Assembly: GCA_048939765.1 (NCBI GenBank)
Contig: JBHLPF010000003.1
Span: 45,936-109,935, forward strand
Direction: 5' to 3'
DNA length: 64,000 nucleotides
Source of the DNA: Promethearchaeota archaeon
Lineage (GTDB): Archaea; Asgardarchaeota; Thorarchaeia; Thorarchaeales; Thorarchaeaceae
Shown here: positions 1-64,000 of the stretch, one piece after another
Numbering within the stretch: the stretch's first letter is position 1
Layout: every line of letters begins with the position of its first letter
Translations under genes and position numbers: made by a program
The notes under the pieces: generated by a model
The model's input: the letters and a program-made list of their open reading frames with translations, nothing else
Database searches by the model: none
What the model was told of the DNA's origin: nothing

Positions 1-33
1 TTCAAAGAGTTTGCTTCCCATCAACATCCCTCT

Positions 34-531
34 TCAGGGCCAAGGCAATCCTATCCAATCAAGTATTGGCTCCAGAATCGATTCGTGATAAACCGCGATC
101 CCTCCCAATGCAGCGATTATGATTATCAATACTCCAGCAACAACTAAGCCTATCCCATAAGTGAGAAAACCTGAGGTCTTGTCCCACACTCTATCGCCAA
201 GTCTGGTTCGAAGAATAACTAGGAAGATATAGATCTCTGTTGCCACAATTGACCAGAGAATCTTGAATCTCATATAGGGGTCAATTATCAGTGCAACCAT
301 TGGCCAATCCAAGAAGCCTGTCGCCATCCCTACGAAGAGGCCGATGAGTGTTATTATGCTTCCCCAATAGATGAAGACATCAAACTCATGAAAGATCCTT
401 GCCATTCTTGTCCCGGGGGTTCTTATGCCATCTCGAAACACTAGCCTGAATACGATATTGAGCAATGCAATAACCGCTACAGCTGCTCCTATGCCGGTAT
501 GAAAGTGTACAAAGACTGGATGTAGTGCCAT
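34..531 (-). CDS. DUF2231-like membrane protein (possible heme b-binding)
   Basis: N-terminal LHPVFVHF motif, ~4 TM helices, C-terminal GGIAVY; ATG at 531 follows GAGGGTGA SD. Confidence 0.6.
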   Translation of the reverse strand: MALHPVFVHFHTGIGAAVAVIALLNIVFRLVFRDGIRTPGTRMARIFHEFDVFIYWGSIITLIGLFVGMATGFLDWPMVALIIDPYMRFKILWSIVATEIYIFLVILRTRLGDRVWDKTSGFLTYGIGLVVAGVLIIIIAALGGIAVYHESILEPILDWIGLPWP

Positions 532-543
532 GATAATCACCCT

Positions 544-1185
544 CTAGGTTCGGGCCCTCCTCAAAACAAACAAGCCTAAGATGGCAAGCACCACTGCCGA
601 AGCTGGAGTTATGGTGTACATCATCAGCTCCCATATGGCAATAAGCTCCTCCTGAGATGGTGTCGTTGGAGGGGGTGTTGTTGTAGTCGGCGGTGTGCTT
701 GTTGGGGGACTTGTTGTGGCAGTGTTCTCTGCCACATCGACATTTATGTCAACACTCCGGCCTACTCCTCCAGTTTCAGCAGACCAAATTCTGATTACGA
801 AGGATCCTACCGTCCGAGGTGTAAATGTGATTGACGCTTGGATCTCTCCTACGTTTCCATTTGCATCCTCAGCATCTCCATCCCAGACTACATCGTCAGA
901 GATTGTGAACTCCCCATTGTCAGCAACTCCGTCTTTAATGCTGATTGCGATATGTTCTGTACTATCGCTTGCGTCTATGATGAGCAGGAATGATACTCCC
1001 CTAGTTGCTTCAATCGTCCCAGTCGCATTCGTTGAAAGTGTAGTACCCACGGTTGTATGGCATCCCGCTTGTAGAGCGCAATTAGGATTGTAATCCGGTA
1101 TAGCGAAAGAACTGCTCGCCAAGATAAACACTGAGATGACCAGGGTCGCTATAACCAAGGTCATTCTGCGATGCTGCTTCTTCAT
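544..1185 (-). CDS. exported, C-terminally anchored protein with Cx5CH motif and Ig/Reeler-like domain (putative atypical c-type cytochrome)
   Basis: signal peptide MKKQHRRMTLVIATLVISVFILASSSFA, motif CALQAGCH, beta-rich domain, Thr/Pro linker, C-terminal TM; alternative start 1251. Confidence 0.55.
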   Translation of the reverse strand: MKKQHRRMTLVIATLVISVFILASSSFAIPDYNPNCALQAGCHTTVGTTLSTNATGTIEATRGVSFLLIIDASDSTEHIAISIKDGVADNGEFTISDDVVWDGDAEDANGNVGEIQASITFTPRTVGSFVIRIWSAETGGVGRSVDINVDVAENTATTSPPTSTPPTTTTPPPTTPSQEELIAIWELMMYTITPASAVVLAILGLFVLRRART

Positions 1186-1279
1186 CTGGTTGTCTCCATT
1201 GGTTCTGAACAAGGCTCTATATCGAGTTCGTTCGTCGTTGGCCAAGGCCATGGTTTCAATCCGGAACCACGCAACGCCA

Positions 1280-1293
1280 TTTTAAGCATATCG
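1280..1293 (-). promoter_or_regulatory. BRE-TATA promoter element (CGATATGCTTAAAA)
   Basis: near-identical element recurs at 53661-53674, with similar ones at 44726-44739, 49079-49092 and 58949-58962, each upstream of a - strand gene. Confidence 0.55.
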
Positions 1294-1408
1294 GAAGCTT
1301 ACATTGTAGGTTTCGAAAGCCGCCTGTTACGTCCTGAGACTTAACTCCTATCGAGAGGTACAATACGTAAGTAATTCGAGTATCATCCACATTTTGGCTC
1401 TACAAGAG

Positions 1409-3115
1409 TTACCGATTGAGAATCCTATCAAGAACTCTCAACAAGGGAATTCCCACGGCCAGGGCCTGATTTATCGTCATCAGCTTAATGACTAATAGAC
1501 CTAACGCTCCGCCCACGAACGATAGCATCCAGATCAGTTGCACTTGAATAGCCGGGATTGGAAACGAAAAAACAAGGTTCACAGCCCATTCGAGTCCCAG
1601 GATCTGGGGGCCAAAGTAAAGCATGACGAATGCAAGAACGAAGCCCAAACCGAAGCCAAAGACCTGCGAATGCCATGCAGTTTGGGCTCGCCCTCCAAAG
1701 ACTTTCAGCGGATTCATCATATTATTGGGATCAATCTCTTTCTTCAGCTGTGACAGCTTCGCAATCTTCTCTTCACCGTAGAACTCTTTTGAGTGTCTGG
1801 TATTCCAGAGTGCTACCGCATAGGGATGTCCTTCATACTTTCCAGCCAAAGCAGCAATGTCAAAAGATCGGTGCCACCCTATTGTGTGCCTGATTTTCTT
1901 TCTCTCATCGTCAAGAATCCACACTAGGTAGGATGCCACTCCATCAGCGCCGATAGTTCCTTCAACGGCGAATTTCGAACTACCTAACTTGTTCAAGGTG
2001 TTTCGGTGAAGCTCAGGGAGGCGATCCACAGGAGTCGTGACCTCAGCTGGAATCAAACTAGGTCCTTGTCTCTTGAATCTCAATGGATACAATCTTTCAT
2101 CCCAATAGAAGTCTGCACGCTTCTCATCCAACATTATTCCATTATTCGCACTGACGAACTTCTCGATTGCTTCAATTCCATCATCATTATCATAGATGGT
2201 TCCATGTAGTGCTCCGGCGAGTACGAATTTATTCCATTCAGCGGGGAAGCCAATCAAGGTCACTAATTTAGAGGTGTGATTGCTGTCAAGATATCTTAGA
2301 TGATAAGGCAATGCGCCGTCTATCATGAGCTGAGCAGCTTTGGCGAGGTCCTCTATTGAGTCGAATGAGCATGCAAATGGACGAAGTTGGAGTTTGGGAA
2401 TGGTTCGAAGTGTGACCTTGGTAATAATGCCAAGAGTTCCATAGGTTTTGGAGAGTACTTCATTGAGTCTGATTTTGCCACCTGCTTTCTCAGAGAGCCA
2501 AGCAGTCCCTTCAGCTGCTTCATCCTGCAAATCATCAGACTGAGGTCCTAGGACTACTTCGCCAACTCGGACAATTTTGCCATTAGCCAGAACTGCTTCA
2601 ATTCCAACCACTTGATCACCAATCTCACCATGCTTGGCTGATCCAATGCCGAAACCCCCACTGGCTACGAAACCTCCAACTGTTGCCGCTGTTGCGCTTG
2701 ACGGATAGATCGGCAAAGTGGTGCCCATTCGCTCAAGAATCATCAGCAATTCCCGCCAGGTGATTCCTGCCTCAACCGTAACCGTGCAGGCATAGTCATC
2801 AAGATGTACAATCTTATTCATCTGCGTGAGACTCACGCAAAGTCCTCTCTTGACAGGAATAGAGCCTCCCCAGCCTGATGTTCCATTTCCCCTCGGAACA
2901 ATTGGCAGGTGATTCCTGCTTGCGTAGCGGAGAAGTAATTGCAGCGATTTCACTGTGACTGGTTGAGCGACTAAATCGAATTCATTCTTGATAATCTGAC
3001 TGGCTAGTGCTGGCAAATTGGCTGCATCTTCAGAGTATATGCGGCAGGTTTCACTGTCTGCAGTAATATTATCAGCTCCCACGATGTCCTCCAATTCCTG
3101 TGGCACGACCTTCAT
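1409..3115 (-). CDS. FAD-binding oxidoreductase (VAO/GlcD/D-lactate dehydrogenase-like) with C-terminal TM hairpin
   Basis: PRGNGTSGWGG, VEAGI, PSSATAATVGG, GTLGIITKVTL, DPNNMMNP motifs; two hydrophobic helices at C-terminus. Confidence 0.85.
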   Translation of the reverse strand: MKVVPQELEDIVGADNITADSETCRIYSEDAANLPALASQIIKNEFDLVAQPVTVKSLQLLLRYASRNHLPIVPRGNGTSGWGGSIPVKRGLCVSLTQMNKIVHLDDYACTVTVEAGITWRELLMILERMGTTLPIYPSSATAATVGGFVASGGFGIGSAKHGEIGDQVVGIEAVLANGKIVRVGEVVLGPQSDDLQDEAAEGTAWLSEKAGGKIRLNEVLSKTYGTLGIITKVTLRTIPKLQLRPFACSFDSIEDLAKAAQLMIDGALPYHLRYLDSNHTSKLVTLIGFPAEWNKFVLAGALHGTIYDNDDGIEAIEKFVSANNGIMLDEKRADFYWDERLYPLRFKRQGPSLIPAEVTTPVDRLPELHRNTLNKLGSSKFAVEGTIGADGVASYLVWILDDERKKIRHTIGWHRSFDIAALAGKYEGHPYAVALWNTRHSKEFYGEEKIAKLSQLKKEIDPNNMMNPLKVFGGRAQTAWHSQVFGFGLGFVLAFVMLYFGPQILGLEWAVNLVFSFPIPAIQVQLIWMLSFVGGALGLLVIKLMTINQALAVGIPLLRVLDRILNR

Positions 3116-3117
3116 TG

Positions 3118-4314
3118 CTACTCGCCTCCTTTCTCATACCCCGAACGCAATGAATTTGCCACCAGCTGTGTAATGTCTAGAATTTGAATGCTATAACCTA
3201 GGGTAATTGTTGCTAGATCGAATGCCATTTCACATCTGGGGCATTCTGTCACAAGTAGCGATGCTGGAGTGACGGATGCATCCCTCAATCGCATCTCCGC
3301 AATCTGTGCGGACAAGTGTGGATCAATCATATTCAGAAGGGCATGCGATCCGCAACATCTGGTGTCTTCCTCAGAAGGGACCATTTCGACTCGATAGATT
3401 CCAGGAATCCTCTCTATCACGTTCCTAGGTTCTTTTGAAACACCGAGGACCCTAGCTGAAATGCAAGGATCGTGATAGGTGGCAGTAATCATAGGCTGCT
3501 CTTCGAAAGAAAGACGCCCTTTCTCGATGAGCTGGTTAAGGAACTGTGAAGCAGTTAGGAGCTCCATCTTTCTCACAGCTGAAGTTCCTGAGCTCTTATG
3601 CATCGAACTAATCCAGGTGCTAGCACACGATGGACAACTAAACACTACTTTCCTTACGCCGAGATCAGCAAGGGCTTGCGCATTCTTCTCAACCATGGTT
3701 GGAGTTCCTTCGGGTTCTCCAGCCCAAAGCAGAGGAGCTCCACAACATGATTCGTTCTCTCCGAGAAGAGTATATTCGACTCCTGCATGTTCCATGATTC
3801 TTATCATCGACTTGGCTACGGCATGGAGCTGGTGCTTCAGTGATACATTACATCCAAGAAAGTATGCGACATCTGCTTTTGCATTGATTCTCGGCTCAAC
3901 AATGTCCTCAATGCCCTCTGCCCACAGCATTCTGTTGGATTTGCCTATGGAAAATGGGTCGCCAGTTTTCTTGATTGACTCGCTGGCAAACTTGACTGGT
4001 GGTGGAGTAAGGTCTCTTTCTTTTGCCTCCTCGCGCATTAGTTCCCAGAACCTATCGAGCCTGATACTAGTTGTACAGACAGTCGTGCAATGTTCGCACA
4101 GTGTGCAGAGGAAGAGCTTCCTCGTAAAATCTGGATTGAACTCGGCTTCCTTTTCTAAAATCGATTTTGTAATGCTTAGTTTTCCTCTAGGGCCGTATGG
4201 TTCCCATCTCATCTGGCGAAACACTGGACATACGAGTGTGCAATTACCACAAGATGCACAGACGTACGGGTCGTTCTTCTGCCCGCTTTGTTCAATCGGC
4301 CCAGCTCTAGTCAT
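3118..4314 (-). CDS. HdrD/GlcF-like Fe-S protein (2x[4Fe-4S] + 2 CCG domains)
   Basis: CASCGNCTLVCP, CTLCEHCTTVC, SCCG, YHDPC, RCCG, ECPRC; start probably MTRAG at 4314 (track start 4398). Confidence 0.88.
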   Translation of the reverse strand: MTRAGPIEQSGQKNDPYVCASCGNCTLVCPVFRQMRWEPYGPRGKLSITKSILEKEAEFNPDFTRKLFLCTLCEHCTTVCTTSIRLDRFWELMREEAKERDLTPPPVKFASESIKKTGDPFSIGKSNRMLWAEGIEDIVEPRINAKADVAYFLGCNVSLKHQLHAVAKSMIRIMEHAGVEYTLLGENESCCGAPLLWAGEPEGTPTMVEKNAQALADLGVRKVVFSCPSCASTWISSMHKSSGTSAVRKMELLTASQFLNQLIEKGRLSFEEQPMITATYHDPCISARVLGVSKEPRNVIERIPGIYRVEMVPSEEDTRCCGSHALLNMIDPHLSAQIAEMRLRDASVTPASLLVTECPRCEMAFDLATITLGYSIQILDITQLVANSLRSGYEKGGE

Positions 4315-4373
4315 TCCAAAGGAATGTCCATTATCTCGCCTTAAGACTGTTAGGCTAGGTTCAAAAATGAAAG

Positions 4374-4409
4374 GACACCGGAGCACACATACAGGCACTC
4401 CGGATTGTC
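4374..4409. other. intercistronic stem-loop
   Basis: GACA-CCGGAG ... CTCCGG-AT-TGTC inverted repeat directly downstream of the 4417 stop. Confidence 0.35.
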
Positions 4410-4416
4410 TATAAAA

Positions 4417-5748
4417 CTAGGACAGGTCCTGAATCATCTCGCCAGCGCAGGCAATTCCGGACCTAGAAGCCGCTTCCATGCTGGCATAGTATATTCCACA
4501 GTTGGCAAATGACCCAGCAACATAGAGTCCTTCGACCCCGGTCCTATTCGTCTTGAGTCGGTCCTCCAAGATGCCAGGGGGCTGAGAAAGGACTGACCGC
4601 CAAATCTTCCAGCTCTTCTTCCAGGTGACCTTCTCTTCGACCCCAGGGATGAGTTCTTTGAGTTCACTGAGGATTTCATCGGTCGCTTCCTCATCACTCA
4701 TCTTCAGCAGTTCTTTATCGATACTGGTGACAGTCAATAGTGATTCGCCAATAGGAGCGAGGACTCCAGAGACCCGTTTCGCCTCAGCTACAATGTTGAT
4801 CTTCCTGCCAGGTACAAAGGCACCAACATTGAAGTCAAGCACACGAGATGAAAGGCCGAAGTAGGCTACGGTTGATGGAGCATAAGTGAATTTACCAACA
4901 GCCTTGCCAAAATCGGCCGGTAGCTTGTTCATGTTCACAAGATTCGGAAGAAGGTCTATTGGTGTGGTCACCACGACTGCATCGGTATCAACGTGCTGAT
5001 CCTTGCCATCTTGCTCGTAGTCGACTCCTTGAACCTTGCCGTCCTCAATAATGATTTGCTTGACCGTGGAGTTCACCTTTGGTTCTACCGCAAAGTTGCG
5101 TGCTTGAAGCATGAGCGTGTATGGGACACTCCCCAGTCCTCCTCGCTCAGGATACATCGCCTTGAATCCATCCTCATATGCGAACCTCTGCTTCTCAGAG
5201 TATAGATACTGACCAGCAGAAACCTCGTCCGGAGTCATAAAGGTCACAGTTCTTATCAGTGGATCATAGAAGTCCTCTTGGATGGACTCAGCTATGCCCT
5301 TTTCATCTGCATATTGAGAAAAGGTCATCTTATCTAGTTCAAGGAATTCTTCGTCAGGTCTGTTCATACTCTCTTGGACAAGCAAACCCAGACGTGCCCT
5401 ATCAGCAACAGGCAATAATCCGAACTTGGCGAGGTCCACCGCAGACTTGCGGACAATGTGTCTGTCTCCGCTCTTGAGCCAGACAGCTCCCTCTCCAACC
5501 GTGGTCATTCTGATTCCACTTCGTTCGAGAATTGGAATCAGTGATTTGAAACCACCAACAAAGAAGTGGAGGCCCTGATCAAACACGTAGCCAGATTCGG
5601 TGAAGGATCTGGCTCGTCCGCCCACAGTCTTCTCTTTCTCTAGGATTGTACATCGCGCCTTAAGCCCCTTAAGCTCCAGAGCACAGCTGAATCCAGCAAT
5701 GCCCGCGCCTACAACCACAACCCTTGTCCCCTTTCTTGATTCGCTCAT
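4417..5748 (-). CDS. FAD-dependent oxidoreductase, flavin amine oxidase / phytoene desaturase / protoporphyrinogen oxidase superfamily
   Basis: VVVGAGIAG, EKEKTVGGRARS, FDQGLH, GLYVAGS, SMEAASRSG motifs. Confidence 0.85.
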   Translation of the reverse strand: MSESRKGTRVVVVGAGIAGFSCALELKGLKARCTILEKEKTVGGRARSFTESGYVFDQGLHFFVGGFKSLIPILERSGIRMTTVGEGAVWLKSGDRHIVRKSAVDLAKFGLLPVADRARLGLLVQESMNRPDEEFLELDKMTFSQYADEKGIAESIQEDFYDPLIRTVTFMTPDEVSAGQYLYSEKQRFAYEDGFKAMYPERGGLGSVPYTLMLQARNFAVEPKVNSTVKQIIIEDGKVQGVDYEQDGKDQHVDTDAVVVTTPIDLLPNLVNMNKLPADFGKAVGKFTYAPSTVAYFGLSSRVLDFNVGAFVPGRKINIVAEAKRVSGVLAPIGESLLTVTSIDKELLKMSDEEATDEILSELKELIPGVEEKVTWKKSWKIWRSVLSQPPGILEDRLKTNRTGVEGLYVAGSFANCGIYYASMEAASRSGIACAGEMIQDLS

Positions 5749-5755
5749 TTGGTTC

Positions 5756-6880
5756 TCACTCCTCTACAAGAGATGACTGTGCAAGATCCAAGATTAACTC
5801 GTCTAGCTGAATTACTTCCAAGTCTGTTTCACGTGCACAGTAGCTCAAGTTCTTATAACATGATATGCATGTAGTAATCATTCCATCGACACCTAGCTCA
5901 ACGGCTTCATTAACCCTTCTCTTCCCAACATCTTCAGACAATTGCGGGTCTAGGACCGTGAGGAATCCGCCACAGCAATTTGCGTTCTCTTTATTATTAA
6001 GCAGCTCTACGAACTCTAGATTCGGAATTGCTCTGATGATCTCTCTTGGTTGCTCATATATGCCAAGTGCCCTTCCAAGATGACAGCTGTCATGAAATGT
6101 ATAGCTTCCTTCTTTCCCCTTGAAAGTCAAGACACCATTTCGCACCATATTTGAAAGAACATCGACAGTATGGTGTATCTGAACATCGAATTCCGGAATG
6201 ACTTGCGCATAGTGTTCAGCTAGTGTTCCATAGCATCCTCCACAGCCTGTAACGATATGTTGGATGCCTGCTTTCTTGAACATCTCATAGTTCTCGCGAG
6301 CTATTTTCTCAAAGCCAGCATCGTCACCAGCCCAGTATGACATGAGACCGCAGCAGACCTCACTGGGAACATACCCTGCGTCGACCTTCAGTTTCTGCAA
6401 CATATCTACAACCATCTCAGGTTGATCTGGAAACCAGAAGCTACCCATACAACCACTGAAGATGGCTGTATTGGATTTCTCGGGCAATTCCAAGTCTTCA
6501 GCCCAGATGGTTCGGTCATCGGATTCGTATCCTATGAATGGCGTTCCTTCCTTGTCAAGCCAATCAATGACTTTCACGAGACTCTCTGACATTTCTCCTC
6601 CAGTCTTGAGGAGATTGGCCTTAGCTTCATGCCATATGTGAGTCACAGGCACTCCAGCTGGACAAATAGCTTCGCACCTTCTGCAATCAGCGCAATATAG
6701 CCTCTGCAGCAATTCCTGAGGGGGATTTCTCATTTTTTCTCTATATGCCCTAAGTGCTCTGATCTTTCCTCCCGGACTGTCGAGTTCAGAGCCCAACTCA
6801 ATATACATTGGGCATGTATCGCGACAATAGTTGCAGGACCCACAGTGGCGCATAGTTTCCTTGTCTATGTCAACTCTCAT
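5756..6880 (-). CDS. HdrD/GlcF-like Fe-S protein (2x[4Fe-4S] + 2 CCG domains)
   Basis: CGSCNYCRDTCP, CADCRRCEAICP, VCCG, FHDSCHLGR, NCCGG, TCISC. Confidence 0.88.
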   Translation of the reverse strand: MRVDIDKETMRHCGSCNYCRDTCPMYIELGSELDSPGGKIRALRAYREKMRNPPQELLQRLYCADCRRCEAICPAGVPVTHIWHEAKANLLKTGGEMSESLVKVIDWLDKEGTPFIGYESDDRTIWAEDLELPEKSNTAIFSGCMGSFWFPDQPEMVVDMLQKLKVDAGYVPSEVCCGLMSYWAGDDAGFEKIARENYEMFKKAGIQHIVTGCGGCYGTLAEHYAQVIPEFDVQIHHTVDVLSNMVRNGVLTFKGKEGSYTFHDSCHLGRALGIYEQPREIIRAIPNLEFVELLNNKENANCCGGFLTVLDPQLSEDVGKRRVNEAVELGVDGMITTCISCYKNLSYCARETDLEVIQLDELILDLAQSSLVEE

Positions 6881-6892
6881 TGTCTTCTCACC

Positions 6893-8353
6893 TCATCTCC
6901 CCACATATCTTGATAGGCGCCTTATTCCAGCGGCCATTAGGAACAACACATTCATCCTGAAGTATGACGTCATGCATGAGGTCACACGGTCTGGATTCAT
7001 TATATTGCTCCGATCCCACTTTTCTTTTGCTGCCTTCATTAATTCTAATCTCTCTGGATATGCACGCTTCATATAGATTGAATTCTGAAGGCCAATCGTG
7101 TAAGGCCCACCGCCAAGCGAAATAGCCTTCTTCACCATTTTATGCAATATGCCTTTGCTGCTTATGAACTTGAGATACTGGTCGGGATTCAGCATTGCCA
7201 TCAATTCAGCTCTAACCTTTCCTTGACTTCCGAGCATTGCGAACCAGATTGCAGGCACCTTGTGTGATTTCTTGTAGGACTCATACCTGTTGAGTAGGTC
7301 ATAGAGCTTGTCTACCTCAAGTGAAACCTCCTGAAACATCAAGGTGTCACAGTGCTCCTTGGGGTTGAACTCGCTGTCATAACGTAGACTCCAATCATGA
7401 GCTGCATATTCAACACCAAGTTCCATTCCTCCATTGTCTGCAATTGTCCTCTTGAGTTCATCTATTGGGACACTTTCCGGCTGATTGGGATAGACCGCTG
7501 TCAGGACATAATTGCCCTTCTCTAGTGGATTGCTGTAGCTCTGGAAGTCCTTGTCTGCAATCTTGAGATGGATCGGTTTCTGATCAATAGCAGCAATTTG
7601 CCGCATTGCATTGCACACATGCTCCAGGTGGTCAAATCCGTAGCTGAACGGAATGAAATCATCGGGCTTATCATGGATTCTCATTTTCACCTCTGTGATG
7701 ACTCCAAGTATGCCATAAGACCCAAAGAATAGTCCTATCTCATCGCCACTGATTGTGACCAATTCGCCATCAGCATTCACGACCGTCAATTCAAGGATAT
7801 TCTCGATCAGAGCTCCGTAGTAGGGAGTGCCAATGCCTGCTGTACCCCCGCATCCGATCCATCCAGCGATTACAGCTGATTTAGCGCTAGTTGGATAAAT
7901 GCCAATGGTCTTCCCTTGTTTTGCGAGCTCAACATCGAGTCTGTCGAAGGGAACCCCTGGTTCAAGTCTGACATAGCCTTCATCTGTATTGATTTCAAGG
8001 ATGGCATCCATCCGCTTGATGTCAAGAGATATCCCGCCGCGTGTTGGGCTCGATGACCCCAGGCAACTTGATGCACCGCCTCTTGGGATGACGGGAATAC
8101 CGTGAGCAGCCGCAGTTGTAACAACTTCCCTCACCTCATCCACATTCTCGACTCGTACAACATAGTCGACCAGATACTTCCCTTTCCAGCGGTAGTGGAA
8201 TTGTGGGAGGGCTGCAGGATCGCCGCTATACACTATCCTCTCCAACAGCATGTTCGAAACTCGATCCGGACTTACGGCTGCTGCAAGGTCTCGCATGACT
8301 TGGTCATCATATTTTGGAGTCTGGGTTTCCACTTGTTCTTCAGTCATAATCAT
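6893..8353 (-). CDS. FAD-binding oxidoreductase (VAO/GlcD-like)
   Basis: PRGGASSCLG, LEPGV, PTSAKSAVIAG, GSYGILGVITEV, DRSNIMNP; start taken at TGATG overlap 8353 (or 8347), since the longer track start overlaps the upstream gene. Confidence 0.85.
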   Translation of the reverse strand: MIMTEEQVETQTPKYDDQVMRDLAAAVSPDRVSNMLLERIVYSGDPAALPQFHYRWKGKYLVDYVVRVENVDEVREVVTTAAAHGIPVIPRGGASSCLGSSSPTRGGISLDIKRMDAILEINTDEGYVRLEPGVPFDRLDVELAKQGKTIGIYPTSAKSAVIAGWIGCGGTAGIGTPYYGALIENILELTVVNADGELVTISGDEIGLFFGSYGILGVITEVKMRIHDKPDDFIPFSYGFDHLEHVCNAMRQIAAIDQKPIHLKIADKDFQSYSNPLEKGNYVLTAVYPNQPESVPIDELKRTIADNGGMELGVEYAAHDWSLRYDSEFNPKEHCDTLMFQEVSLEVDKLYDLLNRYESYKKSHKVPAIWFAMLGSQGKVRAELMAMLNPDQYLKFISSKGILHKMVKKAISLGGGPYTIGLQNSIYMKRAYPERLELMKAAKEKWDRSNIMNPDRVTSCMTSYFRMNVLFLMAAGIRRLSRYVGR

Positions 8354-9549
8354 CACATCAAGAATCCAACCGCATTGAGATAGAATCCTGTCAGCCCGAG
8401 TACTGTCCACATCAATACTGTAGGTAGGCCGAGATTGCATGTTTTCCACCCAGCGATATGGGTGATGAGCGCTAGTGTTCCGAGTATCATGCTTAGTATT
8501 CCAACCCAGATATGCCAAGAGTGAATGAATAGCATCAGCTCAGCTGGGTTGATAAGATAGGATGGGTTCAAAGCAGTCCAAGCTCCAGGGTCTTCCTGAA
8601 ATAGCCAAAGCACGTTGATTAATGTGAGGAAGTAGGCTATTGTTAGCATATACCCGTGAAATCTGGTGAATCTCTCTTCATCATAGTATTCGAGTGCTGT
8701 GCCAAGATACGCTAGTATCAATGCTGGAGCACCCAAATAGAACCCATAGTGCAACTTCGGTAGCGGAATGGCCTGCACTGTGTATTGTAAGGGCGGATCA
8801 GTGAATACTTCTATTCCACCTACATCCCTCGCGACTATCCGAAACTCTACTGTAGTGCCAGCCGGATATCTTGGAATAGTTGCCTGATAGTATCCACCAA
8901 CTTGTGTCATTGTAATGTTGGTCCACTCAGTAGTTGTGTTTGCCCTATGTTGTAGCACTGCTGAAACAATACCTGCTTCCGAGCTTACATTCGCCGACAC
9001 AAGTACACTCTCATTATCGAACGGAGACGTTGGCTCAATAGTGAAGTCTGCTATCGATGGTCCTTCTCCCACATGAATCACATTCACAATGATTGTAGTT
9101 CCTACCGCATAGCCACCGTTACCTGCAGCCCATATCTCAAGGGTATATGAGCCCGCTATCGCAGGCGCAGTCAATGTATAGTTGACTTCCATCTCCAGAG
9201 GGTCTGAATCAAGGTCACCTGCTAAGTTATCACGAACCAATCCATCACTGGGAATATTGAAGAGGGCATTGCTCTCCAAATTCAAGGGGAACTTGATGAC
9301 TAGCGTAGTTGGCCCTGATGTTGCTGAAGCAGTGACAATAAACGAGAATTCCGCTCCTTCTTCAACATCTACCGAAGTGTCCGTGCTTACTGTCATTCCA
9401 GTCGCAGTAGTATGACATCCCGTATTATCGCAGGCTCCCTGTTGAGTCACATAGGCAACAGTAGCTTGAGACGCTATGACGAGGGCTATGGCAGCAGCTA
9501 ACACAACAATAATGGCATATCTTGATTTCCGCTTCACATCTGTCACCAT
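8353..9549 (-). CDS. membrane protein: Cx4CH motif + two Ig-like domains + C-terminal His-containing 4-TM (cytochrome b561-like) domain
   Basis: N-terminal signal/TM, CDNTGCH, beta-sandwich segments, TM His residues (LHYG, RFHGY, HSWHIW, ITHI). Confidence 0.6.
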   Translation of the reverse strand: MVTDVKRKSRYAIIVVLAAAIALVIASQATVAYVTQQGACDNTGCHTTATGMTVSTDTSVDVEEGAEFSFIVTASATSGPTTLVIKFPLNLESNALFNIPSDGLVRDNLAGDLDSDPLEMEVNYTLTAPAIAGSYTLEIWAAGNGGYAVGTTIIVNVIHVGEGPSIADFTIEPTSPFDNESVLVSANVSSEAGIVSAVLQHRANTTTEWTNITMTQVGGYYQATIPRYPAGTTVEFRIVARDVGGIEVFTDPPLQYTVQAIPLPKLHYGFYLGAPALILAYLGTALEYYDEERFTRFHGYMLTIAYFLTLINVLWLFQEDPGAWTALNPSYLINPAELMLFIHSWHIWVGILSMILGTLALITHIAGWKTCNLGLPTVLMWTVLGLTGFYLNAVGFLM

Positions 9550-9693
9550 AGGTTGTGCACTGATGCACAGCGGCAAGCTACCCAGTAAAAAACCTTACCG
9601 GATGTTATGTATCATCAGATTTGAGTTTCATGTTCGTTTTCGAAAGTTTTGCTGTGGAATCACTTTGAGTTACCATCTGCAACCGAAATCTAC

Positions 9694-10182
9694 TCAATAA
9701 TCGTGGTTCTTCCATCTGTAGAAGTCTGTACCTCTCCAATAGGACAATATCCTTGGAGTAATCCGAATTGCAATTCTGTTTCCCAAGGGATATCCGGCGC
9801 CGAGGAAATCTAGATACTTGGAGAGGAAGTTGATCGTAATCTCTTCATCAACAAGCTCCATCTCCACCATCATGGCGCGACCCTTAATCATGACTCCGCG
9901 ATTGGCTGCAGGTAGTACTGCGTTTCGCTCATCCACGGTTACACACACTTTTGTGTTCTTTCTGATGTTTGCAATCTTGTGGCTACCTCTTGTGGTAATC
10001 ATATAGATCTGCTTTGTAGGATCATGCCAGATATAGAACATCGCAGTTAGGTGCGGCAAGCATCCTGCTTCTGATGTTCCAAGGTATGAGAAAAAGCCTG
10101 ACTTGAGGATACGCAAAGCTTCCTCTGGAATCTCCTTCGCGATTCTTATTGGAGCACCATGTGTCTTGGCTAGGAACATCAT
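9694..10182 (-). CDS. pyridoxamine 5'-phosphate oxidase family (FMN/F420/heme split-barrel) protein
   Basis: YLGT..PHLTAMFY, SHKIANIRKNTKVCVTVD, GVMIKGRA, RITPRILSYW. Confidence 0.85.
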   Translation of the reverse strand: MMFLAKTHGAPIRIAKEIPEEALRILKSGFFSYLGTSEAGCLPHLTAMFYIWHDPTKQIYMITTRGSHKIANIRKNTKVCVTVDERNAVLPAANRGVMIKGRAMMVEMELVDEEITINFLSKYLDFLGAGYPLGNRIAIRITPRILSYWRGTDFYRWKNHDY

Positions 10183-11436
10183 TCACACCCTCAGTATCTG
10201 CGGCTTAGCCTCTCTCCAGTATGTTATCTTCTCAGGCTCGACCCTCACCATGACTCTGGATACGAATGGTTTGTTTTGCCATGCAAGGGGGAGGTCCTTT
10301 TCTTGTGTGTCATAGTACTTCATGTATCGTGGATATTTCCTACCAAAGAGAGACCGTACTCTGAGCATCCATAGTCCATAAAGATACAGTCTGAATAGTC
10401 CTAGTGGAGTTACCTCCCCAAGAATCATCGCCTTTCCGCGAAGCATAACAGCTCGATTTTTCATTACATTCTTACTGTCTCTCAGATCTACAAGGATAGC
10501 GATGTTGGGGTTCTTCTTGATCTTCCGATATTTCGCAGAGGCGAGCGATATTCCGAAATACAAGTACTTTCCATCATAGACAAAGATCACTGGAGTCACA
10601 TGACTCTGGTTCTTTTCACAAAGAGCAACATATGCAAATCGTTCATTGTAGAGGATGCTCTCCACATCGGGCGGGAACCATGGAACTCGTTCCATAGCCA
10701 ACAGACTTGCTCCCGATAGTGACAGGACAGCGGCGAAGAAGGCACCCAGTCCATACAGCAGCATTGGTTCAATGCTTGCCAGAGGCAGCAACAGGACGGC
10801 TGATGCAGCCCAATACAGATTGACTGAGTCCAAATACTTTAGGGTCCGAACTTCCGAATATGCAGTGTATTCAAGTCCCCTTCTCCGTCTTGCGGCGCGG
10901 CTGAGTGATATAGACCTCCTAGCCGCAAAGAGTGTGGTAATCAACGATAATCCAATTCGATAGGAAACGTCCCAAATAAGAACTGCAACTAGTGCCATTA
11001 GTATTGGGTTGCCAAATCCTGTTCCTAGGTTCTCAGCAAGAAGTGTCGGATTCAGGAGGATGAATCCCCAAACACCAGCGAAAAGCGTGATTCCCATTGC
11101 AAGCTCGTACCGCCTATCCAGAAGAAGTCGGTTTTTGTATGACTCAAGAACTCTTCTTTCCTCATCGTTAGTTGGATTTCTTAAGCGTCTCAGCCACGGG
11201 ATGACATAAAGACATCCAGCGGACCATACAACAGTATATAGAATTGCCAATGTACCGTAGATGGCTGAGGTCAAAGGCATTTCGAAATACAGGAATCCAG
11301 CAATCCCTATCGCTTCGACCAATAGCAATTGGGCCAAAACGTCGTAAACTGGCGGGAGCCAGCTAAATGGAGGAACTCTGTCAACTATCTCCTCATAAAT
11401 CCATTTTCTCTCGGCATGCTGGCTCGTCCCTTGCAT
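10183..11436 (-). CDS. multi-TM membrane domain fused to PPOX-family split-barrel domain
   Basis: ~6 TM helices, then HVTPVIFVYDG..AKYRKIKKNPNIAILVD..AVMLRGKA..RVEPEKITYW. Confidence 0.75.
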   Translation of the reverse strand: MQGTSQHAERKWIYEEIVDRVPPFSWLPPVYDVLAQLLLVEAIGIAGFLYFEMPLTSAIYGTLAILYTVVWSAGCLYVIPWLRRLRNPTNDEERRVLESYKNRLLLDRRYELAMGITLFAGVWGFILLNPTLLAENLGTGFGNPILMALVAVLIWDVSYRIGLSLITTLFAARRSISLSRAARRRRGLEYTAYSEVRTLKYLDSVNLYWAASAVLLLPLASIEPMLLYGLGAFFAAVLSLSGASLLAMERVPWFPPDVESILYNERFAYVALCEKNQSHVTPVIFVYDGKYLYFGISLASAKYRKIKKNPNIAILVDLRDSKNVMKNRAVMLRGKAMILGEVTPLGLFRLYLYGLWMLRVRSLFGRKYPRYMKYYDTQEKDLPLAWQNKPFVSRVMVRVEPEKITYWREAKPQILRV

Positions 11437-11539
11437 TCATAGACAGGCTTCACACCAACTTATTTGCGTATCGAAACCACCGATTGGCTAGGGCTTTGAT
11501 ATTGTATCTTTAAGGGGGCACATCAGAATGGAATTCAGC

Positions 11540-12781
11540 CTACTCATAGATCTCCTCTAACCCATCCCACTCCAAGCCTAATGCCTCAGCCATTAGAACT
11601 GCAAGGTCCTTAACTACCTTACTCGATCCTGCTTGAGGCAGTTGATCATGCATGAAGTCAACACATGAAGGGCAAGATGCAGCAACTACTGAAGCACTTG
11701 TCTGTTCAATATCGTCCACTTTCAACTTGCTGATCCGGTTGGCAAACTCGGCGTCAATAGCTCGTAGCACACCGCCCGACCCGCAGCAGAAACAGTTGCT
11801 CTTGTTATGCGGCAGCTCCTCGAAAGTCACCCCAGGCAGGTACTCCAAGACCTTTCTAGGCTGTTCATAGAAACCTGAGTTCCTTCCCGCGTCGCAGCCG
11901 TCATGAAATGTCACAGTAATGTCTAGAGGATTGGTGAATTCCAACTTGTTGGCATCAATAAGCTCCTCAAAATACTCCGGTCCGTAGATGATTTCGAATG
12001 GCGGGTCAATGCCAAGGAACTCGTGATATTCATGGGCCCACATCTTATAGCAGCCCGGGCAATTTGTCATAACTCGTTCCACCCCGAGTTCCTTGTATTT
12101 CTCAATATTATGCTCAGCAAATTGACGAGCGGTCTCGAAGTCGCCTGTCATGATCATAGGCGCTCCACAACAGACTTCATCTTCACCAAGAAATGTGTAC
12201 GACTCGCCAGCTTTGTCCATGATCAGAGTGGTGGCAATTGTTGCCTGAATGGAGACTCCACGGAATGAGGAGGCACACCCGAAGAAGAATGCAGTCTTTG
12301 CCTCTTGGCCCATTGTATCTAAAAGGGCGTCTTCATCTGGATGCCAATACGACCATCCCTCGACTCTATCCATCTGTGACTGTCCCTGAATGTTCTGGCT
12401 GTCAAGTAGGGTCTTCTTTGCCATCTCAAGTTGCTCAGGCCAGAGACCCATCTTCTGGAAGTCTGACCTCATCAGTTGGTAAATCTGAACAAAAGGAATG
12501 TCCACCTGGCAAATCTCTTCGCATCCTCCACAGAGAGTACATCCGAAAACCGCGTCGCGAAGACCCTCTAGACCTTCCGACGCCTTCAGGCTTCCCTGGG
12601 CCAATGAACGGGCAATGATCATCTTCCCTTTTCCTGAGTAGCTATCTCGGCGCTTCACCTTGTAGGTCGGACAGGCGCCATGGCCAACTTGGCAGAAGCT
12701 ACATTGCGCACAAGTATATGGCATATCTTGAAGGTTATGCTTCTTCAGTGATGGGAATTCCATGATGTCATTCACAACCAT
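11540..12781 (-). CDS. HdrD/GlcF-like Fe-S protein (2x[4Fe-4S] + 2 CCG domains)
   Basis: CAQCSFCQVGHGACP, CTLCGGCEEIC, VCCG, NCPGC, FHDGC, FCCGSGG, SCPSC; start uncertain (12763/12781/12829). Confidence 0.88.
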   Translation of the reverse strand: MVVNDIMEFPSLKKHNLQDMPYTCAQCSFCQVGHGACPTYKVKRRDSYSGKGKMIIARSLAQGSLKASEGLEGLRDAVFGCTLCGGCEEICQVDIPFVQIYQLMRSDFQKMGLWPEQLEMAKKTLLDSQNIQGQSQMDRVEGWSYWHPDEDALLDTMGQEAKTAFFFGCASSFRGVSIQATIATTLIMDKAGESYTFLGEDEVCCGAPMIMTGDFETARQFAEHNIEKYKELGVERVMTNCPGCYKMWAHEYHEFLGIDPPFEIIYGPEYFEELIDANKLEFTNPLDITVTFHDGCDAGRNSGFYEQPRKVLEYLPGVTFEELPHNKSNCFCCGSGGVLRAIDAEFANRISKLKVDDIEQTSASVVAASCPSCVDFMHDQLPQAGSSKVVKDLAVLMAEALGLEWDGLEEIYE

Positions 12782-13000
12782 CGGGACACGTGGCTCGACA
12801 TGTTTTGCCGAACGAGTTATGCCCTGCAACAGCCCTTAATATCTGTGCTCGTTGCACAATGGCATAGCTTTCGTCACACTTTAAAACTTGTTAGGTAAGT
12901 TGTGTCAAACGCCATTCCCTCCCTCTCTCGCTAGGTTTTTATGGAGCATGATTCCACGACCGTGACCTGAGAGCAGCTTCATCTCTTGGAGAGAGTCCAC

Positions 13001-14941
13001 ATGACACTGAAGCCAAAGCTAGTGACGGAACTCGCTGAGGTCTATGAAGACCGAGTGATCACAGAGAAGCATGAGCTCGTCATCCATGGCATGGATGTTG
13101 GTTCTTTGCCCAAACAAGTGGGCTGGTTAATGAACGTCAAGCCTGATGCGATTGTGCAGCCTCAAACCCCTGAAGAGATCAGGTTCCTGTACGAGTTTGC
13201 AAACAAGTACAAGGTTCCTCTAATACCAAGGGGGGCAGGCACTTCGGGCTATGGTGGTGCAATTCCTCGAAAGGGAGGCATCATTGTTGACATGCGTGTT
13301 ATGGACAAGATCGTTGACATCGATGAAGAGAATCTGACTGTCACTGTTGAGCCCGGACTCTCATGGGCGAATCTGCAATTTGAGCTGAACCGAAAGAACC
13401 TAGACCTCCGTTGTTATCCCTCTTCTGGACTCTCTGCAACAATCGGGGGCTGGGTGGCCCAGGGCGGCGATGGAATTGGGTCTCTCAAGTATGGGAACAT
13501 CAACAAGAACGTGGTTGCTTTCGAGGTGGTCTTGCCAACTGGAAAGATGATCAAGAGCAAGGACTGTGACCTGTTCTGTGACACAGAGGGCATTCTTGGA
13601 ATCATCACTAAGGTGACTCTGAAGATAAAGCCCTTCACTCCTATCAAGGTCATTGTTTCGAGCTTCCCTGAGAATTATCTGATGGTTCATGCTATAGAGA
13701 AGATACTCGAAGATGGTCCTCTTCCATTCACGATAAAGTTCGAAGAAGCAAAGTACACAGACCTGAAGAAGAAGATCTGGGACAGTGAGGAGAAGTTCCC
13801 ATTCCCGGTTCATCACTGCACGATTATGGTTGCATATGACGGAGATGAGGAGGAGATTGCAGAGGGCTTCAGAGTTGTAGAAGAAGTCACAAAGATGTAC
13901 AAGGGAACTGTTTATGATGAGCATGTGTCTACCCACGAATGGAGTGACCGCTTCTACCCAATGAGAGTCAAGAAAGCTGGTCCTACCCTCGTTGTTGGCC
14001 AAGCATTTGCACCGCTTGAGAACCTAACCGCAATACTTGATGACTGGCAATTTGAACAGGGATCCGCTAAAGCTGGTATTGATGGCTACGTAAACTCTTT
14101 GAATGCTGTCACCATGATGGGCTATTTCCTCGAAGATGAACGGCGCAGATTCTTCATGTTATCCTGGGCTCAGAGCTTTGTTGTGTTCAAGATTGCACAG
14201 CGGCATGGCGGTCATGCTCACTCGACAGGAATCTGGTTCGCCAACCTGGCCGGTCAATACTTTGGTGCACAGCGACTGGCAAAGATACGTGCAGCCAAGC
14301 TTAAGTACGACAAGAAGGAGATATCAAATCCTGGGAAGGTGTTCGCCTATTGGCTACCACTTATTCTCAAGTTTGGTAAGTATTTCCTCTGGATATTCTA
14401 TGACCTATTCAGGAATGGGTTTGGCAGGATTGCTCCAATACTTCTGAAGTGGCTCCAGAACCTGCCGCCACTCAAGTGGGTGCTGCGATGGGGCCGAGCA
14501 CATAGTCCATGGCCAGTGCAATACGGATTAGGATGTTGCATGGTCGATGGTGCCGCTGGAATCGCGTCGAGGTGGGACTTTGAACGATTCGGGATGCTCC
14601 CCCTCTTTGGCCCGCGGCAGTGTGATGTGCTATGGATATCTGGGTCTCTTACCAAGAAGATGGCTCCGCGACTGCGAAGAGTCTACGAGATGATGCCAGA
14701 TCCCAAGTTCGTTATCGCCTTCGGACAGTGCGCGGCCAGTGGCGGCGTCTTTTGGGACGGATACTCGCTACAGGTTCCGCCTGAGTCTGTAGTACCTGTC
14801 GACGTCTATTTGCCCGGGTGTCCTCCGAAGCCTTCAGACTTCGTCAGGGCTCATCTGATACTCCAGAACAAGATTCGTGCAGGCACGACACACTGGCAAA
14901 TGAAGTATGAAAACCAGGACGCAATGGGGATGATCCAATGA
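13001..14941 (+). CDS. nuoB: fusion: FAD-binding oxidoreductase (VAO/GlcD-like) + complex I subunit NuoB
   Basis: PRGAGTSGYGG, PSSGLSATIGG, TEGILGIITKVTL in the first ~450 aa; from ~14480 GLGCC, DFERFG, PRQCD, RVYEMMPDPKFVIAFGQC, PVDVYLPGCPP (NuoB N2 ligands). Confidence 0.92.
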   Translation: MTLKPKLVTELAEVYEDRVITEKHELVIHGMDVGSLPKQVGWLMNVKPDAIVQPQTPEEIRFLYEFANKYKVPLIPRGAGTSGYGGAIPRKGGIIVDMRVMDKIVDIDEENLTVTVEPGLSWANLQFELNRKNLDLRCYPSSGLSATIGGWVAQGGDGIGSLKYGNINKNVVAFEVVLPTGKMIKSKDCDLFCDTEGILGIITKVTLKIKPFTPIKVIVSSFPENYLMVHAIEKILEDGPLPFTIKFEEAKYTDLKKKIWDSEEKFPFPVHHCTIMVAYDGDEEEIAEGFRVVEEVTKMYKGTVYDEHVSTHEWSDRFYPMRVKKAGPTLVVGQAFAPLENLTAILDDWQFEQGSAKAGIDGYVNSLNAVTMMGYFLEDERRRFFMLSWAQSFVVFKIAQRHGGHAHSTGIWFANLAGQYFGAQRLAKIRAAKLKYDKKEISNPGKVFAYWLPLILKFGKYFLWIFYDLFRNGFGRIAPILLKWLQNLPPLKWVLRWGRAHSPWPVQYGLGCCMVDGAAGIASRWDFERFGMLPLFGPRQCDVLWISGSLTKKMAPRLRRVYEMMPDPKFVIAFGQCAASGGVFWDGYSLQVPPESVVPVDVYLPGCPPKPSDFVRAHLILQNKIRAGTTHWQMKYENQDAMGMIQ

Positions 14942-15483
14942 AATTGCGAGAAGACAGCGATCAGTACTGCATGCTGCTGATCGGCACAATCATCCTAAGT
15001 GCCTATGTCTTTGACATCTTGCTGGCTGTTGTCGCTGATACAGCGATGGCTCTTCACTTTCCGTTCCTGGTCGGTGGGCCTCTGATCATGGTGTTCTTTC
15101 TAATTGGCTACTTCAGGCCAAAGCGCGGCAGGATCAAGGTCAATATGCTCTCTATTGCAATTGTGATAGGTGTTCTCTACACAATCTATGTCTTGGTACC
15201 ATTTGGCGGTGATATCATCTATGCGTCCTGGGGAATGGGAGGCGCAATCCTCCTGGCTGGCGGTTTCTCAATGTTGGACCCGATGGAGGTCAGTGTGACC
15301 CCCGGAATCATGGAGGTCAGCGACTTCAAGTACAAGCCCTTGCCAGAGCCTGAGCCCGAGCCAGAACCCGAGGAGGCGGCTGAGGCTGAATCAGAAACGG
15401 AAGCCGCCCCTGACACCTCAACTTCAGAAGAGCCAGCTCAAACGGAATCAACTGAAACTACTGATGAAACTCCATCAGAATAG
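14938..15483 (+). CDS. 4-TM membrane protein with Pro/Glu-rich acidic tail
   Basis: ATGA overlap with the NuoB fusion; hydrophobic helices; PEPEPEPEPEE tail. Confidence 0.7.
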   Translation: MKLREDSDQYCMLLIGTIILSAYVFDILLAVVADTAMALHFPFLVGGPLIMVFFLIGYFRPKRGRIKVNMLSIAIVIGVLYTIYVLVPFGGDIIYASWGMGGAILLAGGFSMLDPMEVSVTPGIMEVSDFKYKPLPEPEPEPEPEEAAEAESETEAAPDTSTSEEPAQTESTETTDETPSE

Positions 15484-15578
15484 AGCAGACTGGAACCTGC
15501 AATTGTTATCCCCTGAGTCCGCCTAGATTCTTCTAGTCCTGACTAAAATGAGGAGGCTATGGATGAGAGCGCGGACTC

Positions 15579-15938
15579 TCATTCACGAAGCCAAGCAAAC
15601 GCAGCAAACGCCAGGAGCAAACCGAAGGCAACCCATGCAAAGAGGAGAATACCTGCTAGGTCAGTGTACTGGGTGATGTCCAAATATGCGTGCACACCAC
15701 CAAAGACTCCAGCAGCCATCGTGGCACCTATGCGGCCACTGCGGGTTGATGCGAATGCAATACCAAGAGTCGCTACTACGAAGAACAGCCCACTCAAGAA
15801 GATGAAGTATTGGAAGGTGAGATCAATCGGTGCTACAGTCAAGATGATCCAGAAGTATGCCCCAATGAATCCCATTCCGATTAGAAGCGCGAGGTAATAG
15901 AAGAATGTACCCTCTTCTTTGTAAGACAATTGTATCAC
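15579..15938 (-). CDS. small 4-TM membrane protein
   Basis: four hydrophobic segments, occupies the gap inside the nuo cluster. Confidence 0.65.
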   Translation of the reverse strand: MIQLSYKEEGTFFYYLALLIGMGFIGAYFWIILTVAPIDLTFQYFIFLSGLFFVVATLGIAFASTRSGRIGATMAAGVFGGVHAYLDITQYTDLAGILLFAWVAFGLLLAFAAFAWLRE

Positions 15939-16007
15939 CTTTACCTTGTCGGTAAACTGTTTCCATCTGGAATATGTGCTCTATTTAAGCCCTTTGAGGG
16001 AAACTGG

Positions 16008-16023
16008 TCGAAGACTTTTTATC
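16008..16023 (+). promoter_or_regulatory. putative BRE-TATA promoter for nuoA-N
   Basis: CGAAGACTTTTTATC resembles the other BRE/TATA elements in the window. Confidence 0.4.
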
Positions 16024-16271
16024 ATGCTACTTTGTACGCCGACTTCCACAGCACAAGGTAGTCCTACCCATCAGGCGACCCGCCTCGATGGATCGGGCAT
16101 CATCTTGGCTGTCGTGTACACGATTCGACCTGGAATACGTCACCTAGGTAAGGTTGGAGCTTGACTGCTATGGACAAAGAACTCAGGAAGAAGGTATTTG
16201 GAATGGTTCCTTCCAGTTTAGGTGGCGTGCAGGTTACTATTTCTATAACGGACCTAGGAGGGTCTTGAGGC

Positions 16272-16730
16272 TTGCAGACAGATAGGCTGTTTCTCCAATT
16301 CATCCCGGTCTTGGTTTGGGCTATTCTTGTAATCGTTCTGATTGTTATCATGCTGTTGGCATCCTGGGTGCTGCGACCCCATATACTCCAGAACTCAGAG
16401 AAGACTTCTACATACGAATGTGGAGAAGAGCCTATTGGGCCAGCACGAATGTCATTCCCCTATAGCTACATCATCTACACGATTCTCTTTGTCATCATAG
16501 ACGTAATGGGCGCATTTCTCTGGCTACTTACTGTTTCACCGCTACGATTGAATCCCATAGTCGCTTGGCAGACGTTCATCTTCGTCGTGATTATTATGGG
16601 TGCAATTGGATATGCGCTGAGGTATCTGCCTCAGACTTCGTTTAATGGTAAGGAAATCCTCGAGGCATATCGCGCTGCAAAGGCAAAGCGTCTCGAGAAA
16701 GCGCACGCATCGGGGAGGGAGCATCATTGA
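16272..16730 (+). CDS. nuoA: complex I-like subunit A
   Basis: KTSTYECGEEPIG loop, ILFVIIDV, 3 TM; GGAGGG SD before TTG. Confidence 0.92.
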   Translation: MQTDRLFLQFIPVLVWAILVIVLIVIMLLASWVLRPHILQNSEKTSTYECGEEPIGPARMSFPYSYIIYTILFVIIDVMGAFLWLLTVSPLRLNPIVAWQTFIFVVIIMGAIGYALRYLPQTSFNGKEILEAYRAAKAKRLEKAHASGREHH

Positions 16731-17398
16731 TGCAAGGATTTGAGTCCGCGTTCGAGTCAGTTGAGTTTCTGTTGATTGCAGGAATAGTCATTGTACTGGC
16801 TTACCTCGCACTGGAACATAGGGAGATTGTGTATGCCGCATTCTTTTTTGGCTTCATGGCGTCGTTCGTAGCTGGATTCTTCCTTCTATTGGAAGCGCCT
16901 TTTGTTGCCGGTATGCAGATTGCGGTGTACACTGGAGGCATAAGTGCGTTAATCATATTCGGCGTTCTCCTGTTGCCACGAGCACAAGACTCCACACTCG
17001 AGGCAATAGAGTCGCCCCACGCCAAGAAAGTTGGCATACTTGTATCCGGCTCCATAATGTTCCTCTCTGCAATTCTTGCACTGACGTTCCCATGGAACGA
17101 AACGATTCCAGAGAGCACAATCGATTCTTCAAACAACGTGGCTCTTCTCGCTGAGTGGTTGTGGGGAGATCATGGAATCTATGTTCAACTCATCGCACTC
17201 ATCATTGTGACATCCCTCGTAGGTGTCATCGCGCTCATGAAGATGGATAAGGCAGAGCTGATGAAAGATGTCGTCGCCGAGTTCGGTATCGAAGCAGCAC
17301 CAGAACCTGAAGCGCCTGAGCCGGAAGAACCTCCGGAGCCTGAGGAGACCTCTGAGGAAGCTTCTGAGTCGGAAGTCAGTGAGGAGGTGGCCGACTAA
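16727..17398 (+). CDS. nuoJ: complex I-like subunit J
   Basis: IVYAAF, LLEAPFVAGMQIAVYTGGI; acidic C-terminal tail. Confidence 0.9.
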   Translation: MMQGFESAFESVEFLLIAGIVIVLAYLALEHREIVYAAFFFGFMASFVAGFFLLLEAPFVAGMQIAVYTGGISALIIFGVLLLPRAQDSTLEAIESPHAKKVGILVSGSIMFLSAILALTFPWNETIPESTIDSSNNVALLAEWLWGDHGIYVQLIALIIVTSLVGVIALMKMDKAELMKDVVAEFGIEAAPEPEAPEPEEPPEPEETSEEASESEVSEEVAD

Positions 17399-17718
17399 TG
17401 GTCCCGCTTTCTTGGTATCTTGCTGTTGCATTCATCTTGATAGGCCTTGGTGCCTATGGGATGATGGTGAAGAGGAACCTCATCAGAATTCTCATTGGTG
17501 CTGAAATCATGGGGAATGGAGTCAGCATCGCTATAGCTGCTTTTGCAGTCTACAGCCCTACCTTTACGCTGACAGGACAGGCTCTCATTATTCTCTTGAT
17601 ATCAGTTGCTGCAGCTCACACTGCTCTAGCTCTAGTCTTGATGCTTGCTTACAACAGGCGACATGGAACAGTGGATCTTGGAAGACCAATCTCACAGGAG
17701 GAGAAGCTGGATGTCTGA
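17398..17718 (+). CDS. nuoK: complex I-like subunit K
   Basis: RNLIRILIGAEIMGNG, GQAL, VAAAH..ALALV. Confidence 0.9.
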   Translation: MVPLSWYLAVAFILIGLGAYGMMVKRNLIRILIGAEIMGNGVSIAIAAFAVYSPTFTLTGQALIILLISVAAAHTALALVLMLAYNRRHGTVDLGRPISQEEKLDV

Positions 17719-18238
17719 AGGTACTCCTATGTCTGCAGCCACATTTGGAAGACAGATTGTCAACAAGTTTCCTGGCGTTGAATGTACGCCAAAGGAAGAT
17801 GGTATCCTTGAGTGCATTGTGCCAGCAGACAGGATTAGGGACGTTGTCGGGATGATTGACGAACAGATAGAAGATGCCTTTCCAGAGAGCGTCTTTGGAG
17901 TTGACCTTCAGGAAGACAAGTATGAAGTCATCTACATATTCTGGTCTCGAACCAATAGGACACTGTATCACCTTCGTGTTTCACTTGAGGGCACCAATCC
18001 CGAGGTGGACACAGTGTGTGACATATTCCCCGGCATGGAGTGGCATGAGAGAGAGACCTGGGAGATGTTTGGAATCAACTTCAAGGGCCATCCTGACCTC
18101 AGGCTACTTTTGCTTCCTGAGGAGCTGGAAGGGAAGTATCCTCTTAGAAAGAGCTTCGTGACAGATAGATCACGGCTCAATGAGGCTGATAAAACGCCTC
18201 CAAAGCCCAAGCCACCAGAAGGAGGTGCAACCGAATGA
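17711..18238 (+). CDS. nuoC: complex I-like subunit C
   Basis: WHERETWEMFGINFKGHPDLRLLLLP..YPLRKSF. Confidence 0.92.
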   Translation: MSEGTPMSAATFGRQIVNKFPGVECTPKEDGILECIVPADRIRDVVGMIDEQIEDAFPESVFGVDLQEDKYEVIYIFWSRTNRTLYHLRVSLEGTNPEVDTVCDIFPGMEWHERETWEMFGINFKGHPDLRLLLLPEELEGKYPLRKSFVTDRSRLNEADKTPPKPKPPEGGATE

Positions 18239-19371
18239 GCCCTGACATCATAGATGAAACAACTGAAGTCTGGTTTGGGCCACAGCACGTATCCGCGCAC
18301 GGATGGGCGGCCAAACTGACTCTTGTTGGAGACTTTGTAGTGGAATGTGATCCGAACGCCGGATACTTCCATAGATCTGCTGAGAAGTGCTTGGAGTTCC
18401 GGAACTTCCAGCAAGGGTCTCTCATCATGGAACGGCTCTGCATGCTTGAGGCATTTCTAGCTGAATATCCCTACATCATGGCGGTTGAGAAGATAGCAGG
18501 GCTCGAAGTACCTGAACGAGCCAAGGTCATACGTACGATTATGATGGAGGCCAGCCGAATTCATTCATTGCAGTTCTGGTGGGGTCAATTCTCGGCTGAG
18601 CTCGGCTTATTCGCTATGTTGCTGTGGCCGTGGGTTGACCGTGAGTTCTTCCTCGACACTTTCGAGGAGCTCAGCGGTTCTCGTCATGCTGTTTCTTTCA
18701 GCACTCCTGGAGGAATAAGATATGATTTCACTGACAAGGTGCTCAGGAAGCTCGATATTGCCTTGGAGCGGTTTGAGGATCGGATGCCTATGATGCGAGA
18801 CATGCTCATGGGTAGTCCTACTTTCAGAGCAAGGACAGAGGGCATTGGTCAGTATACGCTGAAACAGGGGCTGAAGTACGGCTTGAGTGGACCACCGATT
18901 AAAGCATGTGGTCTACCAATGGACCTACGAAAAGATGCCCCTGACCCGAATCTAGCCTACGATATGATCGATTGGGAAGTTCCAATTACAGAGAGCAAGG
19001 AGCATCCTGGGGAGAGTGATGCCTACGATAGGATGGTCCAGCGATTCAAAGAGATGGAGACCTCAGCAGATATAATTCGAAAACTCATTCCATTAATTCC
19101 TGAGGGCCCGATTGTTGACCCCAAGGCACGAGCCAAGGCAAACAGACTTCCAGAGGGTGAGGCATACGGTCGTGTCGAAGGAACAAGAGGAATCTCAACT
19201 CTCTGGCTTAAGACCACTGAAAAGGCGCAGACTCCATACAGGGCCAAGATACGCGGACCCTGTTTCAACTCTTACTACTCATTGAAACATCTGGTCCCGG
19301 GTGCGAAGTTTGCAGACTTCATTGCCATTTTTGGATCGCTTGATCCATATCCAGGGTGGTGGGATCGCTGA
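18235..19371 (+). CDS. nuoD: complex I-like subunit D (no NiFe ligands)
   Basis: FGPQHVSAHG, GYFHRSAEK, ERLCMLE, EGTRG, PYRAKIRGP, GSLDPYPGWWDR. Confidence 0.92.
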   Translation: MSPDIIDETTEVWFGPQHVSAHGWAAKLTLVGDFVVECDPNAGYFHRSAEKCLEFRNFQQGSLIMERLCMLEAFLAEYPYIMAVEKIAGLEVPERAKVIRTIMMEASRIHSLQFWWGQFSAELGLFAMLLWPWVDREFFLDTFEELSGSRHAVSFSTPGGIRYDFTDKVLRKLDIALERFEDRMPMMRDMLMGSPTFRARTEGIGQYTLKQGLKYGLSGPPIKACGLPMDLRKDAPDPNLAYDMIDWEVPITESKEHPGESDAYDRMVQRFKEMETSADIIRKLIPLIPEGPIVDPKARAKANRLPEGEAYGRVEGTRGISTLWLKTTEKAQTPYRAKIRGPCFNSYYSLKHLVPGAKFADFIAIFGSLDPYPGWWDR

Positions 19372-20516
19372 TGGGAGGTGTCATGTTGCAAATAGACTTC
19401 TTCGCTTGGCTTCAAGGAATCCCTTCGTGGATCTACGGTGTGATTCAGTGGTTCTTCTACCTTGTCAGCGGGATATTCTACTGGATATGGGGGATATTCA
19501 CTTGGATCTGGGCAGCTCTATTTGATGTAGCCAACTTCTTTTTCCTGATTCGAGCAATACTATTCCCGGGTCTTGTCTTCATCCTCATGACGATTATCTT
19601 CGCAGTCTGGTATACTCGCAAGCTCTGGGGTAGAATTCAAGACAGACGAGGTCCTTTCCACCTAGGGAAATACGGAGGTCTCCAGCTCTTCGCAGACGCA
19701 ATCAAGCTTGTGGGGAAAGAGACTATCATTCCCGATAAGGCGAGGCGTTGGATGTACAGATTTCTTCCATCCTTGCTGCTTCTTGTCGTACTCATACCTT
19801 TCGCATTCATTCCATGGGATCCAGTATGGTACATCGCTGACCTCTCAGTCAGCCTCGTGCTTGTCTTTGCATTCTTGACAGCTGTTCCTGTAATTGCGTT
19901 GCTGTCCGGATGGATAAGCGGTTCAAAGTACACCCTAATTGGTGGGTTTAGAGCAGCTAACAATCAGTTCGCTAGCGAGATTCCGCTAATCATCTCATCC
20001 GTTGGTCCTGCGATGATTGCTGGGTCTCTTAGCGTAATGGGAATCTCGATGGCTCAGTCTAATATCTGGTTCATCTTCCTGCTACCAATCAACTTGGCCA
20101 CCTTCTTGGTCGCATCTATCGCATCCGTTGGTACATTTCCATTCGATGCCCCAGTTGCTGACTCGGAGGTCATCTTTGGTTGGAGGACTGAGTTCAGTGG
20201 TATTTACTTCACGCTCACTTATTTCGCGGAGTTCGCCGAGCAGGCGCTTTACTCAGCACTCATAGTTGCACTATTCCTTGGCGGGTTCCAAGGACCAGAT
20301 TTCTTGCCAGGGAGTGTGATATTCATCATCAAGTTCCTGATCGTATTCTTCTTTTTCGTCGTTGTGACTTCATCGTTCCATCGACTTAGACAGGACCAGA
20401 TTGTATACTTCTGCTGGAAGTATCTACTTCCATTGTCAATCCTGAACGTTATGCTTGTGATGTTGGGAATCGCCAACATACCCCTGCTACAAGCAATTAT
20501 TGGAATAGGAGGCTAG
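19371..20516 (+). CDS. nuoH: complex I-like subunit H
   Basis: RKLWGRIQDRRGP, GLQLFADAIKLVGKE, SKYTLIGGFR, PFDAPVADSE..GWRTEFSG, RLRQDQ. Confidence 0.93.
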   Translation: MGGVMLQIDFFAWLQGIPSWIYGVIQWFFYLVSGIFYWIWGIFTWIWAALFDVANFFFLIRAILFPGLVFILMTIIFAVWYTRKLWGRIQDRRGPFHLGKYGGLQLFADAIKLVGKETIIPDKARRWMYRFLPSLLLLVVLIPFAFIPWDPVWYIADLSVSLVLVFAFLTAVPVIALLSGWISGSKYTLIGGFRAANNQFASEIPLIISSVGPAMIAGSLSVMGISMAQSNIWFIFLLPINLATFLVASIASVGTFPFDAPVADSEVIFGWRTEFSGIYFTLTYFAEFAEQALYSALIVALFLGGFQGPDFLPGSVIFIIKFLIVFFFFVVVTSSFHRLRQDQIVYFCWKYLLPLSILNVMLVMLGIANIPLLQAIIGIGG

Positions 20517-20522
20517 AGCAAG

Positions 20523-20954
20523 ATGGGATTCTTCAGAAACCTAGGTGACATATTCCAGATATTGAGACATATATTCCGTCAAGTGATGTCCCGTCCATTC
20601 ACGTACTTCTATCCATTCGAGGACAGGGAATATCCCGAGAGGACTCGTGGCAGGCACATTCACGTGCGAGAGAATTGCACAGCCTGCATGCAGTGTGTAC
20701 GAGCTTGTCCTGTTGTAGCTATTAGTATCGATAAGAGTGATAAGAAGTTCGAGAAGGACGCAGCCCTAACCTTTGATTATACAAGGTGTATCTTCTGTGG
20801 CTTATGCGTTCAAGCCTGCAGATTTGATGCACTATTTCACACCCAGGTGGTAGATATCAGCGAGGGAGAGAGGGAGGACTTGGTCTACGGTCCTGACAAG
20901 ATAGAGACTCTCGATAGAGACCCGCTTGAGTGGCGTGGAAGGAGGTTCCGTTGA
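20523..20954 (+). CDS. nuoI: complex I-like subunit I (2x[4Fe-4S])
   Basis: TYFYPFE..RTRGR, CTACMQCVRACP, CIFCGLCVQAC. Confidence 0.93.
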   Translation: MGFFRNLGDIFQILRHIFRQVMSRPFTYFYPFEDREYPERTRGRHIHVRENCTACMQCVRACPVVAISIDKSDKKFEKDAALTFDYTRCIFCGLCVQACRFDALFHTQVVDISEGEREDLVYGPDKIETLDRDPLEWRGRRFR

Positions 20955-22471
20955 TGCAGCTAGCATTCGAGTTCCCATTTATGACCTTGTCCTTACTAGT
21001 CCTCTTTATCGGAGGGCTTTTGATCTACCTCTTCCGCGGTCGACTCGAAAAGACGTCTGGAAAAATCGCAGTTGGCTTCTCGGCGGTGGGGGCATTGCTA
21101 ATGGTGCCTCCATTCTACCGCATCCTGGTCGAAGGTGGTCGGGCGGCTGAGAAGGTTTCGTGGTCAGTTGTGCTCGGAGAGTTCGGTCTCTATTTGGATG
21201 AGATTGCCTTCCCAATTACGTTCGCAGTTGTTGTCTTGGGATTCCTTTCAGTCATCTATGCCGTAGGTTATACTGAGCATACTGAGAACAAGCCCACCTT
21301 CTTCGCAAACACACTATTCTTCATAATGGGCATGCAAGGAGTGACGCTTGCCACCAATTTGCTGGAGTTCTTCATTTTCTGGGAAATCATGCTTGTCCCA
21401 TCATACTTCCTGATTCTGTTTTGGGGCTTGCCTGAGACCCGAAAACGAACCGCCCTCAAGTTCTGGCTCTATACACAGGCTGGAGCGGTCTGTATTCTGA
21501 TCGCCCTAGGACTTTTGTACTTCTTCACAGGCACCTTTGAACTCTACACCATACTAGCAATGGCTCCTGCCATATGGTCAGACCTCCGACTATTGCAGAT
21601 TATTTTCATCTTGTTCGCTGCTGGCTTTTTAGTCAAGATGGCAGCTTTCCCTGTGCATTGGTGGTTGCCTCCAGTTCACGCCGAAGCTCCGACTCCTATC
21701 TCAGTTCTGCTATCCGGAGCTATGATTGAGACTGGTGCATATGCTCTCGTCCGTTTCGGAATCATAACGCTTGGACCTGCAGCTGCGTCTCTCTCATTCT
21801 GGATTGGAGTACTTGGTGTGGCTACGATGTTCTACGGAGGAGCTATGGCGCTCGTCCAGAAAGACATCAAGAGACTGCTAGCCTACTCATCGGTCTCCCA
21901 GATGGGCTACGTTTTGTTTGCACTCGGAATGATAACCACAATGGGGGTATCCGGTGGTCTATTCCACCTCATCAATCACGCCTTCAGCAAGGGTGTCTTG
22001 TTTATGACTGCTGGAGCGGTGATTCATCAGACTCATCTAAGGGACGTCGACAAGATGGGCGGTCTCTCAAACAAGATGCCCATCACCGCATTTGCCGCGG
22101 CTATCGGCGCAATGAGCATCGCAGGGAGCCCCCCTCTCTCTGGATTCGCCAGTGAGTGGATGATGTTTCTCGGCGGCTTTGACGCCGCTCAGATGGGACC
22201 AGGAGGCCTTGCAAGACCTGAGTTCTTCTTCCTGTCCATCTTGGCTGTTTCAAGCTCCATATTGAGTGCCGGCTACATGCTCCGGTATCTCTGGAAGGTC
22301 TTTCTTGGGCCTCATCCAGCTGAACTGGAGGATGTCAAGGAGAGCTCGGACTGGATGACTGCTCCAATGATCATCCTTGGAGTTCTCATCGTGTTATTTG
22401 GAATATTCCCAGGATTGGCACTGGATGTCATAGTTCCTGGCGTAGAAGGAATATCTACCCTGCTTCCATGA
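20954..22471 (+). CDS. extra antiporter-like subunit (NuoM/MrpD/HyfB family)
   Basis: FFIFWEIMLVP, VKMAAFPVHWWLPPVHAEAPTP, KRLLAYSSVSQMG, NHAFSKG, PPLSGFASE. Confidence 0.88.
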   Translation: MQLAFEFPFMTLSLLVLFIGGLLIYLFRGRLEKTSGKIAVGFSAVGALLMVPPFYRILVEGGRAAEKVSWSVVLGEFGLYLDEIAFPITFAVVVLGFLSVIYAVGYTEHTENKPTFFANTLFFIMGMQGVTLATNLLEFFIFWEIMLVPSYFLILFWGLPETRKRTALKFWLYTQAGAVCILIALGLLYFFTGTFELYTILAMAPAIWSDLRLLQIIFILFAAGFLVKMAAFPVHWWLPPVHAEAPTPISVLLSGAMIETGAYALVRFGIITLGPAAASLSFWIGVLGVATMFYGGAMALVQKDIKRLLAYSSVSQMGYVLFALGMITTMGVSGGLFHLINHAFSKGVLFMTAGAVIHQTHLRDVDKMGGLSNKMPITAFAAAIGAMSIAGSPPLSGFASEWMMFLGGFDAAQMGPGGLARPEFFFLSILAVSSSILSAGYMLRYLWKVFLGPHPAELEDVKESSDWMTAPMIILGVLIVLFGIFPGLALDVIVPGVEGISTLLP

Positions 22472-22476
22472 GGTGA

Positions 22477-24801
22477 TTGACAGTGTTGCTAGGACTCCCC
22501 TATTGGCTTATCCTCGTAATTCCACTGCTTGGCTCCCTCCTCGTTCCACTTGTTGGAAGGTTCAGTGAGCGTGCACGAGACTGGACTCCTGCGATCCTAA
22601 TGGGAATCTCTATGGTCTTCTGCTGGTCGCTGCTGCCTGAAATCGGCCATCCTACTCAGACAACAAGCTGGATGTGGATTGAAGTTCTAGGGCTCGAATT
22701 TGAAGTGCTTCTAGATCCGCTCTCTGTTGTGATGGGCATTCTAGCCAGCACCCTCTGTTTCCTCATCTATGTCTATTCAACCGAATATATGGCTCATGAA
22801 GGAGACCGTGACCGGTTCTTCTTCCTCATGCTTGCCTTCGGCGGCGGAATGCTCACGCTCGTGCTCAGCAACAATCTGCTGATCGCATTCATCGGATGGG
22901 AGATCATGGGATTCTGCTCCTACGGTTTGATAGGATTCTGGAATGACAAGAGGAACCCTCCCGAGACCGACCCGACAGACATTCACTACACAAACCCACT
23001 TCTTCAATTCAAGACCGAGGGACAGTATAACACTCACTGCGGGACCAAGGCATTCGTTGTTACCCGTATCGGTGATGCATTCATGCTTGGTGGAATCCTG
23101 ATTCTCTTCGTCTTCACCGGCACTTTCTCATTCACCGAGATGGCTGCTGATGCCCAATCTTGGTGGAGCACCATGGCTGGCATTGGCATGCTAGTGCCTA
23201 CATTCTTGCTTATCTTCATGGGCGCTATTGGTAAGTCTGGACAGGCACCATTGCAGGTTTGGCTACCAGAGGCTATGGCGGGTCCAACAAGCGTATCTGC
23301 TCTCATCCACGCTGCAACGATGGTCAAGGCGGGAGTCTATATCACCGCACGATTCCTAGTCACAATGGTATCAGCAGCTGGCGGTGAGGGAAATGGAGGA
23401 GAACATATTGCTGGTCTACAGGCAATTGGCTTTGAGGCTGCACTGACGTTCTTCATCTTTGTAGCGATTATAGGCGGCATAACTGCCCTCATGACTGCGA
23501 CCATGGGAATGGTCTCAAACGAGCTCAAGCAGATACTGGCGTTCTCAACACTCAGCCAGCTTGGATACATGATGCTCTCACTAGGTGTGGGTGGCGTTCT
23601 TCAGGCCGAGGGACTTCATTTCGGTGATGCATACTTGAGTGGCGTTATGCATGTGATTTCGCATGGTGCCTTCAAGGCTCTTTTGTTCCTTGCATCAGGA
23701 GGAGTCATCCATGCTGTGCATTCGAAGTTCATTACCAAGATGGGGGGTCTCAAGCAACACATGCGTAAGACCTTCATCGTTATGTGGATTGGTGTTCTCG
23801 CTCTTGCAGGCATACCGCCGTTCTCAGGGTTCTGGTCAAAGGACTCTATCATCGAGTATGCCTATGAGCTGGCGGTTGAATGGCCGAATCCGTTAGGTTG
23901 GATGCTATTCTTCTTTGCAGTCCTAGCAGCCGCCTGCACACTATTTTATAGCCTCCGACTCATGGGCATCACTTTCTATGGCCCTTCCAAGGAGAGTCAC
24001 GACCATCACGAGTCACACGGCTCACACGAGAATGAGGAATCCGAAGAACATGAAGAGTTACATTATGATGACCTAGATGAGCAAGAAGAATCGCATGATG
24101 ATGATTCAGAGGAGCATGAAGAACCGCATGACAGCCCCTCTGAAGAGCAGGATCACTCAACTCCTCATGATCCGGGACCGGCAATGATGGTGCCATTGTA
24201 TATACTAGCGGCTTTCACAATCATTGCATTCCTCGTCTTCCCATTCGTTCAGAACATTGTGCTTGAGGAGAGCCACACCTGGGCTGAGAACTTTGCTCAC
24301 ATGATAGAAGTCAAGCTAACCTACCCGGGCATCGTGCCGTTCATGATTACACTTGGCGCACTCGCTTTGGGTGGAATTCCTGGATATGTGATGTACATCA
24401 GGGGTGCAGACACTCCCAACACTTGGGTTCCGGAGAAAGGCTTTCGAAGGAGAGTTCATAATTTCCTCAAGCACCGATGGTACATCAACGAAATGTACTA
24501 TGGATTACTAAACCGATTCCTGAGTGCTGCCGAGCGTTACCGAGTGAATGTTGACGATAAGATCATCGATGGCATCGACTTCAAGTCCGCTGACACAGGC
24601 AAAGGCCTTGCCACCAAATTGAGGTGGTTCGATGACAATGTGGTTGACGGCTTTGCTGAGGGGGTATCTACGTACAGTGTTGCCGCTTCAGAGTCTGGCC
24701 AATCTGCACAGACTGGTCGAGTCAATGACTACGTTGGAGTGATCATGTTCGGGATTGGGATACTTGTCATCATTGTTCTTCTGTCGCTGGGGGTGCTCTA
24801 G
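22477..24801 (+). CDS. nuoL: complex I-like subunit L (His/acid-rich insertion)
   Basis: GWEIMG, KAFVVTRIGD, GKSGQAPLQVWLPEAMAGPTSVSALIHAATMV, AFSTLSQLG, GFWSKD, QTGRVNDY. Confidence 0.93.
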   Translation: MTVLLGLPYWLILVIPLLGSLLVPLVGRFSERARDWTPAILMGISMVFCWSLLPEIGHPTQTTSWMWIEVLGLEFEVLLDPLSVVMGILASTLCFLIYVYSTEYMAHEGDRDRFFFLMLAFGGGMLTLVLSNNLLIAFIGWEIMGFCSYGLIGFWNDKRNPPETDPTDIHYTNPLLQFKTEGQYNTHCGTKAFVVTRIGDAFMLGGILILFVFTGTFSFTEMAADAQSWWSTMAGIGMLVPTFLLIFMGAIGKSGQAPLQVWLPEAMAGPTSVSALIHAATMVKAGVYITARFLVTMVSAAGGEGNGGEHIAGLQAIGFEAALTFFIFVAIIGGITALMTATMGMVSNELKQILAFSTLSQLGYMMLSLGVGGVLQAEGLHFGDAYLSGVMHVISHGAFKALLFLASGGVIHAVHSKFITKMGGLKQHMRKTFIVMWIGVLALAGIPPFSGFWSKDSIIEYAYELAVEWPNPLGWMLFFFAVLAAACTLFYSLRLMGITFYGPSKESHDHHESHGSHENEESEEHEELHYDDLDEQEESHDDDSEEHEEPHDSPSEEQDHSTPHDPGPAMMVPLYILAAFTIIAFLVFPFVQNIVLEESHTWAENFAHMIEVKLTYPGIVPFMITLGALALGGIPGYVMYIRGADTPNTWVPEKGFRRRVHNFLKHRWYINEMYYGLLNRFLSAAERYRVNVDDKIIDGIDFKSADTGKGLATKLRWFDDNVVDGFAEGVSTYSVAASESGQSAQTGRVNDYVGVIMFGIGILVIIVLLSLGVL

Positions 24802-24802
24802 A

Positions 24803-26347
24803 ATGCAGCTAGATCTCATCCAAAATCTTATCGCAATGTTGCCTATGGAAAGCATCCTCCCCTTCATGCTTTTCCTACCACTTGTAGCAGCATTCATCGC
24901 TTACATCGTTGGAGGCAGAGGAGCTAGAGCAATTACCATTGCCATTACTTTCTTCGAGCTGTTGCTTTCAATCGTCCTTATTGTCGCCATTTTGCCTAAT
25001 CCTGGAGCAATGTGGTATGAATGGACATTTACACTCAGTACAGTGCAATTCGCAAGCTGGACCGCGGTTCTTCAGATATTTCTTGGAGTCGATGGAATCT
25101 CAGTTGCTATGGTGTTCCTATCAAACCTCGTAGTCTTCATTGCGGCTCTTAGCTCAAATCATATCCACAAATCCAGGCACCTGTATTACATGTTCTTCCT
25201 GATGCTCCAGACAGGGCTGCTTGGCGTTTTCATGTCATTTGATCTTATCAGCTTCTTCATTTTCTGGGAGTTGGTCCTGATACCGATGTTCTTCATAATT
25301 GGTAGATGGGGAGAAGAGGGATGTGAACATGCAGCTGTCAAATTCTTCATCTATACACATCTTGGATCGGCTGTGATGCTGGTCTCATTCATGGCACTGT
25401 TCTTCCTGGGACCCGGTACATTCAACATGATTGCTATCAAGGCTGCACCCATTGCAATCAACATCCAAATTGGTTTTGCTCTGGCTGTCTTTCTGGGTGC
25501 TGGCGTCAAGCTCCCAGTGTTTCCCTTGCACAACTGGCTTCCATGGGCCCACGTTAAAGCACCGACTCCTGGTTCAGTGATACTCGCTGGGATACTCTTG
25601 AAGATGGGAGGATATGGATTCATCAGACTAGGTCTCTGGATGGTCCCGCAGGGATTTGCTCGACTCAGTATCCCATTCGCTGTCCTCGCGGTCTTCACAT
25701 GCATCTATGCTGCATTCGTAGCAATGGGCCAGACTGACGTGAAGTCAATGGTCGCCTACACATCGATAAACCACATGGCTTGGGTGTTGCTTGGAGTTGC
25801 CATTGGAGGATTTGCCATCGGTGGTGGAGCTACGGAAGGTCAGCTCTTCTCAGCTAGTCTTGCAGTTCAGGGAGCGGTTTTCATGATGGTATCTCATGGG
25901 ATGATCTCCTCTGTCATGTTCATCCTCGCCGGCCAGCTGAAGTACTCAGCTGGAAGCAGATTGATACCTGATGTCATGGGTCTGATGACAAAGGCTCCTA
26001 GGATGTCGGCAGTCTTTATCCTCGCAGTCTTCGCAGCCTTTGGATTGCCCGGAATGAGTGGATTCATTGCGGAAGCATTAGTGCTCTTTGGCTCTGTGAA
26101 TGTCTATATCTGGTCTGGCTTCATTGCGTTCGGCATCTTTGTCACAGTGGGCTATCTCCTCTGGACACTGAACCGAATTGTGTTTAGTGACCCTGATTCT
26201 GAGAAGGAAGTTACTGAAGCACCATGGAGTGATCTTATTGCGCCAATCTTGATGATGATACCAGTGATTATCCTTGGGCTCTGGCCAGACCTTGTCCTTA
26301 ATCTAGTGATACCAATAGTCAATGACATGATAGGGGTGATTCCATGA
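24803..26347 (+). CDS. nuoM: complex I-like subunit M
   Basis: LGVDGIS, FFIFWELVLIPMFF, VKLPVFPLHNWLPWAHVKAPT, LLKMGGYG, GLPGMSGFIAE. Confidence 0.92.
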   Translation: MQLDLIQNLIAMLPMESILPFMLFLPLVAAFIAYIVGGRGARAITIAITFFELLLSIVLIVAILPNPGAMWYEWTFTLSTVQFASWTAVLQIFLGVDGISVAMVFLSNLVVFIAALSSNHIHKSRHLYYMFFLMLQTGLLGVFMSFDLISFFIFWELVLIPMFFIIGRWGEEGCEHAAVKFFIYTHLGSAVMLVSFMALFFLGPGTFNMIAIKAAPIAINIQIGFALAVFLGAGVKLPVFPLHNWLPWAHVKAPTPGSVILAGILLKMGGYGFIRLGLWMVPQGFARLSIPFAVLAVFTCIYAAFVAMGQTDVKSMVAYTSINHMAWVLLGVAIGGFAIGGGATEGQLFSASLAVQGAVFMMVSHGMISSVMFILAGQLKYSAGSRLIPDVMGLMTKAPRMSAVFILAVFAAFGLPGMSGFIAEALVLFGSVNVYIWSGFIAFGIFVTVGYLLWTLNRIVFSDPDSEKEVTEAPWSDLIAPILMMIPVIILGLWPDLVLNLVIPIVNDMIGVIP

Positions 26348-27822
26348 TGCTACAATTCTCAACGATAATCGATGCTATCAGCGACATCCTGAGTCCCTTC
26401 TTTGCACTTGTCCCGGCGGAGTGGCTGGTATCGCTGCCAGCATTGACACTTATCCTATTCGGAATCATTGCACTTATTGTTGGAATGAGAAGAAGTCCAT
26501 TGGCAGTAAGTTTCATTGGTCTATTCCTTGCGGGTCTTGAGATGATTCTCATCGACCCAGGTTCTTCATTTGGAGGGCTATTCGTAAGAGACATGTTTGG
26601 TGATTTCTTCATCTGGATCATTCTTGTTGTCGCGTTTATTATCTTGCTCTCGTCAACTACATATGGAGGAAATAGAGGCACATACAACTTTCTCCTCATG
26701 ATGTCATTTGCTGGCGCAATATGGGTCGTCATGGCGACTGATCTTATTGCCCTGTATCTTGCCTGGGAATTAATGAGTACTCCAACATACATACTCGTCG
26801 CCTTAGGACCTCATCGAGGAGCCATAGACGGAGCAACGAAGTACTTCGTCATGGGACTGGTGTCTTCAGGCCTTATCGTATTTGGAATCGCACTAGTCTA
26901 TGGCGCTACAGGTTATACAAGCTTTGCAGCGATAGGCACATTCGTGGCTTCTGTGTGGAGTGCCGGTTCACCTTCCGCCTATGCAATGCTTCTTGCTATG
27001 GTGCTATTCCTGATAGGCTTCGGATTCAAAGTCGGGGTGTTCCCAGGATGGATGTGGGTTCCGGATGCATACGCCACCGCCGATGGAAGCGTTACAGGTT
27101 ATCTCGCCGGCGCGACCAAAAAGACCGGTGTCAGTGCCTTGCTCAGAATACTGCTTGTAGGATTTGTTGCAGCGCAGTTGGAATGGATGCCTGTGGTTGT
27201 GACCATCTCCATCCTTACAATGGTCATTGGAAACATCCTTGCGCTCTCACAACGTAATATCATGAGAATGTTTGCTTTCTCGTCGATTATGATGATGGGC
27301 CTCCTTTTCGTGGGGATAGCTGCAGGGACTGCTTTCGGAGCAGCAGCTGCGATGTTCACTGCGTTTGCCCATGCTCTCATAAAGACAGGTGCATTCATCC
27401 TCGTCTGGGCATTAGCTGTGTCTATTGGAAAAGAAGTCACATATGAAGATCTGAAAGGGCTCAGTACCCGTGCTCCGGTTGTGGCCCTACTAATGGCCGT
27501 TCTGGTCTTTGCGCTGGCAGGTGCTCCTTTCACAGCAGGATTCTGGTTCAAGTGGTTCCTATTGCCTGGAGCTGCGGTTGATGCCGGACTTTGGTGGTTG
27601 GCAATAATTGCTGTACTGAACTCAGTGTTCGCACTTGGCTATTATCTGAGGATTCTCAGGTATTGCTACTTCATGGAACCAACAGAAAGCACAATCCTGC
27701 GCATACCAACAATTCCTCTTGTCGCAGTGGTACTCGCAGTCGTGGGCACAATAGTAATTGGCATATTCCCAGGTCTAATCCTAGACTATGCATCATTAGC
27801 AGCTGGAGTCCTCGTCCCATAG
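26344..27822 (+). CDS. nuoN: complex I-like subunit N
   Basis: DLIALYLAWELMS, KYFVMG, GFKVG..WVPDAY, GNILALSQ, AGAPFTAGFWFK, YYLR. Confidence 0.92.
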   Translation: MMLQFSTIIDAISDILSPFFALVPAEWLVSLPALTLILFGIIALIVGMRRSPLAVSFIGLFLAGLEMILIDPGSSFGGLFVRDMFGDFFIWIILVVAFIILLSSTTYGGNRGTYNFLLMMSFAGAIWVVMATDLIALYLAWELMSTPTYILVALGPHRGAIDGATKYFVMGLVSSGLIVFGIALVYGATGYTSFAAIGTFVASVWSAGSPSAYAMLLAMVLFLIGFGFKVGVFPGWMWVPDAYATADGSVTGYLAGATKKTGVSALLRILLVGFVAAQLEWMPVVVTISILTMVIGNILALSQRNIMRMFAFSSIMMMGLLFVGIAAGTAFGAAAAMFTAFAHALIKTGAFILVWALAVSIGKEVTYEDLKGLSTRAPVVALLMAVLVFALAGAPFTAGFWFKWFLLPGAAVDAGLWWLAIIAVLNSVFALGYYLRILRYCYFMEPTESTILRIPTIPLVAVVLAVVGTIVIGIFPGLILDYASLAAGVLVP

Positions 27823-27979
27823 CTCGGTAGAATCAGCATAGGTTACCGTAAAGCAAGTGACTTCCCAAATGGAAACTTGATGAGTTAAGTACCTTTGATG
27901 GGTGTGCCTGACATCCTAGTGTTCGTTACTAATCCCTGACATCTCAGATCATTTGTTGCGCGCAAGTCGCCATTGATCT

Positions 27980-28019
27980 AAAAGGGCGAGAGAAACGGGG
28001 CCAGCCTGCTCTTTCGCCC
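27980..28019 (-). terminator. stem-loop + U-tract downstream of the GTPase gene
   Basis: - strand GGGCGAAAGAG...CTCTCGCCC followed by TTTT. Confidence 0.5.
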
Positions 28020-28027
28020 ACCATATT

Positions 28028-28579
28028 TCATTCAACTGCTTTGTCGCTGTATTTTCTGACTCCCGAAGTTATGAGGTCCGTGAATAACGCCTCAACATTC
28101 TCGCCTGTCTTTGCACTGGTTTCAATATGAGTGACGTCCAGCCAATCGGTCAGCATCTGTCCTGCTTCAGGGGGCACTCTCCTATCTTCCAAGTCAATTT
28201 TGTTTGCCACTATTGTTACCGTAGCATCGGGATTCACAGACATGAAATGCGAATACCAATCATATACATGAAGAAATGACCTCGGATTCGTCACATCATA
28301 GACAATGAAAGCGATACTAGCTCCAGCCATATATCGCAGCCTAAGTTCTTTGAAATCGGGTTGTCCGCCAAGGTCCCATAGAACAATCTGTACAGGCATA
28401 GTCTTTTCTTCGGTCAATGCAACTTGAAGATTCTTGACCGCTATGTTTGTTCCCATGGTCGCCTGATACGACTCACCAAAGCTATTCTCAGTGTATCTGA
28501 TTATACAGCTTGTCTTACCTGAAGCCGCGTCACCCAAGCTGACCATTTTGAACATATAACGCGGTGTTCTTCTTGACAC
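28028..28579 (-). CDS. Ras-superfamily small GTPase, Rab-like (Asgard-type)
   Basis: G1 GDAASGKTS, G2 YQATMG, G3 WDLGGQ, G4 NKID, G5 ETSAK; GTG start after AGGAG (track start 28702); no C-terminal prenylation Cys. Confidence 0.92.
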   Translation of the reverse strand: MSRRTPRYMFKMVSLGDAASGKTSCIIRYTENSFGESYQATMGTNIAVKNLQVALTEEKTMPVQIVLWDLGGQPDFKELRLRYMAGASIAFIVYDVTNPRSFLHVYDWYSHFMSVNPDATVTIVANKIDLEDRRVPPEAGQMLTDWLDVTHIETSAKTGENVEALFTDLITSGVRKYSDKAVE

Positions 28580-28714
28580 GCCAAGCTCCTTCCCGGAATA
28601 TCTCTCATTGATGACTAGGTCCAGCATATAATCGCATTTCAGACATACAGATGGAAAACAGTAACAAATCAGAAGATAATTGCGGGTCGGGAGTGACTCC
28701 ATCCCCAGCGGTTT

Positions 28715-30109
28715 CTAAGAGTTCTGAGACAAGCTGAGAACATTGGATAATGCTTGAGCCGCTCTTTCAGGATTTGAGAATACAGGGACATGCCCGCGTT
28801 CCAATCTGTCCTTGCCAGTTGGTGGTGTGCATACAGGTGAATTCAGAATTGCGATGACTGCTTTTTCGGAAGTGGAGGTCTTCTCTAGAATCGGATCAAT
28901 AGGCACTCCTCCCCCAATATCATCCTGATAGTTTGGAGAGAACACTATAATTACCGCATCATATTGTGGCTCGTCCATTATCAGATTGAAAGCTCCCGCG
29001 AAGATTTCAGGATCAGCCCAGCCCTGAGCGAGTAGATCAACAGGATTGGTGATCTCTATCTCAACTTGCATTCCAAGCATCTTTTGAATTGTCGATGAAG
29101 TTCCCTGAGAAGGAGGAGGAAGTGATACCCCTGCGTTTTCGAGTATCTGCGCTGCTATGAGCGATGGACCGAGCGTATGAGTTACAATAGCTACGTTACG
29201 CCCCCTTAGGCGCTTTCTGCAGATAGAGAGGATTTTGGCTGTGTCTATCATCTCAGTGACAGTGTTCGCTTCAATTGCGCCACTCTGACGTGCAGCGGCC
29301 GAATATAGTTCATGCCGACCTGCTAGGCTGCCTGTATGACTCAAAGCTACTTTCCTTGATGTGGGAGTCTTGCCAACTTTGTACATGATGATCGGCTTGT
29401 CTTTTGTCACATGTGCCATCTCATTGTACATTGACCTAGCGTGTTCAGTACCTTCCACAAACAAGCAGACGACTTCTGTTTCATCATCCTGTCCAAAATA
29501 TCTCACCATGTCGTGGAAGTCGATGTTGACTCTATTTCCAATGCTGGCAAATTTGGAGACTCCAACGCCTGAGTCAGCAGCTTCATAGAGCATAAGACCT
29601 GCCACACCTCCGCTTTGACTGACAAGGGCAACACTGCCTCCTTGAACTGGAGCAGGATGTGGAAAGAACGTAGCATTTAGTGCATTACGCGGATTGCCTG
29701 CGCCAAGGCAGTTGGGACCAATGACAGCTATATGAGATGCGTCTGCAGTCTCCTTTACTTGCGCCTGATGTTCTTCGCCGAGTGGACCCAACTCCTTGAA
29801 TCCTGCAGAGAATATGATTACACCTCCAGCATTTGCCTCAGCACAGTCTTTGAGTGCTGGGAGGACATTCAATGGCCCAAGAGCTATAATTGCTAAATCA
29901 ATATCCTCCCCTATATCCGTCGCACTGAAGTAGCATTTGAGCCCATTAATTTCGGAATAACGCGGATTCACCGGGTACTTTCTTGCATTTGAGTCTTTGA
30001 GAGCGCGAAGTGTTAGTGATCCCAGCTTGTTAGGTCGATTTGAGGCGCCGATAATCGCTATAGATTCTGGATTGAAGAGCCTGTCAAGGGAATTAACCTT
30101 CCAGCTCAA
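28715..30109 (-). CDS. ADP-forming acyl-CoA synthetase alpha subunit (AcdA-like, CoA-binding)
   Basis: FNPESIAIIGAS, SAGFKE, IGPNCLG, SQSGG, SIGN, SHTGSLAG phospho-His motif, NPVDL. Confidence 0.88.
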   Translation of the reverse strand: MSWKVNSLDRLFNPESIAIIGASNRPNKLGSLTLRALKDSNARKYPVNPRYSEINGLKCYFSATDIGEDIDLAIIALGPLNVLPALKDCAEANAGGVIIFSAGFKELGPLGEEHQAQVKETADASHIAVIGPNCLGAGNPRNALNATFFPHPAPVQGGSVALVSQSGGVAGLMLYEAADSGVGVSKFASIGNRVNIDFHDMVRYFGQDDETEVVCLFVEGTEHARSMYNEMAHVTKDKPIIMYKVGKTPTSRKVALSHTGSLAGRHELYSAAARQSGAIEANTVTEMIDTAKILSICRKRLRGRNVAIVTHTLGPSLIAAQILENAGVSLPPPSQGTSSTIQKMLGMQVEIEITNPVDLLAQGWADPEIFAGAFNLIMDEPQYDAVIIVFSPNYQDDIGGGVPIDPILEKTSTSEKAVIAILNSPVCTPPTGKDRLERGHVPVFSNPERAAQALSNVLSLSQNS

Positions 30110-31014
30110 GGTTCATCTCTCCTACCCTTGTCATCTACCAGTTCGCGAATCTTGTCGAGTATGATAAAACGTATCTCCTCTGAAGCTTGCTCATAGTCTG
30201 ATAGTATCACTCTTCTAATCCCGCATTCCTTGGCAAGATGGACCATATACTCTTGAATTTGACGAGCAGCAAGGAATTCATTTTCCCTTATCTCTGCATC
30301 AGATGATACAGTCTTGAGTCCAGTAGCACTATGCTTGGCAAGGAACATAGTACGATGAGTTTGTTCTTCAGGATGGACTAGAATCTCCAAGACGCCAGGG
30401 CTAATGTCTTGAAGACTGCCGGGAAGAATGTGGACGCCCTCAACCAACCCCTCAGCTCCTTCCTGCACCATTCTATCCACAGCATCACGGATAGTGGGCT
30501 CTATCAATTCACATTGAGCCAAATACCCCCTGATCATTGGGTCGAGTTCCTCAGGGCTTGCTTTTCGATATCTATGGGCTTGGTATGTATGACAGTGCAA
30601 CTCCGGGTACTCTTCCTTGGAATAAATGCATCTGAGTACCTGCCTGACAGTATCAGTACTAATGATTCGTGTAATTGAGAGAAAGACTATGAAGTCCAAT
30701 GCTAGCATCGACTTGCCAGTAGCTGATGCTCCCTCCAGTACTAAAACGAGTGGAGGAATCTCTCTTGTAGTTCTCCTTAATGCTTCGTATTTTGTAATGA
30801 GGTCGTATTCTGCTAGATATGATTCAGGTACTTGTTCTCGCGCAATAGATGCTACTGTTTCCGTGGAGATGCCTGATTCAGATGCTGCGATTTTACTAGC
30901 CAGCTTCAGTAGAATGTCATCTGTGTCACCATATGATAGACCTGCAGTCAGGAGCTTTCCACGTAGAGCAGCCAATGGAAACGGTAAGGAATCACCGTGA
31001 TAGTCAATCTTCAT
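30106..31014 (-). CDS. 2-phosphoglycerate kinase-like P-loop kinase
   Basis: LEGASATGKS Walker A, IISTDTVRQVLR, VEGVHILP. Confidence 0.78.
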   Translation of the reverse strand: MKIDYHGDSLPFPLAALRGKLLTAGLSYGDTDDILLKLASKIAASESGISTETVASIAREQVPESYLAEYDLITKYEALRRTTREIPPLVLVLEGASATGKSMLALDFIVFLSITRIISTDTVRQVLRCIYSKEEYPELHCHTYQAHRYRKASPEELDPMIRGYLAQCELIEPTIRDAVDRMVQEGAEGLVEGVHILPGSLQDISPGVLEILVHPEEQTHRTMFLAKHSATGLKTVSSDAEIRENEFLAARQIQEYMVHLAKECGIRRVILSDYEQASEEIRFIILDKIRELVDDKGRRDEP

Positions 31015-31041
31015 GCAGGTTTCTATGAGCAGATAACCGAC

Positions 31042-31545
31042 TCAAAAGCCCTTCCATGAGCAGTATCCTTTTTCCTCTCTTCCCGGAGTTCCCCTGAATG
31101 ATCTACCCGTCCTCGTTCGAGGGCTTCTTCGTTGCGGCTTCTGTCCTGCGAAAGGCCTGCTCATATCAACTGATTCATTCACATCCTCAATGTGTCTTTG
31201 AGTTTCCTTAAACTCACCATCTCGACTCCGAAGAAGGTACATGCATTCATCATATTCTCTCACGTAGCCTTTTGTCAAAAGATAGGTCCGGCCCTCCTGT
31301 AGAGAATCGGTGTCTTCATTCCAAAGTGTCATGTTGATTCTTGCGGTTGAATCGCCGGCAACAACATCTTGAACTAGGAACCTTCTACCCGTCTTGTTTG
31401 AGCTTACCTGTCGAGTTTGACTCGTTGAAACTATCTTGAGAAGTACCCCCACCGATCTGGTGAATGGAGTTAAGTCAGCAACCGAGGTTAGTTCTAGGCT
31501 CAACTCCTCTCCAGCTGAGGATTCTATTAGTGATACCATGTTCAT
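31042..31545 (-). CDS. single OB-fold ssDNA-binding protein (RPA/SSB-like) with basic tail
   Basis: VADLTP, VAGDSTARINMTLWN, GYV; Arg/Gly-rich C-terminus. Confidence 0.8.
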   Translation of the reverse strand: MNMVSLIESSAGEELSLELTSVADLTPFTRSVGVLLKIVSTSQTRQVSSNKTGRRFLVQDVVAGDSTARINMTLWNEDTDSLQEGRTYLLTKGYVREYDECMYLLRSRDGEFKETQRHIEDVNESVDMSRPFAGQKPQRRSPRTRTGRSFRGTPGREEKGYCSWKGF

Positions 31546-31693
31546 TCTCCTTCCTGTATGTTGACACTCCTAAAGAACTACTACAGGAGCGGAAGTCGAT
31601 CCCAGAATGCCGCTACGCAACTGCAAATCCTAACCATTCATAAGTCGGTTTCACCAAGATTACATGTTTGAATACGAAGCATGCAGGGATGAG

Positions 31694-32095
31694 ATGTCAG
31701 TGACAACCACCATTCTCATAGTTGATGATGAGCCAGGAATAGTTGACATAATGACTGAGTATCTTAGAAGATACATAGATGATCTGGAAGTCATTCCTGC
31801 AATCGATGGCGAAGCAGCTTTAGAGAGGATCTCTGAACTCAGAGCCGAAGGCAGGCTTCCTCAAATGACATTGATGGATCTCAAGATGCCCGTAATGGAC
31901 GGGATAGCCTGTACTGAGAAGCTGACAGAACTAGGCGTTGAGAATGTGCACATCCTTACAGCCTATGTTGACCGTGAACTCATCAGTAAAGCTGTTTCCG
32001 CTGGAGCCAAGGGACTGCTAATGAAAAGCGAAGGACTTCGTACAATCGCTATGAAAGTGGCCGAGATGATTCGTGTGATGCGCCCTTCGATGTGA
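31694..32095 (+). CDS. stand-alone response regulator receiver (CheY-like)
   Basis: ILIVDDE, LMDLKMPVMDG, ILTAY, LMK; alternative start 31664. Confidence 0.9.
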   Translation: MSVTTTILIVDDEPGIVDIMTEYLRRYIDDLEVIPAIDGEAALERISELRAEGRLPQMTLMDLKMPVMDGIACTEKLTELGVENVHILTAYVDRELISKAVSAGAKGLLMKSEGLRTIAMKVAEMIRVMRPSM

Positions 32096-32191
32096 CAGCA
32101 GCTGCGTTTTTTGATGACTCTATATGCACAACCCTTTTCTGCTGAGAATCGAGTAGAAGCAGACTGCTAGAGACTAGGTGAGGAAATCAAT

Positions 32192-33721
32192 ATGGCCCGC
32201 TTCCGCCGAAGAAGATTGCTAATTGGCTTTCTAGCCATATGTGGAGTAGTAATTCTAGCAAGCACGATTCTTGCCTCCGCTCAAGCGCCACCAGCGGGAT
32301 GGTTCGGAGATAACGAGCATCTGCATGCGCGAATCTTGATCAATGGTGTCAGTATCACAGATACAGACCAGGAAAATGCAATTCCAATCGACCTTGAAGC
32401 TGAAACAACTGTCGACATTGAAATTGATGTAATAGGAACTCAAGCCATTCATCACGTGCAAGGTGGGATAGGCTTTTGGTATCAGAGCATAAAGGTCTTT
32501 GAAATTGGAATTTCTCAAATGAATCTGGAGGCTCTAATGCATCCTGATGATGATATACCTGCTGTTCATGGTGGTGTTACTCTTGGCGATTTCCTAAGCA
32601 CAGAATTCGCAGGAATTTCAATCGATGTAATAACTGGGAAATTCGAGGCTTCAGTGAGTCTATACTATCTATTGGAGGGCGAGGTTGACGGTGTCGATAC
32701 GCCACATTCAATTGGGCAGAATTTCTTCCTTTCAATTGAGTATGCATCGGCAATAGATGCGATTACATCGGTAGCTGGAGTTGCCACGGCAATAGCGACC
32801 GGTGGTGCAATTCTAGGCGTGGGTACAAGTTTCAAATCCCTCTTGGACGGTATTCAGACAGCCCACAAGGTGCGCTCTATTCAAAAGAAGGCTGGAGAGA
32901 TAAGATCGCTTCCAAATCTCACGGTGCTTGGGGCATTACCTGCTTTGTTCTCACTGCTTTCAATGCAGGTGAAGATTCGAAAGAAGAAGGCCACGGAAGA
33001 AGAGATTAGTTCATATGAGCGAGGAGAAGGCGGAGTCAGTGAGTATCGAATTCGCCAGCGTGTGAGAGAGATTGCTCCAGAGGCATGGAACAAAGACAAG
33101 TGTCCAAACTGCAAAGCCAAGTGGCGAGCTGATGCCACCGAATGCAAGAAGTGTCACATCGATATCGAAGAAGCTCAGGACAAATATGCTGACTTGATAG
33201 CCAGTAGGGTGCCCATGGCGTTGCAGGTGATGGGGAAGAAGAAATCACTCTCAATCAGGAAACTTGCAAAGAAGACCAAGTCAAACGAGTACAATGCTGG
33301 AGTCCTTGGTGCGGCGCTCGTTGATTCAGAAGTAACAGAGATACAAAAGATCGAAACTCCCGTTCGGAGCTTCGTTATGAACATTGGCGGACTAGCATTT
33401 CTCGTTCTCACTTGGCAGACATTGCTAGGTGGCGCAGCTAGCACCTTCCAGACAACTCTCACTGTTGTGGGAGCTGCTCTATCCCTTGCAGTCATTGTAG
33501 CATTGTACTTCTCACGGAGGTCACAGATCCAGAAATTGAGAGTCACTTTGGACGACCAAGAACTCTCCGTTGCGGAGGAAGTCAGATCTGAGCCTGCGAC
33601 TGGACCTGCAGGCGCTGAGGCTAAGCCCGAAGAAGAGGAGTATGTCGCTGAAGAGGCATCAGACATTTACGAAGAATACTCTGAAACGGATGAGGAGTAT
33701 TCAGAAGATGATGAGGCGTGA
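32192..33721 (+). CDS. membrane protein with extracellular domain, Zn-ribbon and possible wHTH
   Basis: signal/TM, beta-rich ectodomain, TM segments, CPNC..CKKC, LSIRKLAKKTK, 2 TM, acidic tail. Confidence 0.65.
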   Translation: MARFRRRRLLIGFLAICGVVILASTILASAQAPPAGWFGDNEHLHARILINGVSITDTDQENAIPIDLEAETTVDIEIDVIGTQAIHHVQGGIGFWYQSIKVFEIGISQMNLEALMHPDDDIPAVHGGVTLGDFLSTEFAGISIDVITGKFEASVSLYYLLEGEVDGVDTPHSIGQNFFLSIEYASAIDAITSVAGVATAIATGGAILGVGTSFKSLLDGIQTAHKVRSIQKKAGEIRSLPNLTVLGALPALFSLLSMQVKIRKKKATEEEISSYERGEGGVSEYRIRQRVREIAPEAWNKDKCPNCKAKWRADATECKKCHIDIEEAQDKYADLIASRVPMALQVMGKKKSLSIRKLAKKTKSNEYNAGVLGAALVDSEVTEIQKIETPVRSFVMNIGGLAFLVLTWQTLLGGAASTFQTTLTVVGAALSLAVIVALYFSRRSQIQKLRVTLDDQELSVAEEVRSEPATGPAGAEAKPEEEEYVAEEASDIYEEYSETDEEYSEDDEA

Positions 33722-33761
33722 TGGCTACACTGCCATCACACCGTTGTCCTTTCTCCTAGCA

Positions 33762-36700
33762 TTATTCAGAAGGTACTGAACTTCTTTTAGAAACTGCACC
33801 TGTGACCTTGCCCAGAGCCTGGATTATCTTCGAAGCAATGAATGGAATAACCACCAGGAAGAGAACTGGCATCAGCACTATGATGGCGAGCTGGAAGCTC
33901 TGCAAGAAATCCATTGACATCACTGTAGTGGCGCCCACCACAACCAAGAACATCAGAAACTTGAGGCGGATTGAAGAACTAAACCTGTTGATCATTGATA
34001 TCTTCTCATCCTCAACAATTCTTCGAGGTGTTCCTGCTTCCTCCATTCTCATCACCTTCTTGATGCCCTTGCTGACCTCTCTGTAGAGATTTACAACCAC
34101 AACGATGATTGATGACACATATGCCACGAAGATTGTGGTCATTATCGTCGGGATTGTCAGATCACCGAAGGACGTTGAAACCTCAATGATGTATGCCCTG
34201 AACCAATCTATTCCCGTGCCATATACTAGCATCAGCACAATGACCAGTGGCACAAACACGAGATGCCAGAGACCCAGGGCAATCCTACCCCTGTTCAGAG
34301 CCCCTTTGATGAGGACGGCAGAGACCGCATCTCGGTAGAGCCAGAGGCCATACATGAGCACCGACATTCCGAGCAGGGCTAGAGTAAGCACCAATGCTAG
34401 ACCAAGTTCTGCTTGCATGAAGTACCAATATGATGCTATCAAGCCTGCACCACTACCAATTGCCATCAGCAGGTATATTCGATCCATCCGCCGCACAGAC
34501 CTTCGAAGTCCCTCAACAGATTCGTCATCTATTCTTGTAGAAGCTGAGATTCTGAAATATACAAACATGCCAATGATGCTCAGCAGGAATGATAGTCCAG
34601 CTCCAATGCTGACGGATTGTGTTGACAGGGCGAAGTCAGGGACGGCGGGATCTATCGTTATAGTCTCTGTTGTATCAGTAGCCTGCACAAACTGGCCTTG
34701 GGCTGTAATGCCTACGGTGAATTCGCCGTATCCCTCAGTTGTTGGAATCTGTACTATGCTGACCTCATATGTCCCTATTGCATAAGTTTCAGTTGCTTGA
34801 ACTGGAGGCATATCCATCAGAGACACTGTTACATCCAAGTCGGGAATCGGATTTCCGTAGATGTCTTGGATTGCTATGGCAACCAATAATGATTGGCCTT
34901 GGGTGCCTGACTCTGGGAAGAATGTGACATCGAACACGATTTGGCCTGTAACGACCAAGACTCCTTCCAGAGCGTCACCAGTCTCAATGTCTTCATGATG
35001 GACAGACACAGAATAGTTGTATTCGCCAGGCGACCATCCAACGGTTGATACTTGCGCAGTATAGACGCCGGGAGTGCTTTCTTGCATTGGATAGGAAAGC
35101 GCCTTCACAAAGAAGGTCACAGTTGCACCAGAGACCGGTCGGTCGAGCCAATCGACAAGAGTCAGTTCCATCGTTGTCTGGCCTCCTTGCGCAACTGTAT
35201 CGCCTCCGAGGGACCTGATGGATGAATATGCACTTGCATCTGCATAGGCACGAATAGTGTATACCTTTGACCATGGATTGGCGTAGGTTGCATTCACATA
35301 GACCGTGAAGGTGTTGTCTCCAATCAGGAAGTCGGCAAGGACCATGAACACAAAATCAGGCTCTCCTGTCACCCCTGTCTGGGTGTACCTTGTGCCATTG
35401 ATCTCGATAGCCACTGAAGTGCCCTGAAGGACGGGGCCAAACGCGTCTTTGACGAAAACACTCACTTCAAAAGTGGCACCTGCCTCAACTCTTGGAGTGA
35501 AGAACACATTTGGTAATAGATCACCAACTACTTCAAACTCGATCTGCTGGGCCGGATTATCGAATATGTTGCTTTTCTGAACGTGCAGATTGAAGGTATA
35601 GTTTCCAATGCCCAATTCAATTGTACTATTGAACTGATAGGCACCAGGTACTGCGGACTCCTGGAGCTGGAAAATTACGTTTTCACTTCTAAGAGATACA
35701 GACGCGTGAATAATTGGTCTCCCGTAGGCGTCATAGACTTGAAACACAGCTACAACATTGTCATGTTGCTGCGCAATCCCGGGGAAGTCAGTAATGACTG
35801 TCAGGCTTGATGCGAGAGTCTGAACTTCGATGATGCGCTCTCCATATCCCACCCCATTTCCAAAGGGATGCGTTGCTGTCGCACTTATAAGATGGGAGCC
35901 TGCCTGCAGTTGCACCTCAGCAACCTCCAAGAAATAGGAGTTATTCATTGGAACTGCAGGATAATCTGAACCGCCAATATGAACCATGACCGAAGAGTCA
36001 TCCACTCTCGCCTCCAAGTTGTCATGAACCAGGACCTCAACAGTCATGTTGCCTCCCTGATAAACTCGATCCGGACAAAAGACCAGAACATGAAGATCAC
36101 TTCTTACGGTGACCGCATCGGGGAAGGAAGCATATCTGAAATGATAGAAATCATGATTGACAAGAACACTGAGGTTGATTGGTCCAATTGGCCATGAAGC
36201 GTCTGTCCATGCTTCGTAATGAGACTCACTGGGATTGTAATATGAATTGAAAGAAGGTGTCTGCAAACCTTCAGGAGTCACGAAACTAGCTTGTACGTAG
36301 ACAGCAGCATCATCGACAGATTCTCCATAGATATTAAGAACTGTGACATTTGCTCCAAAGGGGCTGCCTTGATCAACAATGGCTGGAGCATACTCAATAC
36401 CCACCGATAGTCTATAGAATAGATCCAGGTCTCGGATTGCACCTATGACTGCTTTTCCAACGTCGGTTACAATAGGATATGCAGCAATCTCCTGCCCACT
36501 GCCAGGATCAACATTCCCGATTGGTATGGGGTCATAGACCTCTCCGACCTCAGCAGTTCTCACTCCACCATCATTGGATATTATGGTGAGGAGTCCATCC
36601 TCCTTGGTGAACAAGAGAAACTCGTTGACAGGCCAACCATTGAAATCCGTTTCTATCGCACAGAGCGGTGTTGATTCCGTCACATAGATGGACCAATCAA

Positions 36701-39257
36701 TTTCAAGAGTCACACCGACTCTTGTTAGCATTAGCTCGCCGCTGTCATGAAGAACAACGAGTTCGTCTATGCCGTCGAGATTTGCATCGAATGGAGCGAG
36801 GAAGGTCACGTCGTTATTAGGAATGACATGCATTTCCAAATCTCCCATATTCTGAGCTGTTCCATCAAACAGATACAATCTAGTTTCGGGTGTGGGTCCA
36901 GTCCAAAATGTCATTCCAATAGCAAATTCCTCTGCACCGCCAAGGTTTCTTTCTAGAGTAGTCATGGATTTAGCTTGTACCGCAGAGAAGCCACCAGTCG
37001 GGATGGTTATCGAACTATAGGTGTTGATGTCGGATCCGTCAACTATTTCGATGAGGGAGTTTCCTCGGATGATTGTCAAGTAACTGGCTTTGCCAGCTCC
37101 AGATTTTGCTCCGATCAGGAACTGAGGACGAAGACTGGGATTGGTTGAATCCGTTAGGTTTCTCCAAGTCCAGGTACCTACGTCATCCATTTGTGCCAGC
37201 GTGTAGTAGTCGGACGTACTGAGATGATACAACTCGTCTTTCCCATCTCCATCTCCGTCGAGAATCTCCAATGTACGCAGGGTCTTCTGGAAGACTGGAG
37301 ATACCGTGGCGTGGTAAAGCGTGAAACTGCTTCCGTGTAGGACATAGGCTTCTGTTGTAACGCCCCTACTTACGAGAGCAACTGGGTCCAGAACTGAATC
37401 GCCATCGAACATGCCACTGGCGAGCCTGAAATCAAATCCTGATGTAAAGTCGATAGGATATGAATCTACAAGCACTCCTTCAGGCAAGTATTTGTTCAGA
37501 TACACTGTTTTTCCACCAGGGTCTAATTCCAGAGAATATATCAAAGGAGTTCCATCTGAGAGATTTCCTTGCGCAATAAGATGATGCGAATATCCTGCAT
37601 TGTATATCTCTGATCTATCATGTTGCCAGGCAAAATGGCCCGTGACCTCAAAGATACGAGGATGAGTTTCATTACCCCAGTACCCAGTGTTATGATACAC
37701 ATCATCTACAGCAATGTAGTATTCGTAGGTCGCGGCTTGTAGGCCAACCAGAAACGCAAAGAACGTGTCGCCATCATCTGGTGTCTGCATCCCGCCTGGT
37801 GGTTGAGTCCACTCAAGAGTACCCGCCTCTCGGATGAAGAGCTCTGCTGATTCAACAGCAGTAGTTTCATGGACTCCCACCTCGACTGTGATGAAGTCGT
37901 CAGTAACTGTCGGGTGAAGCGGATCAAGGGGTGCCTGTGTGATATCAGGAGGGTCAAGCTCTGAAAGGAGTATATAGAGGTCATTACCTGATGTGATGAA
38001 GATGTCCTCCAAGGCATCTTCATTGAGGTCAAAGAGTCGAATCGAATCTACCGTTTCTATGGTTGACTCAGTGTAAGCTATCTCTGCATTGCTACCGTGG
38101 ATGAAACTTGGATTCTCAGGATCGGATATCATAGCAACATCTGTGACTGTGTCACGGTCAATCAATCCTGTTTCAAATGACTGGGCGGTGGCATATACTC
38201 CTGGGGTTTCTCTGAAGATGTTTCCATTGGTGCCGTTAATGAAGAATGCTAGACCCCAATTCACGGAACTCAAAACTAGGTCCTCTTGGCCATCATCAGT
38301 GAAATTGCCTGTTTTTACATAGAGCTGCCCTCCCGGGGGACCAACACCAACCTGGTAAATCGTTGCGAGATTTGTGCCTTGATACAGGGTTAGATCTCCG
38401 AGAATATCTGCGACAACAATGTCAGAGAGACCTCCTCCATAGTCCAATCGTTCTATGGCTCTCGGTGTAGGATGGGTCATATTGAGATTGCATGTTCCAT
38501 CCCCATTGACGACCCATACGTGTGTATCGTTAGTCAATACAATTTGGTCTGCTGAAGGGTCTGAGAATCTCCCTATTGCATTGTGGGATCTAAGATAGGT
38601 GCCCACATTGAAAGTGCCAATAATACCCCCTGTGCTCAGGTCTATTGTATGCATTGAATAATCTGGCGCCCAATTCGCTATAAAGGCCAAATCGGGTGAT
38701 GCATCACCGTTAAAATCGCCTATCCCGAGCAAGGTCCCTGAAACGCCTTGGAGTCCAGTCCATTCAGTCAGGGTGTCATCATTGAAGTCTACTATGTATG
38801 GTGTCAAGGAAGTTGAGGTGAGCCGCTTCAATCCAATGAACTCATCTTGGCCATCGTCATCTATATCCTCGACAATAAGGCTGTTGTATAGTCCGTAAGC
38901 GGGTCCAACACTCATGTTGAACGATGTGCCACTCAGGGGGTCCAAGAATAAAACTAACTCATCTCCTATATCTACGTACGCAAATCCAGTCAGACCCATA
39001 GCTCTTCCAGGCGCCACGCGATACACGCTAGGAGGCAGCGTTACATGCAGCAGATTCTCTGGCCCACCCACTGAAAGAGTACTGGCATCTTCAGTAGCGG
39101 CAGTTCTATTTACAGCTACCATGTTTGCATCTCCTGCGATTAATGGTAGCATAGCCACAAACATGAAAAACACTAGGCACATCGCTTTCATCAATTCCTT
39201 TTCAAAACCATGTGCCTCTCGTGCTCTAGGTCTAAATCTGCTTGAATCCATTTTCAT
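33762..39257 (-). CDS. giant surface protein: FG-GAP/VCBS-type beta-propellers + Ig-like repeats + ~7-TM C-terminal domain
   Basis: DIDDDGQDEF, GDFNGDASPDL, GNFTDDGQEDL, DLNEDALEDI, DGDGDGKDEL, DANLDGIDEL; repeated 'D.YG.PI..A.V' Ig modules; 7 hydrophobic helices in the last ~280 aa. Confidence 0.8.
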   Translation of the reverse strand: MKMDSSRFRPRAREAHGFEKELMKAMCLVFFMFVAMLPLIAGDANMVAVNRTAATEDASTLSVGGPENLLHVTLPPSVYRVAPGRAMGLTGFAYVDIGDELVLFLDPLSGTSFNMSVGPAYGLYNSLIVEDIDDDGQDEFIGLKRLTSTSLTPYIVDFNDDTLTEWTGLQGVSGTLLGIGDFNGDASPDLAFIANWAPDYSMHTIDLSTGGIIGTFNVGTYLRSHNAIGRFSDPSADQIVLTNDTHVWVVNGDGTCNLNMTHPTPRAIERLDYGGGLSDIVVADILGDLTLYQGTNLATIYQVGVGPPGGQLYVKTGNFTDDGQEDLVLSSVNWGLAFFINGTNGNIFRETPGVYATAQSFETGLIDRDTVTDVAMISDPENPSFIHGSNAEIAYTESTIETVDSIRLFDLNEDALEDIFITSGNDLYILLSELDPPDITQAPLDPLHPTVTDDFITVEVGVHETTAVESAELFIREAGTLEWTQPPGGMQTPDDGDTFFAFLVGLQAATYEYYIAVDDVYHNTGYWGNETHPRIFEVTGHFAWQHDRSEIYNAGYSHHLIAQGNLSDGTPLIYSLELDPGGKTVYLNKYLPEGVLVDSYPIDFTSGFDFRLASGMFDGDSVLDPVALVSRGVTTEAYVLHGSSFTLYHATVSPVFQKTLRTLEILDGDGDGKDELYHLSTSDYYTLAQMDDVGTWTWRNLTDSTNPSLRPQFLIGAKSGAGKASYLTIIRGNSLIEIVDGSDINTYSSITIPTGGFSAVQAKSMTTLERNLGGAEEFAIGMTFWTGPTPETRLYLFDGTAQNMGDLEMHVIPNNDVTFLAPFDANLDGIDELVVLHDSGELMLTRVGVTLEIDWSIYVTESTPLCAIETDFNGWPVNEFLLFTKEDGLLTIISNDGGVRTAEVGEVYDPIPIGNVDPGSGQEIAAYPIVTDVGKAVIGAIRDLDLFYRLSVGIEYAPAIVDQGSPFGANVTVLNIYGESVDDAAVYVQASFVTPEGLQTPSFNSYYNPSESHYEAWTDASWPIGPINLSVLVNHDFYHFRYASFPDAVTVRSDLHVLVFCPDRVYQGGNMTVEVLVHDNLEARVDDSSVMVHIGGSDYPAVPMNNSYFLEVAEVQLQAGSHLISATATHPFGNGVGYGERIIEVQTLASSLTVITDFPGIAQQHDNVVAVFQVYDAYGRPIIHASVSLRSENVIFQLQESAVPGAYQFNSTIELGIGNYTFNLHVQKSNIFDNPAQQIEFEVVGDLLPNVFFTPRVEAGATFEVSVFVKDAFGPVLQGTSVAIEINGTRYTQTGVTGEPDFVFMVLADFLIGDNTFTVYVNATYANPWSKVYTIRAYADASAYSSIRSLGGDTVAQGGQTTMELTLVDWLDRPVSGATVTFFVKALSYPMQESTPGVYTAQVSTVGWSPGEYNYSVSVHHEDIETGDALEGVLVVTGQIVFDVTFFPESGTQGQSLLVAIAIQDIYGNPIPDLDVTVSLMDMPPVQATETYAIGTYEVSIVQIPTTEGYGEFTVGITAQGQFVQATDTTETITIDPAVPDFALSTQSVSIGAGLSFLLSIIGMFVYFRISASTRIDDESVEGLRRSVRRMDRIYLLMAIGSGAGLIASYWYFMQAELGLALVLTLALLGMSVLMYGLWLYRDAVSAVLIKGALNRGRIALGLWHLVFVPLVIVLMLVYGTGIDWFRAYIIEVSTSFGDLTIPTIMTTIFVAYVSSIIVVVVNLYREVSKGIKKVMRMEEAGTPRRIVEDEKISMINRFSSSIRLKFLMFLVVVGATTVMSMDFLQSFQLAIIVLMPVLFLVVIPFIASKIIQALGKVTGAVSKRSSVPSE

Positions 39258-39464
39258 TCAATCTCGTTATCCTTCAAGGTATCGCGAATCCCTACACCGT
39301 ACCTAATGTTTCTAAAATCGCGTACTCCTAATTCGGTGTCTATAGCCCCTTTTATTGATTCTGAGTGGTCAAGTTCTTTCAACACAATTCCAAACATTCA
39401 AGTTGGGCTTTTCATCGCTCGAGTCAGGGCCTAACGTTACGATTAGGTTGAGGAGACCCAAAGA

Positions 39465-40826
39465 ATGGTTGATAACATTGCGGTGATTGGCTGTGGAGCT
39501 GCAGGAGCCACAGCAGCATTACAGGCAAGGAAATTCAATAGGAATGTCGAGATTTCGGTCTTCAACGCAGAGCCTTATTCTCAATACTCGCGCTGCGGTC
39601 TACCCTACACCATTTCTGGAAAAGTAGGTGATTTTCATGACCTGGTTCTCATGCCGCCTGACAATTGGGAACAGTTGAAGATCAATTCGTACCTTGGCGT
39701 GACAGTTGGTAAAATTGACCATGCCTCAAGAGAGCTGCATTTCAAAAATGCAGAAGGTGATGGCATGCAGAAGTATGATGCATTGATTTTCGCAACAGGA
39801 GCAGAGAATGCAGATCCCCCAATCAAAGGTTTGGATAAGAACCGAGTATACGGACTCCGCACACTTGATGATGCAAAAGCTCTTGCCTCGGAAGTCGGTA
39901 AGGCAAAGAGAGCAGTCGTGATCGGGGGTGGCCTAATAGGAATGGAAGCAGCCGAGGCCTTTCATGAGAAGGGTCTGGATGTCACAGTGGTTGAGTTCCT
40001 GCCTCATTGTCTTCTCGCTATGGTGGATCCCGACATGGCACAGATTGTTGAGGATCACTGCAGAGAACACGGTCTCAGTATAATCACAAACACTGCAGCG
40101 CAGGAGGTCCTTGGCGATGATTCGCCTTCTGGTGTCGTCCTTAAGAGCCGTGAAACCGAAGAGGAGTCTACTATAGACGCCGACTTCGTGATAGTCGCCA
40201 CTGGAGTTCGACCGGTCACAGGGCTAGCTGAGAGCATAGGTGTCAAAATCGGATCAACACGCGGCATTACGGTCGATGACAGGATGATGACCAATCTTGA
40301 AGATGTATATGCATGCGGTGATTGCGCTGAGCATCTCGAATATGTAACACGCCAACCGTCTCCGGGCGGTCTGGGGACTATTGCTGTACGTCAGGGCAGA
40401 GTTGCAGGCATCAACGCTGCAGGCGGCGATGAAAGGTTTCCAGGGATAGTTGGTGCGAAGGTGACAAAGCTATTCGGTATGGAGATAGCAAGCACTGGAC
40501 TAACGGACGACATGGCCAAGCGACTTGAGGTTCCACTTGTAAAGGGGTCAATAAAGGGTAGCACAAAGCCGCCCTATTTCATTGGTGGCAGGGATCTAAA
40601 GGTGAAGACGTACTTCAACAAGGAGACCGGGAAACTTGTGGGTGGGCAACTTGTAGGTCTTGAAGATGCAGCAATGAGAATAAACGTCATTACGTTGGGC
40701 ATCCAGCACGAAGTCAATTCTGTGGACCTATTTGAATTCGAAAACTGCTATGCTCCAGCGATATGTGATACCTGGGATCCCATCGTCGAGTCGGCAAGTG
40801 CAGCAAGGCGACGTTTCAAGGTGTGA
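39465..40826 (+). CDS. CoA-disulfide reductase / NADH oxidase family flavoprotein
   Basis: VIGCGAAG, YSRCGLPY redox Cys, IGGGLIGME, YACGDC, CYAP. Confidence 0.88.
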   Translation: MVDNIAVIGCGAAGATAALQARKFNRNVEISVFNAEPYSQYSRCGLPYTISGKVGDFHDLVLMPPDNWEQLKINSYLGVTVGKIDHASRELHFKNAEGDGMQKYDALIFATGAENADPPIKGLDKNRVYGLRTLDDAKALASEVGKAKRAVVIGGGLIGMEAAEAFHEKGLDVTVVEFLPHCLLAMVDPDMAQIVEDHCREHGLSIITNTAAQEVLGDDSPSGVVLKSRETEEESTIDADFVIVATGVRPVTGLAESIGVKIGSTRGITVDDRMMTNLEDVYACGDCAEHLEYVTRQPSPGGLGTIAVRQGRVAGINAAGGDERFPGIVGAKVTKLFGMEIASTGLTDDMAKRLEVPLVKGSIKGSTKPPYFIGGRDLKVKTYFNKETGKLVGGQLVGLEDAAMRINVITLGIQHEVNSVDLFEFENCYAPAICDTWDPIVESASAARRRFKV

Positions 40827-41268
40827 TGATATCAATATTCTCGAATGCATATTGAAATGAACTTACCTGAGTTGGAGAGCTAGAGACCACGACGACCTCC
40901 CTTACCCTGCTGGACCACTTTGAATGCGCGTATATCGCCTTCGCTATCTCTTCCGCCACCTCCCAGCTGGGCACTCTCGCCACCTCTAGGCCTAAGGTAT
41001 AGAAGCCAACCGATGAGATTTCCTTCCTTTCAGCTGTTTCAAGAGCCTTCTTGGATGACTCATAGATCGCCTGCCTCCGATTGTCACTAGCGATCGAGAG
41101 TTCAGGCCAGAATTCTATGTTGTCTGAGGATGATACTTCTTGAACAGTGAATCCTAATCCTTCGGCCGCTCCGATTGACTTCGACCTAACTGCCAGTCTG
41201 ATATTGTCGTCATTGTAAGGTCCTAGGTGCACTCCAATCTTGATTGACCCGAAAGACCAGGCTATCAT
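40816..41268 (-). CDS. degenerate macrodomain-like protein
   Basis: AIYESSKKALETAERKEISSVGFYTLG...EVAEEIAKAI..VREVVVV parallels the macro fold C-terminal half; overlaps the upstream macro gene by 4 nt. Confidence 0.55.
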   Translation of the reverse strand: MIAWSFGSIKIGVHLGPYNDDNIRLAVRSKSIGAAEGLGFTVQEVSSSDNIEFWPELSIASDNRRQAIYESSKKALETAERKEISSVGFYTLGLEVARVPSWEVAEEIAKAIYAHSKWSSRVREVVVVSSSPTQVSSFQYAFENIDIITP

Positions 41269-41828
41269 TCGCCTTCCCTCATGACATCAACCATCACTTG
41301 GTCAATGAATGCCTCCTCAACAGCTTTGTCGAAGTGGTCACACATTTCATTGCTGAGTCCTACCAATAGTATTCTCTTGACAGAACGACTGGCTCGTGTA
41401 TATTCAGCAATGGCATCGGCTATGGCCTTGGCTGACTCCTCTTCTGATAGCCCTCCAATCCCAGCCCCAATTGCAGGCACAGCTATTTCCTCCAATCCAT
41501 GTTCGCTGGCAATATCCAAGGCTGTTGCGACGGAAGACCGAACATTCCAAAATGTTGCGCTTCCTCCAGGAGGCATTCCTGCACAATGAATGACGTACCT
41601 TGCTGGAAGTTTCCCTGCTGTAGTCATCACTGCCTCACCAGGTTTTATCGGACCTAATGAAAGGGCTTCATCCTCAATTTCTTTACCGCCTTTCGCCTTA
41701 ATGGCGCCAGCAACACCCCTGCCCATCCATAAATCCGAATTTGCAGCATTTATGATTGCATCGACTCCCAATTCAGTAATGTCACCATGATGAGTTCGTA
41801 TCAGAACACCACCTACCGTCCTATCCAT
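41265..41828 (-). CDS. macrodomain protein (O-acetyl-ADP-ribose deacetylase / ADP-ribosylhydrolase family)
   Basis: GDIT, DAIINAAN, GRGVAGAI, YVIH, IAVPAIGAGIGG. Confidence 0.92.
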   Translation of the reverse strand: MDRTVGGVLIRTHHGDITELGVDAIINAANSDLWMGRGVAGAIKAKGGKEIEDEALSLGPIKPGEAVMTTAGKLPARYVIHCAGMPPGGSATFWNVRSSVATALDIASEHGLEEIAVPAIGAGIGGLSEEESAKAIADAIAEYTRASRSVKRILLVGLSNEMCDHFDKAVEEAFIDQVMVDVMREGE

Positions 41829-41943
41829 CGAAGAAGCCTCCTGTCTTCACAGTACCCTGTATTAAAACACCAACGCACAAAAGTATGTCGTGCAATCACA
41901 ATCCTTTTTGGTGCCATACATTTTCCACTCCTAGGCGAGTAAT

Positions 41944-42519
41944 CTGAAGGATATAGACCCTAGAGATGAGGCAGACATCATTTCCAGGTACGGAGAGCCA
42001 GCGAAGACTCAATTCAATGCCAATTTTCAGCAGTTTGAATGTGACTTGGTGAAGCAGAGTACCTCAAAAGGGAGATACCATGACATAACATGTTTCATTC
42101 GAAGCGGGGAAAAGTACGTCGGAATACAGAAGCATGCGTATGCGGACACTGGAATATACCGGGCACCATCAGGTGGCGCCAATATGGGAGAGCCTATCGA
42201 GGAAGCTGCAAAGAGGGAGATGTATGAGGAAACGGGACTCAAAATCCGCTTGATTCGATATGTATTGGACTCTCGTCTGGATGTTGTCTGCGCGGATGAC
42301 ACAATCCCTTGGCGTTCACTAGTGTTCCTTGCTGAGATTGAAAATGGGGAAATGAATGCTGTCGATACACACGAGATCTATGAGGTCAAGACTGTCACTC
42401 GTGAGGAGATGCTAGGCCCAATTTGCAGGCTTATGGAAGACTCCGGCTGGGGTGGGTTCCTCTATCGTGCTCATTTAACTAGAAGATTCTTTGAGCAAAT
42501 GGACGCGTTAGGTATTTGA
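41944..42519 (+). CDS. NUDIX hydrolase
   Basis: Nudix box GGANMGEPIEEAAKREMYEETGL; frame is open upstream of TTG 42046 to a CTG at 41944. Confidence 0.85.
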   Translation: MKDIDPRDEADIISRYGEPAKTQFNANFQQFECDLVKQSTSKGRYHDITCFIRSGEKYVGIQKHAYADTGIYRAPSGGANMGEPIEEAAKREMYEETGLKIRLIRYVLDSRLDVVCADDTIPWRSLVFLAEIENGEMNAVDTHEIYEVKTVTREEMLGPICRLMEDSGWGGFLYRAHLTRRFFEQMDALGI

Positions 42520-42540
42520 GCAGACTATCCCCGTGTCATG

Positions 42541-42576
42541 AAAAAAGAAAGGGTTGGCTGCAGACTTCTGCAGCCC
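42541..42576 (-). terminator. stem-loop + U-tract terminator of the tfb pair
   Basis: GGCTGCAG-AAGT-CTGCAGCC hairpin followed on the - strand by TTTCTTTTTT. Confidence 0.65.
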
Positions 42577-42583
42577 AGGCACT

Positions 42584-43543
42584 CTACGGAGCCATCGATA
42601 TCTTGAGTCGTGAGACCAGCTCCTTGTACCTGTTACGAATTGTGACCTCTGTAACACTCGCAGCTAGAGCTATCTGACGCTGAGTCACTCTGTTATCAGT
42701 GAGTATTGATGCGATGTAGATGGCTGCTGCAGCTAGTCCTCTTGGGTCTCTGCCGGTGACAAGACCCCCCACAGCCTTTGCTTCGTCTAGCAGTTCAAGT
42801 GCCTTGCTCTGAACTTCGCCAGGAAGGCCAAGATCTGAGATGAACCGAGGCACGTAGTTCTCCGGTTCTGAAACAGGCATTCTCAGACCGAGCTTGGTCA
42901 CTAGGAGCCTATAGCTGGCGCCCATCTTCTTCTTGTGGACTCTGCTGTACTCCGATATCTCCTCTAGAGACCTCGGTGACTTCCTGAGTCTGCATGCAGC
43001 ATAGATGGCGGCTCCCACCATAGCATCAATTGAACGGCTCTTGACATATCGTCCTAGGATAAGCTTCCTATACAGTGTCGCAGCCAATTCCTTGATGTTC
43101 TTCGTCAGTCCCATTTGGGATGCAAGCCTATCAAGCTCTGTCATTGCCTGTGCCAAGTTACGCTCAAGTGAGCTATGAACTCGGGTTCGTCTCTGCCACT
43201 TTCTGAGCCTATAGATCTGGGCTCGCTGTGACGCGGTGAATCGTTTACCGCTGGAGTCATGATCTCTCCAGTCAATCATTGTGGATAGACCCTTGTCATG
43301 AATAGCAATACTCGAAGGAGCGCCGGTTCTGGCGCGAGAGTCTCTCTCCTGCGAAGTAAAGGCCCTCCACTCAGGACCGGTGTCTATTCTATGGTCTGAC
43401 AGTACTAACCCACACTGGGTGCAGACTATTTCTCCATTCTCCCAAATTGACTCCTTGCTGCCGCAGTCCGGACAGGCGGAGTCGACTGTACTTTCAACCT
43501 TTGCATTGTTTAGATTCTTACTCTGTGTAGTTCTGGATGCTAT
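42584..43543 (-). CDS. tfb: transcription initiation factor IIB (TFB paralogue 2), probable ATA start
   Basis: in-frame Zn ribbon CPDC..CTQC, DTGPEWRAF and HDKGLST lie upstream of the track ORF; two cyclin folds; GAGGAGG SD 8 nt before ATA. Confidence 0.88.
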   Translation of the reverse strand: MASRTTQSKNLNNAKVESTVDSACPDCGSKESIWENGEIVCTQCGLVLSDHRIDTGPEWRAFTSQERDSRARTGAPSSIAIHDKGLSTMIDWRDHDSSGKRFTASQRAQIYRLRKWQRRTRVHSSLERNLAQAMTELDRLASQMGLTKNIKELAATLYRKLILGRYVKSRSIDAMVGAAIYAACRLRKSPRSLEEISEYSRVHKKKMGASYRLLVTKLGLRMPVSEPENYVPRFISDLGLPGEVQSKALELLDEAKAVGGLVTGRDPRGLAAAAIYIASILTDNRVTQRQIALAASVTEVTIRNRYKELVSRLKISMAP

Positions 43544-43623
43544 TTTTTCTCCCTCCTCAGGGAAACGGTGTTAGGGGATTAACCCCACACCCCACTTGCG
43601 TGCTTTTGCGCGGATTCCGTAGA

Positions 43624-44565
43624 TCACGGTGCCATTGTGATGTTAAGCTTGTTCACCAATTCCTTGTAGCGATTTCTGACTGTCACTTCAGTGACGCCAG
43701 CGGCCATTGCAATGTCCCGCTGAGTTACTCTGTGATCCATCAGTATCGACGCGATGTATATTGCAGCCGCGGCTAGCCCTCTAGGATCGCGGCCGGTTAC
43801 AAGGCTTCTCCGTTCCTTGGCCATATCCAGAATCTCAAGTACCTTCTGCTGAACCTTGCCCGGTAGGTTCAACTGAGTTATCAGTCTTGGAACATAGTTT
43901 GCTGGGTCAGATATCGGCATTTTGAGCTTCAATTTCTCCACCAGCAACCTGTAATGCTGTCCGATCTTCTTCTTTGAGACTCTGCTGTGCCTGGAGATTT
44001 CCTCAAGGGACCTGGGTGCCTTTCTCAGTCTGCATGCGGCGTAAATAGACGCACCGACCATCGCATCAATCGACCTGCTCCGTGCAAGTCTCTTGACTAT
44101 GAGCTTCCTATATAGAAGTGCAGCCAACTCCTTGATGCTCTTTGTAAGTCCAAGCTGTGAAGTCAGTCTGTCAAGTTCAGACATCGCCTGAGCGAGATTT
44201 CTGTCCACTGAGCTATGAACGCGAGTTCTGATCTGCCACTTTCGAAGCCGATAGAACTTCGAGCGCTGTTGTGCTGTGAAACGCTTACCCTGTGAGTCAT
44301 GATCTCTCCAGTCCATCATCGTTGAGAGACCCTTGTCATGAATAGCGTATGAGCTAGGCGCACCCGCTCTTGAGCGTGCATCTTTCTCATCCGCCGTGAA
44401 TGCTCTCCATTCAGGACCAGTATCAATGCGGTGGTCGCTTACTACAAGGCCGCAGGTCGCGCAAATCCTTTCACCCTTTTCTAGGTCCTGCACTATCTCA
44501 TGTCCCCCACAATCTGGACATGTGAAGACTGTGCCTTTTGCTCCTGCTCCTTTCCTTGACGACAT
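43624..44565 (-). CDS. tfb: transcription initiation factor IIB (TFB paralogue 1)
   Basis: CPDC..CATC, DTGPEWRAF, HDKGLST, GRDPRGLAAAAIY, GVTEVTVRNRYKEL. Confidence 0.95.
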   Translation of the reverse strand: MSSRKGAGAKGTVFTCPDCGGHEIVQDLEKGERICATCGLVVSDHRIDTGPEWRAFTADEKDARSRAGAPSSYAIHDKGLSTMMDWRDHDSQGKRFTAQQRSKFYRLRKWQIRTRVHSSVDRNLAQAMSELDRLTSQLGLTKSIKELAALLYRKLIVKRLARSRSIDAMVGASIYAACRLRKAPRSLEEISRHSRVSKKKIGQHYRLLVEKLKLKMPISDPANYVPRLITQLNLPGKVQQKVLEILDMAKERRSLVTGRDPRGLAAAAIYIASILMDHRVTQRDIAMAAGVTEVTVRNRYKELVNKLNITMAP

Positions 44566-44699
44566 GGCGGATCGACCTCTCCTCACACCTTAGGATTGGA
44601 CACGAAAGGGAATGGAATCTCACCTTGTATTGATGTCGAAGTCGTGGTGTGGCGCTGAAAGTTCAAGAAGGTGTTCAATCCCTGTAGGTGGACCCTTAG

Positions 44700-44760
44700 A
44701 TTTATATACATGAATGCGTATGGCCTTATAAGTGTTTCGAACCTTTATATACCTAGGTTC
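44700..44760 (-). promoter_or_regulatory. tfb promoter region with multiple TATA-like boxes
   Basis: - strand GTATATAAA twice (44701-44709, 44744-44752), CGAAACACTTATAA between them; GAACCT..AGGTTC inverted repeat. Confidence 0.5.
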
Positions 44761-44935
44761 CACTCCCCTATTTTTCCCCCGCTACTCTGCGTATAGCTTC
44801 CTTTTGATATAAGTATTTTGACAAGTCCGTCCATTCGATTTCTCTCACATAGTGTTCCATTTTTCGTAAGAAACATGTTATTCTCACTATATAGTACGAG
44901 AAAAACATACTATCCTCATACATACGTATGTGATT

Positions 44936-45700
44936 CTACTGCTGGGATTCCATTTCTTCTGTGTCTGAATAGAGTCGCCACTCAGCAACTAGGCCGTCTC
45001 GTATCTCTGCGGTCCATAGTATGGTCTCTCTGTCTTCGATTTCTGGAGCTACATGAGAGCCGGTGGTCCTCCCCAGAATCGCAACTCCATCACCGCTTGT
45101 AATGATATGATTCACATGTATCCTGTAGTCCGGATAGGCAGTGAAGTAATCATTCCATCCGGATCTGCCTTTGGATACTTCTCCTTCGTAGTCTGTAAAC
45201 GTGAAATCCTCAGTCTGCAGTGCCATGAGACCCTCAGAGTCTGCTGCGTTGATGGTTTCAACAAACTTGAGGGCTGTTGACTTGACTCTATCAAGCTTCT
45301 CCATGTGCTCCTTGGCCTTCTCTCCAATGTTGACCTTTTCGCGGATTTCGTGCACGTCAGAGTAGATTCTCCATTCTGATACCAAATCGCCTCGGACTTG
45401 AGCGACCCATAATATTGTCCAATGCTCTTCAACCACAGGTCCCACATGACACCCTGTTGTCCTTCCGAATACCGCTACTCCATTTCCCCCATTTACTAAT
45501 TCATCTATGTGAATCTTGTATTCGGGATAATTCTCGAAGTAGCCATACCAACCATCTCGGCCCGTTGTCACATCACCGTCATAGTCAATGAATGTGAAGT
45601 CTTTAGTCTGATGCATCATCAGATCTTCAGCATCTCCGGCATTAATGCATTCAACGAATTCACGCACAGCGGACCTAGCCTCTTCTCTCGACTTGCTCAT
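44936..45700 (-). CDS. tandem SnoaL/NTF2-like domain protein
   Basis: two ~115-aa internal repeats (FVE.INA.D.E.LM..QT.DFTF.DY.G...W..YF..YP.Y.IH...GRTTG.HV...W.A..R..LV.EWR.YSD). Confidence 0.85.
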   Translation of the reverse strand: MSKSREEARSAVREFVECINAGDAEDLMMHQTKDFTFIDYDGDVTTGRDGWYGYFENYPEYKIHIDELVNGGNGVAVFGRTTGCHVGPVVEEHWTILWVAQVRGDLVSEWRIYSDVHEIREKVNIGEKAKEHMEKLDRVKSTALKFVETINAADSEGLMALQTEDFTFTDYEGEVSKGRSGWNDYFTAYPDYRIHVNHIITSGDGVAILGRTTGSHVAPEIEDRETILWTAEIRDGLVAEWRLYSDTEEMESQQ

Positions 45701-45760
45701 GATATGCCTCAATGCAGTATTTGCTCTTCTTGGAGATAAAATGACCGACGAATGAGATCC

Positions 45761-46027
45761 CTAGGATGATGCGTATTTCTTTCCCTTCTCAGTTACATAG
45801 TAGGACTTGCCACTGGTACCATCAGGCTGGCAGCCCGCGGCGCTTGGGCAGCCGGCACAATGCTTCCTAGTTGCTTCCACACAATCGCCCAATCTCAGAA
45901 GACCTCTATCTAGAAGCATCCCTAGCATATCCTCCAAAGTCTCGAGATGCACACCAACGGCTCTTGCAAGCTCTGGTTTACTAATGATATTTTCATGCAG
46001 AATGATTTGAAGGATCTTTTTCAACAA
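45761..46027 (-). CDS. feoC: FeoC-like wHTH protein with Cys cluster
   Basis: ELARAVGVHLETLEDMLGMLLDRGLL wHTH followed by C..CAGCPSAAGC; last gene of the feo operon. Confidence 0.75.
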   Translation of the reverse strand: MLKKILQIILHENIISKPELARAVGVHLETLEDMLGMLLDRGLLRLGDCVEATRKHCAGCPSAAGCQPDGTSGKSYYVTEKGKKYASS

Positions 46028-46028
46028 G

Positions 46029-46490
46029 TCAACGGTCCCCCAGGAGATGTTGTGTGAAGTTCCCTTCAGTTTCACCTTCGAGTGCTCTCGCAATTCCAAA
46101 GATCAACAGAATAATGAGAAACAACCATACTGTCGGCGTGATGTCTAGAAGGGGCGTCCAAGCTATCCAATCCTCAAACCCGAGAATCCATCCAAGATAG
46201 TTCGTAGCCAGAATGAACAATTGCAGAACGAATAATATACCTGCTAGGAAGATGCCAACTGCAATGTAGGCAAAGCCTTCTCTTTCACCTCTGCGGAGCG
46301 GCCTCGCCCCAGCTAAGAAGACCATTGACACTATAACGAGCATCAATGAGCTGATTGGATCTGACTGACTTGGAAATGGAACCGCTATGCCAATGCTAGA
46401 GCTGAACCACAGAAGACCTCCTGCAAGGTAGACTATTCCTAGGATCAAAGGGAACGGCCAAGTGGCTTTGTTGACTGTCTTCGCCATCAT
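46029..46490 (-). CDS. 4-TM membrane protein in feo operon
   Basis: hydrophobic helices; GGAGG SD before ATG at 46490. Confidence 0.7.
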   Translation of the reverse strand: MMAKTVNKATWPFPLILGIVYLAGGLLWFSSSIGIAVPFPSQSDPISSLMLVIVSMVFLAGARPLRRGEREGFAYIAVGIFLAGILFVLQLFILATNYLGWILGFEDWIAWTPLLDITPTVWLFLIILLIFGIARALEGETEGNFTQHLLGDR

Positions 46491-46498
46491 TTTGCCTC

Positions 46499-47821
46499 CT
46501 ACGGAATAAAGAACCCTCCAATCAAAACTACCAGTAGTGAGACTGCATATGCAAGAATCAGCTGATATCCAACTGAGAAGCCAGTCCACTTCCATGATCC
46601 AGTTTCACTTCTAATTATCGCTACAGTGGCAATACAGGGTGTATAGAGGAGAACAAAGACCATCAAGGCTAGCGCTGAAAGCGGGCTGATTGCTGCTGCA
46701 AGTGCTCCACCAATGGCGGCTTTACCTTGCACAGAGTATATGATCCCTAGCGCTTCAACCACTATCTCTTTTGCCAACAGACCGAAAATCAATGCTGCAA
46801 CTATTTGCCATGGAAACCCTTGAGGAGCGAAGATAATGGTACCAAGACTCCCAATTATGCCAATAAATGATCCATCTGGCTCAACGCCAAATCCACTTGG
46901 TCCAGTGTTAGCTAGGAACCACAGAATTATTGCTCCTGCGAGTAAGTACGTACCAGCCTTTCTGAGAAATAGATAGCCTCTATCCCATGCGTGTCTAATT
47001 GACCCGTGTAGTGTCGGTGTCTGATAGGTTGGAAGCTCCATGATTAGCGGAGAGGATTCTTCCCTTAGAATCGTCTTCTTGAAGATAAGCGCCATGAGGA
47101 CCGCCATGATAATGCCTAAGAGATACATGACAAAGATCATTGTGCCAGCATAGTCAGGAAAGAACACACCAGCGATGAGCACATACACGGGGAGTCTGGC
47201 TGCGCACGACATCAATGGACTAATGAGAATTGTTGTCAGACGATTGCTCTCACCATCTACTGTCCTTGCTGCCATTATCGCAGGCACATTACAGCCAAAG
47301 CCGAGTAGCATCGGTATGAATGACCTACCATGAAGGCCAATTCTCATCATAATTCGGTCCATAACAAATGCCGCACGTGCGAGATAGCCACTGTCTTCCA
47401 AGATGGATATTGCGAGGTACATGAACAGGATTGGTGGGAGGAATACAAGGATGAATCCAACACCTCCAATTATCCCATCTGTTAGGAGTGAAGCCAGCCA
47501 AGGAATGGGGATTTGTATCGTGAATGTACCTAACCAAGCAAAAGCCGTCTCAATCATTGCCATGAACACTAAAGACGCTGTAAAGGTGAAATGAAACATC
47601 GCCCACATTATGACCATGAAGATGGGCAATCCGAGGTAGCGGTGGACCAACACGCTATCCAACATATCACTAAGAGTCCACTTCTCCTCACCAGGTTCGT
47701 ATACCTCGCAGAGTATCTCTCCGATAATCTCGTACCGACGGTCTGCGAGCACTATTTGGGGATCCAATTCTTCATCGAAATCCTCATCTTCTGAGAATGT
47801 ACTCTCTGGAGGTTCGGTCAA
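46499..47821 (-). CDS. feoB: ferrous iron transporter FeoB, membrane domain (split gene)
   Basis: LEDSGYLARAAFVMD, GLHGRSFIPMLLGFGCNVP, MSCAARLPVY, MELPTY, AKE, LYTPC. Confidence 0.93.
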   Translation of the reverse strand: MTEPPESTFSEDEDFDEELDPQIVLADRRYEIIGEILCEVYEPGEEKWTLSDMLDSVLVHRYLGLPIFMVIMWAMFHFTFTASLVFMAMIETAFAWLGTFTIQIPIPWLASLLTDGIIGGVGFILVFLPPILFMYLAISILEDSGYLARAAFVMDRIMMRIGLHGRSFIPMLLGFGCNVPAIMAARTVDGESNRLTTILISPLMSCAARLPVYVLIAGVFFPDYAGTMIFVMYLLGIIMAVLMALIFKKTILREESSPLIMELPTYQTPTLHGSIRHAWDRGYLFLRKAGTYLLAGAIILWFLANTGPSGFGVEPDGSFIGIIGSLGTIIFAPQGFPWQIVAALIFGLLAKEIVVEALGIIYSVQGKAAIGGALAAAISPLSALALMVFVLLYTPCIATVAIIRSETGSWKWTGFSVGYQLILAYAVSLLVVLIGGFFIP

Positions 47822-48636
47822 ATGGAAACCTCCAAAACACGCTCCCTGATAGCAGGGTTTTGAACCATCATCAGAATCTGGTCATCTCGCTCCAGGATTC
47901 TGAGTGCTAGCCATCTAGGCGGAAATCTATCCAGGAGTTCCTTTTCATCCTCCAGTATTGCAACAATCTCTTTCAGTTTGGTTTCAATGTCAGGACCGTA
48001 TTTTATTGAGGGAGGTCTGAGTCGTTCGTACTCTCCGTGATGGTGGTGTATCGGATGATAGTGAAGATGATCGTTGTTATTTGGCTCCCCCGCTGAATGG
48101 GGCGCAGAATGGACGGTTTCAACCCTATGGTTTTCTAAGAGCCCCTCTGGCAACGCATGCAGGATTGCTTCCCGCAATTCATCCATCCCAACCTTCTTGG
48201 TGGCAGTAGTGGCAACGACTGGGGCTCTCAATCGCTGTGATAGCAAATCCATGTCGATATTGTCACCCCTCGATTTCACAACATCATACATGTTGAGTAC
48301 AACTACCAGATTCACCTGCATCTCAATGAGTAACAGCGTTAGATACAGATTCCTTTCCAGCTGAGAGGCATTCAAAATATCGACAACCACATCGGGTCGA
48401 TGGTCTATCAGATATTCTCGTGCCACTTCTTCATCATCTGTTAATGCACTCAAGCTATAGACGCCCGGTAAATCAATGACTTCGAACTCAATGCCCTCGT
48501 AGTCGTAATGCCCTTCCTTGACTTCAACTGTCTTTCCGGGCCAATTGCCTGTATGTTGCTTCATGCCTGTGAGATTGTTGAAGATTACCGACTTGCCAAC
48601 ATTGGGATTGCCAATGAGTGCAATTCTCATCCTCAA
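47818..48636 (-). CDS. feoB: FeoB N-terminal GTPase domain (split gene), His-rich insert
   Basis: GNPNVGKS, GNWPGKTVE, DLPG, ERNLYL, NMYD; HLHYHPIHHHH. Confidence 0.92.
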   Translation of the reverse strand: MRMRIALIGNPNVGKSVIFNNLTGMKQHTGNWPGKTVEVKEGHYDYEGIEFEVIDLPGVYSLSALTDDEEVAREYLIDHRPDVVVDILNASQLERNLYLTLLLIEMQVNLVVVLNMYDVVKSRGDNIDMDLLSQRLRAPVVATTATKKVGMDELREAILHALPEGLLENHRVETVHSAPHSAGEPNNNDHLHYHPIHHHHGEYERLRPPSIKYGPDIETKLKEIVAILEDEKELLDRFPPRWLALRILERDDQILMMVQNPAIRERVLEVSI

Positions 48637-48640
48637 CTTG

Positions 48641-49021
48641 CTAAGGCACCTCCCTAACGAGTATCCTACAAGCCATGTGATGTCCGAGTGCTATGCGTGT
48701 TCCTCTGACTTCAATTAATACTGGGCCCTGCCCACCACCTTGCACTACCATGAAGGTACAGCCTCGTGTTATGCCAAGATCTAGCAGTCTCCGCATTATG
48801 CTCCGGCCCCTTTCCTTTCTTGAATGCCTGAATCTGCAATCATCGGTTGCACTCAATACATCACGAAAATGCATCCTTTGACGGCGTCCTCTTCTATGTG
48901 GTACGTGTCGACTGCCTCTTATTCCTTCTATGCCAAGAAGTACGCATCTAGTACCTGGACTGACTGAAGCAAGCCTCTTCGCCTCGGATTCGTCTAGAAC
49001 TGGCGTAACTTCTTCTGGCAC
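48641..49021 (-). CDS. feoA: FeoA family protein
   Basis: RRLLDLGITRG, GPVLIEVRGTRIALG; GTG 49021 after AGGTGA (track start 49057). Confidence 0.88.
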   Translation of the reverse strand: MPEEVTPVLDESEAKRLASVSPGTRCVLLGIEGIRGSRHVPHRRGRRQRMHFRDVLSATDDCRFRHSRKERGRSIMRRLLDLGITRGCTFMVVQGGGQGPVLIEVRGTRIALGHHMACRILVREVP

Positions 49022-49039
49022 ACGGATCACCTGTAAAAA

Positions 49040-49055
49040 GTTAGATGCATCTAAC
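49040..49055. promoter_or_regulatory. perfect 16-bp palindrome GTTAGATGCATCTAAC, putative DtxR/IdeR-type metal operator
   Basis: TTAG-N6-CTAA palindrome between the feo TATA element (~49079-49092) and the feoA start. Confidence 0.65.
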
Positions 49056-49167
49056 ATTTCTCTGATTCAACTACCCGATATAAGCATTTTCAAATGAGCT
49101 TTCAAGGCGAATGCTACCTACCGCAACTATTACATATTGAGTATAGTAATCCGAAGTGGAGACTGCT

Positions 49168-50553
49168 ATGTCCTTCTACAAGACTCCATTGAAATATGGC
49201 GCCACCGTTATCGATGAGTTCATCCCAAAGACACTCAGCGATGTAACTGTGCTGCAGATTGAGGAATACAAGCCTGACTTCTCGGACTTTGAGAAGAAGA
49301 TTGAGGATGTATTGGCCAATCCGATTGGTTCCAAGCCCTTCGATAGTCTAGTCGATGAGGTCTACTCTGAAGGCAAGATTATGATGTTCATGGTGGACGA
49401 CAACACTCGTCCAAACATACATACTCGAATTCTACTGCCGATACTCATGAAGCGACTCTTCACTCTTGGTGTAAGAAAGGAAGATATCCGAATCATAATT
49501 GCCAGTGGCTCACACACGAAGCCCACTCCAGAGGCAATTGAGAAGCGAATCCTAGGAACTGCACTCTATAGCGAGTGGAAGGACAATGTGCTCATACATG
49601 ACTGCGATTCGGGAAACCGCAATCTTGGAAACACAAAGAAGGGAGCGCCAATTCTCATAGATGAACAAGTACTGAGTGCTTCATTGCTCATTCCACTAAG
49701 CGATTCGGAATATCACTACTTTGCTGGACAGGCGGGAACGGTCAAGTTGTTCTGCCCAGGAGTGGCAGGCCGAGAGACTATTCGAGTCAATCATCCCCGT
49801 ATGTTTGATGTCGAGCGAGGATTTGTGCCTGGGTGCAGATTAGGCAATACGCAGGGAAACCCTGTAATCCAGGAGATGATTGAGATCGCAACAAGTGTCA
49901 AGCAAAAGCTTCCAATGTTTTGCATTGACACCATAGTGCATCATGGCGAAATTGTCTATGTTCAAGCTGGGGACCTCATTGAATGCCACAAAGCTGCTTC
50001 AGAGCCACTTCGAAAACTACGAGTTGTTGAGACCGATGATCCAGGTGACATAGTATTTGTGTCAGTTGGAGAGCTCGGCTTGAACCTGTATCAGGCTGGC
50101 AAGGGGATTCATGCCGCCTGGAATGCAGTCCGCCATGACATGAAGGGATGGATAGTCTTGCTGGCTCCTTGCCAGGAAGGTATTGGAAGTGCTGGGTATG
50201 AGGAAGCCATGCATGCAGTAAAAGGCATGATGGTAAAAGATGCTCTCAAGTATGTAATTGAGAACTACGGTTCGGAACAGACATTCAAAATTGGTAACCA
50301 AAAGCCTCCCGATCTATTCCGCATACTCCTTGATGTTGCGGAACATAATATCAAAGTAGTCACACAACTTGATCCAAAGGAGCTAGCGGAGGTCTATAGA
50401 ATGGACGCAAGGAATCCAGAGCGCCCTGAGGATGCTCAGCAGGTGCTTCGTGAAATTATTGAGCAATTCGTGTATGAGAACCCAGATATCCCGAATCCGA
50501 AAGTATACGTCCTCGATGATCCTGGGCTTCTTATTGAGGTCAAGAACCGCTAG
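49168..50553 (+). CDS. larA: LarA-family nickel-pincer 2-hydroxyacid (lactate) racemase
   Basis: DDNTRP, ASGSH, HYFAG, VKLFCPGVAG, NH, YQAGKG match LarA catalytic/cofactor motifs. Confidence 0.85.
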   Translation: MSFYKTPLKYGATVIDEFIPKTLSDVTVLQIEEYKPDFSDFEKKIEDVLANPIGSKPFDSLVDEVYSEGKIMMFMVDDNTRPNIHTRILLPILMKRLFTLGVRKEDIRIIIASGSHTKPTPEAIEKRILGTALYSEWKDNVLIHDCDSGNRNLGNTKKGAPILIDEQVLSASLLIPLSDSEYHYFAGQAGTVKLFCPGVAGRETIRVNHPRMFDVERGFVPGCRLGNTQGNPVIQEMIEIATSVKQKLPMFCIDTIVHHGEIVYVQAGDLIECHKAASEPLRKLRVVETDDPGDIVFVSVGELGLNLYQAGKGIHAAWNAVRHDMKGWIVLLAPCQEGIGSAGYEEAMHAVKGMMVKDALKYVIENYGSEQTFKIGNQKPPDLFRILLDVAEHNIKVVTQLDPKELAEVYRMDARNPERPEDAQQVLREIIEQFVYENPDIPNPKVYVLDDPGLLIEVKNR

Positions 50554-50884
50554 TTCTGGAAAACGCATACGGGGAAAATGCATGCAAGGCGAGAAGAATC
50601 TCAATTAGAATCCAGAGGCCATTCTGGAATAGCGCTAGGTATAGGATGCTGTCTATAGGATTCGCCATCACTATGATTTCCAAGGGGCCAGGATACATTG
50701 GTATCGGAAACAGAGCGCCGGGCGGTCCCCCTGACCACCATACTCCTGATACCCAATCTCCACTCATGAATCGCGAGGCCGTATACATCCACAAAATGTA
50801 AAGCATCAAGATTATCGACAGAATCCTAAATCTGCTGGCTAGTGGATTGAGAGGTCTCCTGACCATTGAGAATCCACCTGACAT
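50540..50884 (-). CDS. small membrane protein
   Basis: two hydrophobic segments, fills the gap between larA and cysS. Confidence 0.55.
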   Translation of the reverse strand: MSGGFSMVRRPLNPLASRFRILSIILMLYILWMYTASRFMSGDWVSGVWWSGGPPGALFPIPMYPGPLEIIVMANPIDSILYLALFQNGLWILIEILLALHAFSPYAFSRTSGS

Positions 50885-51009
50885 TGCCTAATCTCCAGTC
50901 AACACACATTCAAAATTGAGATAACCATTTGTTCCTACGCAAAGGTTTGAGCCGAAGGTCGTTTGAGACCCTCGGCAATGAATTTGATTTTTGACATGGT
51001 TGGACCTGG

Positions 51010-52446
51010 CTAGTCCATCTTCCACGTGGCGCCATCCTTTGTATCTGCAACCGTGATTCCCAGTTCGGCTAGTCGGTCACGGATTCTGTCAGACATGGCA
51101 TAGTCCTTTGATTTTCTAGCGTTCTCCCTGATCTCGAGGAGTAGCTCAACGATGCCTCTCAGGGCTTCAGCAGATGCCCCTGAATCAGTCGCAGCTCCAG
51201 AAGCTCCGAGGTCTACACCGAGGATTCCAACCAGCTCGGCAAGAACAGCTAGTGCTTCTCTGAGCACCGCCGCTCCCCCGACGTTGGGAGTGAGAGTGTT
51301 GATCTCCCTCACGAAGGTGAAGACTTCAGCAAGCGCACCAGGAGTGTTGAAGTCGTCATCCATCTCCTTCTCGAAGCCAGCTCGTGCCTTCTTGGCTGCT
51401 TCAGCCAACTTCTTGTCGGCCTCTGCTTCGCGGCTACCAGAGCGCTCAAGGATGAGAATCCGCCCTCTGAGATTGTCAGCAGCGTTCTTTATTCGCTCTA
51501 GGGATTGAATGGCTTGTTTGATAGCTGTGTCATTGTAGTCCAAAGGCTGTCTATATTGCCCTGAGACCAGATATAGGCGGACAGCTTGATGGTCATAATT
51601 ATCGAGGACTTCTCTTGCAGTAAAGAAGTTGCCTTCTGATTTGGACATCTTCTCGGTATTGATAGTGAGGAAGCCATTATGCAACCAGTACTTCACTGGG
51701 GTTTCTACCCCGTAGGCCGCAAAGGACTGTGCAATCTCATTCTCATGATGTGGGAATATGAGATCCTGTCCCCCACCGTGAATGTCGAATGGGAGCCCTA
51801 AGTAATGCCTTCCCATGACCGAACATTCAGCATGCCAGCCGGGGCGTCCCTTCCCCCAAGGGCTGTCCCAAGAGGGCTCGCCTGGCTTCTCTGCTTTCCA
51901 TAGTGCGAAGTCTCGTGGATCCGTTTTCTTGTCATCCACCTCAACCCTAGCACCTGCTGAAGAGTCATCGGTAGAGATCTTTGAGAGTACGCCATACTTC
52001 TCCAGTTTGCTCACATCGAAGTAGACATCCCCATCAACAACGTATCCCTTCCCGTTCTTCACAATGAGGTCGACCATCTCAATGATGTCGTCGATATGTT
52101 CAGTCGCACGAGGATTGATCGTTGCTGGTTTGAGGTTCAACTGGTCTGCAATCAGCAAGTATTCAGCGATGAATTTGCTAGCCAGCTCCTGAACCGGGAT
52201 ACCGTCTTGATTTGCTCTGTCAATCATCTTGTCATCTACATCAGTGAAATTGGTGGCATAGTAGACACGATATCCACGATACTCGAGGTAGCGACGGATT
52301 GTGTCAAACACCGCAAATGACCTGGCGTTGCCTATGTGAGGATAGTCATACACTGTGGGACCACAGACGTACATACGTACGTTATTTCCATCAAGTGGTT
52401 TGAATTCCTCTTTGGCACGTCTTAGAGTGTTGTAGACTTGTAGCAT
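51010..52446 (-). CDS. cysS: cysteine--tRNA ligase
   Basis: MYVCGPTVY, HIGN, DFALWK, GRPGWHAEC, DIHGGGQDLIFPHHENE, KMSKS, DDFNTP. Confidence 0.97.
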   Translation of the reverse strand: MLQVYNTLRRAKEEFKPLDGNNVRMYVCGPTVYDYPHIGNARSFAVFDTIRRYLEYRGYRVYYATNFTDVDDKMIDRANQDGIPVQELASKFIAEYLLIADQLNLKPATINPRATEHIDDIIEMVDLIVKNGKGYVVDGDVYFDVSKLEKYGVLSKISTDDSSAGARVEVDDKKTDPRDFALWKAEKPGEPSWDSPWGKGRPGWHAECSVMGRHYLGLPFDIHGGGQDLIFPHHENEIAQSFAAYGVETPVKYWLHNGFLTINTEKMSKSEGNFFTAREVLDNYDHQAVRLYLVSGQYRQPLDYNDTAIKQAIQSLERIKNAADNLRGRILILERSGSREAEADKKLAEAAKKARAGFEKEMDDDFNTPGALAEVFTFVREINTLTPNVGGAAVLREALAVLAELVGILGVDLGASGAATDSGASAEALRGIVELLLEIRENARKSKDYAMSDRIRDRLAELGITVADTKDGATWKMD

Positions 52447-52572
52447 TGTCACTACCCATTTTCGCAATTGTGGGTTCGCATAAAAAGTCGTCTGCAAGAA
52501 TTGCCTTCATTTCCTTTCACCACGAATTGATAAGGCGTCCTGTACAAATTCCCAAGCCGGTGCAAGCGTATA

Positions 52573-53337
52573 ATGGACCCGGGTATCAGAAACGCACTTG
52601 ATCGAGCTTCCAAACTCTGTGATGAAGAGTGTGATGAAGAAGCTGAACGAGTGATATTAGATGCTCTAGGGAGCTACCCGGAGAATCTAGACCTTCGGAC
52701 GATGCTGGGAAGAATACAAGCTGGGCTAGATAGAGAGGATGATGCAGAGGACACATTGAGGGGCGTGCTGAAGGACAATCCTCTCCATGAAGATGCATCT
52801 TGTGCTTTGGGTCGTTTACTGGACCAGTCACTCAGAACCGATGAAGCTGAGCAAGTCTACCGCCGATTGCTCGCGGAGTCTCCTGCAAGTCATTGTGCAC
52901 TCGATGACCTTTGCCGTTTCCTGATTGCAGAAGACAGACATCTTGAAGCTCTCGATGTCGCTCGAGAACATGCTGACAGATTCCCAGACTGTCTTGAAGC
53001 ATATGATGGATTGAGATATCTGCTTGCTGTAATGGAGGATGAAATCTGCGGGGGCTACATCAGTGAATCAACGGACAATGAGACTCTGGAGAACTTAGCG
53101 GTGAACCTCCTTGAGCAATTTGATGCAATTATGAGAATTGAAAAGAATATTGGACCGCTTTCAGGTCTGGGAGAACCCGTTGCTTCAGATATGCAAGAAG
53201 AGCGATTGAGAATCATTGCTGAGTTGGAGCATCTATCTAGAGTCATCGATGAAAGGGGACTCGACCTTCCGTCATCCCTCGGCAGGCAACTGGCCACTGC
53301 CGTGAAAGAAGGAATCGCTCGTAAAGAAGAACTCTAG
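52573..53337 (+). CDS. tetratricopeptide-repeat protein
   Basis: helical repeats such as LG.....DEAE..YR..L...P. Confidence 0.75.
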   Translation: MDPGIRNALDRASKLCDEECDEEAERVILDALGSYPENLDLRTMLGRIQAGLDREDDAEDTLRGVLKDNPLHEDASCALGRLLDQSLRTDEAEQVYRRLLAESPASHCALDDLCRFLIAEDRHLEALDVAREHADRFPDCLEAYDGLRYLLAVMEDEICGGYISESTDNETLENLAVNLLEQFDAIMRIEKNIGPLSGLGEPVASDMQEERLRIIAELEHLSRVIDERGLDLPSSLGRQLATAVKEGIARKEEL

Positions 53338-53342
53338 CATCT

Positions 53343-53639
53343 TCATTGCCATTTGTAGCCACGGAATCCGTAGTCGGGTATAGTTTCACTCTCACTCAGG
53401 TAGATGAGGTCTTGCTGTGTATCCTGAAAGAGCCAGAAGTGCAATTTCGAATCCTCAAGCGCTTGAAGCAGCTCGATTCGGTCTTCTGCGTTAAGTCCCA
53501 TCACCTTGAGCAAGCTGTTTAGGGTAACGATTCGGTCGACATTCTTCTTTGCTGTCGCGACGATTCTGGCTTTGGATGCGGGCTCCATCTTGAGAATCTT
53601 ACTATCGCGAAGGACTGCTTTGATTCTCACTGCTATCAA
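53343..53639 (-). CDS. hypothetical protein
   Basis: 98-aa ORF with its own BRE-TATA element at 53661-53674. Confidence 0.65.
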   Translation of the reverse strand: MIAVRIKAVLRDSKILKMEPASKARIVATAKKNVDRIVTLNSLLKVMGLNAEDRIELLQALEDSKLHFWLFQDTQQDLIYLSESETIPDYGFRGYKWQ

Positions 53640-53707
53640 TACCTAGGTTTGGTGAGTTGGAAATAAGCATATCGAGTTCAATCGGTCCATCGATTTGCCA
53701 CACTCGC

Positions 53708-55285
53708 CTATTGACGTCGTTTCATAAAAACGACTATGACTGCGATGATTCCGATGATCAGTATTGCTGCACCCAAAATTGGGAGTGGAGAGGGATAATA
53801 TAGCTCTGCTACATCAACAATGACTGTGTCATTAGTCTTCTGCTCGATATCATTTTCAATCTCTAATGTAAACTCGTACTCGCCAGCTTCAAGGACTCCA
53901 AGATTGAAGCTCAGAGGAGCGGGTCTCCAGAATCTGTCATAAAGGAAGGTGCCTGCTTCTAGTTGAGTGGTGCTATTTCCGAAAGTGAAGTTCCCCTCGA
54001 CTGTCTTCTTAGGTCTATAGTTGTAGAACGCCTGCCATTCAAGAACAACTTCTTCTCCGGGTATGAACTGAAGATGTGTTGGACTTAGCAGGATTGGTGC
54101 ATAATGAAAGCGTTCTATTCTGTATACTCCATATCTATACAACTCATTTGTCCTAAATGTGAACTGCCAGGCAATATCTCCATCTTCAGTGACCTCAACT
54201 AATTGTGCACCGTTTTCATAGCCTGGATGCGATGATGCGCCAAACACACCTAGTCGATTGCCATTTGGCAGTCTGTCAGCATCCCCCCATAGGAATGACC
54301 AATACTCGTCGGTCGCACTCCATACCCATGTAGTATGGGCTTCCATTGTATCTTCATCAATAGTGATTTCAACGATTTGTGACTTGTGGTTTGCTTCGAC
54401 ATTCTGGTCATGACGGTCATTATCGAAGAGTATGAATGTATTATCATCTACCCTCTCCAGCGCATGTGAATGAAAGAATAGGTTGTCAACCTTGACCCCG
54501 AATATGTCATACATTGTGAAATTGCCATATTCACCGACGCCCCAGATGACTTCTCCAGTCTTGTGATCAATCTTGTAGAATGTATTCACATTCCTCGGAT
54601 TGTAGTAGATTATATCCTCGTCTGCATCGTAGAATAGAGTATTGGAATGCGTGATGTCTGGATAGCCGCCATACATGTCTCCGTAGGGGCACGCCATGTC
54701 AAGTGTTATGAACTCACTGACATCTAGCGACCAGACTAAATTACCATTGAGGTCATACTCATGTATTAGGTCAAAGAGATACGTTCCGTTATCAATCACT
54801 TTCTGGTTGTATTCGAAGGTGAATACAGTGTCGTTATTCGGATTGTACTCATATTCATGATGTCCATAGCAATTGAGGAATCTTGTCGTACCTGTATAGA
54901 GGTTTACTAGTGCCACGTTGTAAGGATATCCAACCAAAATGGTAGTGGGGCTCACGAACTCCATAGACAGGTCAGCCAGTTCATAGACTCCGTCGTTGGT
55001 AAGAATGCGTTCGTAGTGAACATTTCCATCCATGTCACAGATAATCAAGGTCTGGTTGTTCTGGCGATTCTCTATGTCTCGTTCTCTCAGTACAAAAGCG
55101 TTGTAGCCCTCGAAAGCTGATTGGGTCTTTGTGACTTCAACTTCTCCGCGCATGATGTTTGCGACATGAGATGTTGGAGATTGCTGTACCTCAGCCAGAG
55201 CTGGAGTCATAGGCTGGATGAGACTTATTAGAATTAGAACGAAGAGTAGCCGGCGATGCAAGAGAGCCTTCTCTTTGCTAGACAT
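53708..55285 (-). CDS. arylsulfotransferase (ASST)-family beta-propeller, membrane anchored
   Basis: HHE, DITHSNTL, FFHSHA, LFDN, WGDADRLPNGN, YRIERF; signal peptide and C-terminal TM. Confidence 0.82.
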   Translation of the reverse strand: MSSKEKALLHRRLLFVLILISLIQPMTPALAEVQQSPTSHVANIMRGEVEVTKTQSAFEGYNAFVLRERDIENRQNNQTLIICDMDGNVHYERILTNDGVYELADLSMEFVSPTTILVGYPYNVALVNLYTGTTRFLNCYGHHEYEYNPNNDTVFTFEYNQKVIDNGTYLFDLIHEYDLNGNLVWSLDVSEFITLDMACPYGDMYGGYPDITHSNTLFYDADEDIIYYNPRNVNTFYKIDHKTGEVIWGVGEYGNFTMYDIFGVKVDNLFFHSHALERVDDNTFILFDNDRHDQNVEANHKSQIVEITIDEDTMEAHTTWVWSATDEYWSFLWGDADRLPNGNRLGVFGASSHPGYENGAQLVEVTEDGDIAWQFTFRTNELYRYGVYRIERFHYAPILLSPTHLQFIPGEEVVLEWQAFYNYRPKKTVEGNFTFGNSTTQLEAGTFLYDRFWRPAPLSFNLGVLEAGEYEFTLEIENDIEQKTNDTVIVDVAELYYPSPLPILGAAILIIGIIAVIVVFMKRRQ

Positions 55286-55432
55286 GGCGCTATCCAACCT
55301 TAGTCCGTTTCTGCTTGTTCTTCGGGCTACACAGGAGGGAATCAATAGGTACTATTAGATTTCCGGTTCTATGGGGACGCCGCCACACACAAGCAACTAA
55401 AAGTCATCCGTGAGAAGGGGAATCCGTTCAAA

Positions 55433-56398
55433 ATGAAGATTGAGAAACGCAGACTCGGAAAGACGGACCTTGAAGTAGCTCCAATTGGATTGGGATCTAT
55501 GCAATTTGCAGGAGGTAGCGGATTCTTCAGATTCTTCCTCGCTCCTATTGCTCCTGACTGCATGGACGAAATTGTGCAAGTCGCCCTCGAGAATGGAATT
55601 AATTGGATTGATACAGCTGAGATCTATGGCGGAGGGGCCTCGGAGAGGGCTGTGGCTCATGGTCTTGCTTCCGCGGGAAAATCTCCTGGGGACGTAGTTA
55701 TCACGACCAAATGGATGCCAGTACTGAAGAGTGCTGGTAGTATCAAGAAGGCGGCTGAGAAAAGCACCAAGCGACTCGCTCCGTATCCAATTGACCTGTA
55801 TCTGGTCCATCAGCCATACTCGAGGTCATCAATCAAAGCACAGATGGATGCCATGGCTGATCTTGTTGACGCAGGCCTGGTCCGCGCAGTAGGAGTGAGT
55901 AACTTCTCAAAGGAGAGAATGGTCTCTGCTCATGAGGCCCTTGCTGAAAGAGGGCTCCATCTTGCTACCAATCAGGTGCAGTTCAGTCTGCTACATAGAA
56001 ACATCGAATATAATGGCGTGCTAGATGCAGCTAAAGACTTGGATGTAACAATTACTGCGTACACTCCACTTGGCATGGGAGTCCTCACAGGGAAACTACA
56101 CAGCAATCCGGAGCTCTTCAACAGCATGCCTCGGTTTAGACGCTCCAGACTTCGGGGGAAGATCAAAACGAGTCAGCCCCTGATAGATGAGCTTGAGGCA
56201 ATTGCTCGAGAGCATGAAGCCACGGCAGCCCAAGTAGCCCTGAGTTGGACAATCAACTATCATGGGGACAAGATTGTAGCAATTCCAGGAGCCAGCAAGA
56301 CTTACCAAGCAGAGCAGAACGCTGGTGCCATGCGTGTTTCACTTACATCTGAACAGATGGAGTCGCTTTCAAGCCTGTCATCTGAATTGGCTGGATGA
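55433..56398 (+). CDS. aldo/keto reductase
   Basis: RRLGKTDL, IDTAEIYG, IDLYLVH, GVSNF, NQVQFSL, AYTPLG, AIPG. Confidence 0.93.
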   Translation: MKIEKRRLGKTDLEVAPIGLGSMQFAGGSGFFRFFLAPIAPDCMDEIVQVALENGINWIDTAEIYGGGASERAVAHGLASAGKSPGDVVITTKWMPVLKSAGSIKKAAEKSTKRLAPYPIDLYLVHQPYSRSSIKAQMDAMADLVDAGLVRAVGVSNFSKERMVSAHEALAERGLHLATNQVQFSLLHRNIEYNGVLDAAKDLDVTITAYTPLGMGVLTGKLHSNPELFNSMPRFRRSRLRGKIKTSQPLIDELEAIAREHEATAAQVALSWTINYHGDKIVAIPGASKTYQAEQNAGAMRVSLTSEQMESLSSLSSELAG

Positions 56399-56476
56399 AG
56401 AAATCAAATAGCAATTGCATGCTGAGCACACATCACTCATGATAAGAATTACGGAGGCTTGTACTTGCTTCGCTCT

Positions 56477-56917
56477 TCACGTTGCTTTCTTTGGCTTCCT
56501 CTTGATGTGTAGTAGCTTCTTGATATCCTCAATGTCTTCAATGGGTGGTACCTTGATGTGCAACCATCTTCCATCATGATACTGTTTTGTGTTCTCGAAG
56601 AGTTCCACAATCTCCGAGCTGAACTCATCCTTTGAGTTCTCGAATTTCTCGACCTCTTTCTTTCCAAAGATGATGAGAACTGTGAGTTCATCCTTCTTGG
56701 GATAGAAGGTGATTAGTGTCTTGTTGCTCTTGCGGTACCTGATAGTGGATTCCAACTCGTCATTCTCTCTCACAGGTTCGAACTCGTAGTTGTTGCCTAG
56801 GTATTGGGTAATTGCCTTCCACATTCTACCACCTTGCTTACCAAGGAACTTGACCATTGCCTCATCAGTTGGAGCTTGACTTGAGTCAGCTGTATCTCCT
56901 CTAGCCACGGCATTCAC
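56477..56917 (-). CDS. DUF3788-like protein
   Basis: YRKSNKTL..YP, FGKKE, YHDGRWL, DIKKLLHIKRKP pattern. Confidence 0.65.
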   Translation of the reverse strand: MNAVARGDTADSSQAPTDEAMVKFLGKQGGRMWKAITQYLGNNYEFEPVRENDELESTIRYRKSNKTLITFYPKKDELTVLIIFGKKEVEKFENSKDEFSSEIVELFENTKQYHDGRWLHIKVPPIEDIEDIKKLLHIKRKPKKAT

Positions 56918-57069
56918 CGCTAACTTCTATTCTTATTTTGATTTCAATCTGCCGAGGGCTAGTCTGCAGATAGTGACTTATATCACGTCGACAAATCACC
57001 GCTTCGGTCATAGAGCTATGTACTAGCTGCTGAGCCAAGCTCTCCTATTTCATGGTGGCATTTGATTCT

Positions 57070-58428
57070 CTATATCTCCATTCTTCGAAATCGCACCAAC
57101 GCAATCACAGCGACCACAAGAATCATTCCGCAACCTGCAAGGAACCACACAAACTGCTTCCCAACATACTCCCTGTGTAATAGCTCCTCCTCCAGTTCAG
57201 ACGCATAGACTATATCATGTTCAGTGTTGCCCCAGAAGGTGTTGTTCTCCACAATGTTGAATTCTGATTCATCATCTAGGTAGATGCCAATCCTGTTGTC
57301 GTTGCAGATGTTGTTTGTCAAAGTGTTGTGCGTCGATTCATTGAGGGAGATGCCAACATCGTTGATGTAGCACACATTGTTCTCCACGGTGTTTGAATCT
57401 GATAGAAAGAGGCGAATGCCAATGTCGTCGCTGTTGCAGGTGTTGTCGGAAACTGTGTTGTCAGATGATTCCGACACAGAGATGCCTATGTCGCTGTTAG
57501 TGCAGATGTTGTTCGCCACGGTGTTGGAGTCTGATCCACCACCAGCACCAATATCCCATCCATCGAGGCGGATGCCATAGTCTGGGTTGTCGTTGCAGGT
57601 GTTGTTCGTCACGGTGTTGGAATCTGAGCCCCAGAGTCCGATACCCCATCCCCATCTGTTGTTGTTGCAGGTGTTGTTCGCTACGGTGTTGGAATCTGAG
57701 AAAGATAGGATGGTGATGCCACCGAAGTTGTTGTTGCAGGTGTTGTTCGCTACGGTGTTGGAAACTGAACTGCGTAATTCGATGCTAGCCCTGTTGTTGT
57801 TGCAAGTGTTGTTCGCTACGGTGTTGGAATATGAATCATATAGGTAGATGGCAAGTATGTTGCCGGTGCAGGTGTTGTTCGCTACGGTGTTGGAATATGA
57901 ATTACTAAGGCGGATGCCATAGTCGTTGTACTTGCAGATGTTGTTGACTAACTTGCCGTTGGCGACATTATCTAGGGAGATGCCGACGTACTCCGGGCCA
58001 GGACCTTCCCAATATATATTGCCACTAGTGCAATTGCAGTTGCTTATTGTGAAGCTGACTCGCGTGTCGCTGATGACTATGCAGGACTCGTTATTGCCGC
58101 CAAGGTATATGTCCAGCCCGTTAATTACGTACGGGTTCTCAGGAGAACCATCACCCGGCCATCCCTCTGACAGAGCCGTCGCCGAGAAGTTGGCATCCCC
58201 ATCTATCGCTATGGCACCATGTGGAATGCCTAGTGGTGGCAGCGGTGGCGGTGGCAGTGGGGGTATTGGTGTTGGTGAATGCAAAATCAATAGACCTGAT
58301 GTCAACAAGATGAGTGATAGACTCACAGCTACAAAGATGGGTCTAGAGTTCAACTGCCGATTCAAGCCCTTATTGGGACTTGGAATAATAGGGCATATCC
58401 TTGAACTGCTTTCTACTTCTGATTCCAC
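57070..58428 (-). CDS. membrane-anchored right-handed parallel beta-helix (NosD/CASH) protein
   Basis: WPGDGSPENPYVI, repeated GI.L..S.SNTVANNTCNNN, N- and C-terminal TM. Confidence 0.88.
   Translation of the reverse strand: MESEVESSSRICPIIPSPNKGLNRQLNSRPIFVAVSLSLILLTSGLLILHSPTPIPPLPPPPLPPLGIPHGAIAIDGDANFSATALSEGWPGDGSPENPYVINGLDIYLGGNNESCIVISDTRVSFTISNCNCTSGNIYWEGPGPEYVGISLDNVANGKLVNNICKYNDYGIRLSNSYSNTVANNTCTGNILAIYLYDSYSNTVANNTCNNNRASIELRSSVSNTVANNTCNNNFGGITILSFSDSNTVANNTCNNNRWGWGIGLWGSDSNTVTNNTCNDNPDYGIRLDGWDIGAGGGSDSNTVANNICTNSDIGISVSESSDNTVSDNTCNSDDIGIRLFLSDSNTVENNVCYINDVGISLNESTHNTLTNNICNDNRIGIYLDDESEFNIVENNTFWGNTEHDIVYASELEEELLHREYVGKQFVWFLAGCGMILVVAVIALVRFRRMEI
57590..57900 (-). repeat. 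intragenic tandem repeat (~66-72 bp period) encoding beta-helix rungs
   Basis: near-identical TGCAGGTGTTGTTCGCTACGGTGTTGGAA cores repeated 5 times with variable linkers. Confidence 0.8.
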
Positions 58429-58883
58429 TTCAATCGCCTTCCAATTATATCAACTAGGTAAACGCCGAGTTCTGTTGGAGGTCTGTCATCTGGAAGAGGG
58501 ATCTCCCACTCTTCTGCCAATGTTCGAAGAGTCCTTAGGCATTGGTCCGCCATTTCGCATGTGCCACAATCGCGCTCGTGCTCATACCAGATTTGAAGAC
58601 CGATCTTTGGAGAATAGAAAATGTATGTGTCTGTATCGTAAGCAGCACAGTATCCTTTGGCAATGCCATATCGTGTGCTGAGTCGCTCTATCTTTACTCG
58701 ATTGACCGATGCTGTATGCTGAAGGAGTTTGAGGATTCGTTCCTCAGCTGTCTTCTGGGCCATGGTGACAAATGGTCTTGATACTTTCAGATCCTTGGCG
58801 ATTTCTGAGGGTCTTTCCTTCTGGCGGCGTCTGAGCCAGATAATGCCCTGTTGCTTGGTGGGATATCGAAGGTAGCTGAACAT
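58413..58883 (-). CDS. HTH DNA-binding protein with C-terminal Cys cluster
   Basis: RPSEIAKDLKVSRPFVT HTH; H..DCGTC....C. Confidence 0.75.
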   Translation of the reverse strand: MFSYLRYPTKQQGIIWLRRRQKERPSEIAKDLKVSRPFVTMAQKTAEERILKLLQHTASVNRVKIERLSTRYGIAKGYCAAYDTDTYIFYSPKIGLQIWYEHERDCGTCEMADQCLRTLRTLAEEWEIPLPDDRPPTELGVYLVDIIGRRLKWNQK

Positions 58884-58993
58884 TTCTTGACCATCCGAGT
58901 TAATGCGAATACCTTAACAGAATTAACCTAAACAGTTTAACCACTTGGTAATAAGTGATTCGGTTTTCAAAGGTAGCGAGTTTGCGAAGTGGG

Positions 58994-59018
58994 TGAGAGA
59001 GGCTCGACACCTCTCTCA
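58994..59018. other. stem-loop (terminator or structured RNA)
   Basis: TGAGAGAGG-CTCGACA-CCTCTCTCA perfect 9-bp stem; second hairpin GTCCGTG..CACGGAC at 59064-59087. Confidence 0.5.
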
Positions 59019-59155
59019 AGTTGGAAACTGAAACTTACTCTTCTCCTGGCGATATGGATGGAAGTCCGTGCGGATTATCTCACGGACCATGACTAACTGC
59101 GCTCAATTGGGAAGGAGTCTTCTAGGCAATACAACATCAATGTCTGAGGTTTGCC

Positions 59156-59962
59156 TTACCTCCTTCTTAGAATGATTACTAAAACTGCAATTATCACCAC
59201 AGCGCCTGCTCCTATAACACTAATTGTCAACCAATTAATTGGTGGAGCGATATCAACAGTATCACTGACGACCACATTATCAACCATTTGCCCTTTTTTA
59301 AACCACAACCAAAGTATCTCAGATGTGCCGATGTCTGTGTCAATTCCTTGCATGACTAGAGAACCATTGAGATATACAGTGAACAAACCAGACCCATCCC
59401 TAGTCACATCTATGTGATGCCAAGCTGCAGCAGGTATACGGGTTTCATAATCGGCGATTGTCGTCCCGACACCAGTAATTACCTTTCGAAGACTTAGCCC
59501 GACAGCATCATCTGCTCCCTCAATAGTCCTAAAATGAACGCAGGCCGTAATCCTTTCGTTTTCGTCATCCAAATCATGCATATCATTACTAATGAAAAGG
59601 AAAAGAGCTATTGGGCCATTGAGTTGGGTCACATTTAATTTCATATCAAAACTCCATGTCCCATATGCTACATCACTGGGATGACTTATTGCACCCCATA
59701 TGGCTGGTTCAATTGTATCGTTTAGCTCTAGATAATTATTCGCAGCTGACCAATTTGAACCCCTGAACCCAAAATAGCCATCTTCTGTTGCCCAGTCGTA
59801 TAGTGCCGTGTTTTCAACGATGGTCCATCCATCATAGTTACCATCATCGAAGTCATCAGACCAAACCAATGCGCTTCTACCTGCTGTGGGACAATATCCC
59901 ATCCAACATAGCAGAAATAAAATCACTAGTCCAACTATTCTGTAATCCAATCTATCTACCAT
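59156..59962 (-). CDS. secreted, C-terminally anchored ConA/LamG-like beta-sandwich protein
   Basis: signal peptide, WSDDFDDGNYDGW, YGTWSFD, WHHIDVTRD..FTVYLNG, C-terminal TM + RRR. Confidence 0.75.
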   Translation of the reverse strand: MVDRLDYRIVGLVILFLLCWMGYCPTAGRSALVWSDDFDDGNYDGWTIVENTALYDWATEDGYFGFRGSNWSAANNYLELNDTIEPAIWGAISHPSDVAYGTWSFDMKLNVTQLNGPIALFLFISNDMHDLDDENERITACVHFRTIEGADDAVGLSLRKVITGVGTTIADYETRIPAAAWHHIDVTRDGSGLFTVYLNGSLVMQGIDTDIGTSEILWLWFKKGQMVDNVVVSDTVDIAPPINWLTISVIGAGAVVIIAVLVIILRRR

Positions 59963-60039
59963 AACGAATGCACCTCTATTACTAGGAAGATAATAGCTAT
60001 TTCTGGGCCTTGGTAACAGAGATTGTGATCCCATCACGC

Positions 60040-60200
60040 CTTTGGCAATCTCTGGGGGTCTCTCCTTCTAGCGACGTCTGAGCAAGATGATTTCCTGTTG
60101 CCTGATGCGATATCGTAGCTTAACATCTCTCAAGCCTTCCGAGTTGACGCGAACACTATAACGGAATTAACCCAACCACTTTAACCAATTTGTAATAACT
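60040..60200 (-). pseudogene. decayed duplicate of the 5' end and promoter of the 58413-58883 HTH gene
   Basis: aligns by eye with 58793-58956; contains a small deletion after the ATG and an in-frame TAG. Confidence 0.75.
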
Positions 60201-60235
60201 CCTCCGAATATCTATGTAAAGGACTGTGAAGACTT

Positions 60236-60943
60236 CTAATCATCTCGTCGAAGGCGTGTTTCCTCCTCTGAATTGTAAAGGTGCAAAAGCCCTTCTCTAT
60301 CGATAGAGATGCAGGTCCCTCCTTGAAAGGGCTCTCTATCTTGATGGCCGATGGTTCGTTCCAACAGAATTCGCTTGAATGACATTAGGGCAAGATCATG
60401 AGTCACATGGATGTGCATGACCGGCTTGTTCTCTTTCCTCAGCCTCTCAATCGTTGCTTCCAAAAGCCTGCCTCTATACGACTCAAAAGACTCAATCATG
60501 TTGCCGAACTCTCCATCAGCCCACCTATTCACAAATTGAGTCACGTTCTTCCCATCAGGCTGGAGATTATCCCATACTGCTTCGTCATCAAACTCAGGCA
60601 TTACAAGTATGGGAATTGCCTCAAACTCGACAATCTCAGCTCCATTCTCTCTGAGTCCATTAGCAAGCGCCTCCGCCGTTTCATAGCATCTAGGAACGAA
60701 GCTGAAGAAGATACGAATTGGTCTGTTGGCAGGTAGCCTCTTTCCCATTTCATATGACATCTGCTTGCCTATCTCGGTAAGTCCCGTGCTGAATTGAACG
60801 GAGTGGTCTGGAATCTGCTCTCGATGAGAGTGACGTAGGAATAGCATGACGCTCTCCTCTGGAGGTCTTTGGCCCATCCATTCCACTAGACTTCTTGCAC
60901 TTGCTAGCCAGTCGATGCGATTCCACTCTTTAGAAGATGTCAA
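60236..60943 (-). CDS. histidine phosphatase family protein
   Basis: FLRHS, GLTEIG, SFVPRCYETA, HVTHD. Confidence 0.85.
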   Translation of the reverse strand: MTSSKEWNRIDWLASARSLVEWMGQRPPEESVMLFLRHSHREQIPDHSVQFSTGLTEIGKQMSYEMGKRLPANRPIRIFFSFVPRCYETAEALANGLRENGAEIVEFEAIPILVMPEFDDEAVWDNLQPDGKNVTQFVNRWADGEFGNMIESFESYRGRLLEATIERLRKENKPVMHIHVTHDLALMSFKRILLERTIGHQDREPFQGGTCISIDREGLLHLYNSEEETRLRRDD

Positions 60944-61117
60944 TGCCTTGGCTCCGTTGGATATAGGAACTTGGCATAATAGAGATTTACTATTCGGTAT
61001 GTCATTTTTGAGAAAAGGTAGATTGAAGCGGTTGATTCTTTACTTCCCTTGGCCATCAGTATCTGATGGAGGAGAGAATTGTTGGATTGGAGCTATGCCC
61101 AAGAGAAGCCTAGACTG

Positions 61118-61768
61118 ATGAGAGATTTCCACAAATTCATAGGAAATGCGTTGCCTGTTCTTTCAGATAGATTTGGGGATGATTCCTCCGAAAGAATTCA
61201 GAATCTTGCACAAGCTAGGTTCGAGGAGATCATCCCAGAGATTCCATATGTTGGTGGGAAGAAGAATCAATTCTCTGAGGAACTAGAAATGAGTGCAATG
61301 AGCCTGGCATTATACTTCGTTCTTAAGGAGAAGGGCCTGACTACTGAGGAGATTGGGAGAATCAACTACGATGTCTTTGAAGATATTTACAATAAGACTC
61401 CAGGCTACATCCGTTCCTTCATGAAGCGGTTCATCTTCTCAAGGTTCTCAAAGAGAAGACTGAAGCAAGCATCTGAGCGGTCTCAGAGAAGAGAATATCC
61501 TGATGACTGGGTCGTCGAATATCTTGATGGGACCGGTAATGATTTTGACATAGGTCTGGATTTCACGCAGTGTGCGCTCTGCCGCTTCTATGAGAATCAG
61601 GGCGCATTTGAGTTCGCGAAATACATGTGCCTAATTGACTACATCCCCTCCAAGATGATCGATTCTGGCCTTGACCGGTCGTCTACAATTGCTGAAGGAG
61701 CTGAGAGATGCGATTTCAGATACAGGAAGGGACGCCCAGTAAGGCCTAGATGGCCAACTCCGGTATAG
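61118..61768 (+). CDS. L-2-amino-thiazoline-4-carboxylic acid hydrolase (ATC hydrolase)-like protein
   Basis: IPYVGG, DFTQCALC, YMCLID, GLDRSSTIAEGAERCDFRY; alternative start 61079. Confidence 0.8.
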   Translation: MRDFHKFIGNALPVLSDRFGDDSSERIQNLAQARFEEIIPEIPYVGGKKNQFSEELEMSAMSLALYFVLKEKGLTTEEIGRINYDVFEDIYNKTPGYIRSFMKRFIFSRFSKRRLKQASERSQRREYPDDWVVEYLDGTGNDFDIGLDFTQCALCRFYENQGAFEFAKYMCLIDYIPSKMIDSGLDRSSTIAEGAERCDFRYRKGRPVRPRWPTPV

Positions 61769-61883
61769 TCGTCATAGTCATTGTAATGACCTACCCAGCA
61801 CGAATTACGCTTCGTGGAAACTTTGGCGATTTCACATTTACCGCTTTTGCTGAGCCTGTGGAAAAAGAAATGGGAGGAATCAA

Positions 61884-64000
61884 CTAGCCACTCTTAGCAA
61901 TCTCTTCTTCTCTTAGCTTCTTCTTGAACAGCTTCATTACTACAGTTAAAGGCAGCTCATCTCTGAATTCAACCCACTTTGGTATGGCATAGGGTTTGAC
62001 CTTCCCCTTTAGGAATTCGATGATGTCTTGTTCAGAAACCTTTCCTCTATACTCAGGTTTCAATTGGATGAATGCCTTAACTCTTTCACTCCCAGGTCTC
62101 TCGGGGTCAGGAATGCCTATCACACCTGCAACATCGACAGCTTCGTGTTCATGTAGAATGTCATCGATGACTCGGCTATACACCTTGTTCCCCGAAACGT
62201 TGATCATGTCCTTGATTCTGTCTACGATCTTGAAATAGCCGTCCCCATCCATCTCGACAACGTCGCCCATTGCTAGCCAGCCCCCTTCCTTCAGTCCGCT
62301 GCCTGGTGTCGGCCAATAACCCCGCATGATCTGAGGCCCGCGTATCCATATCTCGCCACGCTGACCGATAGATAGCTCCTCCCCAGTATCAGGGTCTACT
62401 ATCTTTATCTCAGTTTCAGGAATGGGAACTCCGACTCCCCTCTTTGTTTCCGCCATAAAGCCTGTGACCTTCGAGAGAGCTGAGATGTTTATTGTGACAA
62501 CCCCGGATGTTTCGGTTGCACCATATCCTTCTCCCATAGGCACACCTGCCTTCTTCTCGAACTCCTCAGCGAGGTCTGCGGGAAGCGCTGCCGCGCCTGA
62601 GAAATAGAAGATCTGTCCCTTGATCATGTCCATCTTTGAGAATAGCAAATAGTGAGTTGGAACTGCAAATACCACGAATGGCCGATGCTGGTTGATCACG
62701 TCTACAATCTTTGGAATATCCCTCGAGTCCATCAAGTACATCTTGAGTCCCCATGATATGCAGGAGTGCAATGCCCAGTGGCCATATGCGTGGAAGATAG
62801 GTACGCATATCACACCGGCACTCTTCCCGATGATTCCCTCCTTGAGCGGATCCATCATCCAATGCATAGTCTGCCTTACATTTGTGGTTATGTTATAATG
62901 AGTCAGCATCGTTCCTTTAGGCTGTCCTGTGGTTCCTCCTGTAAAGGGCAGGAGTGCAATGTCTTCTCTTGGATTAATCTTGACAGTCTCAGTATGTGGT
63001 TCATGCCTCTGAATCAAGTCGTCCATGAGGTGATAGTTCTCATCATCAATGATTTCCATCACAGGATACTCGTAGTCGGGGAATAACTTGGTCGGTGCGT
63101 AGATCACCGTTTTGACATTTGTATCAGCTCTAACTTGGTTGACTCGTTCGATACGTCGATATGAGCAGACAACGATCTCCGCTTTGCTCTCACTGAGCTC
63201 GTATCTGAGGTCGTCGGCCTTGTGTAGAATACTGAGAGGTACATGAATGGCACCAATCTTCATGGCGGCATAATCCGCAATGATGAATTCGGGACATGAC
63301 GGGAGAACTGTTGCAACGCAGTCACCCTTCTTCACACCCAGTGCCACAAACGCTGATGCAAGCCTGTCCACCTTTTCCTTCAATTCGGGATACGTCATTT
63401 CCTCATCCGCGTAATCACATGCAACCACATCCGGGAACGCTGCTGCTGTGTCTTCAAGAAACTTGTACACATTTTCCTCAGGGTATGGAGCCATGGAGTG
63501 CTGGAGCTTGAATGGTCCTATCTGGTAGTTTTCAAGCCATGGCTGCTCTCCCACCACCTCCTTGGTTTCGAGAGTAACAGCTCTCTTTGTTGTGTCACCG
63601 GAAGCCACCTGCGCCCTATGCTTGATTACTCCTGGGGCTTCAACCACATTTGCGTGGACTGTATCGATAAGCCAGTCTAGTCCAAGCTCCTGAAGCTTCT
63701 CGATCGTTGGTCTGCCTTGCTCATCCCAGCCGCGGTATTTGTAGTATGCATCGAGAAGAATATCTAGATCCACGACTTGTCCTTCTGCTGGGCCTTCAGG
63801 CAATGGATCCTCAAGCAATCGTGGAGGCAGTGTGTCATCGGCCCGAGTGAATCCTTCTCTAATAATGTAGGCACGTTCTAGATTGTAGATCCTTTCGCCC
63901 GTTTTGCGGAACTCCTCCGGTGTAATGTCAACACCCATCAAAGCGGACATTAGACTTGCCCAGTCCTCGGCAGTGAGGACCATGCCCATGAATTTGCATC
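61884..64000 (-). CDS. fusion: aldehyde:ferredoxin oxidoreductase (AOR) C-terminal domain + long-chain acyl-CoA synthetase; 5'-truncated by window
   Basis: CKF..GERIYNLERAY..REG..DDTLPPRL..YYKYRGWD..GRPT..L..LGL (AOR), ~40-aa linker, then PWL..Y, FTGGTTGQPKG, EGYGATE, GPQIMRGY, DRIKDMI (ANL family); frame open to 64000. Confidence 0.88.
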   Translation of the reverse strand, partial: CKFMGMVLTAEDWASLMSALMGVDITPEEFRKTGERIYNLERAYIIREGFTRADDTLPPRLLEDPLPEGPAEGQVVDLDILLDAYYKYRGWDEQGRPTIEKLQELGLDWLIDTVHANVVEAPGVIKHRAQVASGDTTKRAVTLETKEVVGEQPWLENYQIGPFKLQHSMAPYPEENVYKFLEDTAAAFPDVVACDYADEEMTYPELKEKVDRLASAFVALGVKKGDCVATVLPSCPEFIIADYAAMKIGAIHVPLSILHKADDLRYELSESKAEIVVCSYRRIERVNQVRADTNVKTVIYAPTKLFPDYEYPVMEIIDDENYHLMDDLIQRHEPHTETVKINPREDIALLPFTGGTTGQPKGTMLTHYNITTNVRQTMHWMMDPLKEGIIGKSAGVICVPIFHAYGHWALHSCISWGLKMYLMDSRDIPKIVDVINQHRPFVVFAVPTHYLLFSKMDMIKGQIFYFSGAAALPADLAEEFEKKAGVPMGEGYGATETSGVVTINISALSKVTGFMAETKRGVGVPIPETEIKIVDPDTGEELSIGQRGEIWIRGPQIMRGYWPTPGSGLKEGGWLAMGDVVEMDGDGYFKIVDRIKDMINVSGNKVYSRVIDDILHEHEAVDVAGVIGIPDPERPGSERVKAFIQLKPEYRGKVSEQDIIEFLKGKVKPYAIPKWVEFRDELPLTVVMKLFKKKLREEEIAKSG

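Follow-up and report, generated by a model that had tools for sequence, protein, structure and literature searches.

A thorarchaeal locus with a GlcD-NuoB fusion, its probable CCG partner, a headless complex I-type pump and a linked cassette of GlcD-CCG pairs and likely haem proteins

In Methanomassiliicoccales, a headless Fpo-like complex, which is an 11-subunit complex I homologue without NuoEFG/FpoF, is thought to pair with an HdrD-type CCG protein, without HdrE, in a proposed ferredoxin:heterodisulfide oxidoreductase (PMC7374477). The Thor locus described here resembles this system, but its GlcD is covalently fused to NuoB, its CCG gene is a fixed divergent neighbour, it has four antiporter-like subunits and a distinct NuoD motif (ERxCMLE, invariant), and its host is not a methanogen. 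A GlcD-fold FAD domain with a 2x[4Fe-4S]/CCG module is shared with the Dld-II/YdiJ-type single chains, GlcDEF, GlpABC and LldEFG; in contrast to these, the Thor halves are separate genes, NuoB is the fusion partner of the flavoprotein, and the metal triad is missing. In an NCBIfam search, the Thor GlcD and CCG proteins reached no equivalog cut-off. Tmc, Hmc and DsrMKJOP of sulfate reducers and HdrDE of methanogens similarly co-encode a cytoplasmic CCG protein, a His-rich membrane subunit and an outward haem-c protein, and all five Thor CCG proteins have weak family matches that include TmcB, HmcF and DsrK; however, the Thor membrane domain has four TM helices, its outer protein carries one haem motif on Ig-like domains, and a GlcD flavoprotein is added. 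The '2M' type complex I variants, reportedly described by Chadwick and colleagues in 2018 (cited in 10.1101/2024.07.04.601786), have an extra antiporter-like subunit. The Thor complex shares with them four Proton_antipo_M proteins and an unusually long NuoL (774 aa), whereas it is archaeal and headless, has a fused NuoB, and follows the order B...A-J-K-C-D-H-I-(M)-L-M-N. The best solved match of its NuoD is MbsL of the Pyrococcus MBS sulfane-sulfur reductase (6u8y; 204 bits versus 178 for complex I 49-kDa subunits), and the Cys of the NuoD ERLCMLE motif aligns to an MbsL Cys. Unlike MBS, the membrane arm is of Nuo type (A, H, J, K, L, M, N), the NuoB domain is nearer to Nqo6/NdhK (140 bits) than to MbsJ (104 bits), and the C-terminal Cys of MbsL is missing from NuoD. 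In the literature, we found no paper on a GlcD-NuoB fusion with a partner or on the cassette linkage.

The window, a stretch of 64,000 nucleotides from a Promethearchaeota archaeon (Thorarchaeaceae; GCA_048939765.1, contig JBHLPF010000003.1, positions 45,936-109,935 of the forward strand), carries a minus-strand redox arm and a nuo arm at 34-27822, with the genes at the positions assigned by an earlier sequence-only reading. The features are as follows.

34-540, minus: TM168, a 4-TM membrane protein with a conserved HPxFVHFHTG start, in the operon CX5CH_Ig-TM168-CCG_e-GlcD_e
544-1251, minus: CX5CH_Ig, exported, with a single C-X5-CH, a beta-sandwich domain, a Thr/Pro stalk and a C-terminal TM anchor
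1409-3115, minus: GlcD_a, a GlcD-like flavoprotein with three C-terminal hydrophobic helices
3118-4398, minus: CCG_a, adjoining GlcD_a, with a 2x[4Fe-4S] ferredoxin motif and two CCG domains
4417-5748, minus: amine-oxidase/phytoene-desaturase-type (HpnE-like) flavoprotein between two CCG genes
5756-6880, minus: CCG_b, adjoining GlcD_b, with Fer4 and two CCG domains
6893-8353/8518, minus: GlcD_b, a divergent GlcD-like flavoprotein
8353-9546/9576, minus: CX4CH_Ig_TM, with a signal anchor, C-X4-CH, two beta-sandwich domains and a 4-helix membrane domain
9694-10182, minus: PNPOx-like split-barrel flavin-binding protein
10183-11436, minus: DUF7530 (6 TM) fused to a PNPOx-like domain
11540-12763 (ORF to 12829), minus: CCG_c, HdrD/GlcF/TfrB-like, with two CCG domains of 5 Cys each and a further 8 Cys for a pair of cubane clusters
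12764-13000, no strand: divergent intergenic spacer, 237 bp, with A/T-rich boxes
13001-14941 (ORF from 12986), plus: GlcD-NuoB fusion, with an FAD domain, an amphipathic tail and a NuoB core
14938-15483, plus: conserved 3-TM protein with an acidic Pro/Glu tail, always immediately 3' of the fusion
15579-15938, minus: small 3-TM protein, conserved in 28 loci, mostly at 46-94% identity
16272-20954, plus: nuoA, J, K, C, D, H, I
20930-27822, plus: four antiporter-like subunits of 513, 774, 530 and 492 aa, of which the one of 774 aa is NuoL-type

The GlcD-like proteins of the minus arm have FAD_binding_4/FAD-oxidase_C domains, and the CCG proteins have Fer4 and two CCG domains. The two adjacent GlcD/CCG pairs noted earlier (GlcD_a/CCG_a and GlcD_b/CCG_b) were found again, as was the head-to-head arrangement of the 11540 CCG gene and the fusion. 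A count of exactly three GlcD and three CCG proteins holds inside the window, but the contig carries five of each; the number three is a window-edge artefact, because the contig continues directly upstream with a further two GlcD/CCG pairs (L001, 13878-19963). With these, 5 of the genome's approximately 14 FAD_binding_4 genes are packed within about 19 kb. Gene clustering at the island is greater than chance: the set stays grouped in five genera although its arrangement changes. The divergent spacer, previously placed at 12782-13000 (~220 bp), is real, but its length was revised since, in ortholog alignments, CCG_c begins at 12763 (Met23) and the fusion at 13001; the former bound of 12782 agrees with the alternative upstream ATG. 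The plus arm is interrupted by the conserved small minus-strand membrane gene, which lies between the fusion/14938-15483 unit and nuoA. Just upstream of the window, the contig encodes a 7-haem-motif cytochrome, a prenyltransferase similar to MenA and the complete Ccm system for haem-c maturation.

The 11540 protein had been proposed as the Fe-S partner of the fused GlcD, and comparison across 86 genomes of the family bears this out. Within the family, orthologues of CCG_c are confined to genera g1-g12 and g14, which exactly matches the distribution of the GlcD orthologue. When both are on the same contig, they are divergent neighbours within 10 kb in 48/48 genomes: the spacer is 157-362 bp in 34 and is expanded by inserts of 1.4-9.6 kb in 14, and none are farther apart. 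One exception, the MAG L006/G377, has CCG_c on a separate contig. In genus g14, MenA, CCG_c and an unfused GlcD follow one another in the same direction as a plain operon, and no nuo cluster orthologous to that of the pump was found there. The ranking of paralogue similarity (e > a > d > b) is the same for CCG_c and the fused GlcD. Based on the identical distribution, the neighbour position, the g14 operon and the mirrored similarity, CCG_c and the NuoB-fused GlcD very probably form one enzyme, with CCG_c as the cognate Fe-S partner. The closest non-Thor homologues of the fused GlcD are single-chain GlcD-Fer4-CCG proteins (870-1030 aa); such Rosetta-stone fusions do not single out CCG_c, because all five CCG paralogues match them about equally. 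The best family match of CCG_c is TfrB, and all ten Cys of HdrB/HdrD-type CCG domains are retained.

The fusion occurs in 12 genera of the family and is universal there. It supplies the only NuoB of the nuo cluster, with all N2 cysteines kept, and the NuoB part aligns from approximately residue 24 of Nqo6. The amphipathic tail (residues ~450-495) is a 45-residue stretch conserved in both fused and unfused forms of GlcD. The rest of the headless complex I described earlier is present up to 27822 (nuoA, J, K, C, D, H, I and the four antiporter-like genes); NuoE, NuoF and NuoG are absent from the cluster, and the protein encoded at 14938-15483 is a candidate extra pump subunit. NuoI has 8 Cys. 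NuoD keeps GPQH..AHG and has ERLCMLE where the quinone-binding Tyr motif is expected, and a quinone acceptor is not established because this canonical Tyr is missing. No MqnA/D, MenB or MenD of a quinone head-group pathway was found in this genome (88.5% complete). The MenA-like prenyltransferase, which always adjoins the GlcD/CCG_c core, passes the TIGR00751 menA cut-off (108.4 bits against 102.15).

The putative cytochromes of the sequence-only reading are strongly supported by the Ccm genes and the multihaem cytochrome outside the window and by an invariant CXnCH motif. Canonical CxxCH is absent from the island ORFs inside the window, where the putative cytochromes have CX5CH (544-1251) and CX4CH (8353-9576). 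Such CX4-5CH spacings are unusual for haem c. In the CX4CH-Ig-4TM family, 114/114 N-terminally complete members have C(X2-5)CH, which is canonical CXXCH in 63. Among 53 sequences, the motif Cys, Cys and His of CX4CH_Ig_TM are invariant together with His266/297/342/345/363; the 4-helix domain has five conserved His, and four of them are also present in the paralogue u164. The structure model has a pLDDT of 83, and a fold search with the 4-TM domain returned only generic helical-bundle matches; the domain also has no NarI/HdrE family match. Homologues of CX5CH_Ig in related loci (20/20) have one C(X2-6)CH at approximately residue 36-93, many of them canonical CXXCH, and the true start of CX5CH_Ig is likely to be Met23 at 1185. 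TM168 has conserved His7, 12, 14 and 51 in 7 orthologues and no match in a Pfam search; a DUF2231-like identity is a lead only (Atlas feature score 0.85-0.87 to DUF2231 clusters). The upstream Ccm genes are CcmA, B, C, E (CPSKY variant) and F, and the membrane-anchored multihaem protein has 6 CxxCH and 1 CX6CH, with Pfam matches of NrfA/c554 type.

The two arms are linked in related genomes as well. The same ~30 genes are clustered in g1, g3, g6, g9 and g12 in at least four arrangements, and the order inside the cassette is conserved. This accessory cassette of ~20 kb, with further GlcD/CCG pairs, CXnCH proteins and Ccm, adjoins the nuo cluster in five genera, and in all five cassette-bearing genera checked it lies directly beside the nuo/MenA core. 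Its most conserved member is the HpnE-like flavoprotein (78-85% identity). The start codon of GlcD_b (ATG, 8353-8351) shares one base with the TGA that ends the CX4CH gene before it (TGATG), and GlcD paralogues a and e have 3-4 C-terminal TM helices. The DUF7530 fusion and PNPOx genes sit after CCG_c in most relatives, but not all. CcmF and CX4CH-Ig-4TM were not found in four fusion-bearing genomes of four genera (three 95-97% complete, one 85%), so the pump does not need the cytochromes; one of these genera has the cassette in other members. A full chain from donor to extracellular haem, as had been proposed, is thus not obligatory, considering also the NuoD motif and the head-group genes not found.

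With a little better than even confidence, we read the locus as two-tier, with a core flavo-NuoB pump and an accessory haem/GlcD-CCG cassette. The gene content, fusion, motifs, linkage and phyletic pattern behind this reading are direct observations; the absence from the GlcD domains of the His-His-Glu metal site seen in D-2-hydroxyacid dehydrogenases counts against it. The cassette could instead be a neighbourhood without a chain, in which the extra pairs are ordinary catabolic dehydrogenases for different substrates, Ccm and the multihaem protein serve an unrelated reductase, and the region is merely shared with nuo. The four genomes that gave no CcmF or CX4CH-Ig-4TM, the variable position of the cassette relative to nuo and the NrfA/c554-type matches agree with this idea. 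Nevertheless, it is improbable: the cassette stays beside the nuo/MenA core in 5/5 cassette genera checked despite at least four rearrangements, and the CXnCH and 4-TM genes share tightly packed operons with GlcD/CCG, including the one stop/start overlap.

For the core, an unlikely alternative, and the one favoured by the sequence-only reading, is that GlcD oxidises a substrate and CCG_c relays the FAD electrons through the NuoI clusters to N2, replacing the NuoEFG/FpoF input and driving ion pumping. Apart from this pair, the nuo cluster encodes no input module; the covalent fusion is universal in its 12 genera, and the four cluster-binding motifs of CCG_c suffice for a relay chain. However, by the register of the Nqo6 alignment GlcD is attached to the N-terminus of NuoB; complex I structures place this end at the base of the membrane, a long way from the distal NuoI cluster. 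The conserved tail of GlcD, an element of the membrane surface, is found in the stand-alone enzyme too. On thermodynamic inference, a 2-hydroxyacid-type donor with a menaquinone-like acceptor would also yield too little energy to drive five pumping units. Other headless complexes are fed by ferredoxin and require no input module (PMC7374477), which again argues against such a relay. Electrons might instead pass from reduced ferredoxin to NuoI and exit through the tethered CCG_c/GlcD to a soluble acceptor (disulfide, oxo-acid), as in the precedent proposed for Methanomassiliicoccales (PMC7374477). We consider this quite improbable, even though the intact CCG-domain Cys of CCG_c, its TfrB match, the non-canonical NuoD acceptor site and the lack of any known carrier head-group pathway found in the genome are compatible with it. 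The stand-alone g14 operon does without any nuo cluster, the MenA-like gene is always adjacent, and we know of no route from N2 to a CCG cluster in any complex I-type enzyme.

Under the two-tier reading, the electron-transfer steps, direction of flow, substrates, haem attachment and nature of the carrier are all inferred. In all 12 fusion-bearing genera, the core would be a NuoEFG-less pump with four antiporter-like subunits, whose NuoB is tied to a membrane-surface GlcD-like flavoenzyme with the HdrD-like four-cluster CCG_c as its Fe-S subunit; a MenA-like prenyltransferase, a polyprenyl synthase and a geranylgeranyl reductase are encoded beside it. The GlcD/CCG pair may be an older, self-sufficient membrane-associated oxidoreductase that was joined to the pump by gene fusion. 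Pair and pump most likely exchange electrons locally and not via NuoI; the link at the membrane surface would be either a prenylated carrier or the acceptor pocket of the pump. Three features make exchange through a membrane carrier at the base of the pump look more likely than direct feeding of NuoI/N2: the tail conserved at the membrane surface, the occurrence of the pair unfused next to MenA, and the attachment of GlcD to the membrane-proximal N-terminus of NuoB.

The cassette would add Ccm system I, the membrane-anchored 7-haem-motif cytochrome and two to four more GlcD/CCG pairs; the operon of each pair starts with a gene for an exported Ig protein with a monohaem motif, for a His-rich 4-TM protein, or for both. 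These components would move electrons between the cytoplasmic flavoenzymes and the cell surface, in a manner similar to Tmc, Hmc and HdrDE. The locus points to respiration-like electron transport in the Thor lineage, which is usually described as fermentative.

Genes around the headless complex I were mapped from the ORF listing and Pfam scans of the window, and the gene map proposed by the sequence-only reading was borne out. The window begins inside the island, and more island genes lie directly upstream on the same contig (locus L001). In the list below, GlcD_a, b, d and e are GlcD-like flavoproteins, and CCG_a to CCG_e are HdrD/GlcF-like CCG Fe-S proteins.

Genes of the island. The minus and plus arms lie in the window and are given in transcription order; genes of L001 lie upstream of the window.
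11540-12829 (as ORF), minus: CCG_c, first gene of the minus arm
Minus, second, after CCG_c: 6-TM DUF7530/PNPOx protein
Minus, third: PNPOx-like protein
8353-9576 (as ORF), minus, fourth: exported CX4CH protein with a 4-TM tail
Minus, after the CX4CH protein: GlcD_b, then CCG_b
4417-5748, minus, between CCG_b and CCG_a: HpnE/phytoene-desaturase-type flavoprotein
Minus, after the HpnE-type flavoprotein: CCG_a, then GlcD_a
544-1251, minus, after GlcD_a: exported CX5CH protein
34-540, minus, last: 4-TM protein (TM168)
12986-14941 (as ORF), plus: GlcD-NuoB fusion, first gene of the plus arm
14938-15483, plus, directly after the fusion: conserved 3-TM protein with an acidic tail
15579-15938, minus, between the fusion unit and nuoA: small membrane gene
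Ending at 27822, plus: nuoA, J, K, C, D, H, I, then four antiporter-like genes
L001: CCG_e, GlcD_e, 4-TM protein u164, GlcD_d, CCG_d
L001: UbiA-family gene (above the menA TIGR00751 cut-off), polyprenyl synthase (PPS), geranylgeranyl reductase (GGR)
L001: CcmA, B, C, small membrane protein, CcmE, FMN reductase, CcmF
L001: 726-aa exported protein (u726)
L001: membrane-anchored protein with six CxxCH and one CX6CH motifs

The island thus contains five GlcD-like and five CCG genes and spans ~47 kb; the earlier count of exactly three of each was an artefact of the window edge. Each sub-operon is led by a gene for a CXnCH-Ig and/or a His-rich 4-TM protein, followed by the GlcD and CCG genes, and at one gene junction stop and start overlap (TGATG). 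Ortholog alignments moved the start of CCG_c to 12763 and that of the fusion to 13001, so the divergent spacer is 237 bp. The small gene at 15579-15938, which the sequence-only reading had overlooked, is kept in 28 related loci and, being on the opposite strand, splits the 'operon' ahead of nuoA. Its product and the 14938-15483 protein, whose acidic tail is rich in Pro and Glu, are constant companions of the fusion and may be lineage-specific subunits or assembly factors.

The fusion was surveyed in 400 Asgard genomes and CCG_c in the 86 genomes of the family. The full-length fusion is confined to the family of the window, where it occurs in 12 of 16 genera with 73-98% identity, and CCG_c orthologues are found in exactly these 12 genera and in one more, g14. 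Thirty-one loci were fetched by the fusion protein, and all island proteins were mapped onto them. Wherever CCG_c and the fusion share a contig they are divergent neighbours without exception, separated by a spacer of 157-362 bp in 34 genomes and by an insert of 1.4-9.6 kb, encoding one to three more CXnCH-Ig proteins, in another 14. In one MAG, CCG_c is on a different contig. The GlcD orthologue of g14 is unfused (56% identity) and stands in a row of genes of one direction: GGR, PPS, MenA-like, CCG_c, GlcD, and then the same ADP-forming acetyl-CoA synthetase gene that closes the island of the window. No orthologous nuo cluster was found in the g14 genomes carrying this CCG_c-GlcD operon.

The pairwise similarities of the five GlcD and the five CCG proteins mirror each other, with the order e > a > d > b for the fusion and CCG_c alike. 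CCG_c contains two ferredoxin-type four-Cys motifs, with eight Cys for two cubane clusters, and two CCG domains that both keep their five Cys; Pfam detects Fer4_8 and two CCG. C18, 21, 24, 31, 75, 78, 81, 85, 163, 198, 199, 235, 238, 290, 326, 327, 364 and 367 do not vary among 19 orthologues. It scores below every cut-off of the named equivalogs (TfrB, GlpC, GlcF, TmcB and HdrB), for example 167 against 385 for TfrB. The nearest non-Thor relatives of the GlcD domain of the fusion are single-chain GlcD-Fer4-CCG proteins. In a Rosetta-stone test, the CCG halves of 39 such fused homologues matched all five paralogues about equally, CCG_e best, so they support a GlcD-CCG pairing only in general and not CCG_c specifically. 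The phyletic match, the divergent neighbourhood and the mirrored paralogue similarity bear out the earlier proposal that the 11540 protein is the Fe-S partner of the fusion, and on this comparative evidence CCG_c is very probably the physical Fe-S subunit of the GlcD domain fused to NuoB.

The GlcD-like proteins contain FAD_binding_4 and FAD-oxidase_C domains (Pfam). In the alignment to mouse LDHD, the metal-binding His-His-Glu triad is absent and its positions are occupied by Tyr, Val and Ala; the triad is missing from the motif columns of all 26 aligned sequences, and neither H-x6-H nor GEHG was found in five sampled close homologues. The score for the glcD equivalog TIGR00387 (127.7) does not reach its cut-off (567.9). 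The gene at 49156-50553, 21 kb downstream of the island, encodes a protein whose N-terminal domain is of the LarA lactate racemase type; should 2-hydroxyacids be substrates of the GlcD-like enzymes, it may be of relevance.

Homologues of all 11 subunits NuoA, B, C, D, H, I, J, K, L, M and N are encoded together (Pfam). There is no NuoE, F or G in the nuo cluster, and the genome has just one NuoF-like gene, located on a separate contig (C80). The fusion is the sole NuoB of the cluster, and it keeps all four Cys ligands of N2 (GCC, GQCA and PGCPP when aligned to Nqo6 and NdhK). NuoD (18235-19371) retains the His pair, and the quinone-ligating Tyr of the RLDY motif is replaced (the sequence reads ERLCMLE), invariantly in 24 orthologues; ERxCMLE and the C-terminal SLDPYPGWWDR are both invariant among these 24 Thor sequences. 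NuoD also retains one hydrogenase/MBS-type Cys, and among solved structures it matches MbsL, from the sulfane reductase MBS, better than any complex I subunit. Directly after the last antiporter gene lies a Ras/Roc-family small GTPase (28028-28702), a type typical of Asgard archaea.

Longer flanks were compared from ten genomes, and the island separated into two tiers. One is a core that always stays together and consists of the MenA-like/PPS/GGR genes, CCG_c, the fusion with both small membrane genes, and nuoA-N; the two PNPOx genes are an optional part of it. In the other, the accessory cassette, gene order is conserved: the multihaem protein, u726, CcmF, FMN reductase, CcmE-A, GlcD_e/CCG_e, TM168, the CX5CH-Ig protein, GlcD_a/CCG_a, the HpnE-like gene, CCG_b/GlcD_b and the CX4CH-Ig protein with its membrane tail. 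It adjoins the core in g1, g3, g6, g9 and g12, in different placements: upstream of MenA, in parts on either side of it, behind the fusion and before the gene that follows, or downstream of the last antiporter gene. Where present, the cassette stays with the pump. It is optional, because neither CcmF nor the CX4CH protein was found in four genomes (g4, g5, g11 and one of g12), three of them 95-97% complete and one 85%. The expected linkage of the two arms in relatives stands in the synteny comparison across the family, and a full chain to surface haem proteins, as had been suggested, is plausible but not obligatory, the cassette being optional. The best-conserved cassette gene is that of the HpnE/phytoene-desaturase-type flavoprotein (78-85% identity between genera). 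The spacer that separates CCG_c from the fusion varies and is a hot spot for surface proteins with haem motifs: in L004, L007, L008, L013, L014, L016, L022 and L029 it is enlarged by one to three genes, whose very large products (300-1480 aa) have a single N-terminal CXnCH and Ig-like domains.

The sequence-only reading had also called the exported proteins putative cytochromes. This needs qualification on one side, as no canonical CxxCH occurs in the island ORFs of the window and two exported proteins carry CX4CH and CX5CH instead, and it gains on the other from a family-wide invariant CXnCH and a Ccm system upstream. Exactly one C(X2-6)CH lies just behind the signal anchor in 20 of 20 homologues from related loci. 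We also collected 120 database relatives of the 8353 protein, every one from Thor-type MAGs, and the motif is present in each of the 114 that are N-terminally complete (X2, n=63; X3, n=3; X4, n=39; X5, n=9). An alignment of 53 sequences shows no variation in its Cys, Cys and His, and the CXnCH proteins have an N-terminal TM/signal segment. CcmA, B, C, E and F, the maturation system, are encoded 20-38 kb upstream on the same contig. The CcmE (L001 7414-7803) has CPSKY in place of the bacterial haem-binding motif HxxxY, a variant known from archaea and sulfate reducers. Attachment of haem c to the CXnCH proteins is considered probable because a full Ccm system and a seven-motif cytochrome share the contig and the motif evidence from the family is strong.

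The AlphaFold model of the 8353 protein (pLDDT 83) combines a helix at the N-terminus with a motif region that is disordered, a pair of beta-sandwich domains and four helices in the membrane. The membrane domain has five conserved His, of which the paralogue u164 retains four. TM168 opens with a DUF2231-like HPxFVHFH (Atlas lead to DUF2231, 0.85-0.87). Pfam at E≤5 gave no match for TM168, the 4-TM domain, u164, the two small nuo-linked membrane proteins or u131. In fold searches, the whole CX4CH protein matched tandem Ig/FN3 structures only, and the isolated 4-TM domain matched generic four-helix bundles (Z≤12.5), including STEAP, CcmF and cox III, none of which stands out. Compared with membrane di-haem cytochrome b subunits (HdrE/NarI/DsrM type, DUF2231), the membrane parts thus show four to five invariant His and generic matches. 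As these matches are generic, the 4-TM domain can only be proposed to bind haem b.

For the membrane carrier, the UbiA-family gene scores 108.4 against the TIGR00751 (menA) cut-off of 102.15 and is below the cut-offs of the other MenA models. No MqnA/D, MenB or MenD of a menaquinone head-group pathway was found above cut-offs (PF02621, TIGR01929, TIGR00173) in the 88.5%-complete genome. We considered that the UbiA/PPS/GGR trio are plain lipid-synthesis genes; the MenA-type score makes this less likely for the UbiA member.

How the fused GlcD/CCG_c would exchange electrons with the pump was weighed among several possibilities. The sequence-only reading had proposed a direct wire from FAD through CCG_c and NuoI to N2, which we judge unlikely. 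The ~45-residue amphipathic segment between GlcD and NuoB is no loose linker: it is conserved and is already the C-terminal tail of the unfused g14 enzyme, and in paralogues a and e its place is taken by three to four hydrophobic helices, so the whole GlcD clade looks membrane-attached. The g14 enzyme moreover stands alone, adjoining MenA and functioning without the pump. The fusion is also at the N-terminus of NuoB, with homology beginning at about residue 24 of Nqo6, and in solved complex I structures this terminus is located where the peripheral arm meets the membrane, a long way from the distal cluster of NuoI. The wire to NuoI is thus probably wrong in detail.

An HdrD-style output, the disulfide-reducing role that had been offered as the other option for the 11540 protein, appears improbable, and so does the absence of any functional link. 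At roughly even chances, we favour local exchange, in which the fused GlcD/CCG_c would pass or receive electrons through a membrane carrier or an acceptor pocket. This preference rests on the conserved amphipathic tail, the membrane-type paralogues, the stand-alone g14 enzyme and the position at the NuoB N-terminus.

The core resembles overall the proposed headless Fpo-like/HdrD enzyme of Methanomassiliicoccales (PMC7374477), but its flavoprotein is fused, its gene pair is fixed, its NuoD is a variant, and it has four antiporter-like subunits. The GlcD/CCG pairs are similar to enzymes of the Dld-II/YdiJ, GlcDEF and GlpABC types and fail the catalytic-motif and equivalog score tests. In their logic, with haem c on the outside, a His-rich subunit in the membrane and a CCG protein in the cytoplasm, the sub-operons are like Tmc, Hmc, DsrMK and HdrDE complexes. 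Their membrane and outer parts have no family-level match. A survey of Asgard complex I-like enzymes includes hydrogenase-like and Hdr-decorated variants, and its passages that were searched contain no description of the fusion or the cassette (10.1101/2024.07.04.601786). A literature search, covering few subscription journals, returned no description of the fusion, its CCG partner, Thorarchaeal c-type cytochromes or Ccm genes.

Further downstream in the window, the gene at 33762-39257 encodes a probable surface protein of 1831 aa that contains a Big_1 (bacterial Ig-like) domain. A single ORF reaching the window edge (61884-63989) combines an aldehyde:ferredoxin oxidoreductase C-terminal domain with an AMP-binding (acyl-CoA synthetase-type) enzyme.

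Thorarchaeia are usually modelled as fermentative and drawn without cytochromes or a respiratory chain. The locus differs from this picture: it encodes a conserved complex I-type pump to which a flavoenzyme module is covalently joined, and next to it several genera have a cassette that covers haem-c maturation, haem proteins of the cell surface and dehydrogenases linked to the membrane. Should this cassette be active, electrons could cross the membrane to outside acceptors or partner cells. Taken jointly, several genera of Thorarchaeia may, quite tentatively, be seen as carrying a respiratory island of ~45-50 kb with up to five membrane-bound GlcD/HdrD-type enzymes, each wired to a different membrane partner: three to monohaem-c/Ig/His-rich 4-TM conduits leading to a surface multihaem cytochrome, and one fused to a five-module complex I-type pump. 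If true, this would allow extracellular or interspecies electron transfer, and the pump could run forwards in respiration or backwards, using the pmf to drive reverse electron transport for the production of H2 or ferredoxin in syntrophy. The fusion itself is a natural handle on how complex I takes on new redox modules by grafting, and the way Asgard archaea handle electrons, by fermentation, syntrophy or respiration, underlies models of the origin of eukaryotes.

Follow-up and report, generated by a model that had tools for sequence, protein, structure and literature searches.

A flavoprotein fused to the only NuoB of a complex-I-like pump in one family of Thorarchaeota

Introduction

Can a complex-I-like pump exchange electrons through an enzyme that is part of its own NuoB? 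The question is raised by a gene in a 64,000-nucleotide stretch of DNA from a Promethearchaeota archaeon (contig JBHLPF010000003.1; the whole stretch is referred to as the window), in which a flavoenzyme runs directly into NuoB. Cyanobacterial NDH-1 and the archaeal Fpo/Fqo and Fpo-like enzymes share a core of A, B, C, D, H, I, J, K, L, M and N without NuoEFG and with a tandem-Cys N2 site, and the inputs of NDH-1/Fpo-type enzymes (ferredoxin, FpoF) are separate docking proteins. Module swapping is the presumed mode of evolution in complex I and its relatives, and to our knowledge all input modules described so far are separate docking proteins. Compared with these 11-subunit enzymes, the complex studied here carries a flavoenzyme covalently on the N-terminus of NuoB, its nuoB has moved out of the interval between nuoA and nuoC, and its NuoD lacks the quinone Tyr. 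The original prediction held that the flavoenzyme feeds electrons from an organic donor to a quinone-like acceptor and that ions are pumped directly.

Flavoenzyme and NuoB are encoded in one conserved frame

The open frame extends without interruption from 12986 to 14941 on the plus strand and encodes 651 residues (P0001). Because homologues start with MTLK and are 646 aa long, the ATG at 13001 is taken as the true start (Table 1). A Pfam/NCBIfam scan matched FAD_binding_4, FAD-oxidase_C and Oxidored_q6 in this single frame, in agreement with the predicted order of FAD oxidoreductase, linker and intact NuoB, and the flavoprotein portion ahead of NuoB comprises 455 aa.

Table 1. Features of the fusion locus and the downstream nuo operon (positions in the window).
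Feature	Position	Strand	Remarks
PNPOx-like protein gene	9694-10182	-	downstream of CCG gene
DUF7530 (6-TM) + PNPOx-like domain gene	10183-11436	-	downstream of CCG gene
HdrD/GlcF-like CCG/Fe-S gene	11540-12781	-	divergent from fusion; likely start is a Met 16 codons into a TTG frame
Flavoenzyme-NuoB fusion gene	13001-14941	+	646 aa counted from ATG at 13001
FAD_binding_4 in fusion	~13142-13555	+	Pfam; residues 53-190 of 651-aa frame, E 2.5e-38
FAD-oxidase_C cap in fusion	~13646-14341	+	Pfam; residues 221-452 of 651-aa frame, E 7e-7
Amphipathic linker in fusion	14342-14440	+	residues 453-485
NuoB part of fusion	14441-14938	+	Pfam Oxidored_q6, residues 531-622 of 651-aa frame, E 6e-24
~4-TM membrane protein, acidic PEPE tail	14938-15483	+	start overlaps fusion stop (ATGA); candidate extra subunit
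Small conserved membrane protein	15579-15938	-	between fusion unit and nuoA
nuoA	16272-16730	+	operon gene
nuoJ	16727-17398	+	operon gene
nuoK	17398-17718	+	operon gene
nuoC	17645-18238	+	operon gene
nuoD	18235-19371	+	without NiFe Cys pairs
nuoH	19356-20516	+	operon gene
nuoI	20523-20954	+	both [4Fe-4S] motifs intact
Extra NuoM-like	20930-22471	+	antiporter-like subunit
NuoL, 774 aa	22477-24801	+	antiporter-like subunit
NuoM	24755-26347	+	antiporter-like subunit
NuoN	26344-27822	+	antiporter-like subunit

The Trp/Phe-rich linker is amphipathic, with a hydrophobic moment of 0.4-0.6, and since its Kyte-Doolittle profile peaks at 1.28 it does not form a classic transmembrane helix. AlphaFold, in a single-chain model where the mutual placement of domains is unreliable, predicted linker helices at 456-477 and 479-491 that continue into a NuoB helix (496-506). 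Comparison of the 46 fused clusters revealed no indels in the linker and a column identity of 86%, which makes it as conserved as the flanking domains. The fusion as a whole is conserved as one frame in ~46 clusters with 71-95% identity, drawn from NCBI, JGI, ENA and Logan assemblies.

It is scarcely credible that the joint frame is an artefact, be it through chimeric assembly, an overlooked stop or frameshift, or separate translation of NuoB from a start within the gene. What could be cited for such an artefact is that one genome (G155) has the gene in two overlapping frames, that three matches each contain one flagged in-frame stop and that GTG codons lie in frame within the linker region. 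However, the break in G155 is at residues 432-440, within the flavin domain and away from the domain junction, and the GTG codons are not preceded by a Shine-Dalgarno-like motif. A chimera or missed stop, named at the outset as what would overturn the prediction, is ruled out by the identical junction in ~46 clusters and 45 genomes that were assembled independently. Neither is an internal start yielding free NuoB supported, as the linker contains no Met and no Shine-Dalgarno-like motif and is conserved as protein, free of indels. An artefact is thus close to refuted.

The fusion provides the only complex-I-type NuoB

The NuoB half scored above the cut-off of three curated models: NCBIfam subfamily NF005012 (residues 498-635, 168.6 bits against 116), TIGR01957 (160.8 against 142.7) and PF01058 (84.6 against 27 bits). 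In the PDB it matched NdhK and Nqo6 best. The alignment with T. thermophilus Nqo6 covers Nqo6 residues 24-160 (E 3e-41) and thus begins ~20 residues ahead of the CC ligands; the tandem CC pair is intact, and all four N2 ligands (CC, C, C) are kept, as predicted, in register with C45/C46, C111 and C140. This numbering follows PMC7684303 in part.

In 10 of 10 genera the operon has no nuoB between nuoA and nuoC. The fused NuoB sits instead in a separate transcription unit upstream of nuoA and is not a free-standing protein of ~160-220 aa. The window holds no second nuoB, NuoEFG or FpoF, in line with the original prediction, and the other genome-wide matches to PF01058, PF01512 and PF04432 are on other contigs. 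The remaining Oxidored_q6 genes were rejected as the "real" NuoB, being hydrogenase small subunits that adjoin NiFe large-subunit homologues. Taken together, our results show that the NuoB of the fusion is genuine and is the only complex-I-type NuoB of the pump.

The same architecture was found many times in the family of the window's genome (Thorarchaeota by public labels), in 54 of 76 other genomes (45 full-length, 9 partial or frameshifted), and in 0 of 224 genomes searched elsewhere in the phylum. Orthologous NuoD, at 72-98% identity, is confined to the fusion-carrying genera, and fusion and NuoD are both missing from nine genomes that are at least 90% complete (genera g4, g5, g12 and g13). 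The genera that carry the fusion are the same as those that carry the nuoAJKCDHI-M'LMN operon, and the pump with fused NuoB was found in one Thorarchaeota family only. Public records label the protein plainly as "NuoB", and the flavin half is therefore invisible to metabolic reconstructions.

The flavin half lacks the canonical metal triad

Our results show that the N-terminal half is a flavoprotein of VAO/GlcD fold, derived from a membrane-associated enzyme. Foldseek superimposed its model on mouse LDHD with a TM score of 0.84 (E 1e-32), i.e. the D-LDH fold, and a PDB entry whose title names "H405A mLDHD" was among the structure matches. The predicted GlcD/VAO assignment thus holds for the fold (FAD_binding_4, FAD-oxidase_C, TM 0.84) and fails for a canonical GlcD or D-lactate dehydrogenase. 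The LDHD residues His398, His405 and Glu442, which we take to be the metal site of the mouse enzyme, are replaced by Tyr, Val and Ala, with the next His retained, and this His-His-Glu triad is lost across the whole archaeal subfamily. The glcD equivalog TIGR00387 gave 127.7 bits against a cut-off of 567.9, with a match confined to residues 56-305.

Outside the Thorarchaeota, the flavin domain has its closest homologues in YdiJ-type GlcD+CCG fusions (33-40% identity), and the ESM Atlas returned generic FAD-oxidase clusters only. Like GlcDEF, D-lactate dehydrogenase and YdiJ-type proteins, the enzyme combines FAD_binding_4 with FAD-oxidase_C and is paired with a Fer4+CCG protein; unlike the FAD/CCG 2-hydroxyacid dehydrogenases, it has Tyr/Val/Ala in place of the triad and is fused to NuoB, not to its CCG protein. 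The FAD-binding and cap domains are each ~83% conserved across genera, and a cap conserved to the same degree as the FAD domain would fit an active enzyme. A private signature (EW.ERFYPMR.K..GP, plus DER) is invariant down to homologues of 34-39% identity.

Hydrophobic C-terminal tails occur throughout the flavoprotein subfamily, and a paralogue in the window (1409-3115) has 2-3 TM helices. An unfused sister form in genus g13 keeps both the hydrophobic tail and the CCG partner in genomes without any nuo cluster and can therefore work alone. In the two nearest free-NuoB contexts we did not find a split ancestor, i.e. a GlcD-like gene adjoining a free nuoB.

A CCG protein and two membrane proteins accompany the fusion

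The product of the divergent neighbour of the fusion contains two [4Fe-4S] motifs along with two complete CCG motifs (PF02754 twice, Fer4_8). Its best named matches, TfrB, LdhH, GlpC and TmcB, are all under the cut-off. In 10 genera the gene lies next to the fusion, in g13 next to the unfused form, and this adjacency holds throughout. As the fused flavin domain has no Fe-S cluster, wiring of FAD to N2 is impossible without the CCG protein.

The neighbourhood is conserved further on both sides. The DUF7530/PNPOx and PNPOx-like genes are kept beside the CCG gene in the g2, g9 and g14 loci, the ~4-TM protein directly follows the fusion in 9 of 10 genera (33-45% identity), and the small membrane protein has the same position and orientation in 9 loci (28-61% identity).

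Acceptor site and antiporter-like subunits

The complex consists of A, B, C, D, H, I, J, K, L, M and N plus a second M, which gives four antiporter-like subunits. NuoD is closest to MbsL of the sulfur-reducing MBS (E 3.6e-59); the FpoD model scored 233.6 bits on it against a cut-off of 600. The equivalent of Nqo4 His38 is kept (GPQHVSAHG), that of Tyr87 is Met (RLCMLE vs RMDYLH) and the C-terminus reads DPYPGWWDR. Of the Cys residues diagnostic for group 4 [NiFe] hydrogenases (NiFe-binding pairs in the large subunit of MBH, C85 plus C385 in MBS), only the first is left. Compared with P. furiosus MBS (PDB 6U8Y; PMC7684303), the thorarchaeal NuoD resembles MbsL in keeping the Cys85 equivalent and in missing that of Tyr87; unlike MBS, it keeps the His38 equivalent and loses that of Cys385, its NuoB partner has adjacent Cys where MbsJ has a shortened three-Cys motif, and the membrane arm is of NuoA/J/K rather than Mrp type. 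The acceptor site of the complex is intermediate between sulfur-reducing MBS and true complex I.

A search of the window's genome yielded no convincing quinone pathway and no MqnA/D; its UbiD belongs to the mevalonate pathway, and one free-standing UbiE-family methyltransferase is present. The genome is 88.5% complete, so the lack of the pathway is weak evidence. The original view of a Q-module with a quinone-like acceptor is doubtful, given this search and the MbsL-like NuoD.

An additional NuoM-like subunit also characterises the "2M" complex I of Nitrospira and its relatives (PMC9040806). NuoL measures ~108 aa from its KWY motif to its C-terminus, vs ~80 in NdhF, by a rough count on one alignment, and this difference of ~28 residues matches the 26-residue HL insertion reported for "2M" (PMC9040806). 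The "2M" enzymes are bacterial, quinone-linked and equipped with NuoEFG, none of which applies to the thorarchaeal complex, which in turn carries the flavoprotein fusion. Four antiporter-like subunits imply a high ion-to-electron ratio, which a mid-potential organic donor could hardly drive in the forward direction.

Other candidate electron inputs in the genome

A genome-wide search for nuoEFG and fpoF, proposed with the original prediction, found both types on other contigs, and neither tracks the nuo cluster across genera. A NuoEFG-like cluster on contig C80 encodes a NuoF-like protein with extra Fer4 domains as in HydB/Hox-type proteins and adjoins GltD/NfnB-like genes. It occurs in only 23 of 81 family genomes, with the nuo-less g5 among its carriers, and many near-complete genomes that bear the fusion lack it; this patchy distribution does not match that of the nuo cluster, and we rejected it as the cognate N-module. 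An FpoF-like gene of 372 aa (Fer4 + FrhB_N + FrhB_C, contig C86) is present in 16 of 16 genera, nuo-less ones included. Its distribution does not tie it to the nuo cluster, and its product may still be a donor. CofE-like genes are present; CofG was looked for and not found in the 88.5% complete genome. An FrhB-like gene on contig C96 was discarded as an input when it was identified as FdhB, beside FdhA.

Discussion

Much of the original interpretation stands: the fusion is real and conserved, it is the sole NuoB, and there is no cognate NuoEFG. Doubtful or unsupported are the identity of the donor, the quinone acceptor and forward pumping. Our tentative preference is for two electron ports, one for ferredoxin at NuoI and a second next to N2, which would make the complex an ion-translocating ferredoxin:substrate oxidoreductase able to run in both directions. 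Flavoprotein and CCG protein would combine into a FAD/Fe-S redox module seated on the membrane surface. The linker appears to run straight into helix H1 of NuoB, ahead of the N2 ligands, and H1, which we take from T. thermophilus structures to lie at the membrane interface, would keep the module where the peripheral arm meets the membrane arm, close to N2 and the substrate cavity. NuoI, with its clusters intact, would offer the other port, to ferredoxin or perhaps to an FpoF-like protein, and electrons moving between a low-potential carrier there and the substrate couple of the flavin/CCG module would be coupled to ion translocation. Such an enzyme would work without NuoEFG and probably without a canonical quinone. 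In forward mode electrons would pass from ferredoxin to an acceptor as ions move out, in reverse mode from a mid-potential organic or thiol donor to ferredoxin as ions move in, and the fourth antiporter-like subunit would suit both modes alike.

As judged from sequence, the second port is suggested by the NuoI motifs, the absent Tyr87, the lack of a detected quinone pathway, the extra NuoM and the lengthened NuoL. Against it, tunnelling from N2 to a cluster outside leaves the trigger for pumping unclear, and relatives pump by chemistry within the cavity. A precedent is the Methanomassiliicoccales Fpo-like complex (Lang et al. 2015, as cited in PMC6147122), a pump without N-module for which ferredoxin has been suggested as donor and HdrD, a soluble CCG-domain protein proposed to dock on it, as recipient of the electrons. 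In the thorarchaeal locus, too, a CCG protein is the constant neighbour. The Fpo-like/HdrD pairing is a hypothesis without a physical link, whereas in the thorarchaeal complex a flavoprotein makes the link, by gene fusion, and CoM-S-S-CoB as substrate is unsupported. The more specific picture, a quinone-free complex-I-type pump that connects ferredoxin at NuoI with an organic or thiol substrate via the fused flavin/Fe-S module near N2 and has five ion paths, would amount to a new class of energy-converting enzyme in Asgard archaea; it is possible, though rather less likely than not.

We consider it unlikely that flavoenzyme and CCG wire are an electron input in place of NuoEFG/FpoF, with electrons passing from an organic donor via FAD and Fe-S clusters to NuoI/N2 and on to a quinone-like lipid in the NuoD/NuoH cavity, and ions moving outward. 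Such an input would suit a complex without cognate N-module, and GlcD+CCG, at ~95 kDa, is as large as the NuoBCDI arm and could therefore reach NuoI. The retained His38 equivalent of NuoD, the tandem Cys of complex-I type in NuoB, the kinship with YdiJ-type fusions, which presumably reduce quinones, and putative extracytoplasmic CX4CH and CX5CH proteins just upstream, a possible high-potential outlet, point the same way. On the other side stand the missing Tyr87 equivalent and quinone pathway, the lost 2-hydroxyacid dehydrogenase triad and energetics. With four antiporter-like subunits forward pumping needs, by our own estimate, roughly 300-375 mV; for a donor near -190 mV this calls for an acceptor above about +110 mV, and no such acceptor was identified. 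Pumping directly from an organic donor to quinone, as originally proposed, is thus energetically unlikely. A distinctly unlikely variant dispenses with the wire: the GlcD/CCG enzyme, kept by its tether at the mouth of the cavity, would reduce a membrane carrier that is re-oxidised there, driving reverse electron transport to ferredoxin at the cost of the ion gradient. The hydrophobic tails and the TM paralogue fit enzymes of the membrane surface, the partner resembles CCG proteins of the HdrD/GlpC/LdhH kind, the g13 enzyme lives without a nuo cluster, and a role in reverse electron transport has been suggested for extra-NuoM complexes (PMC9040806). However, the search revealed no biosynthesis of such a carrier, NuoD has a non-canonical site, and with a diffusible carrier a covalent tether is needless.

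The flavoprotein could also be an appendage with a structural, assembly or regulatory role and no electron exchange with the complex, like the VAO-family GLDH on plant complex I. GLDH presumably associates with an intermediate of assembly and has cytochrome c as its electron acceptor. The two cases are alike in that a FAD_binding_4-family enzyme is physically attached to complex I, as PDB 7a24, which contains plant complex I subunits together with GLDH, illustrates, and the loss of the catalytic triad agrees with such a role; unlike the thorarchaeal flavoprotein, GLDH is a separate protein. The even conservation of FAD-binding and cap domains, the invariant private signature and the redox partner gene that is always kept beside the fusion make an inert appendage very unlikely.

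Fusions of complex I subunits are known as such: NuoBC, NuoBCD and NuoCD (PMC11237513) connect one core subunit to another, with NuoB joined at its C-terminus, whereas here NuoB is joined at its N-terminus to an unrelated catalytic enzyme. That archaeal survey does not list a flavoenzyme-NuoB fusion, and among the papers searched on this fusion and on Asgard complex I we found no description of it. A catalytic flavoenzyme is here welded to the core subunit that carries the last Fe-S cluster, and the host is an Asgard archaeon, a member of a group whose poorly understood energy metabolism bears on models of eukaryote origin. Should the module prove to be connected to the Fe-S chain, it would represent a new way of conserving energy or of producing reduced ferredoxin in anoxic sediments.

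A single gene joins a flavoprotein to NuoB

The frame at 12986-14941 (+) is open without interruption, and since homologues begin at the Met at 13001 we took this codon as the start, which gives a product of 646 aa, named 'NADH-quinone oxidoreductase subunit NuoB' in public records. A Pfam HMM scan detected FAD_binding_4, FAD-oxidase_C and Oxidored_q6 in this one frame (see table), in agreement with the original prediction of a single ORF joining a flavoenzyme to NuoB. Residues 498-635 scored above cut-off for NCBIfam NuoB subfamily models, T. thermophilus Nqo6, over its residues 24-160, and cyanobacterial NdhK align with the C-terminal part, and the cluster N2 ligands, an adjacent CC pair and two further Cys, are in register with Nqo6; the NuoB half is thus intact, as had been proposed. 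The linker is Trp/Phe-rich and amphipathic, also as described from the sequence, and not membrane-spanning. It contains no indels and has 86% column identity over 46 fused clusters, a conservation equal to that of the domains, and AlphaFold (mean pLDDT 83.7 overall, >90 within the flavin domain) predicted two helices (456-477 and 479-491) continuing into the first NuoB helix.

Foldseek matched the N-terminal half to mouse D-lactate dehydrogenase (LDHD, TM 0.84) and alkyl-DHAP synthase, with the PDB title 'H405A mLDHD' among the matches. Compared to mouse LDHD, Tyr, Val and Ala occupy the positions of its metal ligands His398, His405 and Glu442; the next His is retained. This triad is absent in the whole flavoprotein subfamily, which instead carries the invariant signature EW.ERFYPMR.K..GP and DER. 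At 128 bits the glcD equivalog model stays well short of its cut-off of 568, and its match covers the FAD domain alone. The half is thus a VAO/GlcD-fold flavoprotein but not a recognisable D-lactate/glycolate dehydrogenase, so that the predicted GlcD/VAO assignment held for the fold and not for a canonical GlcD enzyme. The cap domain is as conserved as the FAD domain, which speaks for a functional active site.

Features of the fusion gene and its surroundings (residue numbers refer to the 651-aa frame)
Feature	Position	Strand	Remarks
Free His-rich 4-TM protein	34-540
Two proteins with signal anchor and single CX4CH or CX5CH motif	within 34-1251 and 8353-9576	-	one extends into a His-rich 4-TM domain
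Redox island	1409-8518	-	upstream; partly syntenic in genome G236
GlcD-like flavoprotein	1409-3115	-	redox island; 2-3 C-terminal TM helices
CCG/Fe-S proteins, two	3118-4398, 5756-6880	-	redox island
Amine-oxidase-like flavoprotein	4417-5748	-	redox island
GlcD-like flavoprotein	6893-8518	-	redox island
6-TM DUF7530 domain joined to PNPOx-like domain, plus second PNPOx-like protein	9694-11436	-	directly downstream of CCG gene
CCG partner	11540-12781	-	HdrD/GlcF-like Fe-S protein
Fusion	13001-14941	+
FAD_binding_4	residues 53-190		Pfam, E 2.5e-38
FAD-oxidase_C	residues 221-452		Pfam, E 7e-7
Linker	residues 453-485
Oxidored_q6	residues 531-622		Pfam, E 6e-24
4-TM protein	14938-15483		start overlaps fusion stop
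NuoJ	16727-17398	+
NuoD	18235-19371	+
Extra NuoM-like subunit	20930-22471	+
Ras-family small GTPase	28028-28702	-	directly after nuo operon; typical of Asgard genomes

The fusion is shared within the family

The same three domains were found in ~46 clusters (71-95% identity, 644-667 aa) drawn from NCBI, JGI, ENA and Logan assemblies and mostly labelled Thorarchaeota. Among 300 further genomes of the phylum, full-length single-frame matches were confined to the window's own family, where 45 of the 76 other genomes carry the full-length fusion and a further nine a piece ended by a contig edge or frameshift. Matches in three genomes (G203, G158 and G124) each contain a single in-frame TAA or TAG; these, like the split case below, may be sequencing errors or recoding. 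For the flavin half, no match from beyond the family exceeded 39% identity. Free-standing NuoB proteins reach 59-65% identity and have ordinary surroundings; a GlcD-like neighbour is absent from the two nearest of these contexts. The only split case, two overlapping frames at G155:C5:93241-95186, is broken inside the flavin domain, away from the FAD/NuoB junction. This, together with the recurrence in independent sources, makes it extremely improbable that the fusion is an artefact, and the recurrence rules out an assembly chimera.

The fusion supplies the downstream complex with its NuoB

Downstream of the fusion follow the 4-TM protein, an oppositely oriented small membrane gene, and nuoA-J-K-C-D-H-I, NuoM-like, NuoL, NuoM and NuoN; the interval from nuoA to nuoC contains no nuoB. 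By tblastn we saw an identical layout across ten genera, except for a few loci with 3-6 kb insertions and one genome with the nuo genes 26 kb off. The genera with orthologues of this NuoD, at 72-98% identity, are precisely those with the fusion, and both are absent from nine genomes at least 90% complete, of genera g4, g5, g12 and g13. Mismatches were limited to seven fragmented assemblies. Completeness is no higher than 88% in six of them; in the other, G149 (95%), the fusion is represented just by a piece at a contig end. In the window's genome and four near-complete relatives, all other Oxidored_q6 genes adjoin NiFe large-subunit homologues. Taken together, our results identify the fusion as the NuoB subunit of this complex. 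Long acidic Pro-Glu-rich tails end both the 4-TM protein and NuoJ.

CCG partner and ancestry

The 407-aa CCG partner, encoded on the strand opposite the fusion and pointing away from it in 10/10 genera, contains a pair of [4Fe-4S] motifs as well as two CCG motifs, both complete, and matched named models (TfrB, LdhH, GlpC, TmcB, HmcF, GlcF, HdrB, DsrK) only below cut-off. In genus g13 an unfused flavoprotein homologue (499-503 aa, 55-57% identity) adjoins the same CCG gene in genomes without the nuo cluster, and shares a wider neighbourhood (MutS, geranylgeranyl reductase, polyprenyl synthase, UbiA) with one fused locus. It retains the hydrophobic tail and ends at PPLKW, exactly where NuoB homology starts. 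The fused forms make up one clade in the flavin-domain tree (support 82/96), with the g13 pair as sister, which would fit either a single fusion event or later truncation in g13. Hydrophobic or membrane-spanning C-terminal tails also occur in distant archaeal relatives and in the paralogue at 1409-3115, and with the g13 form they suggest that the ancestral flavoenzyme was probably membrane-associated.

At loci in two other genera (L007/L008) genes for geranylgeranyl reductase, polyprenyl synthase and a UbiA prenyltransferase adjoin the pair of CCG protein and flavoprotein, and L008 also has a UbiE-type methyltransferase just upstream of nuoA; all of these could serve lipid or carrier synthesis. 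The DUF7530/PNPOx pair, whose place beside the CCG gene is conserved in g2, g9 and g14, might act as the CCG protein's partner in the membrane. No Pfam family matched the CX4CH/CX5CH proteins, which may be extracytoplasmic heme proteins.

Other candidate electron inputs

Elsewhere in the genome (L038, G000:C80:46000-61000) a NuoE/NuoF/NuoG-like trio, its NuoF-like protein with extra Fer4 domains, lies beside DHODB-type Fe-S and GltD/NfnB-like genes. The NuoG-like gene is patchy (23/81 family genomes), present in g5, which has no nuo cluster, and absent from many near-complete genomes with fusion and nuo operon, so we rejected the trio as cognate N-module. Of two FrhB-like genes, the one adjoining FdhA is FdhB; the other, of FpoF-like architecture, occurs in 16/16 genera, nuo-less ones included. 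NuoEFG- and FpoF-like genes thus do exist outside the window, but neither follows the nuo cluster. An F420-linked donor is conceivable, as three CofE-like (F420 ligase) genes are present (contigs C85, C49 and C69) while CofG gave no score above cut-off in this genome.

NuoD site and the electron acceptor

NuoD lacks the NiFe Cys pairs; of the two Nqo4 residues, it has retained His38, whereas Tyr87 has become Met. Among solved structures the top match was MbsL from the sulfane-sulfur reductase MBS of P. furiosus (E 3.6e-59), above every complex I subunit, and NuoD retains one Cys in common with MbsL (MBS features from PMC7684303). In NuoB the type is instead that of complex I, and in the membrane arm that of NuoA/J/K, so the active site looks intermediate between MBS and complex I. 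We found no quinone pathway and no MqnA/D in the window's genome (88.5% complete). Its sole UbiD gene adjoins AcnX and a GHMP kinase and therefore marks the archaeal mevalonate route, and its one UbiE-family methyltransferase is isolated.

Energetics and possible function

There are four antiporter-like subunits, and the C-terminal part of NuoL (774 aa) is ~28 residues longer than in NdhF, close to the 26-residue NuoL insertion reported for the '2M' complex I of Nitrospira (PMC9040806). We estimate that running five ion paths at 120-150 mV takes roughly 300-375 mV for each electron pair. This is more than would be gained when a mid-potential organic donor reduces a low-potential lipid acceptor. 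Two modes would fit: transfer from ferredoxin to an acceptor of mid potential, or the opposite reaction powered by the ion gradient.

The original prediction of a pump from substrate to quinone gains from the real fusion and the lack of a cognate NuoEFG, but the non-canonical GlcD half, Met for Tyr87, the failure to find a quinone pathway in the 88.5% complete genome and the energy demand make it unlikely. A tethered, unwired carrier reductase feeding reverse electron transport is also conceivable, if quite doubtful, and we regard it as improbable that the flavoprotein is an appendage with no redox role, comparable to GLDH bound to plant complex I (PDB 7a24).

A literature search aimed at the fusion found no description of a flavoenzyme-NuoB fusion in the paper library covered, and in a published survey of gene fusions in archaea NuoBC and NuoBCD are the only ones with NuoB (PMC11237513). 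Tentatively, we favour a reading in which the flavoprotein and the CCG protein would together make up a redox module next to N2, where the peripheral arm has its foot, with the intact NuoI clusters as a second electron port; in this reading the wiring, direction, substrate and pumping trigger are inferences.
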